DNA from: an uncultured Verrucomicrobiota bacterium
Lineage (GTDB): Bacteria > Verrucomicrobiota > Verrucomicrobiia > Limisphaerales > RI-55
NCBI GenBank assembly: GCA_964463815.1
Contig: CAYXDZ010000002.1
Coordinates: 1-36,972, forward strand
DNA length: 36,972 nucleotides
Direction of reading: 5' to 3'
Shown here piece after piece: positions 1 to 36,972 of the stretch; within the stretch, counting starts at the first letter, position 1; each line of letters starts with the position of its first letter. The notes under the pieces were generated by a model that saw only the letters and a list, made by a program, of their open reading frames with translations, did no database searches and was not told the origin of the DNA. The translations under genes and the position numbers were made by a program.

Positions 1-595
1 CCGCCGGTGTGTGACCGGTGATGATCAACGGCAGCGGCTCTCCTTGATTCAACTCATGACCGGCATGCAGTCGCTCCAAAACCTTGATCAACCAGCGGCG
101 ATCCCATTCATCGAGACCGGCGCAGGGATCATCCAGCAGCAACAAGTCCGGCCGGAGCGCGAGCGCTCGGGCCAGCAAGACACGACGAGCCATCGGCGGC
201 GTGAGTTTCGCGCTGGCGAAGCGGGCATGCTTTTCAAGCTCGAGCGCGCTCAACAACTGTCCGGCGCGGTCGTCAATCTCCCGCGCGCCGCCGCCGTGAT
301 AGCGCAGCGGCAGGCGGATGTTGTCGATTACCGTGAGTTGATGGAACAAACCAGCTTCGCGGGCGAGCACCACACCAAGCCGGCGGCGTTGCTGGAGGGT
401 CGCGCTCTCCGAGGTTTCGCTCCAGTCCGTGCCGAAGCGTTCGATGCGGCCGGAGCGAACCGGTTCCAACCCCGCCAGCGAGCGCACGAGCGCCGTCTTG
501 CCCGCCGCGACACCACCCGCCACGAACCACGCTTCCCCCGGCGCGACCTCCCAATTGCCACAGTTAATCGCACCTTGAGTCGATGAGATTTGCAC
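1..595 (-). CDS. ABC transporter ATP-binding protein, MlaF-like (3' end runs off the window)
   Basis: Absent from the ORF track because it leaves the window. My reverse-complement translation of 1-595 is stop-free: VQISSTQGAINCGNWEVAPGEAWFVAGGVAAGKTALVRSLAGLEPV...KLTPPMARRVLLARALALRPDLLLLDDPCAGLDE...PLIITGH. It shows Walker A GGVAAGKT (494-517), Walker B LLLLDDP and an H-loop TGH. The signature is degenerate (LTPPMARR where MlaF has LSGGMARR). The GTG at 593-595 is my proposed start, 50 nt downstream of the MlaE stop. Confidence 0.65.
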   Translation of the reverse strand, partial: MQISSTQGAINCGNWEVAPGEAWFVAGGVAAGKTALVRSLAGLEPVRSGRIERFGTDWSETSESATLQQRRRLGVVLAREAGLFHQLTVIDNIRLPLRYHGGGAREIDDRAGQLLSALELEKHARFASAKLTPPMARRVLLARALALRPDLLLLDDPCAGLDEWDRRWLIKVLERLHAGHELNQGEPLPLIITGHTPA

Positions 596-645
596 GTCTC
601 GAAAACGAATCAAGGCACGGGTGGCTTCGGGTGGGTGAAGCGTAA

Positions 646-1500
646 TCATAACGTGCCCCCCAGCCACCAGGGCGCGACGAGCAGCGCATCCAGCAGCAGG
701 CAACCGGCGATGCCGAGCACCACCCCTTGCGTCGAGGCGGGCGCGACTTCCGCCAGGGTGAGCGGCCGCGCCAGACCCGCGTAGCAAGTGGTCACGGCGA
801 TGATGGTGCCGAATCCCGCCGTCTTGAAGCCCAGGAGGAGGAAATCAAACCAGCTCAAGGAACCGGCAATCTCCCCGGCGAAGGTTTCCAGGGTGAGCGG
901 CACATCGGACAAGAACACAAAGACGAACCCAAACCCCAGCGTGCCCATGATGAGATAAACCGTGAGCGCGAGGACGGCGGTGGCCAGTCCGATGATGCGC
1001 GGTACGACGAGGTAGTGGATGGGATCAATCGCCAGTGCTTCCAGAGCCTCGACTTCACCGAGCGCGCGGGACGTGCCGAGTTGGACGACGGTGTTCGTGC
1101 CCGAACGACCGAGCACGAGGAAAGCGGTGATCAAGGGCGCGAGTTCGCGAATGACGACCATTACCACGAGCGGACCGATCAACTGCGTGGCCCCGAGTTG
1201 GGTCAGCAGCGCCACGATCTGGCCAACCACCACCAGACCGAAGGCCGCGGCGACGGCCAATCCGAGCGGCAGCAACCGCAGACCGTTTTGCGCCACCTGC
1301 TCCACCACGAGCGAACGGATCAACGGTCGGGCCGTCCCCCGTTTGGAAACCAGCGCAACCACCGAGATGAGCGCGAAGGCGATCAACCCCTTGACCGTGT
1401 CCACGGACGCCAGCGCGCGGCGACCAGCCAGTTGCAGCAGCGGTCGGCGGCGCGGGACTCGAACGGTGGCTGAAGCGGCGACGGTCATGAGTTTGATCAC
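646..1500 (-). CDS. mlaE: MlaE-family ABC transporter permease (lipid/organic-solvent transport type)
   Basis: 284 aa polytopic membrane ORF with the family-typical core IRELAPLITAFLVLGRSGTNTVVQLGTSRALGEVEALEALAIDPIHYLVVPRIIG. Followed 50 nt later by the ATPase gene. Confidence 0.85.
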   Translation of the reverse strand: MIKLMTVAASATVRVPRRRPLLQLAGRRALASVDTVKGLIAFALISVVALVSKRGTARPLIRSLVVEQVAQNGLRLLPLGLAVAAAFGLVVVGQIVALLTQLGATQLIGPLVVMVVIRELAPLITAFLVLGRSGTNTVVQLGTSRALGEVEALEALAIDPIHYLVVPRIIGLATAVLALTVYLIMGTLGFGFVFVFLSDVPLTLETFAGEIAGSLSWFDFLLLGFKTAGFGTIIAVTTCYAGLARPLTLAEVAPASTQGVVLGIAGCLLLDALLVAPWWLGGTL

Positions 1501-1504
1501 GTCT

Positions 1505-2902
1505 TCAAGTGGCGCGGCAGATGAACTCCTCGAACTTGCCGCCCGGCCCGCGCGGAATCGGCTGGGTGAGCCATTCGTACCGGACGTTGAACGGATGTCC
1601 CAAGCCGTTCTGGATGATCGTGGTCAGGCGGGACTCCTGTTCCGCCGTGGGCCGGCCGGGGGCGACGAACCGGGCGATGATGGTCTGGCGGTCCGGCTGG
1701 ATGAACTGAAACTGCCGGACGGGAAACACCGCCCCCCAACTGGCAAAACCGCACACCGGCCAGTGCCGGGAACCATCGGGCAGCAGCACGAGATTCCGTT
1801 GCCGACCGACGAAGCGCTTGATCGGAGTGAGGCCGCGCCCGCATGCGCAGGGTTCCGCGACTTCGGCGTAATCGCCAATTTCGTAGCGGATAAGCGGCGT
1901 GGCGTAGTTGACCAGTTGCGTGAGCAGAATCCGGCCGGTCTGACCCGGCGCACAGGGTTGGCCGGCGTCATCCACGACTTCCATGATGATCTGTTCCGAA
2001 ACGTGATAGTTGCCCTGTTCGGGACATTGCATGGCGATGACGCCGCCTTCCATCGAGCTGTAAACATCCTGCACCTCCACGCCGAGCAGCCGCCAGACTT
2101 CTTCGCGCAAATAGGGCGTCACCGTCTCGCTGAGTGTGCGGACGCCGCGCATGTCCGGCAACCGCCGGCCGGTGCGTTCGAGTTCGGCGACGATCTCGAT
2201 CAAAGTGCTGGGCAGCGAGAGCAGGTAATGCGGCGAAAACTCCGTCAGCCAGCGCACCAGATCCTCGATCGAATATTTGAACGGCCGGGTGGCGGAGCGA
2301 CCAGTGCGGAAGAGCAGACTGCACGGTGAACCCCAATCAGGTGCATCCGACTCCTTGAAAACATTGGCCCGCACAATGGCGAGCCGGCCCGAAAAGTCGC
2401 GCCGATGCCAGAGATGTTCGCGCAAGGTCAGCGCCAGCCAGTTAAGCGAAAAGTGCTGCGTTCGCCGCACGGTGACGGGTTCCCCCGTGGAGCCGGTAGT
2501 GCTGGCCGAATCCACCTGGCCATGCTCGCGAGGCACGGAACGGCAGAAGAGTGATTCACGCGCTGAGACCAGTTGGCGGCGGGTCAGGGGCGGCAGTGCT
2601 TGCAGACCGCCGGGCGCGGCCAGTTCGTCGGGCGTGAGACCGGCCGCTTTGAGTCGTTTCTCAAAATGCGGGGACTGCTTCGCGGCGTGACGGGCCAGGG
2701 CGCGCAGCCATTCGCGCTGCCGGGCGGCCAGATCGGGGGCGGGCAGACGCTCGTTTACCGCGCACTCTTCCAACATGGCCAGGAGCCGTTCGCCGCCGTT
2801 GCGCGTCCGCACTTCCGGCGGCAGCAGCAACGGATGACCGCGCACCTGCTCAAGCCAGCCCGCACTCAGGGCTGGGGGGTGAGGCAAAACACCGGACAAC
2901 AT
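1505..2902 (-). CDS. Adenylate-forming enzyme of the phenylacetate-CoA ligase / coenzyme F390 synthetase (PaaK-like) family
   Basis: 465 aa ORF with the AMP-binding P-loop-like motif STTGSTGEPVTVRRT and a C-terminal PaaK-type region (YEIGDYAE...CACGR, GPGGKFEEF). The stop lies 4 nt before the mlaE start. The start is uncertain: the ATG at 2902 overlaps the upstream gene by 37 nt, and an internal Met (MLEE...) is possible. Confidence 0.75.
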   Translation of the reverse strand: MLSGVLPHPPALSAGWLEQVRGHPLLLPPEVRTRNGGERLLAMLEECAVNERLPAPDLAARQREWLRALARHAAKQSPHFEKRLKAAGLTPDELAAPGGLQALPPLTRRQLVSARESLFCRSVPREHGQVDSASTTGSTGEPVTVRRTQHFSLNWLALTLREHLWHRRDFSGRLAIVRANVFKESDAPDWGSPCSLLFRTGRSATRPFKYSIEDLVRWLTEFSPHYLLSLPSTLIEIVAELERTGRRLPDMRGVRTLSETVTPYLREEVWRLLGVEVQDVYSSMEGGVIAMQCPEQGNYHVSEQIIMEVVDDAGQPCAPGQTGRILLTQLVNYATPLIRYEIGDYAEVAEPCACGRGLTPIKRFVGRQRNLVLLPDGSRHWPVCGFASWGAVFPVRQFQFIQPDRQTIIARFVAPGRPTAEQESRLTTIIQNGLGHPFNVRYEWLTQPIPRGPGGKFEEFICRAT

Positions 2903-3723
2903 GGGGCGAAAGGGTAGTGACCGGCCGGACCGACGGCGAGCGAGAAGCGCGCGAAGGTTTGGGCCAGTTCCGTCAGGTCCGGAAAAACGTAGCGAGCTTC
3001 GCGTTCCCGGTAGGCGTCGATGGTGGCAATGACTTCGAGCGGACAGCCCAGCCGGGCGGCCAAGGCTTCACGATCGGGAAACCACCGTTGAAAGCATTCC
3101 CAAACGTCCGCCAGGCGCACGCCCGTTGCGGTTTCGGCGAGCGCCATCACCAATCGCAGTTTCAACTCATGAAAGCTCCGGATATTTCCCGTCTTGAGGG
3201 CGTCAACCAAGTCCGCGGGTAATTCGGCCGGCACCGGCCGGATGAAGTGACGCATCACCACGCGACCGGCTGGTCGCAGCACGCGACGAAGTTCACGCCC
3301 CAGCGCGGCGAGTTGCCCCGGTACCGCCAAGGGCACGAGCCCGCCATCGCTCACGATGAGGTCAAAGGTGTCGGCGGCAAAAGGCAGCTCCTGCCAACTC
3401 GCTTGAACTGCCTGGCGATTCGGTCCGTCGCCCGGCCAGACGGAACGAATCATCACCTCGCTCGCGTCGGCGGCGGTAAGGAAGTAATCCTCGGCCCAGC
3501 CAAAACTTGCGATCGCCGGCGTAACGCCCAGCGAGAGCATCTCCACGCGCCGGGCGGGTGGTCCCACCGGGGTGAGCGAGTTCAACCATGCGGTCTGCAA
3601 TCGTTGAAGATCCTCCAACGCGGGTCGAAGAGGCGGACCCAGCCGGCTCCATTGCCGCGCGTGCGCCGCCCACGGCTCGGCGCGCAAACCGTCACGACCT
3701 GATGCGTCGGGTGTTGACTTCAT
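2866..3723 (-). CDS. Class I SAM-dependent methyltransferase-like protein
   Basis: Core motifs FDLIVSDGG and LRRVLRPAGRVVM (post-motif II/III style), with a degenerate motif I (EMLSLGVTP). I start it at the ATG at 3721-3723 (MKSTPDAS...). The 370 aa track ORF would otherwise run 190 nt into hemC with an Arg/Ala-rich, noncoding-looking N-terminus. Confidence 0.55.
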   Translation of the reverse strand: MKSTPDASGRDGLRAEPWAAHARQWSRLGPPLRPALEDLQRLQTAWLNSLTPVGPPARRVEMLSLGVTPAIASFGWAEDYFLTAADASEVMIRSVWPGDGPNRQAVQASWQELPFAADTFDLIVSDGGLVPLAVPGQLAALGRELRRVLRPAGRVVMRHFIRPVPAELPADLVDALKTGNIRSFHELKLRLVMALAETATGVRLADVWECFQRWFPDREALAARLGCPLEVIATIDAYREREARYVFPDLTELAQTFARFSLAVGPAGHYPFAPCCPVFCLTPQP

Positions 3724-3787
3724 TAACCATCCGTTCTGGGCCACAAAGCTCGGGCGTGGAGATACACCCAAAACCACCAAAGCGAAC

Positions 3788-4738
3788 TCAGGCCAGGCGA
3801 GGAGCATCAATGGTGGCCGCCACGGTGCGGCCGACTTCGATCCCCTGCCCCGGCGTGCCCGAACCGGCGGCATGATTCCCCCGGCCCGTCTGAAAGGAAA
3901 CCGCCGCGAACTGCAACGTGCCATCGCGCAAGGTGGCGTGCGCCGCGACCGGGCTCTGGCAGCCGCCGCCCATCGCATTGAGAAACGCCCGTTCAGCTAC
4001 GACGCAATGCCAGGTGTCGGCATGATTCAACCGGTCGCAGATGCCTTGCAGCTCCGGATCATCCGCCCGGATCTCGATGCCCACCGCCGCCTGACCGACA
4101 GCGGGAATCATCTCGGTCTCGGAAATTGGTATCGCGCGGATTCCCGCCGGCACATCCGGTCCGGAAAGTGCGCCCTCCGGACTGATTTGGTAGCCCAGCC
4201 GGTTCAGGCCAGCGGCGGCCAAAACGGTCGCGTGAAACTCGGCGCTTTCCGCAACCTTGCGCAACCGGGTGCCGACGTTGCCGCGAATCTCGGTGCATCT
4301 AAGGTCGCTTCGCAGCTCCTTCAACTGGGCCTGCCGACGGGTGCTGCTGCTAGCCACCAGCGCACCTTCCGGGAGGTCGGCCAAGGATTTTGCTGGATGC
4401 CGCAGAATTAAGACATCGCGCGGATCTTCGCGCCGGGTGACCGCGCCCAGCTTGAGTCCATCGGGCAGTTCGGTGGGCAGATCCTTGAGGCTGTGAACGG
4501 CAAGGTCGGCGCTGCCGTCGAGCAGGGCGACTTCAAGTTCCTTGGTGAAAAGCCCCTTGGGCAGTTTGGCGTCCGGGTTGGCCAGCGACGCGGTCTGCAA
4601 TTTGTCTCCCGTGGTCTTGATTATCTTCAGCTCAAAGGCGCGCTCCGGGAAGGCGGCGCGGCAATCGGCGAGCACGCGGTTGGCCTGAGCGAGAGCCAGC
4701 GCACTGCCCCGGGTGGCGATGTAGATGGGCCGGGTCAT
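3788..4738 (-). CDS. hemC: Porphobilinogen deaminase (hydroxymethylbilane synthase)
   Basis: 316 aa. N-terminus IYIATRGSALALAQAN...LKIIKTTGDK, with SLKDLPTELP and GGCQSPVAAHA (cofactor Cys region), all typical of HemC. The start is 6 nt downstream of the hemA stop. Confidence 0.93.
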   Translation of the reverse strand: MTRPIYIATRGSALALAQANRVLADCRAAFPERAFELKIIKTTGDKLQTASLANPDAKLPKGLFTKELEVALLDGSADLAVHSLKDLPTELPDGLKLGAVTRREDPRDVLILRHPAKSLADLPEGALVASSSTRRQAQLKELRSDLRCTEIRGNVGTRLRKVAESAEFHATVLAAAGLNRLGYQISPEGALSGPDVPAGIRAIPISETEMIPAVGQAAVGIEIRADDPELQGICDRLNHADTWHCVVAERAFLNAMGGGCQSPVAAHATLRDGTLQFAAVSFQTGRGNHAAGSGTPGQGIEVGRTVAATIDAPRLA

Positions 4739-4744
4739 ATCAGA

Positions 4745-5803
4745 TCAGGTGGCACCGGCCGATTGCTGTTCCGTCGAAGAGATGTCCGCAGCGGCGGGCC
4801 GGGCAAAGAGACCGGCGGCTTTCTCGCGAATGATCGCTTCGCAGCGGGCCACTTCCACATGGCGTTGCTTCAAGTAATCGTCCGCGATCGCCTGGAGGTC
4901 ATCGATGTTGTAGAGGAAAATGTTCTCCATGAAGTTGACTTCGGGCTCGATGTCGCGTGGCACAGCGATGTCGATCAAGAGCAGCGGCCGGCCCTCCCGC
5001 GCGGGCAGCAGCGGCTCCAGCCGGCGGCGGTCGATCACATAATGCGGGGCCGAGGTGCTGCTGATCAAAATGTCCACACTGGCGAACTCGGCCGACCAGT
5101 CATCGAAACGGATCGCCTGGCCGCCCAGTGCTTCGGCAAGCGCCACCGCCCGTTCGTGGGAACGGTTGGAGACGAGGACGCTGTGTGCGCCCCGCGAGAG
5201 CAAGGCGCGGGCGGTCTTTTCGCTCGTGTCACCCGCGCCGATGACCAGAACTTTTTTGTCCTGCAAACGGTCGAAAATCTTCTCGGCCAGCTCGACGGCG
5301 GCCGAGGCCACGGAGACGCTGCCGCGCTGGATGTTCGTCTCGGTGCGGATTTGCTTGGCGACGTTGAAGGCACGTTGAAAGGCCCGGTTGAGCACCTTGC
5401 CGGTGTAGTGATGCTGGAGCGCGAGATCGTAGGCCTGCTTGAGCTGGCCGAGGATTTCCGTTTCCCCGAGCAACATGCTGTCGAGACCGCTGGCCACTTT
5501 GAAGAGATGCTCGAGGCAGGCGGATTCGCGGTGGGCATAAACCTCTTCGCCAAGCTCGCCCTCGAAGCCACGGATTTGCAGAAGAAACGCGCGGAGGCGC
5601 CGATGCAATTCCTCCGGCGGCAGCGGGCCGGCGGCGTAGAGTTCAACGCGGTTGCAAGTCGAGAGAATGACGGCCTCGTCGAGAAATCCCGTCGCGCGCA
5701 GGCGTCCCAGCACATCGGGGATCTCGCTCTCCGCAAAGGCAAACCGTTCCCGCACCGGGACGGGCGCGGTGCGGTGGTTCAGGCCAATGACGACAACGGA
5801 CAT
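4745..5803 (-). CDS. hemA: Glutamyl-tRNA reductase (short C-terminus)
   Basis: 352 aa. VVIGLNHRTAPVPVRERFAF, ILSTCNRVELY (catalytic Cys), NADPH-site VLVIGAGDTSEKTA, and FLYNIDDL. Confidence 0.93.
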   Translation of the reverse strand: MSVVVIGLNHRTAPVPVRERFAFAESEIPDVLGRLRATGFLDEAVILSTCNRVELYAAGPLPPEELHRRLRAFLLQIRGFEGELGEEVYAHRESACLEHLFKVASGLDSMLLGETEILGQLKQAYDLALQHHYTGKVLNRAFQRAFNVAKQIRTETNIQRGSVSVASAAVELAEKIFDRLQDKKVLVIGAGDTSEKTARALLSRGAHSVLVSNRSHERAVALAEALGGQAIRFDDWSAEFASVDILISSTSAPHYVIDRRRLEPLLPAREGRPLLLIDIAVPRDIEPEVNFMENIFLYNIDDLQAIADDYLKQRHVEVARCEAIIREKAAGLFARPAAADISSTEQQSAGAT

Positions 5804-5807
5804 GTGA

Positions 5808-6623
5808 TTAGTGCAGATCCGACAACAGATTGGTGCCCCAGAAAGTCAGCATGACGAACACAAACGCCCCGGCGGAACCCCAGGCCAGCCGGTGGCCGTT
5901 GAGCCGCCGTCGCCAATGCATGACCACCAGCGCGCCATACAGGAACCAGACAAAAATCGACCAGAGAAACTTGGCGTCGCCATAGATCTCCGCCGGCCGC
6001 CGGTCCCCGATGATAAAGGGGGACATGGCCAGCCCGCTCGTCAGCAGGAGAAGACCGGCAACCAACAGACGCCTGTTCACCACCTCCAGGCGCTGAATCG
6101 AAGGCAGCAGGGACTGGATTGCCATGGTCTTGCGGAACTTGAGATTGTGCTCCTGCGTGAGATACATGACGGCCGCCACACTCGCCACGCCAAAGGCACC
6201 GTAACCCAGCAGGATCAGGGCGGCGTGCAACGAAACCGGTCCATTGACATATCGAGGAACTTCCGTGACCGGGTCCAATCCCGGGAAGAGCGCAAAAACG
6301 CCGATGCCAAAAAGGAGCGGCGAGGCGAACGCACCGACAAATCGCAGTCTCGGCCATAATCCCACGACGAGGTACATGCCGACCAGCGCCCACATGAAAA
6401 AAGCCGTCGCTTCATAAAGGTTGTCAATGGGGCAGCGGTTCAGTGACAGACCGCGTTTGATCATGGCGGTGAAATGGAAACAGAAGCCCGTGGCGATCAG
6501 CCCATAGGAAACCCAGTCGTCCTTGCGGAAGCCACGCCGCCACAGGAAGACCGTGTAAAAGGCGCTGATCCCGTAAACGATCACGGCCGTCAGGAACCAG
6601 TATTTGTCAGCGGACCACGCCAT
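5808..6623 (-). CDS. Cytochrome c assembly family membrane protein (CcsA/HemX-like)
   Basis: 271 aa polytopic membrane ORF sitting 4 nt upstream of hemA, in the same hemX-hemA arrangement known from Bacillus hemAXCDBL. I did not see a canonical WGxxWxWD heme-handling motif, so this is a family-level call only. Confidence 0.75.
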   Translation of the reverse strand: MAWSADKYWFLTAVIVYGISAFYTVFLWRRGFRKDDWVSYGLIATGFCFHFTAMIKRGLSLNRCPIDNLYEATAFFMWALVGMYLVVGLWPRLRFVGAFASPLLFGIGVFALFPGLDPVTEVPRYVNGPVSLHAALILLGYGAFGVASVAAVMYLTQEHNLKFRKTMAIQSLLPSIQRLEVVNRRLLVAGLLLLTSGLAMSPFIIGDRRPAEIYGDAKFLWSIFVWFLYGALVVMHWRRRLNGHRLAWGSAGAFVFVMLTFWGTNLLSDLH

Positions 6624-6655
6624 GCCCGAAGCTTAGGGGCGCGCTTTCGCGCGGT

Positions 6656-8011
6656 TCAAGGGGAGATTTGCCCGGCCGCTGGCACGCCGCGCGTGTCACG
6701 GATGAAATTCAAACCAGCCCCCAGGGATTGCCCCGAGCGCAGACTGAACCCGGCGATCACCCCCGTGGTACGCGCGGCCGATACCGAAGTGCCCGCCATG
6801 AAATAAGGAACACCCGTCAACGTGACGATGCTGCTGCCCGGCATGGCGACGTCAACGAACGAAGCGAAATTGGCGTACGAGGCAAGCTGCCCGTTGGGGT
6901 TGGTGGCGGTGACGGCCAGGACGTTCGGATGCGCGGCCGGATAAGTCGGCTGGCCGTCCGGCGTGTTGCCCGAGGGCGCGACGATGACCGCTCCCTGGGC
7001 GGTCAGTTGATCGAGGATGCGGTTCAACCAGTCGCTGGAACTCTTCGAGCCGATGCTGGCGTTGATCAGGGACGCACCCTGGTTGTAAACCTCCACCAAC
7101 CCCTGTCCCAACTGGAAGGTCGAAGTGAATTCCTGGGCACCGAACACATCGGCGTTGATGATCCGGAAGCCTGCCTCCGCTCCCCCGAGGGCCGCCGCCA
7201 CTTCGTTCAGCACATTGTTTAACATGGCCTCCCCGTGGGTGGGCGCGGCGCCTGTCGGTGAGTATTCACCGGCAATGGAAATGCCCGGCAACATGAGCTG
7301 AGCAAGCTCCCCCGGTGGCGGACGAATGGCGGTGTCAACAATACCGATGGTCAGCAAACCGCCGGCATCCCCGGCCGCCGCGCGAATCTTGGGCAGGGCC
7401 GCGCCACCGAATGACAACGGCTGAAGCGCGGCCGGCCGGTCGATGGCGTAATTGGCATCCACGCTTTCCACCGACTCATCGGCATCCAGCAACGCCCGCG
7501 CGGCGGCGGCGGCGGCGGCGTCCTCAAACTTGAGGCGATAGGTTCCCAACTCATCGAGGCGGCCGACTATTTTCGCCCCGAGCTTGCGAGCGAGTTCCTC
7601 CGCGTCGGTCCCGGTTTTGAGCGTGACGATCCATTCATCTTCGAGGCGCTTATTGGACTCGTCATTTGACTCGGCCGCCTCCAACACGGACTCGGTGGCG
7701 CGCTCCAGGGAAGTGTCGAAGACCAGCAGGCGCGGGGCGGCGTTGGTGCGATGGATCAGGGCGAAACTGGCCGGCCGGAGGAGTCGCGGCAAAGCCTCCC
7801 CTGACTTCAACCCGGAAAATGTTGTCGAAATGGAGTGCTGGACGCCGGGCTCGACGGCAACCTCCCAACCGGTCGCCACCCGAATCTGTTGCAAAACCAG
7901 CTTCAGCGGAGCATCCAGCAAGTCGGCGCTCACCCGGTCCCCAGCGGCATCCCAGCGGAATTCATGAGCCTGCATGGACCCCGGCAAGGACAGACAAACC
8001 GCGACCGCCAT
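6656..8011 (-). CDS. Secreted subtilisin-like serine protease (S8) with an N-terminal STN-like domain and an I9-like propeptide
   Basis: Catalytic triad contexts IGIVDTAI (Asp), PTHGEAMLN (His) and MAGTSVSAARTTG (Ser). Propeptide-like segment EWIVTLKTGTDAEELARKLGAKIVGRLDELGTYRLKF. STN-like segment at about 7718-7936. I prefer the start at the ATG at 8009-8011 (MAVAVCLSLPGSMQAHE, signal-peptide-like) over the track start at 8122. Confidence 0.85.
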   Translation of the reverse strand: MAVAVCLSLPGSMQAHEFRWDAAGDRVSADLLDAPLKLVLQQIRVATGWEVAVEPGVQHSISTTFSGLKSGEALPRLLRPASFALIHRTNAAPRLLVFDTSLERATESVLEAAESNDESNKRLEDEWIVTLKTGTDAEELARKLGAKIVGRLDELGTYRLKFEDAAAAAAARALLDADESVESVDANYAIDRPAALQPLSFGGAALPKIRAAAGDAGGLLTIGIVDTAIRPPPGELAQLMLPGISIAGEYSPTGAAPTHGEAMLNNVLNEVAAALGGAEAGFRIINADVFGAQEFTSTFQLGQGLVEVYNQGASLINASIGSKSSSDWLNRILDQLTAQGAVIVAPSGNTPDGQPTYPAAHPNVLAVTATNPNGQLASYANFASFVDVAMPGSSIVTLTGVPYFMAGTSVSAARTTGVIAGFSLRSGQSLGAGLNFIRDTRGVPAAGQISP

Positions 8012-8277
8012 GATCGCCCACCAGTCGTAACCGCGATGAACTTGAGGCTGCAAACAGGCACCCGTAACCGCTCTTTCGGACAGGCGGGAACGGAGTTGGT
8101 GAGTGTCGGCTGCGTGATCCACGTGACGTGACCTTAGTGCGAGAATCCCGCTCTGTCAGGTGTTAAGCTTTGCTTTGGGCGTGGAAAAACCGGCGGGAAT
8201 TCGCAGGATTTCGCGCAATTGCCGCGAGTTTCAGCTTGAAACCGGGCGGTGGGTTTTGCTACCACCCTCTCCATTCT

Positions 8278-9033
8278 ATGGCAGCAATCGGCCGATTCCA
8301 AAAGGGTGACGACATCTTCCACGCCAAGGTAGTTGATGGCGAACTGTACCGCCTGAAAGGGGATGTGTTCGGATCACCCTCCTTCGAGAAGAAGCCGACC
8401 AAGCTCAAAGGTCTGCGCACGCTCACGCCGGTCGCCCCCTCCAAAGTCATCGCCGTGGGACTGAATTACGCCGATCACGCACGTGAGTCCGGCAAGCCGC
8501 TGCCGAAGGAACCGCTGTTCTGGCTGAAGGCGCCGACTTCCCTCATTCCGGACGGGGGCAAGATTGAAGTGCCGTTCGCGGAGCACCGCACGGACTTTGA
8601 GGCCGAACTCGCGATCATTATTGGTCGGCGCGTCCGCAACGTGGCCCCGGCGGCGGCGGCGCGCTACATCTTTGGCTACACCGCCGCGCAGGACATCAGT
8701 GACCGGACGATTCAGAACGCGGAAAGCCAGTGGGCCCGGGCGAAATCCTTCGACACGTTCACGCCGCTGGGGCCGTACGTGGAGACCAAGATCGACCCGC
8801 ACAACCTGACCATCCAGCTTTTCCAGAACGGCCAGTTGCGCCAGAACTCGAACACCAGCCAGTTGATCTTCAACTGCTACGAAGTTGTCTCCTTCATCAG
8901 CACGAACATGACCCTGTTGCCCGGCGATGTCATTCTTACCGGCACGCCGAGCGGCGTCGGCCCGATTGAGTCCGGCGACCGGCTGGAAGTCCGGATTCAG
9001 GGACTCTCGCCGCTGGTGAACACGGTGAAATAG
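8278..9033 (+). CDS. Fumarylacetoacetate hydrolase (FAH) family protein
   Basis: KVIAVGLNYADHARE, EVPFAEHRTDFEAELAIIIG, GYTAAQDISDR, AKSFDTFTPLGP and PGDVILTGTPSGVGPI are all FAH-fold hallmarks. Start chosen at the ATG at 8278 (MAAIGRF...). Confidence 0.88.
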   Translation: MAAIGRFQKGDDIFHAKVVDGELYRLKGDVFGSPSFEKKPTKLKGLRTLTPVAPSKVIAVGLNYADHARESGKPLPKEPLFWLKAPTSLIPDGGKIEVPFAEHRTDFEAELAIIIGRRVRNVAPAAAARYIFGYTAAQDISDRTIQNAESQWARAKSFDTFTPLGPYVETKIDPHNLTIQLFQNGQLRQNSNTSQLIFNCYEVVSFISTNMTLLPGDVILTGTPSGVGPIESGDRLEVRIQGLSPLVNTVK

Positions 9034-9116
9034 ACGGCCGATTCTCTTTGTCAACGGGCCGCCCTGGGCTTGCTCCCCGGCGGCCCGTTTGTTTAGCTCC
9101 CACCTCATTTGTTATT

Positions 9117-10844
9117 ATGCGCTGGACCCAAACCTTCATTCCCACCCTCAAGGAAAACCCCGCCGACGCGGAGATCGTCTCCCACCAACTGTTGCTGCGC
9201 GCCGGACTGGTGCGCAAGCTGACCGGCGGGCTTTACACTTTCCTGCCCATGGGCCTGCGGGTGTTGAAGAAGATCGAAAACATCGTGCGCGAGGAGATGG
9301 ATCGAGCGGGCGGGATCGAGGTGCTCATGCCGGCGTTGCAACCGCCCGAAATCTGGCAGCGCTCCGGCCGCTATGAAACCGCCGCCGACGTACTCTACAA
9401 AGTGCGTGACCGCGCAAAGAAGGAATGGGTGCTCGGGCCGACGCACGAGGAAGTCATCACCACCCTCGCCGCCCACGAGATCAATTCCTACCGCCAGTTG
9501 CCCCGCAATTTTTACCAAATCCAGTTGAAATTTCGGGATGAGATCCGCCCGCGCTTCGGCCTGATGCGCGCCAAGGAGTTCATCATGAAGGACGCCTACA
9601 GCTTCGACGTGAACGACGGGGCGGCGATGGTCAGCTACCAGAAGATGTATGACGCCTACACCCGCATTTTTGCGCGCTGCGGGTTGCAGGCATTTCCGGT
9701 CGAGGCGGACACCGGCGTCATCGGCGGCAGCCATTCGCATGAATTCATGGTGCCGGCGGAAACGGGCGAAAACAATGTCGTCTATTGTGAAGCCTGTGGT
9801 TACGCGGCGAACATCGAGAAGGCCACAAGCGGGCTGCCCAAAACCGCACCGCGCGAAATCGGAGCCGCACCCGAGAAGTTTGCCACGCCCGGCGTGGTCA
9901 CGATTGAGGCGCTGAGCAAACCACCCCACGGCGTGCCGGCCAACCGCCAGATCAAGACGCTCGTTTATATCGTGGATTCAAAGCCGGTCCTGATTCTCGT
10001 GCGGGGCGACGACCAACTGAACGAAACCAAGCTGCTGGCCCGCATCGGGGCCGTGGCCGCGCGGCCCGCCGATGCCACCAATCAGGACGATCTGGTTCAT
10101 TTTAACGCGCTGGGGGCTCGACCCGGTTCCCTGGGTGCGGTCAGCAACGTGCCCGCTGACTGGAAAGTTTACGCGGACGAACGCTTGCGCGGCGCGAACG
10201 ACATGACCACCGGCGCGAATGAGGACGGCTGGCATTTCCGCAATATCGCAATGGAGCGCGACATCAAAGTGACGCAATGGTCCGATTTGCGGACGGTTAC
10301 CCGTGGCGAGCCCTGTGTGAAGTGCGGCCAGCCGTTGAAAATCCGCCGCGCCATCGAAGTGGGTCACGTCTTCAAGCTGGGCACGAAATATTCCGAGAAA
10401 CTCGACGCCAAGTTCCTGGATGAAGCCGGCCAGCAGCATCCCTGCTTCATGGGTTGCTACGGCATCGGCATCACCCGCACGTTGCAGGCGGTCATCGAGC
10501 AGTCCCATGACAAGGACGGCATCATCTGGCCCAAGGCGGTCGCGCCCCACACCGTTTGCATCACCCCGCTGAGCGTCGCGGCGGACAGCCCGATCATGCA
10601 GCTCGCGGAGAAGTTTTACGGAGAGCTCACCGCCCAAGGTGTGGATGTGATCCTCGATGACCGCGATGATCGTCCCGGCGTTAAGTTCAAGGATGCCGAC
10701 CTGGTGGGTTTCCCGGTGCGCCTTGCCATTGGTGAAAAGGGCCTGGCCAAAGGCATTGTTGAAATCAAGCCACGCGGCGGCGAGTTGTTGACCGTCGCGC
10801 CGGAGGAAGCGGTTGCCACGGTGTTCAAACTCCTCGCCGACTGA
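9117..10844 (+). CDS. proS: Proline--tRNA ligase (bacterial type with editing insertion)
   Basis: MRWTQTFIPTLKENPADAEIVSHQLLLRAGLVRKL, class II motifs FRDEIRPRFGLMRAKEFIMKDAYSF and GCYGIGITR, and an anticodon-binding C-terminus. Start at the ATG at 9117. Confidence 0.95.
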   Translation: MRWTQTFIPTLKENPADAEIVSHQLLLRAGLVRKLTGGLYTFLPMGLRVLKKIENIVREEMDRAGGIEVLMPALQPPEIWQRSGRYETAADVLYKVRDRAKKEWVLGPTHEEVITTLAAHEINSYRQLPRNFYQIQLKFRDEIRPRFGLMRAKEFIMKDAYSFDVNDGAAMVSYQKMYDAYTRIFARCGLQAFPVEADTGVIGGSHSHEFMVPAETGENNVVYCEACGYAANIEKATSGLPKTAPREIGAAPEKFATPGVVTIEALSKPPHGVPANRQIKTLVYIVDSKPVLILVRGDDQLNETKLLARIGAVAARPADATNQDDLVHFNALGARPGSLGAVSNVPADWKVYADERLRGANDMTTGANEDGWHFRNIAMERDIKVTQWSDLRTVTRGEPCVKCGQPLKIRRAIEVGHVFKLGTKYSEKLDAKFLDEAGQQHPCFMGCYGIGITRTLQAVIEQSHDKDGIIWPKAVAPHTVCITPLSVAADSPIMQLAEKFYGELTAQGVDVILDDRDDRPGVKFKDADLVGFPVRLAIGEKGLAKGIVEIKPRGGELLTVAPEEAVATVFKLLAD

Positions 10845-10995
10845 ATCCTTGCCTGGTCCGGTCAACCCGCTTCCGGCCGAGGCCTGGCTCAAACGGCGCG
10901 TGACATTTCCGCCCAAAAAGCCGCTTTTCTTTTGGCGCTCGTTCCCTACAGTGCGCGCCTTGTTTTGAACCTGAACTCACGAACGAACTGAAATT

Positions 10996-13062
10996 ATGGG
11001 AGCCGATACCTCCGTTGCGCAAAAAGTCGAAGCACCGCCACTGAAGCCGTTGAACCTCAAAAGCCGGCTCGCCGGCACCCCCGGCGCGCCCAAATACGCC
11101 GTCAAGGTCAAGAACGCCGCCGGCCAGGAAGTCACCCTGGGCGATCCTCGGGCGACGCGGGCGTTGGTGGCGCTGATGGACGTTCACGCGGTCAACGGCG
11201 GCGCGGCCTGCCACTGGGGCGGCCCGGCGGCCTTCGCCGAGATCAACGCGGCGGTGCATGGGTTGATGTTTTCCACTTCGGGCCGGCCCTGGTTCGATGC
11301 GTTTAATTACGTCAACGACGCCGGTCACGCGGAGAACGGCGTCTATGCCTTGCGCGCCAACTACGGCTTCGATGGGATGACCTTCGACTCGCTGAAGGAC
11401 TTCCGGTCGATCAAGTCCAAGCTTACCGGCCACGGTGAATCCCATCTCAACCCCGAGGGGGTGTTGCTCTCGAACGGGCCGCTTGGCTCGTCCGTGGGCC
11501 AGGCGCAGGGCCTCGCGCTGGGCGACAAGACGGCGGCCCGCGATCGGGTCACCGTATTGATCGTCTCCGATGGCGCCTCGATGGAAGGCGAGGCGAAAGA
11601 AGGTTTCGCCGCGATTCCCGGCCTCGCCGCCAAGGGCCGCGTGAGTCCTTTCGTGCTGATCATCTCCGACAACGACACCAAACTCTCCGGCCGCATTACG
11701 AAGGACGCCTTCTCGATGCAGCCTTCGTTCGAGGCGATGGACGATCTCGGCTGGCGCGTGACCAAGGTGACCAACGGTCACGACTTGCAGGCGGTTTATT
11801 CCGCGTTCGAGCGGGCCGTTGCCGACGCGAAAGCCGACCCCACCAAACCTGTCTGCCTGTGGGTGAAGACGATCAAGGGCTTTGGCATCAAGGCGACCGA
11901 AGAAAACAGCGCGGGTGGCCACGGCTTCCCGCTGGCGAACGGTGAAAAAATTCCGGACTGGATCACCGAGCTTTACAAAGGTGACACCCCGCCGGCCGAA
12001 TTTGTGAAGTGGGCCGCCGACCTCCGCGCGGACTGGGAAAAGAAAGAAGCCGAGAAGAAGGCCAAAGCCGCCACCGCTCCGGCCGCGGCTCCGTCGGTGA
12101 AGAAGGACAAGGTGCAATCCGGCCTTGCCCAAGGCGCGATCCGCGCGGCTGTGGACGGTTACCCGGTTTATTCGATCAGCTCCGACGTGCAGGGCTCGAC
12201 CGGCATGAGCCCGTTTCAGAAGACCTTCCCCGATCGCTTCGTCGAGGTCGGCATCGCCGAAGCGAACATGATCAGCGTCGGCGCCGGTTACGCGAAGATG
12301 GGCTTCATCCCCATCGTGGACACGTTCGGTCAGTTCGGCGTCACCAAGGGCAATCTCCCACTGACCATGGCCGCACTGTCGCAGGCCCCGGTGGTCGCGG
12401 TCTTTTCGCACATCGGTTTTCAGGACGCGGCGGATGGCGCGAGTCATCAGGCGACGACTTATCTCGCGGCGGTTTCCGCCATCCCACATACCGTCGCCAT
12501 CGCACCGAGCTGCGCGACCGAGGCCGAATGGTTGATGTACGAGGCGATCAAACGCCAGGCCGAGGACCGCAAGGCGGGCAAGGATGGTGAGAACTATATC
12601 TTCTTCGTCGGTCGCGAGAATTACCCGGTGCAGTGGCTCGACAACCCGAAATACCAATGGGGCAAGGCGACGGTCCTGCAGGAGGGAACGGATGTCGTGC
12701 TGGTCGGCTCGGGGCAGCTCGTGGGTCGCACGATCGACGCCGGCAAGAAGCTCGCCGCCAAGGGCGTCAAGGCCTGCGTGATCGCCAACCCGTTCATCAA
12801 CCACGTGGACGTCGAGACCATCGGCGCCGCGGTCAAGGCCGCCAACGGCCGGCTGGTGACCATCGAGGACCACCAGGTCGTGTGCGGCATGGGCGCGCAG
12901 GTCAGCCACGCGCTGAGCCGGGCGGGCATCGCTCATCGCGTCACGTCGCTGGGCATTCCGGGTGAGTTCGGCCAGAGCGCTTACGTCGCCGAGCATCTGT
13001 ATCAGAAGCACGGCATGACCGCCGACGGCCTGGTAGCCGCGGCCGAGACGCTGCTGAAGTAG
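10996..13062 (+). CDS. Transketolase-family thiamine-diphosphate enzyme (N, Pyr and C domains fused; divergent)
   Basis: 688 aa. TPP-binding region GHGESHLNPEGVLLSNGPLGSSVGQAQGLALG and SDGASMEGEAKEG...ISDND. Pyr domain FVEVGIAEANMISVGAGYA and HIGFQDAADGASHQ (canonical is DGPTHQ). A Lys/Ala/Glu-rich linker at about 12019-12123. Confidence 0.8.
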   Translation: MGADTSVAQKVEAPPLKPLNLKSRLAGTPGAPKYAVKVKNAAGQEVTLGDPRATRALVALMDVHAVNGGAACHWGGPAAFAEINAAVHGLMFSTSGRPWFDAFNYVNDAGHAENGVYALRANYGFDGMTFDSLKDFRSIKSKLTGHGESHLNPEGVLLSNGPLGSSVGQAQGLALGDKTAARDRVTVLIVSDGASMEGEAKEGFAAIPGLAAKGRVSPFVLIISDNDTKLSGRITKDAFSMQPSFEAMDDLGWRVTKVTNGHDLQAVYSAFERAVADAKADPTKPVCLWVKTIKGFGIKATEENSAGGHGFPLANGEKIPDWITELYKGDTPPAEFVKWAADLRADWEKKEAEKKAKAATAPAAAPSVKKDKVQSGLAQGAIRAAVDGYPVYSISSDVQGSTGMSPFQKTFPDRFVEVGIAEANMISVGAGYAKMGFIPIVDTFGQFGVTKGNLPLTMAALSQAPVVAVFSHIGFQDAADGASHQATTYLAAVSAIPHTVAIAPSCATEAEWLMYEAIKRQAEDRKAGKDGENYIFFVGRENYPVQWLDNPKYQWGKATVLQEGTDVVLVGSGQLVGRTIDAGKKLAAKGVKACVIANPFINHVDVETIGAAVKAANGRLVTIEDHQVVCGMGAQVSHALSRAGIAHRVTSLGIPGEFGQSAYVAEHLYQKHGMTADGLVAAAETLLK

Positions 13063-13086
13063 GCGTCCCGGTTCCGTTTCGTTTCC

Positions 13087-13120
13087 AGCCTGCGGGTGTT
13101 TGCCCGCAGGCTTCTTTTTA
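13087..13120 (+). terminator. Rho-independent terminator after the transketolase-family gene
   Basis: Perfect 10-bp stem AGCCTGCGGG (13087-13096) / CCCGCAGGCT (13103-13112), a 6-nt loop, then TCTTTTTA. It lies 25 nt after the stop codon. Confidence 0.7.
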
Positions 13121-13315
13121 TCCCGGGGGATGAACGGGGGCCTTTGAACCGCCAGGCCCGAAAGTGCGCTTATGGCCCGCCCCGAACGTCCTTCGTCAAC
13201 CCCACTTTCGTTCCCGGTCAAGCGCTGCGATTTGTAGTGAAACTTTTTTGGAAATGCACACCATCCGCACTGCTACCGGTTTTGGGCCGTGGTATTCCCC
13301 AAACCACCTATCAGC

Positions 13316-16300
13316 ATGAAAACATCGTTGTTCTGCGGCGGCTCCGCCAGCCTTCCGCGTGGTTGCCGAATCGGGATGGTGACCGCCACTCTCCTTTGCT
13401 CCCAATTGCTGTTTGCCCAGCCGGTTTATTGGGATCCGGCCCAGGGAGGAAACGGCCACTACTACGAGGTGGTGGTCGTGCCGGGAGGGATCAACTTCTG
13501 GGAAGCGCGGCTGCAGGCGTCCGCGCGGGGCGGCCGGCTGGCAAGCATCAACTCGGCTGCGGAGAATGAGTTCGTTCACGCCCTCGCAGCGGCGAACACC
13601 AACGCCTGGTGGACAGATGGCACGACCACCCACGGTCCCTGGCTGGGTGGATTTCAGGCTGATGGTTCGCCCGAGCCGACCGGCGGTTGGGGGTGGATCG
13701 GAGGCGAGCCGTTCAGTTACACGAACTGGGCCAATGGCCAGCCCGACAACTGGGCCAACAGCGAAAACGCGCTTCATTTCTGGGCGCTGGGCGCCAACAA
13801 TTTCGCGGCAACCTGGAACGACATCAACGGCACCGCCGGTTCACCGCGCAGCTACGTGCTGGAGGTGGACATCACCGCGGCCACCGGATGGATCGCCCGC
13901 AATGCAGCCACCGACTTCTCGGCGACGCTCAATCCCAGCGCGCCCTGGACTCACGGCTACGCACTCAATCCGGGCGCTTCGTTCACCGCCTTTGGACACG
14001 CCACGACGGCGGCTGGCCTGCAGGTCTGGCAGCGGCCGGGAACGAGCGACCCGCCCTCGACGGTCTTCAACCCGACGGGAAGCACGAGCACGCCCGGCAC
14101 GCCGGTGTATGCGGCGGGCGAGCTGCACCTTCACCCCGGGCCGACGGGTGAGTTCGCCGTGCTGCGGTTCACCGCGCCGGTGACCGGCATCTACGAGATT
14201 AACGCCGCATTCCAAGGAGCCGACACGGTGGGAACCTCCACCGACGTCTGGGTGCTGTCCGGGACCAATGAATGGTTCCGGGGCACTGTCAACGGGTACG
14301 GACCGGCCAGCCGGAGGGCGTACCGGACGGCGGTGCCGCTGAATGCCGGAGCGAACATTGATTTCGCGGTCGGGCCCAATGGGACCTATTTCTACGACAA
14401 CACTTTGGTGGAAGTGCAAATCAGCTACCGGGCGACGACCGACGCGGTCAGCGGAACGATCGCCTATGCCGGCGAGGAGGATCGCTACAGCTTCCAACTG
14501 GCGCAGCCGGCAACGATGTATTTCGACTCGCGCACTTCGAGTTCGGGCCTCAACTGGACGCTGACCGGGCCGCCGGGGACGGTGGTCAACGTGCGCGGGT
14601 TCGGCAGCAGCGATGCGGACACGAGCAGTGACCCGTTGCTGCGTCTGCCGGCGGGCGATTACACGCTGGTCATCCGCGGGAGCGGGGCGACCACCGGGGC
14701 CTATGAGTTCGTGCTGCTCAATCTGGCCGATGCGACACTGATCACACCGGCGACGGTCATCGCAAATCACGAGTTCCCGCGGCGAACGACCGATCTCTAC
14801 CAGTTCACCGCCAATTCCGGTGACGTGATGTCCTTCGACCGGTTGACGCTGGTCAATGGCGGCAGCCCCTACTGGCGGCTTGTCGATCCCTACGGAAAAA
14901 TCGTCTGGGCCACCTATTTCAACGACGTCAACAACGTCACCCTACCCGCCACCGGCACCTACACGCTGCTGGTCGAAGGGACGATCAGCGGTGGCTCGGC
15001 GACCAGCTACTCGTTCCAGCTCCTGCCGCAGGGCGGCACGCCCTCGCCGGCCTTCACCGGCATGCCGCTGGCTCTGGGCACCGGAGTGACCAACGTGATC
15101 GACACCGTCGGTGCGACCAACGCCTACACCTTCACGCTCGCGCAGCCGACCCGGCTCTATTACGACAGCCTGACCAACAACGGCAGTTTGCGCTACACGC
15201 TGTTCGGTCCCGGCGGCACCGTGGCCACGACGCGTGGCGTCAGCGGCGGCGCAAACAGTGACCTGCATTATGCGCCGGCGGGCGACTACCAGCTCGTGAT
15301 CTCGGCGGTGAGCAGCTACACCGGCTCGTTCGCGTTTCGCCTGCTTGATCTCGCGACGGCCACCCCGATCACGCCGGGCACCGTGGTCAATGGCACCACC
15401 ACGCCGGCCAGCGGGCTGCGGATGTACCGGTTCAGCGCCACGCCCGGCACGCGGCTGTTCTTCGATGCGCTGTCGCAGTCCGGCTACACCTATTTCGGCA
15501 ACGCCTACTGGTCGCTGGTCGATCCCTACGGGAACGTGTTGTTTGCCGACAACGGCTTTGGTGACCGTGCGACGACCACATTAACGGGGAACGGTGATTA
15601 CACCCTCTGGGTCGCGGGCGGCGATCACGAGCCGGGCGCCCAGGGAAACTTCTCCTTCAACCTGGTGCCCGCGACGGAGACCTCGACCGCCCTGGTATTG
15701 AACACCGCCTACAGCGGCAGCGTGGCCACGCCGGGCCAGCAGCACCTCCACACGTTCAGCCTTGCGGAATCGAAGCGCGTCTATTTCCAATCGCTCACCA
15801 ACCAGCCGAGCATCCGTTGGACGATGACTGGTCCGGGCGGCGTGGTGCAGTCGGCCATCGCCTTCAACACCGGCGGCTGGCTCGCCTACACGCTGGCGCC
15901 CGGCGACTACACGATCACTGTCTTCGCGAACGGTGATCTCACGGGCGGTTACGCCTTCAAGCTGGTGGACTACGCCACCGCCACGTCGATCACCGTGGGA
16001 CCAACGATCAACGGCACGGTCACCCCGGCGGCCTCGATCAACATCCATGAGCTGACGCTCACCGCGGGTGACCGGTTGTTTGTCGATGCGTTGTCCCAAA
16101 GCGGGTTCACCTACTACGGCACCGCCTTCTGGCGGCTCGAAGATCCCGAGGGTAACACCGTGTTTCTCCCGGACATCAACCTCCATTGGGATCGTGGTTT
16201 CAGCGACATCGGACCGTTCACGGTGCCGCGCACGGCCGCCTACCAGCTGTTGATCGGCGGTGGAGTTCAGGAAACGCAGGCCGGCGGCAACTACAGCTTC

Positions 16301-19300
16301 CGCATCCTGCCGGTCGTGGACACGACCCAGCCGCTCACCTTCGGCCAGGTCATCGAGCCGGCGATCACCTCGCCCGGGCAGCAGCTTGTTTACACGTTCA
16401 CCTTGAACGGACCGACCCGCGTCCAACTCGACAACCAGCGCAGCACGCCAAACCTCCGTTGGACGCTGGCCGACGCGGGCCGCACCTACGCGGCGAACAT
16501 CGGATTCAACAGCGACAGCTGGTACGTTTACGATTTGCCGGCCGGGAACTACCGACTCATCGTCAACACCGGCAACGACGCCACGGGCACGGCCCGTTTG
16601 CAGTTGCTCGACTTCGCCGCCGCCACGCCAATCACGCTCGACACGGTGCACAACGTTACGCTGGTTCCGCCCACCGAGGACCGGCAGTTCAGGTTCTCCG
16701 CCGCCGCCGGGCAGCGGGTGTATTTCGATCTTCTCAGCCAGAGCGGCTTCACCTACTACGGCTACCCCTTCTGGCGGCTGGAAGGTCCGGGCGGCAACGT
16801 CCTCCTTGAGGCGGGCGTCGCCGATGCCGGCCCGATTGTGCTGCCCGAGAACGGCAGCTACACACTGATCGTCCACGGCAACCACAACGAAGCCCAGCCG
16901 CAGGGGAACCTGAGCTTTCGCATCAACAACGCCCCGCTCACGACGTCGCCGCTGGTGCTCGATTCCCTGACCACGGGCGAACTGGCGATCGCGGGCGAGA
17001 CGGACCGTTTCGTGTTCACGCTCGCACAGCCCGCACAGGTGGTCTTCGACTCCCGCACGAACAGTCCGCTGCGGGTGTCGCTTTCCGGACCCGGCGGCCT
17101 GGTGGCCAACAACTGGGCTTTCAACAGCCTGGACGGCCCCAACCGCGACAGCTACCTGAACCTGCCGGCCGGCGATTACACGCTGGATGTCACCGGCTCG
17201 ACCGACGCCACGGGCGGTTACGCATTCCTGCTGCGGACGCTCGCCTCGGCGGAGGCGCTGGCGCTGAACACGACGATCAACGGCACGCTGGATCCGGCGA
17301 ACGCGACCCGGCTGTACCGCTTCACCGCCAGCGCCGGTGACCGGATTCGCTTCCAGGCACTGAGCCAGTCGGGCATGCCGAACGCCTATTGGCGGCTGCG
17401 CGATCCGCAGGGCGACCTGGTCTGGGGCAGTTACTTCAACGGCTCCGCCCACAGCAACCTGCTCGCGCGGACAGGCGCCTACACCCTGCAACTCGAGGGT
17501 TACCACGCCGAGGCTTCCGCCAGCGGCAGCTTCTCCTTCAGCTCGACGACGTTCGCACCCACGCCGCCACCCGGCCCCTCGGGCACGGCCATCACCCTCG
17601 GCGAAACCGTGAACGGCACGCTGCCGACGTCCGGCACGGTCCATTCGTTTGCGCTCACGCTCACCCAGCCAGGACGCCTCTATCTGGACTGGCTGCGGGC
17701 GATGGATGGCTTCTCATGGGCGTTGGTCGGACCCGGCGGCGTGGTGGTTCCCTCGACGTCGGTCTATGCGACGCTGAACCCGCCGCTGCACACGCGAGCG
17801 CTCCTGCCCGGCACCTATGAACTGCAGCTTACGGGCACGGTAAATCCCTACTCATTCCGCGTGCTCGATGTCAACGCCGCGCCGCTCTACACGCTGGACA
17901 CCGTGCACACCAATGAACTGGTGCCCGCCGCGGGCGCGAGTTTCCTGCGGGTGAACCTCACCGCGGGACAACGACTGTTCTTCGATCTGCTTTCCGAAAC
18001 GGGCCTGAACAGTTCCGCCACCAAGCGACTGGAGGACGCCGCCGGCAACCTGCTCTTCACCCTGGGTCATGCGGCCAACGCCGGACCGGTCGATGTCCGC
18101 GTCACCGGTGAACACCTCCTGAACTTCGATGGCCAGTGGGCCAACCCCGGCGCCACGGGTGCTGTCGCGTTCAATCTCCGCACCGTCCTGCAGCCGACCA
18201 GCCCGCTGGCGTTCGGCACGGTCCACTCGAACACCCTTGCCGGTGGCGGCGATGTTCATCAGTTCACCTTCACCCTTGCCGGCACCAACCGGGTGTTCTT
18301 CGATGCGTTGAACAATCCTCCGGGCGGCTGGAAATGGACGCTCGAAGGGCCCGGTGGCCCGCTCGTGCAAAACCGCGGCGTGGTCTCCTCGGACGGCGTG
18401 GACATTGGCGAACCCTCGCTCCTGCTCCGACCGGGGGATTATCGTTTGTCCGTTTCCAGCGACAGCGATCAGCTGATTCCCTTTGTCTTCCAGTTGTTGC
18501 GCGACGTGGATGCCACGCCCTTCGCAATCGGGAGCACGGTGACCACCAATCACGCGCCCGGCACGGCGACCAGCCTGTGGCGCTTCAGTGCCACCGCCGG
18601 CCAGCAGGTGTACTTTGACGCCGTTCCCGGCGGCTACACACCAAACCTGCGCATCTACTCGCCCGGCGGGAGCCAGTTCGCAAGTTTCGGCACCGGCAGC
18701 GATGTGGACACGTTTGCGCTCCCGGCGACCGGCGAATACCTCGTCGCGCTCGAAGGGCGCATCTACGAGGCGGCCGCCAGCGGCACCGTCAGCTTCGCCT
18801 TCCTGCCGATCTCCTATCCGACCAACACCCTCGCGCTCGACACCGTCGTTGCCGGCGCCATTTCCACTCCTGGCACGCGTCATCACTGGACCTTCTCCCT
18901 GGCGACACCCCGGCAGCTCTGGTTCGACACGCTCACCAACGCGCCGGGCGCGACCTGGACGCTGACCCGCGGCCAGAACGTTCTCGTCTCTGCGCGCGGC
19001 TTCCTCGGCTCCGACGGCATCGACATCGGCAACGCGCTACTGTCACTTCCCGCGGGCGACTACGTGCTGACGGTCAGTCTGGGCCTGGGCAGCACAGGCA
19101 CTTACGCGTTCCAATTGGTCAGCCCGGAGTCGACCACGCTCATGCAGATGAACGTAAACACTGCGGTCCTGCTCGACCCGCCGGTCGTGACGCGTCTCCT
19201 CGCATTCAACGAAACGGCCGGTGAACGTTTCTACTTCGACGGTCGGCCGCAGTCGGGAGCCGGCAGCGCCAACGCCCGACTCTACGATCCATTCGGCGCA

Positions 19301-22300
19301 AAGCTCCTCGACCTCAACACCACCTCCGACGCGCCCACGTTTGTACTGCCCTTCACGGGCACCTACACGTTCGCGATCGAAGGGCGCGTTTACAACTCCG
19401 GCCCCGGCCTCACCGCGAACTTCGCCCTGGTCAGCAATCCGCCCAAGCCGGTGGAACCGCTGTTTGAAAACACGTCGTTGCCGGACCTTGTCGTTGACAC
19501 TGTCAGCGTCACGCCGCCCGCCGGATTGAAGTCGGGCGATCCCTTCACGGTGAACTGGACGGTCCGCAATGCCGGCGCGCTCGCCACGGGCGGTTCCTTC
19601 ACCGACCGCGTCTCGGTGCGGAACACGGCCCTCAACCAGATCATTCTCAACACCACCCTCGCCTACAACCCGGCCGACGCGGGCAATGGTCCGATCGCTC
19701 CCGGCACCCAGCGCAACCGGCAACTGGCCCTCACCCTGCCCGCCGGTGCCAGCGGTGCCGGCTCGCTGGAGGTGACGGTGACGACCGACACGCTGAATCA
19801 GCTCGCGGAGTACAACATCGGCGGCACCGGCGAGTCGAACAACAGCAACTCGACCACCTTCAACAGCACGCTCGCGCCGTATCCGGATCTGCGGGTCATC
19901 GCCCTCGCCGCCAATCCTCCCTCGGGCTGGTCGCCGGGTAACGTCGTCGCCATCAACTGGGCCGTCACGAACAGCGGACCCGCCAACACCAGCACCTCAT
20001 GGGTGGACCGCGTCATCGTCCGCAATGACTCGCGCTCGGTTGTGCTGCTCACCACCAACGTCGTGCACGATCACGCCACCCTCGGCGGACTTGCGTCCGG
20101 CGGCCGGCGTGATCGACAGGCTTCATTTGTTGTGCCCGCCGGGTTGAATGCGCAGGGCCTGTTCTCGATCAGTGTCGAGACGGACGCGCTCGGCACGGTG
20201 GTCGAGAGCCAGCCCACGGATTCGGGCGAGGCCAACAATCTCACGACCATCAACGTTCTTTCCGCCCCCGACCTCACGGTTTCCGGCGTTCAGGTAGTGG
20301 CCACGCCGTCCGCCCAATCGGGTGCTTCGCTCGCGCTGCAATGGTCGTTGGAAAACACCGGCACGGCCCCGGCCGTCGATGCGTTCTCCGACCGGATCAT
20401 CGTCCGCAACCTCGACACCGCCGAGACGTTGATCAACACCTTCGCCGCCTACAATCCCGCCTCGCCGGGCAACGGTAGCATCGCTCCCGGCACCTCGAAG
20501 GCGCGCTCGTTGAACGTGAACCTGCCCGACGGTCCCCGGGCAGCCGGCAATCTCCAGATCGAGATCGCGGCCGACACCTACAATCAGATCGTGGAATTCA
20601 CCGCCGCCGGCACTTCCGGTGAGAACAACAACTCCGGTTTCGCCAACCTCACCACGACGCTTGCGCCGTATCCCGATCTCGTTGTGACCAACCTCGCCGT
20701 GTTGCCCGGCAATCCGCAGTCTGGTTCCGAGGTGACCGTGCGTTGGGAGGACTTCAACATCGGCATCGCGCCGGCCACCGCGAGCTGGCACGACCGGCTC
20801 GTTGTCGTGAACACGGGCTCGGGCGCCACGCTGCTCGACACCACGATCCATCATCCGACCACAACGCTCGGTGCGTTGACGAACGGTCTCACCCGGCTGC
20901 GCCAGTATGTCTGGCGCCTGCCCAACGGCGCGGCCGGCACCGGCAACCTCAGGTTCACGGTGACCGCCGACCACTTCAACGCGGTCTTCGAGCACAACCC
21001 CGGCGCCACCGCCGAGGCGAACAACGATCTCGCCGTCATCGTGCCCGCGACGCTCGCCGCCTATCCCGATCTGGAGATCGCCTCGTTCGACGTAGCGCCC
21101 GCGACCTACGAGTCCGGCCGGCTGTTGACCGCCGCATGGGCGGTGACCAACACGGGCACCGCGTCGGTTGCCGGAGATTTCTACGACCGCCTGCTGGTGC
21201 GCAACCTGTCTCTGGGCTCCACCCTGTTCGACCAGTCGTATTACCTGAACCCGGTGGCGGACACGAACGGCCCGATCGCTCCCGGCCAGTCCCGCCTGCG
21301 TACGGCAACCTTCCGGCTGCCCGACGGACCGGCCGGCACCGGCAGCATCGACGTGGCACTCTTTCTTGATTCGGGCAACCGGGTGTTCGAGTTCCGCGAA
21401 ACCGTGGATGCCGAGGCGAACAACACCACCAACCTGACCCGCAGTTCGACCGTCGCGCTTTACCCGGATCTCGCCATCAGCAACGTCACCGCGCCGCCCA
21501 CCGGTCTGCCTGGTCAGACGCTGCAGGTGAGCTGGACGGTGACCAACGGCGGCAGTGCCGGCACGCCGGCCGCCTGGACCGATCAGGTGTACCTGGTCGA
21601 CGACACCAATCCCAACGCGCCGCAGTTGATCGGCACGTTCAACTTCGCCGGCACGCTCGGTGTCGGTCAGTCGAGCAACGTCACCCAGACCGTGACGCTG
21701 CCGTACTTCACCGTCGGCACCCGGCGCCTTGCCGTTCGTGCGAACTCGGGCCCGGCGTTCTACGAGCCCAGCCTGGCGAACAACTTTGCGACGGCGGCCG
21801 CCACGATCTCGCTTTCGCCGCGTCTCGAGTTCACGTTGAACCGGACGAGCATTCCGGAGAACGGCGGCAGCGTCGTGGCCACCGTGTTGCGCAATGCGAA
21901 CACCACCAGCGATCTGACGGTCAGTCTCGCCAACTCCGACACCAACAGCCTGCTGGTGCCGACTCAGGCGGTGATCCCGGCCGGGCAGACATTCGCGAAT
22001 GTCACGCTCACAGTGCTGAACAACAGCCGGGTGGACGGCAATCGCACGGTCAACGTCACCGCCTCGGGCGCCGGCTACGCCGACGCCGCGGCCAGCCTCC
22101 TCGTGCAGGACGACGACCTGCCGACGCTCACGCTCCAGATGTCGCCGGGTCAGTTGATGGAGGACGCGGGACCGGGCGCGGCGATGGGTTACCTCACCCG
22201 CAACACGCCAACCAACGTGGCGTTGACGGTGAACCTGGTGAGCGACGCGCCGACGCGCTTGCTGCCACCGGCCTCGGTTACCATTCCCGTGGGGCAGTGG

Positions 22301-25300
22301 TCGTTTGCGTTCGATATCGCCGCTCCGGTGAACACCACCATCGAGGGCGCGCGCGACGTCCGCGTGCAGGCGACAGCACAGGGCTTCACCACCGGCAGCG
22401 CGATTGTGAACGTCCTCGACAACGACGCCCCCACGCTCGACCTCACGGTGGCGGCCGCCGCGATTGTCGAGGGCGCGGAGAGTCCGGCGACCTCCGGTCT
22501 GCTCACGCGGCAACCGCCATTGAACAGTCCATTGAGCGTCGTACTGGGCCAGAGCCTGCCCGGCCTGCTGTTGCTCCCGCCGGAACTGAACTTCGCCGCC
22601 GGCCAGTCCCAGCTTCCGTTCAACATCAGTGTCAGCGATGACCTGCTGGTCAACGGCACCCGCACGAACGAACTGATCGCCCGCATTCGCGGCGTCACCG
22701 GCGTGCCGATCACGAACGGCCAGGCGACCGCAACCCTGGTGGTGTTCGACAACGACGGCCCGTCGCTCACGCTCACGCTCGCCAGCGACGTCGTCAGTGA
22801 AACCGGTTCGGTCAACGGCACGGTCAGCCGCAACACCGGCACTGGTGGCGCGCTCACGGTCAACCTCGCGAGCAGCGACCCCGGCGAGGCGGTGCCCGCG
22901 TCGCCGACCGTCGTGATCCCGAACGGCGCGACCTCGGCGGCATTCACCGTGAACGGCGTGGTGGACGGACAGAACGACGGCATCCAGCCCGTGATCCTCA
23001 CGGCGACGGCGGCCGGGTTCAACAGCGCCACCGCGCGGTTGAACGTCTCGGACGTGGACCTGCCGGACCTTGCCGTGGGCGACATCATCGTACCGTCGTC
23101 CGGCCAGATCGACGCGAGGGCGAACGTCACGTTCACCGTCTCGAACTCCGGTCCGGTGCCCGCCTCCGGCACGTGGGTTGACCGCATCTTCATCTCTTCG
23201 GACAACCAGCTCGGCGGCGACATATTGGCCGGCGCGCACACGAACACGGCACCGCTGGCCAGTGGTTCGGCCTACGTCCGCACCGTGTCCATCACGTTGC
23301 CGGCGGATCCGGGGCTCTATCACATCATCGTGGTGACGGACGCCGACAACCAGGTCGTCGAGGGCAGCGAACGGAACAACGTCATTTCCATCGCCCAGAT
23401 CGACGTGCAACCGAACTACCGCGCCACGGTGGAAACGGCGATCGTCACCGCGCCGTGCGGCACATTGGTGCCGATCACCGGCCGGGCGTATTACCCGGAG
23501 GACAACTCGCCGGCCATCCTGAAGCCGGTGCTGGTCCGCATCCTCAACGGCGGCACGCGCCGGACCTACTCGGTCTTCTCGGACATCGACGGCACGTTCC
23601 GGCTGAACTTCACGCCGATCCCGACCGAGACGGGCGACTACCAACTCGCGGCCGATCATCCGCGGGTTTACCAGGACACGCCGCAGGACAGCTTCACGCT
23701 GCTGGGCTTCGGGCTCTCGGCGGAATACGCGTCGATGACGATCGTGCCCGAGACGCCGATCAGCGGGCAGATCACGCTGCGCAATGCGACCGGCACGACG
23801 CTCACCGGCCTGTTGTCCGCCGCAACCAACGCGCCGGCCGCGCTTGGACTCACGCTCAACGTGCCGGCGACGTTGCCCGGTCACGGCGAGGTCACGCTCG
23901 ACTGGTCGATGAACACGACGATCACAAACGCGGCCCGCGTGGTGTTCCCGGTGGTGATCTCGTCGGCCGAGGGCTGTCAGCGACAGGTGTTGTTCACCGT
24001 CCAGATCGCGCCATTGCGCCCGCAACTCGTGGCCGAGCCGGCCTTCCTCAATCGCGGCATGGTGCGCGGCGAGCAGTCGCTTGTGCCCTTCACCCTGCGC
24101 AACATCGGGGGCGTACCGACCGGTCCGTTGGACGTGCTGTTGCCGCCGTCGGAATGGCTGAAGCTCGCGGGCACGAACCGTTTGAACTCCCTCGAACCGG
24201 GTGCCAGCACGGTGGTGAATCTGTTGCTCGAACCAGCTTCGGATCTGCCGCTCATCATCCATGGCGGCAACCTCGCGATCAACGGCGCCAACACGTCGCT
24301 TGCGGTGCCGTTCCAGTTCCGCGCGATGTCCACTGCCCAGGGTGATCTCAAGATCACGGTCACCGACGACTACACCTATTACGTCGAGGGCAATCCGAAG
24401 GTCACCAACGCCGTGGTCACGCTCACCGACCCCTTCACCGGTCAGGTGGTGACCAACATGACCACCGACACCGCCGGCGAAGCGCGGTTCGTCGGACTCG
24501 TTGAAGGTCCGTACACGGTGGATGTCAGCGCGCCGAAGCGGAACACCTTCCGGGGCACGGCCACCATCCAGCCCGGCGCGGAGACGGTGCTCGAAGCCTT
24601 CCTCATCCGCCAGACCGTCACCTACCGGTGGTCGGTGGTGCCGGTCGAGATCGAGGACCGTTACAAGATCGTGCTCGAGTCGGTGTTCGAGACCGAAGTG
24701 CCGGTGCCGAACGTGATCATTGAGGAGCCGCACATCATGCCGCTGGTCTTCGAGGGCGAGACGAACCAGTTCGAGTTGAAGATCCGGAACGTCGGCCTGA
24801 TCGCCGCCGAGAACGTGACGATCAACGTGCCGTACGACGCGACCTACGTGATCCAGCCGCTGGTCACGAACATCGGGACGCTGCCCGCGATGAGCTCCCT
24901 GTCGATCCCGGTGTTGATCCATGAGCGGAGCACGACCGCGTCTCTGCTGCGGCTGGCCTCGCTGAATCCGCGATTGAACGGCGGCGACTGCGGCATCGAC
25001 ACCCTGCCGTGTCTGCCGAAGATCCCGTTGGGGGTACACTATTACTACACGTGCGGTCCGAACGGCGTTTACCAGCAACGTTCGGCCGACCTCTCGCCGA
25101 TCTGCGTGGCGAAGGATATCAAGGAATGTGTGGAAAAAACCCTGCAGTCGGCCGCCTCGTTGAATGCCTTCCGCAACGGCGGCAACGCGGCAAACTTCGC
25201 GTGTGACCTGGCCAAGGCGATCCTCCAATGCGGCGGCGTGAACCTGACGCCCTGCCAGAACGCCGCGTTCTCGATTGCCTGCGGGGCCGCCACGGGCGGC

Positions 25301-28300
25301 CTCGGTGGAGCGGCCAGCAACGGGCTCGGGCCGACGCTCAGTTGCATCTGCGATCTTGCGAAAGACTTCAGTGTCGGCATTCCTTCCTCACCGCCGAACT
25401 ACGGCACGGTCAACTACGTCAACGGCAGCCTCTTTGGCTCGCATCCGAGCGGCTTCAACGGCTACCCCTATTCGGTCGGCTGGTACATCGGCCCCGGCAA
25501 TTGCGCGTCGCCGGCGCCCAACAGTTTCACCGGCGGCTCCACGCCCCTGCCGCGCCTGATGAACGACGGCGTCTGCGCCCGGGTGCGGTTGCAGATCGAC
25601 CAGGAGGCGGTCATGACACGCGTCGCGTTCAAGGGCTCGCTCGAGATCGAGAACTCCGGCACTGACGCCATCACCGGCATCCGCGTGGACCTCGACGTCC
25701 GCGACGCGAACGACCATCCGGCGGGCGACCGTTTCGTGGTCCGGCCGCCGGTCGTCACCGACATGGGCGCGGTGGACGGCTCGGGTGTGGTCGGTGCGCT
25801 GGGCACCGGTTCGGCCGAATACCTGTTCATCCCCACCCGTGACGCGGCTCCGACCGCACCCCGCGTCTATCGCATTGGCGGCTCGTTTCGCTACCTCGAG
25901 AACGGCCAGGAGGTCGTGGTCCCGCTGCTCTCCTCGACCATCACCGTCTATCCCGAGGCGCGGCTGCAGTTGCACTACTTCCAGGCACGCGAGGTTTATT
26001 CGGATGATCCCTTCACCGAGGAAGTCGAACCCGCCGAGCCGTTTGCGTTGGGCATCATCGCCCGTAACGTCGGCGCCGGCGCGGCGCGGAACTTCCGTAT
26101 CACCTCGGCCCAGCCGAAGATCATCGAGAACAGCAAGGGCCTGCTGATCGACTTCAAGATCATCGGCAGCCAGGTCGGCACGAACGCCGCCGAGCCGAGC
26201 CTCACGGTGAATCTCGGCAACATCCCCGCCGGCCAGTCGCAGGTCGCCCAATGGCTGCTGACCTCGACGCTCCAGGGCAAGTTCATCGAGTACAAGGCGA
26301 CGTTCGAGCACGTGGACAACTTTGGTTCGACCAACCTGTCGCTCATCGACTCGGTCGAAATCCATGAGTTGATCAAGGCCGTGCTGGCGGATCGACCCGG
26401 CGACGATTTTGCGCCGGATTTCCTCGCGAACGATATCCCGGATCCCGACAGCCTGCCCGACATCCTGCATCTGAGCGACGGCTCGACCGCGCTGGTGCAT
26501 GCGCTGACCAACGGCGTCTTCTCCAACCAGATTGGCTCCGGTGCGCGCCAGGCGACGCTTACCTTCGCCCCGCAGGCCGGCTGGCAATACCTCCGCCTGC
26601 CGAACCCGGGCGCGGGCTGGCAATTGTTCCGCGTGGTCCGCTCCGACAACAAGGTCCTGAAGGTCGGCACCAACGTGTGGACCACCGACCGCACCTTCCC
26701 GACCGCGACCTACGGCACCATCCGCGAGCATCGCTTCCACCTGCTCGACCACGATTCGACCGGCAGCTACACGGTCTTTTACCGGCCGGTGGACACCGCG
26801 CCGCCGGTGCTCGTCTCGGTTGGGCCGGTCACGCCATCCTTCCAGACCGCGGCGGTGACTTCGGTCGAAGTGCTGTTCAACGAAGAAATGGATCTCGCGA
26901 CCTTCACGCCTGCGGATGTCACGCTCTCGCTCAATGGTGGCGGGAACCTGATCAACGGCGGCGTCACGATCACCCAGCTCGCCACGAACCGCTTCGCCAT
27001 CGGCAACCTCGCGGCGCTCACCGGAGCGGACGGCAATTATGAACTGTCCGTGAACGCCGCCGGCATCGAAGACTTCGGCGGCAACGTCGGCTCGGGCATG
27101 GTGGCTACGAGCTGGGCCAAGGGCTCGGTCGCTCCGGTCCTCACCGCGCTGGGACCGGTGTTGCCCAATCCGCGCAACCTGCCGGTGGATTCGCTGGAAC
27201 TTGCCTTCTCCCGCGCGATGAATCCGGCCACCATCAGCCGTGACGACCTGGTGCTCACCCGCAACGGTGGCGCCAGCCTGATCACGTCCGCCGTGCAGGT
27301 GCTGCAGACCGACACGAATCGTTTCGTCATCAGCGGTCTCGACACACTCACGCAACTGGCCGGAAACTACGTTCTTACCGTGAACGCGGCCGGCACGACG
27401 GACGCCGAAGGTATCGCCGGCACCGGCAGCCGTTCGACCACCTGGAGCATGGTCACGACCGGACCCCGCATTGCGTCGCTTGAACAGCCGGCGACCAATC
27501 CCCGGAACATCGTGGTCGCCAGCCTCGACGTCACTTTCGAGGCGCCGATCAATCCGGGCAGTTTCACCTGGCAGGATATCGCCCTGACGCGCAATGGCGG
27601 CCCGAACCTGCTCACCAGCGCGGTCACCGTCCAGCAGGTGTCGCCCACCGTGTACCGCATCGCCAATTTCAACTGGGTGATCGGCCAGGAGGGCGAATAC
27701 CGCTTCACGGTCACTGCCACCGGGATTCTGGATGCCGCCGGCAATGGCGGCACCGGTTCGGCCTCCGTATCGTGGAAGATGGACACCACCCGGCCGGGCG
27801 CCGCCTCGGCACTGGCGTTGACTCCCGATCTCGGCGAGTCCACAACCGATCGCCTGATTAACACGCTCGCGCCCACGCTCACCGGTTCTTTGCCCGAGAC
27901 CAACCTCACCGTCCGCGTAAAGAATCTGACGACGGGTCTCGATCTCGGTCCGGCCACGGTAACCGGTCAGAGCTTCAGCAAACTCCTTTCGCTGGCGACG
28001 GCGGGCGCTCATCAGCTCGAAGTGCGCACGGTTGATGCCGCGGGCAACACCTCGTTCCCCGACGTGCAGCTCGACCTGTTTGTGGACCTCACGCAACCGT
28101 CGGCCACCATGGTGCCGGTCGTGCCCAACGTCCGCAACACCGCGGTGCCTTCGGTCACCGTCACCTTCTCCGAGGCGATTCACGCGGCGAGCTTCACCCG
28201 CGACGACCTCACGTTGACCCGCCAGGGCGGCGCCAACCTGATCAACGCCGGTGTCAACGTTGCCAACGTCGTTTCCAACCAATGGCAGATCAGCGGCCTG

Positions 28301-29536
28301 ACGGCGCTCACCGATCTCCCCGGTGCCTACGTGCTTTCGTTGAACTTGGCCGGCATCACTGATCGCGCCGGCAACGCCGGCACCAACTCCGTCTCGGCCG
28401 GCTGGTCCCGCACCGGCGCCAACCAGCCGCCCACGCTCGCATTCATCGCCGATCGCAATGCCAAGGTTGGCGAACTGATCACTTTCACCAACGTCGCCAG
28501 CGATCCCGACGTCGGACAGCGGCTGACCTTCAGCCTGAACGTCGATGCGCCGGCGAACGCGCGGCTCGTCGCCACCAACGGCGCATTCTCGTGGACGCCC
28601 ACGCGCAGCCAGTCGCCGGGCCTGTACCCGATCATCGTCACCGTCACCGACGACGGCGTGCCGCCGGCCAGCGCCGCGCGGACGTTCGTCGTGGCGGTCG
28701 AGGACTACACCGAAACCCGGCTGGGAGAGACCGTGCTGCTCGCCGGTGAAAACGGGGCGTTGAACCTCACCCTCATCTCGACCGCCGGCCTGACGAACCT
28801 CGTCACGGAAGTCGCCGTACCGACCAACCGGATTGGCGCGCCGCAGCTCGGCGGGTTGAGCGCGCTGGTGGGCGCCTCGAGCATCCAGGAATTGGGCGAC
28901 GGCCGGTTCCGCGTGAGCGTGACCAGTCAGCCGGGACAATCGATCCGCGGTTCGAACGTGCTGGGCCAGCTCCAATTCACCACCGAACCCACGCAGAACT
29001 CCGCCTTCATCAAGGTGCCGCTGAGCAACGTCGCCGCCCGCCAGCCCGACGGCTCCGTGGTGGGCACGACATTTGTGCGCGACGGCCGGGTGGTGATGAT
29101 TGGCGGGCAACCCTTGCTGGAAACCGTGCGCACGACGGATAACTCCCGCTTCCTCCGCCTGTTCGCCCGCCCCGGCGACGCGCATGACCTGCAATTCGCG
29201 CCTGCTGTCACCGGTCCGTGGAGCGACGTGGAACGTCTGCGCTTCAGCGGCCGTGAGTTGTCGTTCGCCCCGCTGAACACGACCGGTAGCACATTCTACC
29301 GCCTCGCCTCCGTAGATACCTCGCTGCCGTTCTTCGAGATCCTGTCGGCCGACAGCGCGGGCATGGACGTCGTGTTCTACGCAGATCGCGGCCTGACCTA
29401 CGACCTGCAAACCTCCAGCAACCTGAACCTCCCCTGGACCACGCAGCTCACACAACCGATGAACAACCAGTTCCACGAACTGCGCCTCACCGTGCCCGCA
29501 AACGAGAACCGCTTTCTCCGCGCCCGGTCGCAATAA
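13316..29536 (+). CDS. Giant secreted multidomain surface/adhesin-like protein (about 5,406 aa)
   Basis: Single uninterrupted ORF; the track gives 13289-29536 from a GTG. I prefer the ATG at 13316, which gives MKTSLFCGGSASLPRGCRIGMVTATLLCSQLLFAQP, a signal-peptide-like N-terminus. Domain content is listed in the sub-features below. Confidence 0.9.
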   Translation: MKTSLFCGGSASLPRGCRIGMVTATLLCSQLLFAQPVYWDPAQGGNGHYYEVVVVPGGINFWEARLQASARGGRLASINSAAENEFVHALAAANTNAWWTDGTTTHGPWLGGFQADGSPEPTGGWGWIGGEPFSYTNWANGQPDNWANSENALHFWALGANNFAATWNDINGTAGSPRSYVLEVDITAATGWIARNAATDFSATLNPSAPWTHGYALNPGASFTAFGHATTAAGLQVWQRPGTSDPPSTVFNPTGSTSTPGTPVYAAGELHLHPGPTGEFAVLRFTAPVTGIYEINAAFQGADTVGTSTDVWVLSGTNEWFRGTVNGYGPASRRAYRTAVPLNAGANIDFAVGPNGTYFYDNTLVEVQISYRATTDAVSGTIAYAGEEDRYSFQLAQPATMYFDSRTSSSGLNWTLTGPPGTVVNVRGFGSSDADTSSDPLLRLPAGDYTLVIRGSGATTGAYEFVLLNLADATLITPATVIANHEFPRRTTDLYQFTANSGDVMSFDRLTLVNGGSPYWRLVDPYGKIVWATYFNDVNNVTLPATGTYTLLVEGTISGGSATSYSFQLLPQGGTPSPAFTGMPLALGTGVTNVIDTVGATNAYTFTLAQPTRLYYDSLTNNGSLRYTLFGPGGTVATTRGVSGGANSDLHYAPAGDYQLVISAVSSYTGSFAFRLLDLATATPITPGTVVNGTTTPASGLRMYRFSATPGTRLFFDALSQSGYTYFGNAYWSLVDPYGNVLFADNGFGDRATTTLTGNGDYTLWVAGGDHEPGAQGNFSFNLVPATETSTALVLNTAYSGSVATPGQQHLHTFSLAESKRVYFQSLTNQPSIRWTMTGPGGVVQSAIAFNTGGWLAYTLAPGDYTITVFANGDLTGGYAFKLVDYATATSITVGPTINGTVTPAASINIHELTLTAGDRLFVDALSQSGFTYYGTAFWRLEDPEGNTVFLPDINLHWDRGFSDIGPFTVPRTAAYQLLIGGGVQETQAGGNYSFRILPVVDTTQPLTFGQVIEPAITSPGQQLVYTFTLNGPTRVQLDNQRSTPNLRWTLADAGRTYAANIGFNSDSWYVYDLPAGNYRLIVNTGNDATGTARLQLLDFAAATPITLDTVHNVTLVPPTEDRQFRFSAAAGQRVYFDLLSQSGFTYYGYPFWRLEGPGGNVLLEAGVADAGPIVLPENGSYTLIVHGNHNEAQPQGNLSFRINNAPLTTSPLVLDSLTTGELAIAGETDRFVFTLAQPAQVVFDSRTNSPLRVSLSGPGGLVANNWAFNSLDGPNRDSYLNLPAGDYTLDVTGSTDATGGYAFLLRTLASAEALALNTTINGTLDPANATRLYRFTASAGDRIRFQALSQSGMPNAYWRLRDPQGDLVWGSYFNGSAHSNLLARTGAYTLQLEGYHAEASASGSFSFSSTTFAPTPPPGPSGTAITLGETVNGTLPTSGTVHSFALTLTQPGRLYLDWLRAMDGFSWALVGPGGVVVPSTSVYATLNPPLHTRALLPGTYELQLTGTVNPYSFRVLDVNAAPLYTLDTVHTNELVPAAGASFLRVNLTAGQRLFFDLLSETGLNSSATKRLEDAAGNLLFTLGHAANAGPVDVRVTGEHLLNFDGQWANPGATGAVAFNLRTVLQPTSPLAFGTVHSNTLAGGGDVHQFTFTLAGTNRVFFDALNNPPGGWKWTLEGPGGPLVQNRGVVSSDGVDIGEPSLLLRPGDYRLSVSSDSDQLIPFVFQLLRDVDATPFAIGSTVTTNHAPGTATSLWRFSATAGQQVYFDAVPGGYTPNLRIYSPGGSQFASFGTGSDVDTFALPATGEYLVALEGRIYEAAASGTVSFAFLPISYPTNTLALDTVVAGAISTPGTRHHWTFSLATPRQLWFDTLTNAPGATWTLTRGQNVLVSARGFLGSDGIDIGNALLSLPAGDYVLTVSLGLGSTGTYAFQLVSPESTTLMQMNVNTAVLLDPPVVTRLLAFNETAGERFYFDGRPQSGAGSANARLYDPFGAKLLDLNTTSDAPTFVLPFTGTYTFAIEGRVYNSGPGLTANFALVSNPPKPVEPLFENTSLPDLVVDTVSVTPPAGLKSGDPFTVNWTVRNAGALATGGSFTDRVSVRNTALNQIILNTTLAYNPADAGNGPIAPGTQRNRQLALTLPAGASGAGSLEVTVTTDTLNQLAEYNIGGTGESNNSNSTTFNSTLAPYPDLRVIALAANPPSGWSPGNVVAINWAVTNSGPANTSTSWVDRVIVRNDSRSVVLLTTNVVHDHATLGGLASGGRRDRQASFVVPAGLNAQGLFSISVETDALGTVVESQPTDSGEANNLTTINVLSAPDLTVSGVQVVATPSAQSGASLALQWSLENTGTAPAVDAFSDRIIVRNLDTAETLINTFAAYNPASPGNGSIAPGTSKARSLNVNLPDGPRAAGNLQIEIAADTYNQIVEFTAAGTSGENNNSGFANLTTTLAPYPDLVVTNLAVLPGNPQSGSEVTVRWEDFNIGIAPATASWHDRLVVVNTGSGATLLDTTIHHPTTTLGALTNGLTRLRQYVWRLPNGAAGTGNLRFTVTADHFNAVFEHNPGATAEANNDLAVIVPATLAAYPDLEIASFDVAPATYESGRLLTAAWAVTNTGTASVAGDFYDRLLVRNLSLGSTLFDQSYYLNPVADTNGPIAPGQSRLRTATFRLPDGPAGTGSIDVALFLDSGNRVFEFRETVDAEANNTTNLTRSSTVALYPDLAISNVTAPPTGLPGQTLQVSWTVTNGGSAGTPAAWTDQVYLVDDTNPNAPQLIGTFNFAGTLGVGQSSNVTQTVTLPYFTVGTRRLAVRANSGPAFYEPSLANNFATAAATISLSPRLEFTLNRTSIPENGGSVVATVLRNANTTSDLTVSLANSDTNSLLVPTQAVIPAGQTFANVTLTVLNNSRVDGNRTVNVTASGAGYADAAASLLVQDDDLPTLTLQMSPGQLMEDAGPGAAMGYLTRNTPTNVALTVNLVSDAPTRLLPPASVTIPVGQWSFAFDIAAPVNTTIEGARDVRVQATAQGFTTGSAIVNVLDNDAPTLDLTVAAAAIVEGAESPATSGLLTRQPPLNSPLSVVLGQSLPGLLLLPPELNFAAGQSQLPFNISVSDDLLVNGTRTNELIARIRGVTGVPITNGQATATLVVFDNDGPSLTLTLASDVVSETGSVNGTVSRNTGTGGALTVNLASSDPGEAVPASPTVVIPNGATSAAFTVNGVVDGQNDGIQPVILTATAAGFNSATARLNVSDVDLPDLAVGDIIVPSSGQIDARANVTFTVSNSGPVPASGTWVDRIFISSDNQLGGDILAGAHTNTAPLASGSAYVRTVSITLPADPGLYHIIVVTDADNQVVEGSERNNVISIAQIDVQPNYRATVETAIVTAPCGTLVPITGRAYYPEDNSPAILKPVLVRILNGGTRRTYSVFSDIDGTFRLNFTPIPTETGDYQLAADHPRVYQDTPQDSFTLLGFGLSAEYASMTIVPETPISGQITLRNATGTTLTGLLSAATNAPAALGLTLNVPATLPGHGEVTLDWSMNTTITNAARVVFPVVISSAEGCQRQVLFTVQIAPLRPQLVAEPAFLNRGMVRGEQSLVPFTLRNIGGVPTGPLDVLLPPSEWLKLAGTNRLNSLEPGASTVVNLLLEPASDLPLIIHGGNLAINGANTSLAVPFQFRAMSTAQGDLKITVTDDYTYYVEGNPKVTNAVVTLTDPFTGQVVTNMTTDTAGEARFVGLVEGPYTVDVSAPKRNTFRGTATIQPGAETVLEAFLIRQTVTYRWSVVPVEIEDRYKIVLESVFETEVPVPNVIIEEPHIMPLVFEGETNQFELKIRNVGLIAAENVTINVPYDATYVIQPLVTNIGTLPAMSSLSIPVLIHERSTTASLLRLASLNPRLNGGDCGIDTLPCLPKIPLGVHYYYTCGPNGVYQQRSADLSPICVAKDIKECVEKTLQSAASLNAFRNGGNAANFACDLAKAILQCGGVNLTPCQNAAFSIACGAATGGLGGAASNGLGPTLSCICDLAKDFSVGIPSSPPNYGTVNYVNGSLFGSHPSGFNGYPYSVGWYIGPGNCASPAPNSFTGGSTPLPRLMNDGVCARVRLQIDQEAVMTRVAFKGSLEIENSGTDAITGIRVDLDVRDANDHPAGDRFVVRPPVVTDMGAVDGSGVVGALGTGSAEYLFIPTRDAAPTAPRVYRIGGSFRYLENGQEVVVPLLSSTITVYPEARLQLHYFQAREVYSDDPFTEEVEPAEPFALGIIARNVGAGAARNFRITSAQPKIIENSKGLLIDFKIIGSQVGTNAAEPSLTVNLGNIPAGQSQVAQWLLTSTLQGKFIEYKATFEHVDNFGSTNLSLIDSVEIHELIKAVLADRPGDDFAPDFLANDIPDPDSLPDILHLSDGSTALVHALTNGVFSNQIGSGARQATLTFAPQAGWQYLRLPNPGAGWQLFRVVRSDNKVLKVGTNVWTTDRTFPTATYGTIREHRFHLLDHDSTGSYTVFYRPVDTAPPVLVSVGPVTPSFQTAAVTSVEVLFNEEMDLATFTPADVTLSLNGGGNLINGGVTITQLATNRFAIGNLAALTGADGNYELSVNAAGIEDFGGNVGSGMVATSWAKGSVAPVLTALGPVLPNPRNLPVDSLELAFSRAMNPATISRDDLVLTRNGGASLITSAVQVLQTDTNRFVISGLDTLTQLAGNYVLTVNAAGTTDAEGIAGTGSRSTTWSMVTTGPRIASLEQPATNPRNIVVASLDVTFEAPINPGSFTWQDIALTRNGGPNLLTSAVTVQQVSPTVYRIANFNWVIGQEGEYRFTVTATGILDAAGNGGTGSASVSWKMDTTRPGAASALALTPDLGESTTDRLINTLAPTLTGSLPETNLTVRVKNLTTGLDLGPATVTGQSFSKLLSLATAGAHQLEVRTVDAAGNTSFPDVQLDLFVDLTQPSATMVPVVPNVRNTAVPSVTVTFSEAIHAASFTRDDLTLTRQGGANLINAGVNVANVVSNQWQISGLTALTDLPGAYVLSLNLAGITDRAGNAGTNSVSAGWSRTGANQPPTLAFIADRNAKVGELITFTNVASDPDVGQRLTFSLNVDAPANARLVATNGAFSWTPTRSQSPGLYPIIVTVTDDGVPPASAARTFVVAVEDYTETRLGETVLLAGENGALNLTLISTAGLTNLVTEVAVPTNRIGAPQLGGLSALVGASSIQELGDGRFRVSVTSQPGQSIRGSNVLGQLQFTTEPTQNSAFIKVPLSNVAARQPDGSVVGTTFVRDGRVVMIGGQPLLETVRTTDNSRFLRLFARPGDAHDLQFAPAVTGPWSDVERLRFSGRELSFAPLNTTGSTFYRLASVDTSLPFFEILSADSAGMDVVFYADRGLTYDLQTSSNLNLPWTTQLTQPMNNQFHELRLTVPANENRFLRARSQ
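13450..13870 (+). other. C-type lectin-like domain (within the giant protein)
   Basis: HYYEVV...INFWEARLQASARGGRLASINSAAENEFV...WLGG...W.WI.GEPFSYTNWANGQPDN...ENALHFW...WNDINGT. This is the classical CTLD motif order (WxxA...LASI.S..E..F, W.G, F.NW..GEPN, WND). Confidence 0.8.
14436..19440 (+). repeat. Array of 16 PPC-like (pre-peptidase C-terminal type) beta-sandwich domains arranged as 8 tandem A/B di-domain units of about 620-650 nt
   Basis: Unit starts lie near 14436, 15085, 15710, 16346, 16966, 17603, 18221 and 18845. Type A consensus is G..D.Y.FTLAQP..vyFDS.TN...L.WTL.GPGG.V......... L.LPAGDYTL.V.g..d.TG.YAF.LLDLA.A. Type B consensus is TPIT..T..NGT..PA....YRF.A.AG.R.fFD.LSQSG..Y....WRL.DP.GN.....LP..G.YTL...G...E....G..SF. 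The repeats have diverged at the DNA level. Confidence 0.7.
19478..21800 (+). repeat. Six tandem CARDB-like domains (about 130 aa each)
   Basis: Starts lie near 19478, 19876, 20261, 20663, 21055 and 21455. Each begins (A)PYPDL.V, then carries W.V.N.G, then [WF].DR..V.N, and ends E.NN (GESNNSN, GEANNLT, GENNNSG, AEANNDL, AEANNTT, SLANNFA). Confidence 0.7.
21806..23057 (+). repeat. Four tandem Calx-beta-like domains
   Basis: Roughly 100-aa units, each ending in an acidic boundary: LLVQDDDLPTL, VNVLDNDAPTL, LVVFDNDGPSL, NVSDVDLPDL. Internal patterns are I.E.GG....V.R and IPAG.T.A.F.V. The canonical DY-containing Ca-site motif is not evident, hence 'like'. Confidence 0.5.
23060..23400 (+). other. 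Seventh CARDB-like domain
   Basis: LPDLAVGDIIVPSSG...VTFTVSNSGPVPASGTWVDRIFISSDN...VVTDADNQVVEGSERNNV. Confidence 0.65.
24341..24600 (+). other. Carboxypeptidase-regulatory-like (CarboxypepD_reg-type) beta-sandwich
   Basis: GDLKITVTDD...NAVVTLTDPFTGQVVTNMTTDTAGEARFVGLVEGPYTVDVSAPKRNTFRGTATIQPG fits the V.D..G.P...A.V.l......tTD.~G.F.f..L..G.Y.v.v.a.Gy pattern. Confidence 0.55.
24977..25590 (+). other. Cys-rich island of the giant protein
   Basis: About 13 Cys in roughly 200 aa (GDCGIDTLPCLPK...YTCGPNG...SPICVAKDIKECVEK...NFACDLAKAILQCGGVNLTPCQNAAFSIACGAA...LSCICDLAK...GNCASP...GVCARV). The remaining 5,200 aa or so are almost Cys-free. Confidence 0.8.
26798..28410 (+). repeat. Four SbsA-type Ig-like domains plus one Big-like domain (27780-28087)
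   Basis: Units start near 26798, 27125, 27450 and 28088. They share V.S..V.F.E.m.p.[ST]F...D[LI].LTRNGG.NLI...V.V.......f.I.gL..LT...G.Y.L.vnA.GI.D..GN.G. Confidence 0.6.
28421..28706 (+). other. Cadherin-like / putative Ig (dystroglycan-type) domain
   Basis: NQPPTLAFIADRNAKVGELITFTNVASDPDVGQRLTFSLNVDAPANARLVATNGAFSWTPTRSQSPGLYPIIVTVTDDGVPPASAARTFVVAV. The typical Q.L.FSL...P.GA.i....G.F.WTP......G.Y...V.VtD.G.P pattern is present. Confidence 0.7.
28707..29100 (+). other. Cohesin-like beta-sandwich (tentative)
   Basis: GETVLLAGENGALNLTLISTAGLTNLVTEVAVPTNRI...GRFRVSVTS...GSNVLGQLQFTTEPTQNSAFIKVPLSNV. The pattern resembles cohesin-type modules. This is a weak motif-level call only. Confidence 0.3.
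29101..29533 (+). repeat. Duplicated C-terminal module of about 70 aa (also found once at the C-terminus of the 1,029 aa protein)
   Basis: Copy 1: LRLFARPGDAHDLQFAPAVTGPWSDV...GSTFYRLASV. Copy 2: VVFYADRGLTYDLQTSSNLNLPWTTQ...NENRFLRARSQ. Compare LELRGFPGRRYRLEQSTDFSDWSPV...GDRQFLRAIKLVE at 33735-33944 on the minus strand. Confidence 0.6.
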
Positions 29537-29625
29537 GCTATAGCACCAACCTGCCGGCAAAGTGGCTTGCCTCGTTACGTTGGGTGGCCAGGACGCAGAA
29601 GCGCACAGTCTTAAGTGAAGCGGTC

Positions 29626-31188
29626 CTATAGACGCTCACTTTGCCCCAGTTGTTCCTCGATTGCTGCGGCTATCGCGGCCACCAGTTGGCGGACCTGCTT
29701 CGGCGTCGTGCAGTAGGGAGGCATCAGCACGACCATGCTGCCGATCGGGCGAGTGAGCACGCCGCGCTTCGCCAGCGCTTCGCAGACGCGAATACCGGCG
29801 CGTTCGGCGAGGGCGAAGGGCTTTCTCGTGCGCCAGTCCTTCACCAGTTCGATGCCGGCGACCAACCCGGTTTGCCGGATGTCGCCGACCTGCGGGAGCG
29901 ACCAGAGCGCTTTCAGCTCTTCGCGGAGATTGTGCTCCAGTTGCGCGCGTTGCTGGAGGGAAGCCGCGCTTTGCAGCAGCTCCAGACTCGCCAGGCCGGC
30001 GGCCGCACCGAGCTGGTTGCCGGTGTAACTGTGACCGTGGAAGAAGGTCTTGAACTCCTCGTAGTCGCCGAGAAAGGCATCGAAGACCGCCTGCGTCGTC
30101 AGCGTGGCGGCCAGCGGCAGGTAGCCGCCGGTGAGACCTTTGGCGAGACAAAGGAAGTCCGGCTGCACGCCTTCGAGGTGCGAGGCGAACAAGGGTTTCG
30201 GGTTTCGGGTTTCGGGTTTCGGGTCGTGAGTGACAGCCCTGCCGAAGCCGGTCATGACTTCGTCCGCGATCAGGAGCGCGCCGTGGCCACGGGTGATTTC
30301 CGCGACGCGGCTCAACCAACCCGCCGGTTGCGGGATCAGTCCCGCCGCGCCTTGCATCAACGGTTCGAACACGAAGGCGGCGTGCGGTTCGCCGCGTTTC
30401 GCCTGTCGGGCGCACGCCTGCTCAACTTTGCCAACACACTCCCAGTTGCACTTGCGGTAGTCGCGGGCGTCGGCCCGTTCCGGCTTCGCGCGGTTGAACG
30501 GACAACGGTAACAATACGGAGCCATCACGCGGTCGGTCTTGAACAGCATTCCGCCGTAGGCTTTATGGAACAGATCAATGTGCCCGAGGCTGACCGCGCC
30601 GATGGTGTCACCGTGATAGGCGCCCTCCAGGGAGAGAAAGCGCGGTTTCGACTTCGGCCCGCGGGTACGGCGGGTGAATTCGTAGGCCAGCTTGAGCGCG
30701 ACCTCGAGCGCGGTGGAGCCGTCGTCGGAGTAGAAGACTTTGGAAAGTTTCGAGTTTCGAGTTTCGAGTTTCGAGTTGGGCACCGCAGCGCCGCCAAGCG
30801 GTAGGGCGAGGCTCCTGCCGAGTGTTGCAACAGATCTAGTTTGGGCTCCGCGGGAGCGTCGCCCTACCAACCAGGTAGGATTCGCGGATTTCACTAATTC
30901 CGCCGCCAGCAAACTGGCCGGTTCATTCGCCAGACCGAGTGCGGAGCTGTGGGCGACCTTGCCGAGTTGTCGTTTGATCGCCGCATTGATCTTCGGGTGA
31001 TTATGGCCGTGCAGGTTGGTCCAGATTGAGGAATTGCCGTCGAGGTAGCGCCGGCCGTGCTGATCTTCCAGGATCGCCCCCTTGCCGCGCATGATCACGA
31101 TCGGTTCGCGGCGCAGCCAGTCGCGCATCTGCGTGAACGGATGCCACACATGCGTGTGGTCGAGCTGGGCGAGCGAGTGGAGGGGCAT
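29626..31188 (-). CDS. bioA: Adenosylmethionine-8-amino-7-oxononanoate aminotransferase with two in-frame insertions
   Basis: 520 aa. HVWHPFTQM, SSIWTNLHGHNHP, VFYSDDGSTALEVALKLA, LIADEVMTGFGR...LFASH and LCLAKGLTGGYLPLAATLTT (PLP Lys) are all BioA/class III aminotransferase hallmarks. Extra segments lie at about 30750-30876 and 30190-30230. Confidence 0.9.
   Translation of the reverse strand: MPLHSLAQLDHTHVWHPFTQMRDWLRREPIVIMRGKGAILEDQHGRRYLDGNSSIWTNLHGHNHPKINAAIKRQLGKVAHSSALGLANEPASLLAAELVKSANPTWLVGRRSRGAQTRSVATLGRSLALPLGGAAVPNSKLETRNSKLSKVFYSDDGSTALEVALKLAYEFTRRTRGPKSKPRFLSLEGAYHGDTIGAVSLGHIDLFHKAYGGMLFKTDRVMAPYCYRCPFNRAKPERADARDYRKCNWECVGKVEQACARQAKRGEPHAAFVFEPLMQGAAGLIPQPAGWLSRVAEITRGHGALLIADEVMTGFGRAVTHDPKPETRNPKPLFASHLEGVQPDFLCLAKGLTGGYLPLAATLTTQAVFDAFLGDYEEFKTFFHGHSYTGNQLGAAAGLASLELLQSAASLQQRAQLEHNLREELKALWSLPQVGDIRQTGLVAGIELVKDWRTRKPFALAERAGIRVCEALAKRGVLTRPIGSMVVLMPPYCTTPKQVRQLVAAIAAAIEEQLGQSERL
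30193..30224. repeat. Heptanucleotide tandem array (GGGTTTC)x4 plus a partial unit, inside bioA
   Basis: Read directly from the sequence. On the coding strand it is CCGAAAC x4, translated DPKPETRNPKP. Confidence 0.95.
30746..30777. repeat. Heptanucleotide tandem array (AGTTTCG)x4 plus a partial unit, inside bioA
   Basis: Read directly from the sequence. On the coding strand it is AACTCGA x4, translated PNSKLETRNSKL. Confidence 0.95.
30800..30868. repeat. REP/MITE-like inverted-repeat hairpin element embedded in-frame in bioA
   Basis: Arms GGTAGGGCGAGGCTCC (30800-30815) and GGAGCGTCGCCCTACC (30853-30868) are reverse complements at 15/16 positions, with a 37-nt spacer. The element is translated as LVGRRSRGAQTRSVATLGRSLALP. 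Confidence 0.8.
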
Positions 31189-31200
31189 TCTTGATCTGTA

Positions 31201-31225
31201 ATTTACGATTTACGATTTACGATTT
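31201..31225. repeat. Heptanucleotide tandem array (ATTTACG)x3 plus a partial unit at the bioF stop
   Basis: Read directly from the sequence. On the coding strand, AAA ATC GTA AAT CGT AAA TCG TAA encodes KIVNRKS-stop of bioF. The array ends 13 nt before the bioA ATG. Confidence 0.95.
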
Positions 31226-32408
31226 TATTCAGCGCGGCGGCGAGCAGATCAATTTCTTCGACAGTGTTATCCGCCGTGACAGTCAGGCGTAATCGGGCGC
31301 TGCCGCGCGCCACGGTGGGGTAACGGATCGCGGGAATGAAGAAGCCGCGCTCGCGCAGGGTATCGGCCAGACGGACGGCTTCCTGTTCATCGCCAATGAT
31401 CAGCGGAATGATCGGGCTGGAAGCGGGACGGGCACTTTGCCCTTCCCGGGGGGGCAGGCTGTCCCTCACACGTTGGGCTTGGGTGGTGCGTTCCCAGACG
31501 CGGTGGCGGCGCTCCGCACCTTCGGCCGATTGGATCAATTCCACACCAGCCCGTGCGGCGGCGGCGGACGCGGGCACGGGCGCGGTTGAGAAGATGAAGC
31601 TGCGCGCCGAATTGATGAGGAAATCGATCAACGTCCGCGAGCCGCAGATGAAACCACCCGCCGCACCCACGGCCTTGCCCAGCGTGCCCATTTGAATCTC
31701 CACGCGGCCGGACAAACCAAGTTGCCCGATCAACCCGCTGCGCCGTTCACCAAACAAACCGGTGGCGTGCGCCTCATCGACCAGCAGCCAGGCACCGTAA
31801 AGATCCTTGAGTTCGACGATTTGCTGGAGCGGTGCGAGGTCGCCGTCCATCGAGAAGACGGACTCGGTGATGACGAGGCAGCGTGAGGCGTGATCCGGGT
31901 TGCGTGCGCGGGTCCAATTCAAGATACGTTCCAGGTCGGCGAGATCGTTGTGTTTGCAGACACGGAGCTTCGCGCCGCTGAGACGCGCCGCATCGACGAG
32001 GCAGGCGTGGACGCGCTTATCGAGGACGATGACGTCATCCTTGCCAAGGAGTGCCGGAATCGTACCGAGCGCCGCCGTGTAACCGGTCGAGAAGGTCAGA
32101 CAAGCTTCCGCGCCCTTGAAGGCCGCCAGCGCTGCTTCCAGTTCGTGAAATGGTTTCAGCGAGCCGCAGATCAACCGCGACGCGCCCGCGCCCGCGCCGA
32201 AGTCATGAACCGCCCGCACAGCGGCCTCCTTGAGCGCGGGATGGCCGGCCAGACCGAGGTAATCGTTGGAGGAGAAGTTGACCAACTCGCGGCCTGCGAA
32301 ACGGATGCGGGCGCCCTGTGGAGAATTGATCTCGCGCAGACGGCGGTGCAGGCCGGCGGCGTGGATTTCCCGCAGGGCAGCGTTGAGATGATTCTCCCAC
32401 TCGCTCAT
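31203..32408 (-). CDS. bioF: 8-amino-7-oxononanoate synthase
   Basis: Start taken at the internal Met (MSEWENHLNAALREIHAAGLHRRLR...). NFSSNDYLGL, DEAHATGLFG and GTLGKAVGAAGG (PLP Lys) are alpha-oxoamine synthase hallmarks. The track ORF's additional 47 N-terminal residues are Gly/Ala/Arg-rich and overlap the upstream ORF. Confidence 0.9.
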   Translation of the reverse strand: MSEWENHLNAALREIHAAGLHRRLREINSPQGARIRFAGRELVNFSSNDYLGLAGHPALKEAAVRAVHDFGAGAGASRLICGSLKPFHELEAALAAFKGAEACLTFSTGYTAALGTIPALLGKDDVIVLDKRVHACLVDAARLSGAKLRVCKHNDLADLERILNWTRARNPDHASRCLVITESVFSMDGDLAPLQQIVELKDLYGAWLLVDEAHATGLFGERRSGLIGQLGLSGRVEIQMGTLGKAVGAAGGFICGSRTLIDFLINSARSFIFSTAPVPASAAAARAGVELIQSAEGAERRHRVWERTTQAQRVRDSLPPREGQSARPASSPIIPLIIGDEQEAVRLADTLRERGFFIPAIRYPTVARGSARLRLTVTADNTVEEIDLLAAALNKIVNRKS

Positions 32409-33004
32409 CGGCGGCGTTTCAGGTTGCGCAGCACCGCGCGCAGCACCGGCAGTTGCGCCAGGTCCTTGTCCCGGCCGATGAATTCCTTGGCCGCGATAAT
32501 GCGCTCCAGTGGTAGCACGGGAATGCGAACCCCCTGCCAGTCCAGCCACACGGCGTTGCGCAACTGGGTGCGGAACGATTTCAATCTGTGTGGTTCATAC
32601 ACGAAATCGACCGACAGTCCATTGAGGGCGACGGCCTGATTGGAGAACAATTCCCCACCCAGCTTGTGCGCCACATTGATCACGCGGATGTATTGACGCG
32701 GGGGCGGGTTGATCCAGATGTCGTAATCCAGCGTGCTGCCGGGAGCACCCTGCAGGATGGCGGCGCTCATCCCGATGATCAGGAACGGAATTTTTTCAGC
32801 CTGGAGCGCGCGGAAGAGGGGAGTGAGCGGATGAACCGTTCGTTCAGCAGCCAGCGCTCGAAGGGGGACGCGGCCAGGGTGCGCGCGAACAGCCACCGCT
32901 CCTGCTCGCTGAGCAGCGGGTCTTTTGCGAGCCGGCGGTGCCACTTTTGAATCTCGTCGCGCACGACCGGAGGGTGCCTTTTTTTTTGCCATCGTCGAGG
33001 CCAA
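32405..33004 (-). CDS. Nucleotidyltransferase-fold (minimal NTase / AbiEii-like) protein; start or frame of the N-terminal third is uncertain
   Basis: The C-terminal 140 aa or so carry the pattern IPFLIIGMSAAILQGAPGSTLDYDIWI (hhGG.A...G..R.T.D.D), then VDFVY and LPLERIIAAKEFIGRDKDLAQL. The stop TGA overlaps the bioF ATG (ATGA). The N-terminal 55 aa or so (MAKKKAPSGRARRDSKVAPPARKRPAAQRAG...) look noncoding. Confidence 0.5.
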   Translation of the reverse strand: MASTMAKKKAPSGRARRDSKVAPPARKRPAAQRAGAVAVRAHPGRVPLRALAAERTVHPLTPLFRALQAEKIPFLIIGMSAAILQGAPGSTLDYDIWINPPPRQYIRVINVAHKLGGELFSNQAVALNGLSVDFVYEPHRLKSFRTQLRNAVWLDWQGVRIPVLPLERIIAAKEFIGRDKDLAQLPVLRAVLRNLKRRR

Positions 33005-33727
33005 TTAAGTCCACGCGCCGATGCGGCTGTCGAGTTGGAAGACCTGCCCGGAAACGTTCTTCATCCCGGCCAGATGCACCACAAATGCCGCGACTTCCTC
33101 CGGCGTCGTCGAACGGCCGAGCGCGTTGCCCCCGGCCAGCAATCTCCGCTGCTCGGGCGTCAGGTGAGCGGTCATCGACGTTTCGAGCAAACCCGGGAAA
33201 ATCGCGTTGACCCGGACGTTTCGCCGGCCGGCCTCCTTGGCGAGCGATTGCGTGAGACCGACCAATCCGGCCTTGGCGGCAACGTAGTTGGCCTGACCCG
33301 CGTGCCCGTTCTTGGCGGCGAAGCTGGAAATGTTGATGATGTGGCCGTCGCGTTGGTCGAACATCATCGGTTGCAACACCGCCTGGGAGCAGAGGAACGC
33401 GCCCTTCAAGTTCACATCGAGCACGCGCTGCCAATCTTCCATGGTGAGGCCGACAATCGTTCCATCAGCAGTGAGAGCGGCGTTGTTGATCAGCACATCG
33501 ATCCGGCCCCAGGCAGCGAGCACTTCGGCGACAGCGGACTTCACCTGCGCGGCGCTGGTCACATCGAGTTTCAAGGGCAGCAACGATTCAGTGCGTTGAT
33601 ACGCTTCGGCGCGATGTTGCCCAGCGGCAACCCGCCAACCGGCCGCGAGAAAAGCGCCGGTCAGGGCGCGCCCCAGGCCGCCGGCCGCGCCGGTGATCAG
33701 AACGATGCGTGAAGTGGGATGATCCAT
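33005..33727 (-). CDS. Short-chain dehydrogenase/reductase (FabG-like)
   Basis: ITGAAGGLGRAL (TGxxxGxG), NNAA, and the catalytic S...YVAAKAG (YxxxK). Start at the ATG at 33725-33727 (MDHPTSRIVLITG), 4 nt after the upstream stop. Confidence 0.88.
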   Translation of the reverse strand: MDHPTSRIVLITGAAGGLGRALTGAFLAAGWRVAAGQHRAEAYQRTESLLPLKLDVTSAAQVKSAVAEVLAAWGRIDVLINNAALTADGTIVGLTMEDWQRVLDVNLKGAFLCSQAVLQPMMFDQRDGHIINISSFAAKNGHAGQANYVAAKAGLVGLTQSLAKEAGRRNVRVNAIFPGLLETSMTAHLTPEQRRLLAGGNALGRSTTPEEVAAFVVHLAGMKNVSGQVFQLDSRIGAWT

Positions 33728-33731
33728 GAAG

Positions 33732-36700
33732 TCATTCAACCAGTTTGATCGCCCGCAGAAACTGCCGGTCACCGACGGGGTCGATCGGCACACTGACCCG
33801 GCCATCAGCAGTCATGAAGTCGCCGACGGGCGACCAATCGCTGAAATCTGTGGATTGTTCGAGGCGATAGCGGCGCCCCGGAAAACCGCGCAACTCCAGC
33901 TCGTAGGCAAGCGGGTCAGCCAGCGGCTGCAGGTGGAGTTCGGCGGGAAGGTTTACGGACAATTCCGCCGCACCGATGTCGAAATGTCCGTTTTGCCAGC
34001 GGGCGGCTTCGTCGTTGTCGAGCCAGCCGCCGAGTCCGGCCAGCGGATGCGCGGCGTCGATCAGCGGGCTGGTGGTGGCGAGTGTGAAATCACCGGTCGC
34101 GGGCCGGCGGAACTCCGGATCAAGCTGGAGATCACGCAGGCCGGGCGCGAGCCCGAGGTAGTCGCCATTCGCGTTACCAAAGACATTGTTCGCGAGCAGG
34201 AAGGGCGAACCGGTTGGCGATTGTTCGATGCCGGCGTCGTTGAACGAGACGATGTTGTTAGCAATCTGCGCCGCCGTCCCGGCCTCCAGGTGGATCGCCG
34301 AACCAATCACCTGATTCCCGGCCGAGTTGTTGGCGATGGTGTTGTTGACAATGACCGGGCTCGGCGTCGGTGATTCAATCACCGGCAGACCCAGCCGGTC
34401 TTTGCGGAATTCTTCGATCCAGCGCCGGTCGTTCTGCGGGAGCATCAGGGGGTGGCTGAAGTCCGACCAGAAAGGACTGATCTGCGCCTGGCCACCGCCG
34501 TAGTAGATTGTTTGCCACGGCGTGCCGCGATGAATGCGATCAAACCAGTCGTGGCTCAGGATGGCTCCATTCGAGAATTGCCAGGCATCCGGGTGAGTGA
34601 TCAGCGGATCGCGGTACGCTTCATTGGTGGAGATTGGCTCGTCCCGTTCAAACCACGGAGTGTAGCGGCGGTTCATCTGACCGATGGTAGTCAAACGCGG
34701 CGTCGGAAATACCCCACCCCCACCTGGAAGCACCAAAATATCAAGAGCACCGAGCGGCGAAGAGATGTCAGCGACCGTGAAGTGAACGAGCGGATCATTC
34801 ACTTCGTAGGTTCGTTTGATTTCCAAGCGGCGGGCGGGAGTAAATGGCGCTTCGGCAAGCAGGCCATTGGGAGAAATCGGATTGTTCCGACCGGGAAAAA
34901 ACGAAGGTGGCAAACCTTCCATGAATCGGCGGAAAGCGTCGATCGCCAATGCCCTTTCCTGAGAGGTATGGCTGCGCGCGGAGTAATTTCTCCAAATGAC
35001 CTCGGAGACACTCATGTAGCCCATTGAGACCAACAGTTGATTCCAAGCGCCCATCGTTGGAACTGTAAAAATAGCAGTGTCATCCACTCGCTGCATGTTC
35101 CAGAATTGGCTCCCCACGGAGTCCCGGCCCGATTGATCCGAGAGGGTCATCGCGTCGATCAAGTTGGTGCTCCAGATCATCCGGTCGAGGTTCACGTAGT
35201 CGATGATACGACTCCCATCCAGCACCACGTAGCGCAGGCGGTTGGTGATGGCGAGCGTCCAGTCGGGAATGTGGAACTGGTTGGGCGTCGGCGTAGCGAG
35301 TGAAAAAAAGTGGTTCGTCGGGGCTGGCACAAACCGCGGATTCTGCGTCGGGCGCCAGACCGAATTCGACAGAAACAAATAGTTGGTCATCAGCGGCACT
35401 TGAAACTGGCGGCCGTCCCAAGTCGCAGGCGGAATGACAAGCGATGCCGAGTAGTTGGTTGAGATGGGCCGGCTTCCCGGTCCCGACAATGGCGGCCAAA
35501 TCTGAAACTCCGAAGTGCTGACTTGGTTTGTCCCCAGCACCGCCATGTCGAAGTCCACTTCCACGGCGAGTGTCAGTGGACGCGGGTACGCGCTTTGATA
35601 CGAATTCCAAGCCTCCACCGCAAAGACGTTGGTGATGCCAAGGATGTAGAATTCATTGGTCTCGTTGGGGAGGGAATGGACGTTGGGGCGGCGCAGTTGC
35701 ACAAGGCGCACCAAATCAATCGAGGTTTCTACGGCCAGTTCGTTGAAGTTCGGCAACCCCTTCTTCGCGCCGAGCACCAGCGGCAGGCCAAACGTCAGGG
35801 GTTGCGTCACCGAGGGGTCGGGATGCGTGGGAATCTGCTCGAGCACACCGGGGTCGCGGAGATCCCAGTAGTTGCTTTTCTGCACGAACGACTCCGCTTT
35901 AACTCCGTCCGGCACTACTTCATCATGCAACTGATGACCCGCGAGGTAGATGTTGGTCTGGCCGGCCACCACTTCGCGCCGCAGGAACGGTCGGAAAACG
36001 GTCGGGAAGAAAGGATATACGTCCCCACTATTGGTCGTCGCATCCACCAAATTCGCCGCCACCTGGAGCACGCGATGCGCGGCCGCGTCGTAGTCGTTCG
36101 TGGGCCAGACAAGAATGTTGGTGTGCGTGATCAACCGCCCATCCGAGCCAATACGGCCGTCCGTGGCGAAGAGGCGACCGGCAACCTGTCGGAACATCGC
36201 CAGCGGGTCCATCGGCTGCAACGTCGCGGTGCGTTCGATGAAGATTGCGCTGCCGCCGAGCGGCCCATCAACGCGATTGGAAACGATGGTGTTGTTGGCG
36301 ATCACCGGCGAGCCGCCGCGAACGTGAATGGCGGACCCGTAGTTTGCCGGATTGAATTCCAACCGAAAACCATCGAGCCGGGTTTGCGCATCGGCCGTGG
36401 GCGGGAAGACTATCAAGGGCAGGCGCGGAGAATGATAGGCTGCCGACCATTTCCCCTGTATCCCCGAAATCACGGTTCGATGAGTTGTGGGATCACGCTT
36501 ATTCCGAGCCTGTTCATGCCCGGCAAAACCGCCATAGACCGCCACGCCGGCGGGAATCTCGACTGACGAGGTTTTTTCGAGTGAAGGCAGGGAAACAGTT
36601 CTGAATGGCTGATAAGTCCCCGCAGCGACCCAAAGTCCATCGCCAGCTTGGGCGGCCGCCAGCCCACCTGCCAAGGTGGCGTACGCCGTTTCCCAGGTGA

Positions 36701-36821
36701 GGCCATCCGGCGGTTGGTTGGTCTGACGCGAATCGACACGAATCGTTGCCGCGCCTCCCAACCCCGCGAACAACGCCAAAACGGCCACCACCAGGGGGAA
36801 ACCCTTCCTGCTGGTGTGCAT
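33732..36821 (-). CDS. Secreted 1,029 aa protein: a right-handed beta-helix (PbH1-like) split by an uncharacterised insert of about 615 aa, plus a C-terminal module
   Basis: Start at the ATG at 36819-36821 (MHTSRKGFPLVVAVLALFAGLGGAATIRV, signal-peptide-like). Beta-helix-type repeats occur at both ends: GSAIHVRGGSPVIANNTIVSNRVDG...GSAIFIE, and PVIVNNTIANNSAGNQVIGSAIHLEAGTAAQIANNIVSFNDAGIE...LLANNVFGNANGDY. The central 34377-36224 has no motif I recognise. Confidence 0.8.
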   Translation of the reverse strand: MHTSRKGFPLVVAVLALFAGLGGAATIRVDSRQTNQPPDGLTWETAYATLAGGLAAAQAGDGLWVAAGTYQPFRTVSLPSLEKTSSVEIPAGVAVYGGFAGHEQARNKRDPTTHRTVISGIQGKWSAAYHSPRLPLIVFPPTADAQTRLDGFRLEFNPANYGSAIHVRGGSPVIANNTIVSNRVDGPLGGSAIFIERTATLQPMDPLAMFRQVAGRLFATDGRIGSDGRLITHTNILVWPTNDYDAAAHRVLQVAANLVDATTNSGDVYPFFPTVFRPFLRREVVAGQTNIYLAGHQLHDEVVPDGVKAESFVQKSNYWDLRDPGVLEQIPTHPDPSVTQPLTFGLPLVLGAKKGLPNFNELAVETSIDLVRLVQLRRPNVHSLPNETNEFYILGITNVFAVEAWNSYQSAYPRPLTLAVEVDFDMAVLGTNQVSTSEFQIWPPLSGPGSRPISTNYSASLVIPPATWDGRQFQVPLMTNYLFLSNSVWRPTQNPRFVPAPTNHFFSLATPTPNQFHIPDWTLAITNRLRYVVLDGSRIIDYVNLDRMIWSTNLIDAMTLSDQSGRDSVGSQFWNMQRVDDTAIFTVPTMGAWNQLLVSMGYMSVSEVIWRNYSARSHTSQERALAIDAFRRFMEGLPPSFFPGRNNPISPNGLLAEAPFTPARRLEIKRTYEVNDPLVHFTVADISSPLGALDILVLPGGGGVFPTPRLTTIGQMNRRYTPWFERDEPISTNEAYRDPLITHPDAWQFSNGAILSHDWFDRIHRGTPWQTIYYGGGQAQISPFWSDFSHPLMLPQNDRRWIEEFRKDRLGLPVIESPTPSPVIVNNTIANNSAGNQVIGSAIHLEAGTAAQIANNIVSFNDAGIEQSPTGSPFLLANNVFGNANGDYLGLAPGLRDLQLDPEFRRPATGDFTLATTSPLIDAAHPLAGLGGWLDNDEAARWQNGHFDIGAAELSVNLPAELHLQPLADPLAYELELRGFPGRRYRLEQSTDFSDWSPVGDFMTADGRVSVPIDPVGDRQFLRAIKLVE

Positions 36822-36972
36822 CAGGCTGCCTGCCCCCCGTAATTCTCCATGGGGTCTGTCTTCCACGGGCGGCAGCTTGCCGGCTGGGCTTCAGCCCAGC
36901 AAGACGGCAGTTCGCACAGGGTGCGATCAGAAGTGGCGGTCAGGAAAGTTGTGGAGGTGAGTCATTTTGGCC

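Follow-up and report, generated by a model that had tools for sequence, protein, structure and literature searches.

LapA, SiiE, MpIBP and other giant RTX/T1SS adhesins are chains of Ca-stabilised Ig-like domains, several thousand residues long, in which one end bears modules that bind sugars or proteins. Giant adhesins of the Bacteroidota such as SprB, on the other hand, belong to the T9SS cargo proteins whose C-terminal sorting domain (CTD) is of type A. To our knowledge, T9SS has not been established in the Verrucomicrobiota, where it is poorly understood how the numerous large surface proteins and enzymes for glycan degradation cross the outer membrane. An AF3 model of the sulfatase Amuc0953 of Akkermansia muciniphila ends in a domain that resembles the T9SS CTD. 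The culture medium lacked the activity of this enzyme, and its authors consider it possible that the species has a comparable secretion system (PMC13524802). This remark was all that we found in the literature on a Verrucomicrobial C-terminal sorting signal. Giant proteins bearing dockerins are known from the Planctomycetota (PMC11573180), and for the Omnitrophota a connection between giant genes and T2SS-like loci has been reported (bioRxiv 10.1101/2023.11.21.568195).

Here we analyzed a 16-kb open reading frame (ORF) of an uncultured Verrucomicrobiota bacterium within a window comprising the whole stretch of 36,972 nucleotides from contig CAYXDZ010000002.1. The encoded giant protein shares the general layout of the LapA-type adhesins, and its repeats at aa 2836-3250 give sub-threshold LapA-domain matches. 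However, it has no RTX nonapeptides and no T1SS genes nearby, it starts with a putative N-terminal Sec signal instead of ending in a C-terminal T1SS signal, and its C-terminus is a folded beta domain. The candidate anchor is C-terminal, whereas that of LapA-type adhesins is N-terminal. With T9SS cargo such as SprB the protein has the same layout of a Sec signal, a long beta-sandwich chain and a small C-terminal beta domain of ~70-80 aa, but its tail shows neither a TIGR04183/PF18962 match nor profile similarity to a T9SS CTD, and this tail, which often occurs in two copies, follows a cohesin. Amuc0953 is likewise a secreted Verrucomicrobial protein, and its last domain is predicted to resemble a T9SS CTD; its sulfatase passenger is unrelated to the giant protein, and a search of PDB sequences with the tail profile, meant to detect Amuc0953, found nothing. 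Compared with dockerin giants and cellulosomal scaffoldins, to which the family is linked by Planctomycetal members ending in Dockerin_1, the protein has a cohesin fold instead of a dockerin, no SLH or sortase anchor, and no catalytic subunits nearby.

Results

The reading frame is open already from a GTG at position 13289 and continues on the + strand to 29536 with zero internal stops, which gives the 5,415 codons reported in the preliminary description, or 5,406 from the ATG (Table 1). As the protein is highly repetitive and numerous database homologues are fragments or frameshifted calls, the ORF might be an assembly artefact or a decaying pseudogene derived from collapsed repeats. However, the repeats share a mutual identity of just 25-50% at the protein level, and the DNA repeats within the ORF are short (≤95 nt, 60-96% identity), long near-identical ones not being found. 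The frame is, moreover, unbroken over its whole length at 65% GC, and colinear ORFs of similar length with the same domain order occur in independent genomes. An artefact or pseudogene is thus extremely improbable and largely refuted already; the ORF is real and intact.

The intrinsic terminator of the upstream transketolase-family gene consists of an 11-bp stem with 8 G-C pairs followed by a T-run, and the giant gene is therefore a transcription unit of its own. On the downstream side lie convergent aminotransferase genes of class III (bioA-like) and class I/II (bioF-like). Pfam and the terminator thus confirmed the previously named neighbours, the terminated transketolase-family gene and the convergent bioA. 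Among the scanned ORFs of the window no secretion-system families were found, in agreement with the previously noted lack of T1SS, TpsB and T9SS genes: ABC transporter, MFP and TolC genes were not detected, and none of the T9SS machinery families (PorK/L/M/N/Sov) was matched in this 37-kb region.

Table 1. Features of the giant gene and its surroundings (positions in the window).
Feature	Position	Strand	Evidence or remark
Intrinsic terminator of upstream transketolase-family gene	13087..13112	+	stem followed by T-run
Giant ORF	13316..29536	+	5,406 aa from ATG
Putative Sec-type signal peptide, aa 1-34	13316..13417	+	inferred, read from sequence
C-type lectin domain, QPD...WND, zero cysteines	13421..13870	+	Pfam Lectin_C, PDB CRDs
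~185-aa domain without assignment, aa 190-375	13883..14440	+	weakly similar to N-terminus of one other family member
16 PPC/collagenase-domain-like beta-sandwich modules	14441..19447	+	8 alternating A/B pairs, ~210 aa each
Six tandem CARDB domains	19481..21811	+	Pfam CARDB E 2.9e-30; internal HMM 113-168 bits per copy
Four ~105-aa repeats, aa 2836-3250, ending in D-x-D/N-D motif	21821..23065	+	LapA-type repeats closest
Seventh CARDB domain, directly 5' of core	23063..23386	+	internal CARDB HMM 37.7 bits
Core, N-terminal part, segments a + b	23393..24970	+	beta-sandwich chain
Cys-rich insert of core	24971..25567	+	partly helical or disordered; pLDDT 24-66
Core, C-terminal part, segments g + h, 401 aa	25568..26785	+	most conserved segment; pLDDT mostly >90
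Ig-like stalk: Big_5 x3, Big_13, fourth Big_5	26804..28411	+	Pfam
He_PIG (dystroglycan/cadherin-like Ig) domain	28430..28699	+	Pfam He_PIG E 2.8e-10
Cohesin-fold domain	28703..29107	+	AF2 model pLDDT 94.5
Tail domain copy 1, ending ...STFYRL	29111..29305	+	iterated tail HMM 54.0 bits
Tail domain copy 2, candidate sorting/anchoring domain, ending ...NRFLRARSQ-stop	29327..29533	+	tail HMM 71.0 and 60.9 bits
Unrelated neighbour gene: DUF1565/beta-helix protein with tail	33732..36866	-	Pfam; tail HMM iE 7e-9

The N-terminus, MKTSLFCGGSASLPRGCRIGMVTATLLCSQLLFA followed by QP after the putative cleavage position, was read by eye: a basic n-region precedes a hydrophobic core of 13 residues, and LFA forms a cleavage-like site. 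This reading bears out the previously proposed Sec-type signal peptide; aa 16-37 form the second-highest hydropathy peak of the protein, and the N-termini of full-length relatives are likewise signal-peptide-like. A lipoprotein signal was rejected, since the LLC context is no lipobox. The proposed C-type lectin was recovered by Pfam Lectin_C (26.7 bits, cut-off 22.6) and by the mannose-receptor and collectin carbohydrate-recognition domains (CRDs) in the PDB, with an E-value of 3.9e-6 for the mannose-receptor CRD. It resembles animal CRDs (mannose receptor CRD4, collectins) in these matches and in the Ca/carbohydrate motifs QPD (aa 142-144) and WND (aa 167-169). However, all canonical disulfide cysteines are missing, there being no Cys anywhere between aa 29 and aa 3380, and the lectin is present as one N-terminal copy on a bacterial giant protein. 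The QPD motif predicts a ligand of the galactose type (Gal/GalNAc) but is no proof of binding. The adjacent domain at aa 190-375 gave zero Pfam and NCBIfam matches even at E≤1.

Most of the domain map of the preliminary description was supported by Pfam and NCBIfam scans. For the PPC-like modules, the Pfam PPC model matches one A/B pair at 26.3 bits (cut-off 25.9), and a profile built from the pairs matches the collagenase domain 5sv5 in the PDB (E 2.9e-4); we regard the PPC identity of the 16 modules as weak but real. With internal HMMs in addition to Pfam, the counts of 16 PPC-like and seven CARDB-like modules were reproduced, as were the carboxypeptidase-regulatory-like and Ig-like modules (CarboxypepD_reg, four Big_5 and one Big_13), and the module described as cadherin-like is a He_PIG domain. 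The four repeats of ~105 aa are real as well, but the Calx-beta identity given to them was rejected: Pfam Calx-beta (PF03160) did not match them or five homologous repeats at E≤1, and no Calx-beta chains were retrieved in a PDB profile search. Besides the sub-threshold LapA-domain matches, their best hit was the protein-asparaginase C-terminal domain 9xg1 in the PDB (E 2.2e-4). The order of CARDB followed by the core is also found in homologues.

The core of ~1,100 aa had been called unassignable, and indeed no database model covers it: whole-protein Pfam and NCBIfam scans at E≤1 left aa 4100-4500 without a match, and the 401 aa of segments g and h had no Pfam or NCBIfam match and gave nothing at E≤10 in a PDB profile search. 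The core is no orphan part of a mosaic, however, since 2,726 sequence clusters matched segments g and h at E≤1e-3, and a genome scan with a trimmed core alignment yielded 55 loci. The core is colinear in all 55, and in the complete loci a single giant ORF contains segments a and b, the variable insert and segments g and h in this order. For the large majority of the cores the surrounding ORF measures 3,000-5,700 aa; shorter ORFs are located on short or fragmented contigs, and an orthologue of about 5,386 aa is encoded on a 597-kb Limisphaerales contig. The host itself was placed in the Verrucomicrobiota, near MAGs of the Verrucomicrobiales or Limisphaerales. The core places the giant protein in a very large family of extracellular giants that has no annotation and is defined by this core.

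Segments a and b include two CarboxypepD_reg-like domains and end in a 29-residue strand. The insert that follows contains 13 of the 18 cysteines of the whole giant protein and differs in length and sequence among relatives, while the conserved C-terminal part consists of three highly conserved beta domains with many invariant D/N/P/G residues. At the start of segment g, DDPxT is found among the invariant polar residues together with a near-invariant Cys. An Asp-Pro self-cleavage or thioester function of the DDPFT and GVCA motifs was rejected, as nothing beyond the motifs themselves pointed to it.

Structural searches did not provide a specific fold for the core, as Foldseek with the 1,131-aa model returned generic Ig arrays at TM ~0.1, including hydin, gp210 and alpha-2-macroglobulin. 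The latter match raises the question of a protease trap of the alpha-2-macroglobulin/TEP type, or another catalytic or covalent-capture machine, with the Cys-rich insert as bait. Foldseek aligns the core to alpha-2-macroglobulin, C5, TEP1 and CD109 over ~1,000 columns (E ~1e-12), and a variable insert amid a conserved beta-domain array and many invariant polar residues, including the DDPxT and the near-invariant Cys that open segment g, would also suit such a trap. However, the TM-scores of ~0.1 and the better E-values of the unrelated Ig arrays hydin and gp210 indicate that the match is generic. Moreover, a CGEQ-type thioester motif and a helical domain of TED size are absent, HExxH and GDSL motifs were not found in the giant protein, and the Pfam A2M/MG domains remained unmatched even at E≤1. 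We therefore consider a trap or capture function of the core very unlikely.

In contrast to the core, the predicted cohesin-like module was confirmed by its structure. Although the giant protein has no Pfam Cohesin sequence match, Foldseek superimposed the model on type I cohesins with target TM-scores of 0.82-0.84 and an rmsd of ~2 Å. The AF2 model of the C-terminal 277 aa consists of this cohesin and two small sandwiches, and the previously stated absence of an autotransporter beta-barrel-like terminus accordingly holds; a TPS domain and TpsB were not matched either. Motif and hydropathy scans of the giant protein likewise confirmed the lack of the other known signatures. No RTX GGxGxD nonapeptide, PEP-CTERM (the sole PEP is at aa 119), transmembrane helix or C-terminal hydrophobic segment was detected, and the three LPxTG matches at aa 543, 1802 and 2011 are internal and due to chance, none being C-terminal. 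The claim that the protein has no anchoring signature is thus correct for known signatures, but a conserved, strictly C-terminal tail domain is present.

This tail is a beta domain of ~70 aa ending in F(Y/F/L)R that is often doubled in the Verrucomicrobiota members of the family. In the giant protein, copy 1 has six beta strands in the model, and the HMM match of copy 2 ends 0-3 aa before the C-terminus, with the other copy 75-76 aa upstream. In an alignment over 20 loci, a W is invariant and an R near-invariant. The tail had zero matches in Pfam (aa 5150-5406, E≤1), NCBIfam and PDB sequences, and when the whole protein database was searched with this profile, a single match was retrieved, a 100-aa fragment. 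Por_Secre_tail (TIGR04183/PF18962) did not match the last 257 aa (Pfam E≤1, NCBIfam E≤0.1), and hhalign of the tail profile against a true T9SS CTD gave a probability of 0.7%, i.e., no similarity.

In the ORFs of the window and the loci, 37 tail matches lie within 10 aa of the C-terminus, 17 represent the adjacent tandem copy and only one is located elsewhere. Likewise, 59 of the 64 family representatives with a tail have it within 10 aa of the end. Outside the giant family, the breadth of the tail is documented by six unrelated ORFs in about 0.85 Mb of sequence, which it terminates behind a beta-helix, an SBBP propeller (two ORFs), an EEP nuclease/phosphatase, a CBM96, and an Ig plus cohesin passenger. 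The DUF1565/beta-helix neighbour in the window has its own signal peptide (N-terminus MHTSRKGFPLVVAVLALFAGLGGAA), and its tail match ends 5 aa from the C-terminus (C-terminal sequence ...DRQFLRAIKLVE). As an explanation for the strict C-terminal placement of the tail, a cap for folding or a function in ligand binding is also conceivable.

A tail that serves as a family-independent C-terminal folding nucleus or cap, stabilising beta-rich passengers in an autochaperone-like manner and having no sorting role, would be in line with the frequent tandem copies and with the model, in which a small and very confidently predicted beta domain is packed against its neighbours (pTM 0.86). We nevertheless regard this function as unlikely, because the passengers have widely different folds (propeller, EEP enzyme, beta-helix, CBM96, Ig chains) and because other phyla replace the tail by sorting or docking modules while the remaining protein is homologous.

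The C-termini of the family members differ by phylum, with a T9SS sorting domain in the Bacteroidota, a dockerin in the Planctomycetota and one cyanobacterium, and the ~70-aa tail in the Verrucomicrobiota. Two Bacteroidota members (L047 and L052) carry the TIGR04183 T9SS type A sorting domain with 51.2 and 38.5 bits (cut-off 23), and two true homologues of the giant protein, in Draconibacterium and Candidatus Symbiothrix, have such a T9SS domain where the tail would be. The dockerin ends of three Planctomycetota members are above the Pfam cut-off (L049), below it (L055) or recognizable by sequence pattern only (L034), and the cyanobacterial member, from Anabaenopsis, also ends in a dockerin. 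In the hemichordate Saccoglossus, a homologous type I membrane protein carries three cores on its extracellular side. As relatives of other phyla have a T9SS tail or a dockerin in the same slot, the tail is a candidate for sorting or anchoring, and the final ~70 residues appear to form a so far undescribed Verrucomicrobial domain with this function. Together, the cohesin and the doubled tail behave like a phylum-specific sorting/anchoring cassette.

Across the 55 loci no recurrent neighbour gene was found that could point to a translocon, which led us to reject an adjacent dedicated exporter; the machinery that would read the cassette is not encoded beside the giant gene. The export and retention mechanism, left unknown by the preliminary description, can be narrowed to the candidate C-terminal cassette. 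Alternatively, the protein might be released into a matrix or biofilm, with type II secretion or another general pathway as its export route and no covalent or specific anchor; the tail and cohesin would then bind polysaccharide, LPS or a partner protein rather than act as a secretion signal. Such a release is suggested by the cohesin fold as a protein-protein interaction module, by the dockerins of Planctomycetal relatives, which bind and do not translocate, by the lack of a dedicated export gene nearby, and by the T2SS-like loci tied to the Omnitrophota giant genes. It does not explain, however, why about 97% of the terminal tail copies end 0-10 residues from the C-terminus of unrelated passengers, a placement for which a pure binding module has no obvious need, and Bacteroidota relatives hold a true translocation-and-anchoring signal in the same slot. 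A released matrix protein is thus possible but, in our view, rather doubtful.

Discussion

Taken together, our results suggest that the product of the gene is an adhesin-like surface fibre that is exported via Sec and whose C-terminal cassette mediates sorting or anchoring via machinery encoded elsewhere, a reading to which we assign a probability of roughly 55%. After export via Sec, the product would be an acidic, all-beta fibre of ~48 beta-sandwich modules which, if fully extended, may measure roughly 150-200 nm by our estimate. Its cell-distal N-terminus would present the C-type lectin, which would be Ca-dependent and has a QPD/WND site of the galactose type, followed by the 16 PPC/collagenase-type modules as a putative ligand-binding and spacer part. 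At the other end, the cohesin-fold domain and the two ~70-aa beta domains, with F(Y/F/L)R a few residues before the stop, would act as the Verrucomicrobial counterpart of a T9SS CTD or dockerin and direct outer-membrane translocation, surface attachment or both, through machinery located elsewhere in the genome.

The surface location of the protein in this organism, its orientation, its sugar specificity and the role of the tail in sorting or anchoring are the predicted parts of this proposal, whereas the ORF, the domain map, the family, the position and promiscuity of the tail and its exchange between phyla are demonstrated. An extracellular location is consistent with the structure models of the core and the C-terminus, which are all-beta. 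The earlier view of a carbohydrate-binding, probably Ca-dependent surface or matrix giant is likewise supported by the signal peptide, the all-beta chain, the QPD...WND motif, the C-termini of the relatives and the animal homologue.

More tentatively, and at rather less than even odds, the F(Y/F/L)R tail may be the recognition signal, either by itself or together with the preceding cohesin, of an undescribed Verrucomicrobial pathway for outer-membrane translocation and surface attachment, which would be a functional analogue of T9SS with no relationship to it in sequence. In that case the core family would represent an extracellular module of ancient origin that even an animal shares and that each phylum has connected to the surface-sorting system it uses.

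The giant protein itself is of a familiar kind, a lectin-tipped, adhesin-like fibre, and the value of the finding lies in the family and the tail rather than in the size of the ORF. The core represents an annotation gap that is sizeable for environmental genomes: ~1,100 aa, with a 401-aa part found in more than 2,700 clusters and also present in a deuterostome, yet with no Pfam or NCBIfam model and no solved relative. The strictly C-terminal and passenger-independent tail, which can be modelled as an HMM and counted per genome, provides a concrete handle on Verrucomicrobial secretion.

Integrity and genomic context of the giant gene

The reading frame of the giant gene is uninterrupted for 5,415 codons on the + strand, from a GTG at 13289 to 29536, and its first ATG, at 13316, yields a protein of 5,406 aa with zero internal stops. 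This confirms the frame of the single 16.2-kb ORF (13316-29536, 5,415 open codons) proposed in the preliminary description. The protein is acidic (D+E 435 vs K+R 279), poor in lysine (0.7%) and rich in T, A, G and N, and no membrane-helix-like hydrophobic segment was found outside its N-terminal signal region. The frame could be an artefact of assembly across its internal repeats. However, misassembly is unlikely because these repeats are 25-50% identical at the protein level, the longest DNA repeat in the gene is 95 nt at 69-74% identity, and colinear ORFs of this size recur in independent genomes.

The upstream neighbour is a transketolase-family gene (10996-13062; Pfam Transketolase_N, Transket_pyr and Transketolase_C), which is ended by a strong hairpin and T-run terminator at 13087-13112, while convergent aminotransferase genes of class III (bioA-like) and class I/II (bioF-like) lie downstream, in agreement with the earlier placement between a terminated transketolase-family gene and a convergent bioA. 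The other window ORFs scanned include housekeeping genes (MlaE permease, methyltransferase, hemC, hemA, cytochrome c assembly, FAA hydrolase, proS and SDR) and two non-housekeeping ones, encoding an S8 subtilase and a 1,044-aa DUF1565/beta-helix protein. No T1SS, TpsB or T9SS family was matched among the window ORFs scanned, as had been noted from the sequence. The S8 subtilase (6656-8122, - strand, 488 aa) has a fervidolysin-type N-terminal prodomain and is encoded 5 kb upstream on the strand opposite to the giant gene; it lacks the C-terminal tail of the giant protein, and no evidence connects the two. A 465-aa ORF (1505-2902, - strand) between the MlaE permease gene (646-1500, - strand) and the methyltransferase gene has zero Pfam matches even at E ≤ 0.1.

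Domain architecture

Features of the giant protein, in order from the N-terminus, with window coordinates where available
Feature	Residues (aa)	Window (nt)	Evidence
Putative signal peptide	1-34		Signal-peptide-like N-terminus, read from sequence
C-type lectin	36-185		Pfam 26.7 bits vs cut-off 22.6; mannose-receptor and collectin CRDs, E 3.9e-6 to 1e-3
No family assignment	190-375	13883-14440	Zero Pfam matches at E ≤ 1
16 PPC-like modules, ~105 aa each	376-2044		Pfam PPC, internal HMMs, profile of pairs
Six CARDB domains	2056-2832		Pfam E 2.9e-30, internal HMMs
Four ~105-aa repeats	2836-3250		Internal HMMs
Seventh CARDB	3250-3357		Internal HMM
Conserved core, including Cys-rich insert	3360-4490
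First 29-residue beta strand (core)	~3768-3796	24620-24720	Confident prediction
Cys-rich insert (core)	3886-4084	24971-25567	Low-confidence model, partly helical
Second 29-residue beta strand (core)	~4085-4113	25568-25660	Confident prediction
Big_5 x3, Big_13, Big_5, He_PIG	4497-5128		Pfam
Cohesin and two tail domains	5130-5406		Structure model, Foldseek, tail HMM

The C-type lectin module described earlier passes the Pfam cut-off and is matched by CRDs; it retains the motifs QPD (aa 142-144) and WND (aa 167-169) and contains no cysteine. The domain that follows resembles solely the N-terminus of P0144, a representative of the core family (31% identity over 167 aa). Internal HMMs return the same counts of PPC-like and CARDB modules as the first reading. 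The PPC-like modules form eight alternating A/B pairs, and since the two types weakly recognise each other in internal HMMs, all sixteen are homologous. Pfam PPC exceeds its threshold in one pair (26.3 vs 25.9 bits), and the profile of pairs matches the collagenase domain 5sv5 (E 2.9e-4) and, far more weakly, the ColH domain 3jqw (E 0.52). The four repeats between the sixth and seventh CARDB had been called Calx-beta-like, an assignment we abandon: Pfam gives no Calx-beta match even at E ≤ 1, and the nearest likenesses are sub-threshold LapA-domain matches in three of nine repeats (these and homologues) and the protein-asparaginase C-terminal domain 9xg1 (E 2.2e-4).

A conserved core in bacteria and in an animal

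The core, used as a query, retrieved 23 proteins of MAGs assigned to Verrucomicrobiota and Planctomycetota. Their names are 'hypothetical', 'CARDB domain-containing' or 'Ig-like domain-containing', and many are fragments or frameshift-truncated calls; many of the database homologues have frameshifted junk at the end. The most conserved core stretch (alignment A4), scanned against GTDB species genomes, gave 55 loci, mainly in Verrucomicrobiota, with several in Planctomycetota, one in the cultured cyanobacterium Anabaenopsis elenkinii CCIBt3563 and two in Bacteroidota (Draconibacterium and Candidatus Symbiothrix). Segments a, b, g and h of the core keep a constant order across the loci, the Cys-rich insert between b and g varies in length and sequence, and the ORFs around the core measure 3,000-5,700 aa wherever the contig permits. 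Five loci (L008, L040, L043, L038 and L021), some with the tail, carry the record titles Bifidobacterium, Bifidobacteriaceae, Accumulibacter or Acetobacteraceae, which are probably binning or labelling errors.

The nearest relative is the Verrucomicrobiales MAG UBA12295 (L002, 86% identity), and two Limisphaerales MAGs hold orthologues at ~70% identity. At one Limisphaerales locus (L001, ~9050-10004, on a 597-kb contig) a frame change splits the orthologue, the nearest one on a long contig, into 4,951 + 435 aa; either a genuine frameshift or an error of long-read assembly may explain this. The same MAG encodes another member of the family, ~4,750-4,900 aa long and with the same tail (L001 20747-21308, - strand; L013, contig JBGARF010000001.1), convergent and ~9 kb downstream of the orthologue, past chemotaxis and two-component genes, so a single genome can carry several paralogues. 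Segments g+h (401 aa), the query of an exhaustive HMMER search, matched 2,726 cluster representatives at E ≤ 1e-3, 1,903 of them at E ≤ 1e-30, with lengths up to 7,859 aa. In an 18-sequence alignment g+h show dozens of invariant residues, in patterns such as DDPxTxxxEPxxP, SxQPxIxxNxKGL and DxxxDFxxND, with zero Pfam matches and zero PDB sequence relatives at E ≤ 10.

The AlphaFold2 model of the core is a chain of beta-sandwiches (mean pLDDT 78.7; most beta domains >85). Its sole poorly conserved and poorly modelled part is the Cys-rich insert, which holds 13 of the 18 cysteines of the giant protein and ranges from ~200 to >400 aa among relatives. The two strands that flank it are unusually long for sandwich domains. 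A rival reading, in which the core is an alpha-2-macroglobulin-like trap, finds alpha-2-macroglobulin, C5 and TEP1 among the Foldseek matches, alongside hydin and other ciliary central-apparatus proteins and gp210; all are generic Ig-array matches with TM-scores near 0.1. We consider the core to be a conserved module that is extracellular and probably stabilised by Ca.

Segments g+h also match XP_006822956.1 (P0035) of the hemichordate Saccoglossus kowalevskii, a protein of 7,485 aa with three complete cores (aa 2677-7123; segment g identity 36-45%). By eye, its N-terminal sequence looks pentraxin-like and discoidin-like, then beta-helix-like. The cores are followed by a Ser/Thr-rich (mucin-like) stalk, one TM helix and a short cytoplasmic tail, which makes this a type I membrane protein and places the core outside the cell in an animal. 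Either horizontal transfer or an ancient shared extracellular module is suggested by this occurrence.

A C-terminal tail in the slot of sorting domains and dockerins

The last 277 aa of the giant protein were modelled with a pLDDT of 94.5 and a pTM of 0.86. The first ~135 aa, described earlier as cohesin-like, have a true cohesin fold (Foldseek target TM-score 0.82-0.84, rmsd ~2 Å to type I cohesins); next come two small domains, each with six to seven strands. In the core family, both Bacteroidota members (2/2) end in a T9SS type A C-terminal sorting domain (CTD; TIGR04183 51.2 and 38.5 bits vs cut-off 23; PF18962 58.5 and 35.8 bits), and the Planctomycetota members and Anabaenopsis end in a dockerin (PF00404 31.8 bits in L049 and 37.6 bits in Anabaenopsis, L041; below the Pfam cut-off in L055, at 15.8 bits, with a GC-type dockerin match also sub-threshold; by sequence pattern only in L034). 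The Verrucomicrobiota members, including the giant protein, carry instead a tail of ~70 aa (consensus YG.pG..Y.Lq.s.nL...W....tN......(R)F(Y/F/L)R), then 2-6 residues and the stop. Thus, the earlier statement that no anchoring signature is present holds for known types, but misses this conserved C-terminal domain.

In about 30 giant ORFs a tail HMM places the domain 0-6 aa from the C-terminus, and many of these ORFs have a further copy ~75 aa upstream. Once the HMM had been iterated to 171 instances, the window and the loci gave 37 matches within 10 aa of the C-terminus, 17 adjacent tandem copies and 1 match elsewhere. Of the 147 family representatives, 64 have the tail, 59 of them within 10 aa of the end. 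The tail has no match in Pfam, NCBIfam or PDB sequences.

It also occurs at the C-terminus of six ORFs outside the core family, on differing passengers: Ig + cohesin, two SBBP beta-propellers, an endonuclease/exonuclease/phosphatase-family enzyme, CBM96 and DUF1565/beta-helix. The last is the 1,044-aa window protein (33732-36866, - strand), which has its own putative Sec-type signal peptide and the tail at the very C-terminus (...DRQFLRAIKLVE); the window encodes two secreted proteins that bear the tail, from genes 4 kb apart. Among the unrelated ORFs, one of 696 aa (L010, 3-2090) ends in a Pfam Cohesin (29.3 bits) and then the tail, and this order, common to the giant protein, suggests a reusable C-terminal cassette.

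Proposed role of the tail

C-terminal position, passenger independence, signal peptides, restriction to a phylum and exchange for a CTD or dockerin usually mark domains that sort or anchor proteins. A serious alternative is a matrix protein that is released from the cell, with the tail as a mere binding module, and the tail as a folding cap is a further rival. The tail has no profile similarity to a T9SS CTD, and no recurrent gene was found adjoining family members. We favour a sorting or anchoring domain because the tail is strictly C-terminal, independent of its passenger, found with signal peptides, confined to one phylum and replaced by a CTD or dockerin in homologues. The giant protein would be exported by Sec into the periplasm, the cohesin and tail cassette would mediate outer-membrane passage and/or surface attachment through machinery encoded elsewhere, and a long, Ca-stiffened fibre would extend from the cell; at its distal N-terminus, glycans or polymers would meet a galactose-type C-type lectin and PPC-like modules. 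We infer the sorting role, the fibre orientation and the sugar specificity. In work on Akkermansia muciniphila sulfatases published in 2026, the last domain of Amuc0953 was predicted to resemble a T9SS CTD, activity of the enzyme was undetected in the culture medium, and the authors suggested that a comparable secretion system may exist in this species (PMC13524802).

Giant repetitive surface proteins are already known in PVC bacteria (PMC11573180; bioRxiv 10.1101/2023.11.21.568195), and to that extent the giant protein is ordinary. What appears undescribed in the libraries and literature searched is a very large family of giant proteins with an unannotated core of ~1,100 aa, found also in an animal, and a verrucomicrobial C-terminal domain in the slot of T9SS CTDs and dockerins. 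Tentatively, with a probability of about 0.35, this tail reports an undescribed pathway of secretion and attachment.

Follow-up and report, generated by a model that had tools for sequence, protein, structure and literature searches.

Few genes of environmental bacteria are as poorly understood as those for giant surface proteins, which are usually annotated as mere strings of Ig-like repeats. The window analysed here, a 36,972-nucleotide stretch of DNA from an uncultured Verrucomicrobiota bacterium, carries an open reading frame (13289..29536, + strand) for such a protein, with 5,415 aa and a Sec-type signal peptide. The question it raises is what is contributed by the core (aa 3372-4503), the only long stretch of the frame without internal repeats. 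The signal peptide is followed by a C-type lectin domain, PPC-like repeats, six CARDB, four Calx-beta-like repeats and one further CARDB; then comes the core, and downstream of it lie Ig-like repeats, He_PIG and a C-terminal domain. A preliminary description of this DNA had stated that the sequence stops being repetitive here and had proposed the region as the functional heart of the protein. Its coordinates correspond to aa 3372-4503, and the four peptides it quoted were all located (aa 3375, 3572, 4099 and 4339). When the giant protein was compared with itself by BLAST in 120-aa tiles (E<1e-3), most tiles flanking the core gave 1-10 internal repeat matches and those starting at aa 3301-4401 gave none; therefore, the region was correctly described as non-repetitive.

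Apart from one carboxypeptidase-regulatory-like sandwich (24341-24600), the core had been regarded as long unassigned stretches. The Pfam search confirmed the sandwich, since CarboxypepD_reg (PF13620) exceeded the gathering threshold at aa 3705-3769 (nt ~24401-24595, inside that interval), with 36.1 bits in the tile and 47.8 bits in the whole core against a cut-off of 32.3. It is not the only recognisable element, as weaker matches were obtained to a second CarboxypepD_reg (aa 3409-3464, E 0.004, 17.9 bits, below the gathering threshold), to NPCBM_assoc/NEW3 (aa 3603-3651, sub-threshold) and to CARDB (PF07705; aa 3811-3859), the last covering only half of the profile and scoring 23.4 bits in the whole-core scan, against a cut-off of 22.7, and 21.5 as a tile. 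Because of this marginal CARDB, the flanking CARDB behind which the core had been placed is not strictly the last one. The CARDB, NEW3 and CarboxypepD_reg matches thus make the N-terminal half of the core recognisably beta-sandwich, and only aa ~3880-4503 are truly blank, with no Pfam family at E<=10, no meaningful NCBIfam match and no PDB sequence match.

The core is a cassette of three parts, CoreN, a Cys-rich spacer and CoreC. CoreN comprises five beta-sandwich domains, N1 to N5, modelled at pLDDT >90. N1 (23402..23728, +; aa 3372-3480) is weakly CarboxypepD_reg-like, holds C3390 and was detected in 87/134 family representatives. N2 and N3 (23729..24340, +; aa 3481-3684) are paralogous NEW3/CARDB-like beta-sandwiches, both modelled at pLDDT >90, with C3563 within N2 and the sub-threshold NEW3 match within N3. 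N4 (24341..24616, +; aa 3685-3776), a CarboxypepD_reg or prealbumin-like sandwich, was found in 102/134 representatives. N5 (24617..24943, +; aa 3777-3885), found in 103/134, opens with the strongly conserved junction VTYxWxVVPxEIEDRY and continues as the CARDB-like sandwich. The hhalign comparisons (N2 with N3, 72%; N3 with N5, 90%) indicate that N2, N3 and N5 are paralogues of the NEW3/CARDB type.

The spacer starts with a Cys-rich mini-domain (24944..25294, +; aa 3886-4002, 9 Cys), which had no Pfam match and was modelled with moderate confidence as a beta-hairpin plus four short helices. It is followed by a low-complexity linker (25295..25567, +; aa 4003-4093) rich in G, S, P, N and Y, with 3 Cys and a pLDDT of ~30. 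The 5,415-aa protein has 15 Cys outside the signal-peptide region, all 15 inside the core and 12 of these in the spacer. Across the family, spacers make up 11.5% of the length and contain 70% of the Cys (median), and their Cys count is even in 66/89 proteins; their sequence is variable among the representatives and falls into two classes. The spacer is best explained as a mini-domain rich in disulfides with a flexible low-complexity linker behind it.

CoreC (aa 4094-4500) was modelled by AlphaFold2 as three beta-sandwich domains packed into one rigid unit of 405 aa (pLDDT 87.9, pTM 0.84), and its boundaries are sharp in ~90 homologues (aa 4092/4094-4499). D1 (25568..25954, +; aa 4094-4222) has a long N-terminal A-B hairpin bearing C4096, Q4105, R4111 and N4122. 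D2 (25955..26323, +; aa 4223-4345) is the most conserved domain, with the motifs YFxxRDVYSDDPFT, EPxEPF, NxGxGxAxN, TSxQPxIxENxKGLLIDF and ATFEH, and D3 (26324..26788, +; aa 4346-4500) is a larger beta-sandwich. No curated family covering CoreC or the spacer was found, and CoreC had no match in Pfam, NCBIfam or PDB sequences. D1-D3 gave no CARDB match either, with an hhalign probability below 2% against the CARDB repeats of the giant protein itself. Both AlphaFold2 models, that of CoreC and a 1,031-aa model with a pTM of only 0.57, are all-beta except for the four short helices of the spacer (aa 3944-4002), and the Foldseek matches listed were generic arrays of Ig-like, ASH/PapD-like, MG and DUF11 domains with TM <=0.36. 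No catalytic fold was found in the core by these models and searches, and as modelled the cassette is non-enzymatic by fold. The suggestion of a processing or toxin-like activity thus found no support in the all-beta models, in these matches or in a search of the core for CxEQ and TQxA.

The cassette is conserved and unannotated, and it is the defining feature of a very large family whose members are giant surface proteins exported by Sec. CoreC occurs in ~3,760 protein clusters (50% identity) and at 532 loci among GTDB species genomes of many phyla, spanning Verrucomicrobiota, Planctomycetota, Armatimonadota, Cyanobacteriota and Proteobacteria, with Pseudorhodoferax, Variovorax, Falsiroseomonas, Calothrix and Limisphaera among the culturable carriers. 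Limisphaerales MAGs carry an orthologue of the giant protein that shares its 916-aa tail behind the module. D1-D3 were found together in 134/134 representatives, and N3-N4-N5, in fixed order and with the Cys-rich spacer, precede CoreC in all of the ~100 representatives with enough upstream sequence. Across phyla, identity is 45-60% and >=97% conservation is reached at more than 45 positions, including many polar ones, which is far above the flanking repeats. The flanking arrays vary by member: lectin/PPC here, RTX/Calx-beta/subtilase in Calothrix, and LRR/PKD or beta-helix elsewhere. The proposed functional heart is therefore the constant, family-defining part of the protein, but it is neither an enzyme nor a toxin.

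In some genomes the cassette is divided into two adjacent genes at the spacer, the point of division being the linker (aa 4003-4093), and the second gene has its own signal peptide. At four of five stand-alone-module loci examined (L001, L002, L004 and L006), the adjacent upstream gene ends with CoreN and a Cys-rich tail (16, 12, 13 and 18 Cys), and the next gene encodes a signal peptide, EEGVCARV... and CoreC; at L005, a divergent stand-alone locus, no CoreN lies next to the module. No recurrent accessory gene was seen downstream of the cassette, which is therefore self-contained. This natural gene fission points to an interaction between the cassette halves. It also bears on the view that the core is structural filler, i.e. 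extra Ig-like stalk domains without a specific function, conserved merely as the ancestral part of the gene. Every modelled domain is indeed a generic beta-sandwich, and N2, N3 and N5 are NEW3/CARDB-type paralogues. However, filler is quite unlikely: the unit persists through gene fission as an adjacent pair, its domain order is fixed, the CoreC domains are packed rigidly rather than as beads on a string (pTM 0.84), and the core is far better conserved than the repeats beside it, with one Cys kept in 270/270.

This Cys is C4096 (codon TGC, 25574..25576, +), an invariant lone residue at the start of the first beta-strand of CoreC, within the motif G-[VI]-C-A-[RKQ]-V-[RK]-[LI]. Its equivalent was present in 270/270 sequences and never replaced. 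CoreC typically has exactly one Cys across the family, in at least 15 stand-alone homologues this is the sole Cys downstream of the signal peptide, and C4096 has no partner within its chain. It is internal in the giant protein; in stand-alone forms it lies 2-10 residues past the predicted signal-peptidase I site. Conservation across homologues, which the preliminary description had proposed to analyse, singled out this residue; in D2, 30/123 positions are conserved at >=95%.

Several candidate identities were considered and rejected. A bacterial lipoprotein would need a lipobox ([LVI][ASTVI][GAS]C) at the end of its signal peptide, and the Cys is preceded by E/G/D, G and V/I at -3 to -1. A sulfatase-type formylglycine site (C-x-[PA]-x-R) is incompatible with position +2, which is R, K, Q or H and never P or A. 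A Hint/intein-like domain was dismissed because D1, although it has the Cys, lacks a conserved TxxH, and no Hint structure was among the Foldseek matches listed (best 50 per search). A zincin metalloprotease, in which a helical HExxH with both His and the Glu conserved would be expected, was discarded because the consensus IHELxH (aa 4358-4363) reads IHELIK here, its Glu is variable and it lies in a predicted beta-strand. The proposed check for a thioester was likewise negative: the regex C.EQ found no CxEQ in the whole 5,415-aa protein, TQ.A occurred only at aa 4562 and 4688, both outside the core, and there was no helical thioester domain or TED fold in the models or the listed Foldseek matches.

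These results weigh on the reading of CoreC as a self-processing or covalent-chemistry module with C4096 as the nucleophile. It could cleave itself where the linker meets D1, giving after translation a product like that of the split genes, or it could serve covalent adhesion through a thioester-like warhead. Self-cleavage within beta-sandwich contexts is known from ZU5/FIIND and GAIN. The conserved G-[VI] before and A-x-V after the invariant Cys would suit such chemistry, as would His 4341, 4359 and 4484, kept in 91-94% of members, with invariant Asp, Glu and Gln, and a split form in which signal-peptide cleavage puts the N-terminus merely 2-10 residues ahead of the Cys. We nevertheless consider this reading very doubtful. 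Besides the missing CxEQ and TQxA in the core, no TED, Hint or Ntn fold was among the listed Foldseek matches, and the residues ahead of C4096 are modelled as disordered (pLDDT 45), making a strained scissile bond unlikely. The three His are also less conserved than the Cys, and the HELxH-like string, in its predicted beta-strand, has Lys for the second His here. The same Cys and three His might instead form a Cu/Zn site with a redox or metal-sensing role, beta-sandwich metal sites being common in cupredoxins and CopC-like proteins. However, 6-9% of members carry N, Q, R, K, F or Y at the His positions while the Cys never varies, and there was no cupredoxin or CopC-like match, which makes a metal site of this kind highly improbable.

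Further conserved positions lie in D2 and D3, where D4239, D4240, T4243, E4247, N4260, S4273, Q4275, N4281, D4373, D4377 and D4487 are invariant polar residues. Those of D2 are in loops modelled at pLDDT 72-84, below the neighbouring strands, and the Asp-rich D3 loop DDxxPDFLxND..D.D.LPD includes D4373 and D4377. Judged from conservation, these residues suggest a role beyond pure docking or disulfide formation, such as a ligand or metal site. CoreC might accordingly be a ligand-binding (adhesive or self-anchoring) module in which the D2 polar loops and the D3 Asp-rich loops, the latter probably Ca2+-binding, line the binding site of some conserved ligand, for instance a glycan of the cell envelope, with the Cys as an accessory. 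In RTX/Bap-type giant adhesins the ligand-binding region usually resides in non-repeat domains, and here the most conserved domain, D2, presents invariant Asp, Thr, Glu, Asn, Ser and Gln in its lower-pLDDT loops, beside the D3 loop. Yet the variable flanks already bear obvious binding domains (C-type lectin, PPC, LRR) around a constant core, and this reading therefore needs a universally conserved ligand. No CBM or lectin family matched CoreC by sequence or fold, and this reading accounts neither for a lone Cys that is never replaced nor for the pattern of gene fission. A ligand-binding function is thus possible but somewhat unlikely.

We tentatively favour, with less than even confidence, the reading that the cassette is a junction or docking hub with thiol-based intermolecular coupling through C4096. 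The cassette would join the variable N-terminal binding arrays to the C-terminal Ig-like stalk. We infer that CoreC would dock onto CoreN or the spacer, either of its own chain, of a second copy or, where the genes are split, of the upstream protein that is exported on its own, and that the lone thiol, presumably exposed where linker and D1 meet, would form an intermolecular covalent link, most simply a disulfide. In favour of this reading we counted the sharp boundaries, the compact model, the fixed CoreN-CoreC order, the split-gene (Rosetta-stone) pairs, the Cys concentration in the spacer, its mostly even Cys number, the invariant sole Cys of CoreC and the self-contained nature of the cassette. 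Against it, the pTM of 0.57 of the 1,031-aa model does not demonstrate docking, the L005 locus stands without a CoreN neighbour, the upstream partners in split loci are not consistently left with one odd Cys, and the invariant polar residues of D2 and D3 go beyond a pure docking or disulfide role.

The preliminary description had held that assignment of the whole core to Ig-like or MG-type folds, with no unique element, would speak against a functional heart. The folds are largely of this kind; the refutation is incomplete because three elements are unique, namely the spacer with its many Cys, the invariant C4096 and the polar D2 loops with their dense conservation. What stays constant in this very large family is now identified, with precise boundaries for three new domain definitions (CoreN, Cys-rich spacer and CoreC) and an invariant unpaired Cys as a directly testable handle on function. 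It is unlikely that the cassette is an undescribed covalent-coupling or self-processing unit in which C4096 cross-links proteins or the partner half, forms a warhead or cleaves the linker; if true, this mechanism would be common to thousands of proteins across the five phyla named above. If covalent assembly or adhesion does depend on the Cys, this would be a new principle in the building of diderm cell-surface fibres, and if the Cys has no such role, a well-delimited domain family for Pfam/InterPro is still obtained.

Among known systems, arrays of CARDB, NEW3 (NPCBM_assoc), DUF11-CLIPPER and ASH-PapD-like domains share the fold class of N2, N3 and N5, and probably of D1 and D2, and the best Foldseek matches of the core were ASH-domain arrays and a DUF11 protein. 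D1-D3 differ in being undetectable by those profiles, in forming a fixed rigid unit with its own invariant residues and lone Cys, and in being always coupled to CoreN and the Cys-rich spacer. Alpha-2-macroglobulin, TEP and CD109 resemble the core in their long beta-sandwich arrays with a flexible, variable mid-segment, and A2M, A2ML1, TEP1r, CD109, C5 and ECAM were matched by Foldseek at E 1e-7 to 1e-9, with TM of only 0.07-0.14. Since ASH, Ig and cadherin arrays scored equally or better, this MG-array similarity is generic; moreover, the core lacks CxEQ (GCGEQ), the helical (alpha/alpha toroid) thioester domain and the CUB domain, and its conserved Cys opens a beta-strand. Gram-positive TIE adhesins (thioester, isopeptide, ester-bond) are also Ig-like surface proteins, and both may use conserved-Cys covalent chemistry. 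The match of a B. anthracis TIE protein in Foldseek (rank 32) involves generic Ig repeats alone (TMt 0.16), and the core lacks a TED fold, TQxA and any conserved Lys/Asn or Thr/Gln pair across first and last strands. Adhesins of the LapA, SiiE and MpIBP type are likewise huge exported proteins with repeat arrays around a unique region. They carry a C-terminal T1SS signal, whereas the giant protein has an N-terminal Sec signal peptide; their unique region is lineage-specific and ligand-binding, whereas here the unique region is constant across phyla and it is the flanks that vary.

The giant protein is encoded by an ORF of 5,415 aa on the forward strand (13289–29536), in which residue n begins at nt 13289 + 3(n − 1), and its middle part at nt 23401–26797 corresponds to residues 3372–4503. 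All four peptides quoted in the preliminary description were present in this core. A Pfam scan of the whole protein placed Lectin_C near the N-terminus, CARDB repeats at about residues 2065–2830, one further CARDB at residues 3257–3371, and Big_5, Big_13, Big_12, and He_PIG after residue 4504; inside the core, the sole above-threshold match was CarboxypepD_reg (residues 3705–3769). Tile-wise self-BLAST detected internal repeats on both sides of the core and zero internal matches for tiles starting at residues 3301–4401, which bears out the claim that the sequence stops being repetitive there. The claim of a single recognizable domain held for CarboxypepD_reg, but the N-terminal half contained further weak or marginal β-sandwich signals, comprising a second CarboxypepD_reg-like stretch (residues 3409–3464, weak), NPCBM_assoc (residues 3603–3651, weak), and CARDB (residues 3811–3859, 23.4 bits against a cut-off of 22.7). 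For residues from about 3880 to 4503, nothing meaningful was obtained from Pfam (tiles and whole core, E ≤ 10), NCBIfam, or PDB sequences (phmmer and profile), and only this stretch of the core is truly blank.

Outside the core, the CARDB block is separated from the last CARDB by four repeats of ~105 aa (residues 2830–3256, nt 21776–23056); these repeats are Calx-beta-like in appearance, with only faint FixH and LapA matches in Pfam, and the equivalent place in a Calothrix homologue holds six bona fide Calx-beta domains. The GC skew is strongly negative along the giant (−0.04 to −0.14 within 14001–30000) and about 0 to +0.08 elsewhere, which presumably reflects the codon and amino acid composition of the Thr/Ala/Pro/Gly-rich repeats and not replication. 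A short C-terminal motif, ...[FY][FY]R[ALV]xx, is common to many family members (including many of the homologues P0119–P0232) and may serve in sorting or secretion. The giant's version of it is NRFLRARSQ, which comes after a β-rich domain of ~90 aa (29260–29533); no PEP-CTERM, LPXTG, or T9SS-like tail was found at these C-termini.

Based on homology searches and modelling, the core was divided into three parts, together forming a cassette. CoreN (residues 3372–3885) comprises the domains N1–N5, of which N2, N3, and N5 are mutually paralogous (hhalign probabilities 72–90%) and N4 is the CarboxypepD_reg domain; the N4–N5 junction is very conserved (AFLxRQTVTYxWxVVPxEIEDRY). In an AF2 model of residues 3480–4510, residues 3480–3880 were all-β with pLDDT >90. 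The spacer (residues 3886–4093), containing 12 cysteines, was modelled with moderate confidence as a hairpin and four short helices at residues 3912–4002, followed by a G/S/P/N/Y-rich segment with pLDDT of about 30. CoreC (residues 4094–4500) has sharp edges at 4092/4094 and about 4499, as defined by BLAST of 95 homologues onto the giant. Its AF2 model, built from a 59-sequence alignment, was all-β (pLDDT 87.9, pTM 0.84) with three β-sandwiches, D1 (residues 4094–4222), D2 (4223–4345), and D3 (4346–4500). Since the pTM of 0.84 extends across all three domains, the model implies that they are packed together rigidly and not strung like beads.

The CoreC profile matched 3,761 proteins at E ≤ 1e−3, including 2,405 at E ≤ 1e−30, counted as one protein per 50%-identity cluster. 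Scanning one genome for each GTDB species by motif and tblastn yielded 532 CoreC loci, most of them in Verrucomicrobiota and the others including Planctomycetota, Armatimonadota, Cyanobacteriota (Calothrix NIES-4105, Okeania), and Proteobacteria (Pseudorhodoferax spp., Variovorax boronicumulans, Falsiroseomonas bella, Gallionellaceae, Thiobacillus). The closest relatives came from a Verrucomicrobiales MAG (93%) and from MAGs of Limisphaerales (77%). A tail of ~915–940 aa after CoreC (916 aa here) is shared by several relatives in Verrucomicrobiota, including L009 from a 77% Limisphaerales MAG. Several genomes carry 3–4 paralogues. Two paralogous giants (L027 and L058) are convergent neighbours in one Limisphaerales MAG (JBGARF010000001.1, 445658–483026); this MAG has at least four family copies and another at least three, and therefore the family has expanded within genomes.

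D1, D2, and D3 occurred together in 134 of 134 representatives, and N3, N4, and N5 preceded them in the same order wherever at least about 700 residues lie upstream of CoreC. The N5–D1 spacer falls into two main classes of sequence and length, with medians of 383 aa (83 members) and 225 aa (11 members), the giant belonging to the latter. The flanking arrays vary among members; the Calothrix protein, named "hypothetical protein" in GenBank, combines RTX repeats with a subtilase and six Calx-beta domains. Since the order of N3–N5 and D1–D3 is kept while the flanks vary, the core is the constant part of the family. It had been proposed as the functional heart of the giant, with a binding, processing, or toxin-like activity; it is indeed the family-defining element, but no enzymatic, toxin, or thioester core was found, as CxEQ is absent from the whole giant, TQxA occurs only outside the core, and the β-sandwich folds are non-enzymatic. 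A HELxH-like string was rejected as HExxH because it lies in a β-strand, its Glu is variable, and the giant itself has HELIK.

The cassette also occurs as two separate genes. In about one in eight representatives, CoreC directly follows a typical Sec signal peptide (e.g., ...LFAQ/EEQGVCARVR), and such proteins of 700–1,900 aa were numerous among the first-search matches too. At four of five stand-alone loci examined, those encoding CoreC without CoreN in the same chain, the gene directly upstream codes for a large protein (L001, L002, L004 from Armatimonas, and L006), and the two genes abut or overlap by 1 nt. The C-terminal part of this large protein is homologous to residues from about 3230/3480 to 3930/4085 of the giant and consists of CoreN with a Cys- and Gly-rich tail. 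The cassette is thus split at a flexible linker, the break point falling exactly in the low-confidence segment. This fusion/fission pattern in the sequences argues that the CoreN and CoreC halves work together physically. The fifth stand-alone locus, L005 (12360–22304), is more divergent and has no CoreN partner; it encodes P0088, the most divergent stand-alone CoreC protein, followed downstream by a transglutaminase-core (Cys protease-like) gene and a β-helix giant of >3,500 aa. L003 is no genuine split: at 1–14258 of this 1.23-Mb long-read contig, the orthologous giant is called as five genes (2863+, 652, 98, 612, and 819 aa), very probably through frameshift errors, and such fragments inflate the apparent count of stand-alone CoreC proteins in databases.

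Operon partners of the giant were considered and rejected, since its neighbours in the window are housekeeping genes and no downstream accessory gene or ORF family was recurrent among 80 loci. Two probable secreted proteins in the window, a subtilase with a fervidolysin-like prodomain (6656–8122, reverse strand) and a 1,044-aa DUF1565/right-handed β-helix protein (33732–36866, reverse strand), do not adjoin it. Downstream of the split pair in the Armatimonas MAG, a tightly packed operon runs on (L004, 13216–16341). It encodes two small PEP-CTERM-type proteins, a 173-aa protein bearing a thioredoxin-like CxxC motif (CGCQAC), and a 509-aa protein, possibly DUF1573/ASH-like, in which a GSCGC motif occurs and for which no Pfam match is on record. 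The L002 pair is likewise trailed by a PEP-CTERM protein (10647–11213).

CoreC opens with the motif G-[VI]-C-A-[RKQ]-V-[RK]-[LI], the cysteine of which, C4096 at the linker/D1 boundary, was kept in 270 of 270 sequences covering its position. Of the giant's 18 cysteines, three are in the signal-peptide region and the other 15 all belong to the core: C3390 and C3563 in CoreN, the twelve of the spacer, and C4096. Across homologues, the rest of CoreC is typically free of cysteine, and a median of 70% of a protein's cysteines fall within the spacer, which accounts for 11.5% of the length. Spacer counts were even in 66 of 89 proteins, and the upstream proteins of split pairs have 16, 12, 13, and 18 cysteines in their tails, which suggests that disulfide bonds form within the spacer itself. 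At least 15 stand-alone homologues (e.g., P0023, P0024, P0054, P0235, P0113, P0159, and P0232) have the invariant cysteine as the only one downstream of the signal peptide, so in these proteins it cannot take part in an intrachain disulfide. Pairing of C4096 with a spacer cysteine was rejected on these two grounds, the mostly even spacer counts and the lone cysteine.

Being unpaired and never substituted in an exported protein, this residue demands a chemical explanation; it could form an intermolecular disulfide or some other cross-link, or act as a metal ligand or nucleophile. The sequence ruled out reading the motif as a lipobox or a sulfatase C-x-P-x-R; it also spoke against a Hint domain, for which no matching fold appeared among the Foldseek matches listed. 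Cysteine-based self-processing or a thioester-like warhead would employ this thiol as well, but the corresponding motifs are absent, neither CxEQ nor TQxA being in the core, such folds are missing among the Foldseek matches listed, and the residues before the cysteine are disordered in the AF2 model, making this quite improbable. Three histidines (4341, 4359, and 4484) are 91–94% conserved; a Cys/His metal site nevertheless seems most improbable.

Further invariant or near-invariant polar residues were located in the A–B hairpin of D1 (Q4105, R4111, N4122), in D2 (D4239, D4240, T4243, E4247, N4260, S4273, Q4275, N4281), and in D3 (D4373, D4377, S4396, D4487). D2 is the most conserved domain, its conserved polar residues lying partly in lower-pLDDT loops. 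That D2 and D3 contain a conserved site for a ligand or Ca2+ is, in our estimate, rather unlikely. The conservation pattern speaks against a plain structural stalk, and we regard that explanation as improbable. We tentatively favour, at somewhat less than an even chance, the cassette as a junction or docking hub of giant surface proteins, in which CoreC would have as its docking partner either CoreN or the spacer (in cis or in trans) or else a second copy, its lone thiol supplying an intermolecular covalent link.

No known family accounted for CoreC or the spacer. Pfam gave no match in CoreC of the giant, no family common to CoreC or present in any majority across all 59 alignment members, and nothing on four spacers; NCBIfam gave nothing meaningful for CoreC, its profile found only noise (E > 0.1) among all PDB sequences, and a full-text literature search returned nothing on the cassette. 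By hhalign, D1, D2, and D3 were related neither to one another nor to the giant's own CARDB repeats, with a weak N2–D1 signal as the exception. The view of D1–D3 as diverged copies of those CARDB repeats was therefore not supported (hhalign probability <2%), only N2, N3, and N5 being mutually related.

Foldseek matched CoreC to generic two- or three-domain Ig-like structures in the PDB, with TM ≤0.36 among the matches listed (integrin legs, PapD-like chaperones, pilins, the CEP192 SPD2 domain, and transglutaminase β-barrels), and in BFVD the best match was a DUF11 protein (TMq 0.27). For the 1,031-aa model, the matches listed (TM ≤0.35) were ASH, MG, or Ig domain arrays in ciliary central-apparatus proteins, A2M/TEP/CD109, contactin, titin, and one TIE protein. 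At the fold level the core thus resolves into further β-sandwiches, as foreseen in the refuting condition of the preliminary description; at the family level, CoreC and the spacer are unannotated. The invariant unpaired cysteine is the one sharp, testable oddity of the cassette, which is otherwise an unannotated variant among the known giant surface proteins built from β-sandwiches.

What the first reader, a model, noticed from the sequence alone, without database searches (positions are those of the whole stretch)
30193..31225. Three related heptanucleotide tandem arrays on one strand within 1 kb of bioF-bioA, two of them inside bioA coding sequence
**Seen directly.** The arrays are (GGGTTTC)x4 at 30193-30224, (AGTTTCG)x4 at 30746-30777 and (ATTTACG)x3 at 31201-31225. 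On the coding strand they read CCGAAAC, AACTCGA and CGTAAAT, sharing a G[AG][GT]TT[TA]C core.

Seven is not a multiple of three, so each array is read through all three frames (PKPETRNPKP; NSKLETRNSKL). Gain or loss of a single unit would frameshift bioA. The third array supplies the last codons and the TAA stop of bioF and ends 13 nt before the bioA ATG, so unit changes would alter the bioF terminus.

**Possible interpretations.** Slipped-strand (phase-variable) control of biotin synthesis, iteron-like protein binding sites, or remnants of a small repeat element. I did not notice similar arrays elsewhere in the window.
Basis: seen in the sequence. Interest (0 to 1): 0.6.

Follow-up and report, generated by a model that had tools for sequence, protein, structure and literature searches.

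The report
In-frame heptamer repeats in biotin genes
The three 7-base tandem repeats in bioF-bioA are real, but they are not a dedicated on/off switch: they belong to a genome-wide and order-wide class of heptamer arrays that is 10-20 times denser in the biotin genes than in the comparison loci, is translated as loop peptides in working enzymes, and also forms the inverted arms around small four-helix-bundle gene cassettes.

Summary
In detail: three perfect 7-nt arrays lie at the stated coordinates, where about 0.025 are expected from the genome's own density (P about 3e-6).

They are not peculiar to bioA. The genome, a Verrucomicrobiae (Pedosphaera/Limisphaerales-like) MAG, holds 38 perfect and about 150 TRF-detected heptamer arrays, against none in a shuffled genome. 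Half lie in frame inside genes, including LeuRS, UvrA and an Hsp70.

Both arrays inside bioA sit in insertions relative to solved BioA structures. Across about 100 relatives the same two BioA loops, two BioF sites and the bioF-bioA junction carry arrays with other units, heptamer-armed hairpins or GTAG hairpins, always in frame. bioFA carries 160-350 arrays per Mb against 0-39 per Mb in the comparison loci.

The closest strain differs at array 2 by exactly 3 units (21 nt). At array 1 it holds an unrelated hairpin between nearly identical flanks. bioA is under purifying selection (dN/dS about 0.1).

The same repeats form the inverted arms of PF05635 four-helix-bundle cassettes, and one cassette has filled and empty sites. 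Array 3's unit matches one cassette's arms.

Iterons are rejected.

The parts
30193..30224 (-). Array 1: (CCGAAAC) x4.6 on the sense strand, read as DPKPETRNPKP. It lies in a 12-aa insertion after GFGR in BioA, and the two diverged units on its 5' side in the sense strand (30225-30238, CTGTCAC TCACGAC) belong to the same insert.
   Evidence: TRF. Insertion relative to B. subtilis BioA 3dod/6wnn. P0003 and P0005 carry a degenerate (CCCCAAA)n array of the same length, and P0002 carries a GTAG hairpin instead.
30746..30777 (-). Array 2: (AACTCGA) x4.6 on the sense strand, read as NSKLETRNSKL. It extends the native N-S-K-L codons just before the KVFYSDDGS strand of BioA.
   Evidence: TRF. P0002 has 1.6 units (21 nt fewer) and P0003 has 4.6 units with one variant. 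The same site holds other heptamer units in many relatives.
30800..30868 (-). GTAG-type inverted-repeat hairpin (arms 30800-30815 and 30853-30868), inserted in frame next to array 2. Together they make the roughly 45-aa insert in BioA.
   Evidence: Read directly in the sequence. The insert is absent from solved BioA structures. The hairpin is shared with the congener G003 and with P0002-P0008. The family has 32-61 copies in the genome.
31201..31225 (-). Array 3: (AAATCGT) x3.6 on the sense strand at the bioF-bioA junction. It encodes the last BioF residues (IVNRKS) and the TAA stop.
   Evidence: TRF. The junction is 7-periodic in relatives, and AAATCGT arrays lie 15-26 nt upstream of bioA in 9 or more other loci. 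In this genome the same unit is otherwise found only in the arms of the C305 PF05635 cassette, plus one AGTTACG variant on C722.
29626..31188 (-). bioA (adenosylmethionine-8-amino-7-oxononanoate transaminase), 520 aa, intact, hosting arrays 1 and 2 and the hairpin.
   Evidence: TIGR00508 at 443 bits, above the 405-bit cut-off. dN/dS is 0.08-0.11 outside the inserts.
31203..32408 (-). bioF (8-amino-7-oxononanoate synthase), 401 aa from the ATG at 32408. Its C-terminus and stop codon lie in array 3. It also carries extra sequence at two sites (about 31420-31480 and about 31860-31900) where relatives carry heptamer arrays.
   Evidence: TIGR00858 at 425 bits, just under the 426.45-bit cut-off. Start codon. 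bioF hot spots lie about 245 and about 685 nt upstream of bioA.

Best explanation
The three arrays are single ('solo') copies of a lineage-wide class of heptanucleotide tandem arrays. As inverted pairs, the same kind of repeat forms gene-less hairpins and brackets small PF05635 four-helix-bundle gene cassettes built like ORF-bearing 23S rRNA intervening sequences.

Proposed mechanism, step by step:

1. Array-bearing DNA is inserted. This is shown for one cassette by filled versus empty sites, and is inferred for the arrays inside genes.
2. Arrays then grow, shrink and homogenise by slipped-strand mispairing. This is shown by the 1.6 versus 4.6 unit difference and by unit-homogenised arrays at one site.
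3. Selection keeps only copies that are stop-free, in frame (net changes in multiples of 3 units, 21 nt), lie in permissive loops or at gene junctions, and mostly encode polar residues (G-poor sense strand).

The result is that BioA and BioF stay functional while carrying repeat-encoded loop peptides, and array 3 supplies the bioF stop codon. The arrays are not a dedicated switch for biotin synthesis. For reasons not established, bioF-bioA is a strong and persistent hot spot for them throughout the order.
For: Genome-wide class:
- 38 perfect heptamer arrays against 1 each at periods 8 and 9, and 0 in a shuffled genome.
- 148 TRF arrays of 3 or more copies: 74 inside CDSs, 10 at CDS ends, 64 intergenic.
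- Arrays lie in frame in LeuRS, UvrA, Hsp70, Mfd and SNF2 genes.

Insertions at conserved sites:
- Both bioA arrays are absent from solved BioA structures.
- The spacing between flanking motifs ranges from 54 to 294 nt and from 39 to 192 nt in 76 and 91 orthologues, all in frame, with raised lag-7 and lag-14 identity.
- These sites hold arrays with other units, heptamer-armed hairpins such as (ATTTACG)n-loop-(CGTAAAT)n, or GTAG hairpins.
- The same pattern appears in one Hsp70 loop.

Slippage and turnover:
- Array 2 has 4.6 units here against 1.6 in P0002.
- Array 1 is a perfect (CCCGAAA)n here against a degenerate (CCCCAAA)n in P0003 and P0005.
- P0002 holds a hairpin at the array 1 site between flanks that are 95-99% identical to ours.

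Function retained: dN/dS is 0.08-0.11.

Link to cassettes:
- 18 of 29 PF05635 genes in 12 genomes have flanking inverted repeats scoring 14 or more, against 1 of 194 control genes. The arms are mostly heptamer arrays, and period-7 arrays are about 13 times denser near these genes.
- The C305 cassette fills a site that is empty, with a 6-23 nt spacer and no array, in four other genera.
- The unit ATTTACG is shared by array 3 and the C305 arms.
- In G006 the unit AGAATCC occurs at about 13 loci, including cassette arms, bioA and Hsp70, against 0 for the control pattern.

Precedent: the Coxiella S23p intervening sequence has a 28-bp stem plus strain-variable tandem heptamers (PMC4990558).

Strand bias: the sense strand is G-poor in 28 of 36 CDS arrays.

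Hot spot: bioF carries 350 and bioA 203 arrays per Mb, against 15-24 per Mb in comparison loci. In representative genomes alone the figures are 159 against 0.
Against: - No PF05635 gene lies in any of the 103 bio loci.
- In this window the arrays are direct and on one strand, not inverted pairs.
- No transposase, target-site duplication or observed movement accounts for dispersal. An earlier check in this scan reached the same conclusion.
- Only some cassette arms in G000 are truly 7-periodic. C305 and C143 are; C228 is 6-periodic and C261 is not 7-periodic.
- Array 2 can be read as a simple expansion of native N-S-K-L codons, so local slippage alone could explain that array.
- Ancient descent and repeated insertion at the same sites cannot be told apart with these data.
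- Why bioFA is enriched is unexplained.
- My gene caller is crude, so the CDS versus intergenic counts are approximate.
Confidence: 0.6

Rival explanations
1. These are purely local microsatellites. DNA polymerase slippage with an intrinsic preference for 7-nt registers creates and remodels arrays in place from chance proto-repeats. Nothing is mobile, and there is no relation to four-helix-bundle cassettes.
For: Over-representation of heptamer SSRs is described in many bacteria and attributed to polymerase slippage (Mrazek et al. 2007, as cited in PMC4679880 and PMC4692102). Array 2 continues the native codons AAC TCG AAA CTT and differs between strains by whole units. Arrays at one site keep their position while their units drift.
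Against: One unit is dispersed at about 13 loci in G006, with 0 hits for the control pattern. Units recur within G000 far more often than chance would allow. Arrays arrive together with a gene as a roughly 425-nt insert at a site that is otherwise empty. Complete inverted-arm hairpins occupy the same loops. Array lengths peak at 26-33 nt instead of decaying from the minimum.
Confidence: 0.22
2. This is a contingency locus. Slippage by single units in arrays 1 and 2 frameshifts bioA on and off, and array 3 tunes the bioF end and the bioA start, giving phase-variable biotin synthesis.
For: The unit length is not a multiple of 3 and the arrays lie inside an open reading frame, so a change of one unit would truncate BioA (sequence). 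Unit number does vary between strains. bioFA is strongly enriched for such arrays. Biotin auxotrophy can be tolerated in communities (general knowledge).
Against: Only an in-frame difference of 3 units is seen. None of 76 and 91 orthologous sequences is out of frame at these sites. Six strain-level sequences of the nearest cluster do not vary there, and the one split bioA breaks elsewhere. The arrays are short (3.6-4.6 units). The same arrays occur in essential genes such as LeuRS and UvrA. bioA is under strong purifying selection.
Confidence: 0.07
3. The arrays are functional cis-elements of the bio operon at the RNA or DNA level. They could be binding sites for a heptad-reading protein such as a four-helix-bundle pentamer, or long-range stems for RNase III processing, which would explain why they persist in bioFA.
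For: Enrichment in bioFA is 10-20-fold across the whole order, at five fixed positions. The AAATCGT unit recurs at the junction, upstream of bioF, in the position-1 hairpin arms and downstream of bioA in different families. Array lengths cluster near 4-4.6 units. The Coxiella intervening-sequence stem is cut by RNase III at its first heptamer (PMC4990558).
Against: Units differ widely between lineages at the same site, and some lineages have no insert at all. There is no PF05635 gene in the bio loci. Nothing is known of any binding activity. This window has no array at either outer end of the operon.
Confidence: 0.12
4. The arrays are iteron-like binding sites for a replication initiator.
For: Only that they are direct repeats on one strand.
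Against: There is no replication gene or origin context. Two of the arrays lie inside a conserved enzyme gene. The genome has about 150 such arrays with dozens of different units.
Confidence: 0.01

Closest known systems
Over-represented heptanucleotide SSRs of bacteria: cyanobacterial STRR (Calothrix/Nostoc), GGGAATC of Xanthomonas and Nostoc (PMC4692102), TAACTGA of Beggiatoaceae, cyanobacteria and Bacteroidetes (PMC4679880)
   Same: The unit is 7 nt, with 2-6 or more tandem copies. There is a strong excess over other periods, a strand-asymmetric composition with about one G per unit, occasional inverted pairs, several unit types per genome, and length differences between close relatives.
   Different: Those repeats are described as mainly intergenic. 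Here half lie inside genes and are translated in frame in conserved enzymes. The same protein loops are occupied across an entire order with changing units. The lineage (Verrucomicrobiae) is not mentioned in the papers I read.
ORF-bearing 23S rRNA intervening sequences (Coxiella burnetii S23p IVS, PMC4990558; also Leptospira)
   Same: A PF05635/S23p four-helix-bundle gene is enclosed by terminal inverted repeats, with tandem heptamers whose number varies between strains. In this genome and its relatives the same gene family is bracketed by inverted heptamer arrays, and one of these shares the unit of array 3.
   Different: The window's arrays have no such gene and no inverted partner. They lie in protein-coding sequence and at a cistron junction, not in rRNA. 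Cleavage by RNase III is unknown here.
Rickettsia palindromic elements (RPE) inserted in frame into protein genes (from my own knowledge, not checked here)
   Same: Small dispersed repeats are inserted in frame in conserved housekeeping genes. They are tolerated as extra peptide segments, and the host genes remain under purifying selection.
   Different: RPEs are palindromic units of 100-150 bp, not tandem heptamers. They show no unit-number dynamics, and I know of no report of the same loop being refilled with different sequences.
Phase-variable simple-sequence contingency loci (Haemophilus, Neisseria; e.g. the heptanucleotide repeats of HMW1A, PMC8262952)
   Same: Tandem repeats whose slippage could change reading frame or expression.
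   Different: Here the tracts are short, lie in metabolic and essential genes, and only in-frame variants are seen. There is no association with surface or restriction-modification genes.
GTAG-tagged REP-type palindromes (PMC3733652)
   Same: The hairpin beside array 2 (GGTAGGGCGAGGCTCC...GGAGCGTCGCCCTACC) and the hairpin that replaces array 1 in strain P0002 start with GTAG and end with CTAC. They are multi-copy in the genome.
   Different: They are inserted in frame in coding sequence and alternate with heptamer arrays at the same sites. No RAYT gene was looked for.

Membership tests
Heptanucleotide long-SSR / STRR-like repeat class | Tandem head-to-tail copies of a 7-nt unit | tested here: met
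   Three arrays of 3.6-4.6 copies, each 100% matching.
Heptanucleotide long-SSR / STRR-like repeat class | Genome-wide excess of period 7 over neighbouring periods and over chance | tested here: met
   38 arrays at period 7 against 1 each at periods 8 and 9, and 0 in the shuffled genome. In relatives, 75 against 1.
Heptanucleotide long-SSR / STRR-like repeat class | Predominantly intergenic location | tested here: inconclusive
   Half of the arrays (74 of 148: 64 intergenic plus 10 overlapping CDS ends) lie outside or at the edge of CDSs although non-coding DNA is only about 12% of the genome, which is an enrichment. The other 74 lie inside predicted CDSs. The gene caller is crude.
Phase-variable contingency locus | Repeat inside a CDS or promoter whose unit is not a multiple of 3 | tested here: met
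   Arrays 1 and 2 lie inside bioA, and array 3 lies at the bioF stop and upstream of bioA.
Phase-variable contingency locus | Unit-number variants that switch the frame, seen among strains or reads | tested here: not met
   Only a 3-unit in-frame difference is seen. 0 of 76 and 0 of 91 orthologues are out of frame. Six sequences of the nearest cluster are invariant.
Phase-variable contingency locus | Restriction to a few contingency genes (surface, restriction-modification and similar) | tested here: not met
   The same arrays lie in LeuRS, UvrA, Hsp70, Mfd and others.
IVS-like PF05635 four-helix-bundle cassette | A PF05635 gene between the repeats | tested here: not met
   No such ORF is found in the window's bio locus or in the 103 related bio loci. 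The HMM recovers 29 of 29 training genes.
IVS-like PF05635 four-helix-bundle cassette | Inverted pair of heptamer arrays forming a stem | tested here: not met
   All three window arrays are direct and on one strand. Relatives do have inverted pairs at the same bioA sites.
IVS-like PF05635 four-helix-bundle cassette | Repeat unit shared with cassette arms in the same genome | tested here: met
   Array 3's unit ATTTACG equals the arms of the C305 cassette. Arrays 1 and 2 resemble the CCGAAAN arms of C58, judged by eye. In G006, AGAATCC is shared by cassette arms, bioA and Hsp70.
In-frame small-repeat insertion (RPE-like behaviour) | Extra in-frame segment relative to orthologues, made of a dispersed repeat, with the host gene still constrained | tested here: met
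   The inserts are absent from 3dod/6wnn and from P0112. The unit families are dispersed. dN/dS is about 0.1.
In-frame small-repeat insertion (RPE-like behaviour) | Location in surface loops of the protein | tested here: inconclusive
   The AlphaFold2 models are poor (pLDDT 35 and 53.6). The inserts at residues 108-146 and 315-331 are low-confidence coil between better-predicted elements. The wide length variation in orthologues supports permissive loops.
Iterons | Direct repeats next to a replication initiator gene or origin | tested here: not met
   The neighbours are bioF, bioA, a giant surface protein gene and an SDR gene. There are about 150 arrays with dozens of units genome-wide.

The most novel reading that the evidence does not exclude
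Heptamer arrays are the cognate nucleic-acid sites of PF05635 four-helix-bundle pentamers, forming one protein-repeat system. Its gene-less arms and hairpins colonise transcribed DNA, including the reading frames of enzymes. Under this reading the bioF-bioA operon of a whole verrucomicrobial order is a preferred, long-held target, so the arrays would influence processing, translation or recombination of the biotin operon and would not be passive passengers.
Probability: 0.12. Interest if true: 0.8.

Novelty: new variant of a known kind. Interest (0 to 1): 0.62.

Why it matters
Heptamer repeats are the commonest long simple repeats in bacteria, and after 35 years they still have no accepted origin or function.

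This locus shows them in a setting not described in the papers I could find. They are translated in frame inside conserved enzymes, at the same few loop positions across an entire order, and their units and even the type of element turn over between near-identical strains.

That gives a natural experiment on three questions. One is how such repeats spread, by insertion or by slippage. Another is how proteins tolerate repeat-encoded loops. The third is why one operon is a hot spot.

The shared units with four-helix-bundle cassette arms make a long-standing question testable: do these small proteins recognise heptamer arrays?

There are practical consequences too. The arrays break MAG assemblies, lengthen gene products, and could be mistaken for frameshift-prone pseudogenes or phase-variable genes.

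Tried and rejected
- **Strain variants as a substitute:** the nearest 90% cluster (9 members) shows no variation at the array sites. Its one split bioA (P0125/P0126) breaks at GKVEQ..., not at an array.
- **Structure prediction of BioA:** two AlphaFold2 runs gave poor models (pLDDT 35 with 14 sequences, 53.6 with 97), so no fold search or loop mapping was attempted.
- **My first impression of the cassette arms:** I first thought all six G000 PF05635 genes have 7-periodic inverted arms. Against a control, three have strong inverted repeats and only C305 and C143 are clearly 7-periodic. C228 is 6-periodic and C261 is not 7-periodic.
- **PF05635 gene inside or beside the bio loci:** none found. 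G008 has one 2.8 kb downstream of bioA.
- **Resemblance to the BirA operator:** I considered whether the ATTTACG/CGTAAAT arms resemble the operator half-site TGTAAAC. The half-sites are in the opposite order and I did not pursue it. This rests on memory only.
- **Assembly artefact:** rejected, because P0003 from an independent assembly carries the same 4.6-unit array 2.
- **Literature:** searches for PF05635, TIGR02436 and 'S23 ribosomal protein' returned nothing relevant beyond the Coxiella IVS paper.
- **Two malformed queries** and one alignment with the wrong strand produced nothing.
Full report
**Observation.**

Reading 29800-31600 and running TRF confirms three perfect period-7 arrays. 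They lie at 30193-30224 (GGGTTTC x4.6), 30746-30777 (AGTTTCG x4.6) and 31201-31225 (ATTTACG x3.6). No other array of 3 or more copies is in the window.

The host genes are bioA (29626-31188, minus strand, 520 aa; TIGR00508 at 443 bits) and bioF (TIGR00858 at 425 bits). bioF most likely starts at the ATG at 32408, which overlaps the upstream stop codon, giving 401 aa as in relatives.

Array 3 supplies the last bioF codons and the TAA stop. A triplet-shuffled genome has no perfect heptamer array of 3 or more copies. From the genome's own density only 0.025 arrays are expected in the 2.8-kb bioFA span (P = 2.7e-6).

**The arrays are insertions.**

Alignment with solved BioA structures (B. subtilis 3dod/6wnn) places array 1 in a 12-aa insertion after GFGR. 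It places array 2, together with a 16-nt-arm hairpin (30800-30868), in a roughly 45-aa insertion before KVFYSDDGS. Two first-reader notes on this genome said the same.

**A genome-wide class.**

The assembly is a 4.17-Mb, 734-contig MAG with 62.6% GC. Its homologues carry Pedosphaera, Verrucomicrobiae and Limisphaerales names.

- It holds 38 perfect heptamer arrays of 3 or more copies, against 1 each at periods 8 and 9.
- TRF finds 148 period-7 arrays of 3 or more copies.
- These use 27 different canonical units, some arrays are adjacent to one another, and two contigs break at long arrays.
- With a crude home-made gene caller, 74 arrays lie inside CDSs, 10 overlap CDS ends and 64 are intergenic. 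Coding density is 87%, so intergenic DNA is enriched, yet many arrays are translated.
- Host genes include LeuRS, UvrA, an Hsp70, Mfd and an SNF2 helicase.
- 70% of units have exactly one G (or one C), against 40% of random 7-mers.
- In CDSs the sense strand is the G-poor one in 28 of 36 arrays. I read this as selection for polar loop residues, which is an inference.

**The same sites are occupied across the order.**

BioA from nine other families of the order carries different inserts at exactly these two positions. Several of these are translated heptamer arrays. Examples are IYDLRFTIYD...RKSEIVNRKL, which is (ATTTACG)n plus its inverse, and RNPESRIQNPES, which is (AGAATCC)n.

In 103 related bio loci (405 kb) there are 75 perfect heptamer arrays, against 1 at period 8. 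They cluster at five places: BioA aa ~105-129, BioA aa ~300-320, the junction 15-26 nt upstream of bioA, and two bioF sites about 245 and about 685 nt upstream of bioA.

I measured the spacing between conserved flanking motifs in 76 and 91 orthologues. It ranges from 54 to 294 nt at position 1 and from 39 to 192 nt at position 2. All are in frame, and identity at lags 7 and 14 is raised.

The sequences at these sites fall into four kinds:

- four perfect units of various sequence growing out of the native N-P/S-K-L codons;
- hairpins whose arms are heptamer arrays;
- GTAG-type hairpins;
- in a few lineages, no insert at all.

**bioFA is a hot spot.**

| Region | Perfect arrays per Mb |
|---|---|
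| bioF | 350 |
| bioA | 203 |
| DNA just downstream of bioA | 23.5 |
| Hsp70 loci | 14.7 |
| ABC transporter loci | 18.6 |
| G000 genome overall | 9 |
| bioFA, GTDB representative genomes only | 159 |
| Rest of those loci | 0 |

One Hsp70 loop shows the same behaviour on a smaller scale. Ten relatives have the 93-96 nt baseline, and the others have arrays with other units or GTAG hairpins.

**Dynamics between close strains.**

I aligned our DNA with that of the three nearest homologues.

- **Array 2:** 4.6 units here, 1.6 in P0002 (exactly 21 nt fewer), and 4.6 with one variant unit in P0003.
- **Array 1:** a perfect (CCCGAAA)n here. P0003 and P0005 have a degenerate (CCCCAAA/CTCCAAA)n of the same length. 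P0002 has flanks 95-98.6% identical to ours but carries a roughly 105-nt GTAG hairpin instead.
- **Junction:** 7-periodic in all four sequences, with different units.

Outside the inserts dN/dS is 0.08-0.11, so bioA is a working gene.

Six full-length sequences of the P0002 cluster do not vary at the array sites, and one split bioA breaks elsewhere. No allele differing by one unit was seen anywhere.

**Link to four-helix-bundle cassettes.**

I searched G000 for array 3's unit. Apart from an AGTTACG variant on C722, it turned up only on contig C305. There, inverted (ATTTACG)n and (AAATCGT)n arrays bracket a PF05635 (23S rRNA IVS protein) gene.

In G000, three of the six PF05635 genes have strong flanking inverted repeats (scores 16-23), while only 1 of 194 control genes reaches 14. 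Only two of them have clearly 7-periodic arms, which corrected my first impression.

Across 12 genomes of the order, 18 of 29 such genes have flanking inverted repeats scoring 14 or more. The arms are mostly heptamer arrays, and period-7 arrays are about 13 times denser within 220 nt of the genes than beyond 400 nt.

The C305 cassette, about 425 nt, sits between a permease stop and an ATPase start. In four other genera these are 6-23 nt apart with no array between them. The arrays therefore arrive as part of inserted DNA.

In G006 the unit AGAATCC is shared by cassette arms, bioA, the Hsp70 loop and about 10 other loci, with 0 hits for the control pattern. In G000, arrays 1 and 2 belong to a [CT]CGAAA[CT] family of about 12 loci. 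No PF05635 ORF lies in any bio locus.

**Literature and earlier notes.**

An excess of heptamer SSRs is known, with a polymerase-slippage hypothesis. Specific families are described in Xanthomonas and Nostoc and in Beggiatoaceae, mainly intergenic (PMC4692102, PMC4679880).

The Coxiella 23S rRNA intervening sequence carries an S23p (PF05635) ORF in a 28-bp stem, with 2-3 tandem heptamers whose number varies by strain (PMC4990558).

After I had found the cassette link, earlier notes from this scan turned out to describe the same architecture in many phyla. A later check there found no enzyme, no target duplication and no observed movement.

I found no paper on in-frame heptamer arrays in enzyme loops or on a bio-operon hot spot.

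**Interpretation.**

The arrays are solo members of this repeat system. They are seeded by insertion or by chance proto-repeats, remodelled by slippage, and filtered by selection for frame, absence of stop codons, polarity and permissive location.

A dedicated phase-variation switch is unlikely and iterons are excluded. Two things remain unexplained:

- why bioFA is so strongly and persistently colonised;
- how one site can hold an array in one strain and a hairpin in a near-identical one.

**Structure.**

Two AlphaFold2 runs were poor (pLDDT 35 and 53.6). They only weakly suggest that both inserts are disordered coil between core elements.

Noticed in passing
window 31420-31480 and about 31860-31900 (bioF, minus strand): bioF itself carries about 16 extra residues (QRVRDSLPPREGQSAR, hairpin-like DNA) and an RNPDHASR segment holding one ATCACGC unit. 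These lie at the two bioF positions where relatives carry heptamer arrays.
   Followed up: partly
window 29626-31188 versus L101 (P0002): bioA is a mosaic relative to the nearest strain: 86% identity in the first 300 nt, 95% in the middle and 98.6% in the last 570 nt. This suggests recombination within the gene.
   Followed up: partly
L006 (G038:C57), bioA: A TAG codon replaces the Ala codon in the invariant QGAAG motif of an otherwise intact bioA. It could be a sequencing error, a pseudogene or a recoded codon; I did not examine it.
   Followed up: no
G000 contigs C92 (8999-9218) and C538 (2570-2631): Long arrays break the assembly. (ATCACGA) with at least 17 units spans an N gap, and (CGTGATG) x8.9 runs to a contig end. 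Array counts in this MAG are therefore underestimates.
   Followed up: no
G000 contig C204 (830-2480), also C43 (11184-11263) and C139 (296-362): Dense runs of several different heptamer arrays lie side by side (CTGACCA, TTACTGT, CCGCTTA, ACTGCTT, GTTGGAA and others), as if units mutate and re-expand in place.
   Followed up: no
window 30800-30868, and genome-wide: The GTAG-type hairpin GGTAGGGCGAGGCTCC...GGAGCGTCGCCCTACC has 32-61 copies in the genome. A second family (GTAGGACAGGCTTGCAGCCTGTC) has 5 copies. Both occur in frame in bioA of relatives. No RAYT gene was looked for.
   Followed up: partly
G008:C2:87973-88284: A PF05635 four-helix-bundle gene lies 2.8 kb downstream of that genome's bioA. 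ATTTACG arrays lie 222-558 nt downstream of bioA in L031, L041 and L069, so that in L069 bioA itself is bracketed by inverted arrays.
   Followed up: no
contig carrying P0125 and P0126 (JGI, 5683 nt): bioA is split into 266-aa and 279-aa products at ...GKVEQ/ACARQ..., away from any array. It could be a frameshift or a sequencing error in one strain.
   Followed up: partly
window 32405-33004 (minus strand): A 199-aa ORF of unknown function ends in ATGA, overlapping the bioF start, so it is probably co-transcribed with bioFA. It is conserved in position in L101 and L103 (163 and 149 aa, with no Pfam hit on record).
   Followed up: no
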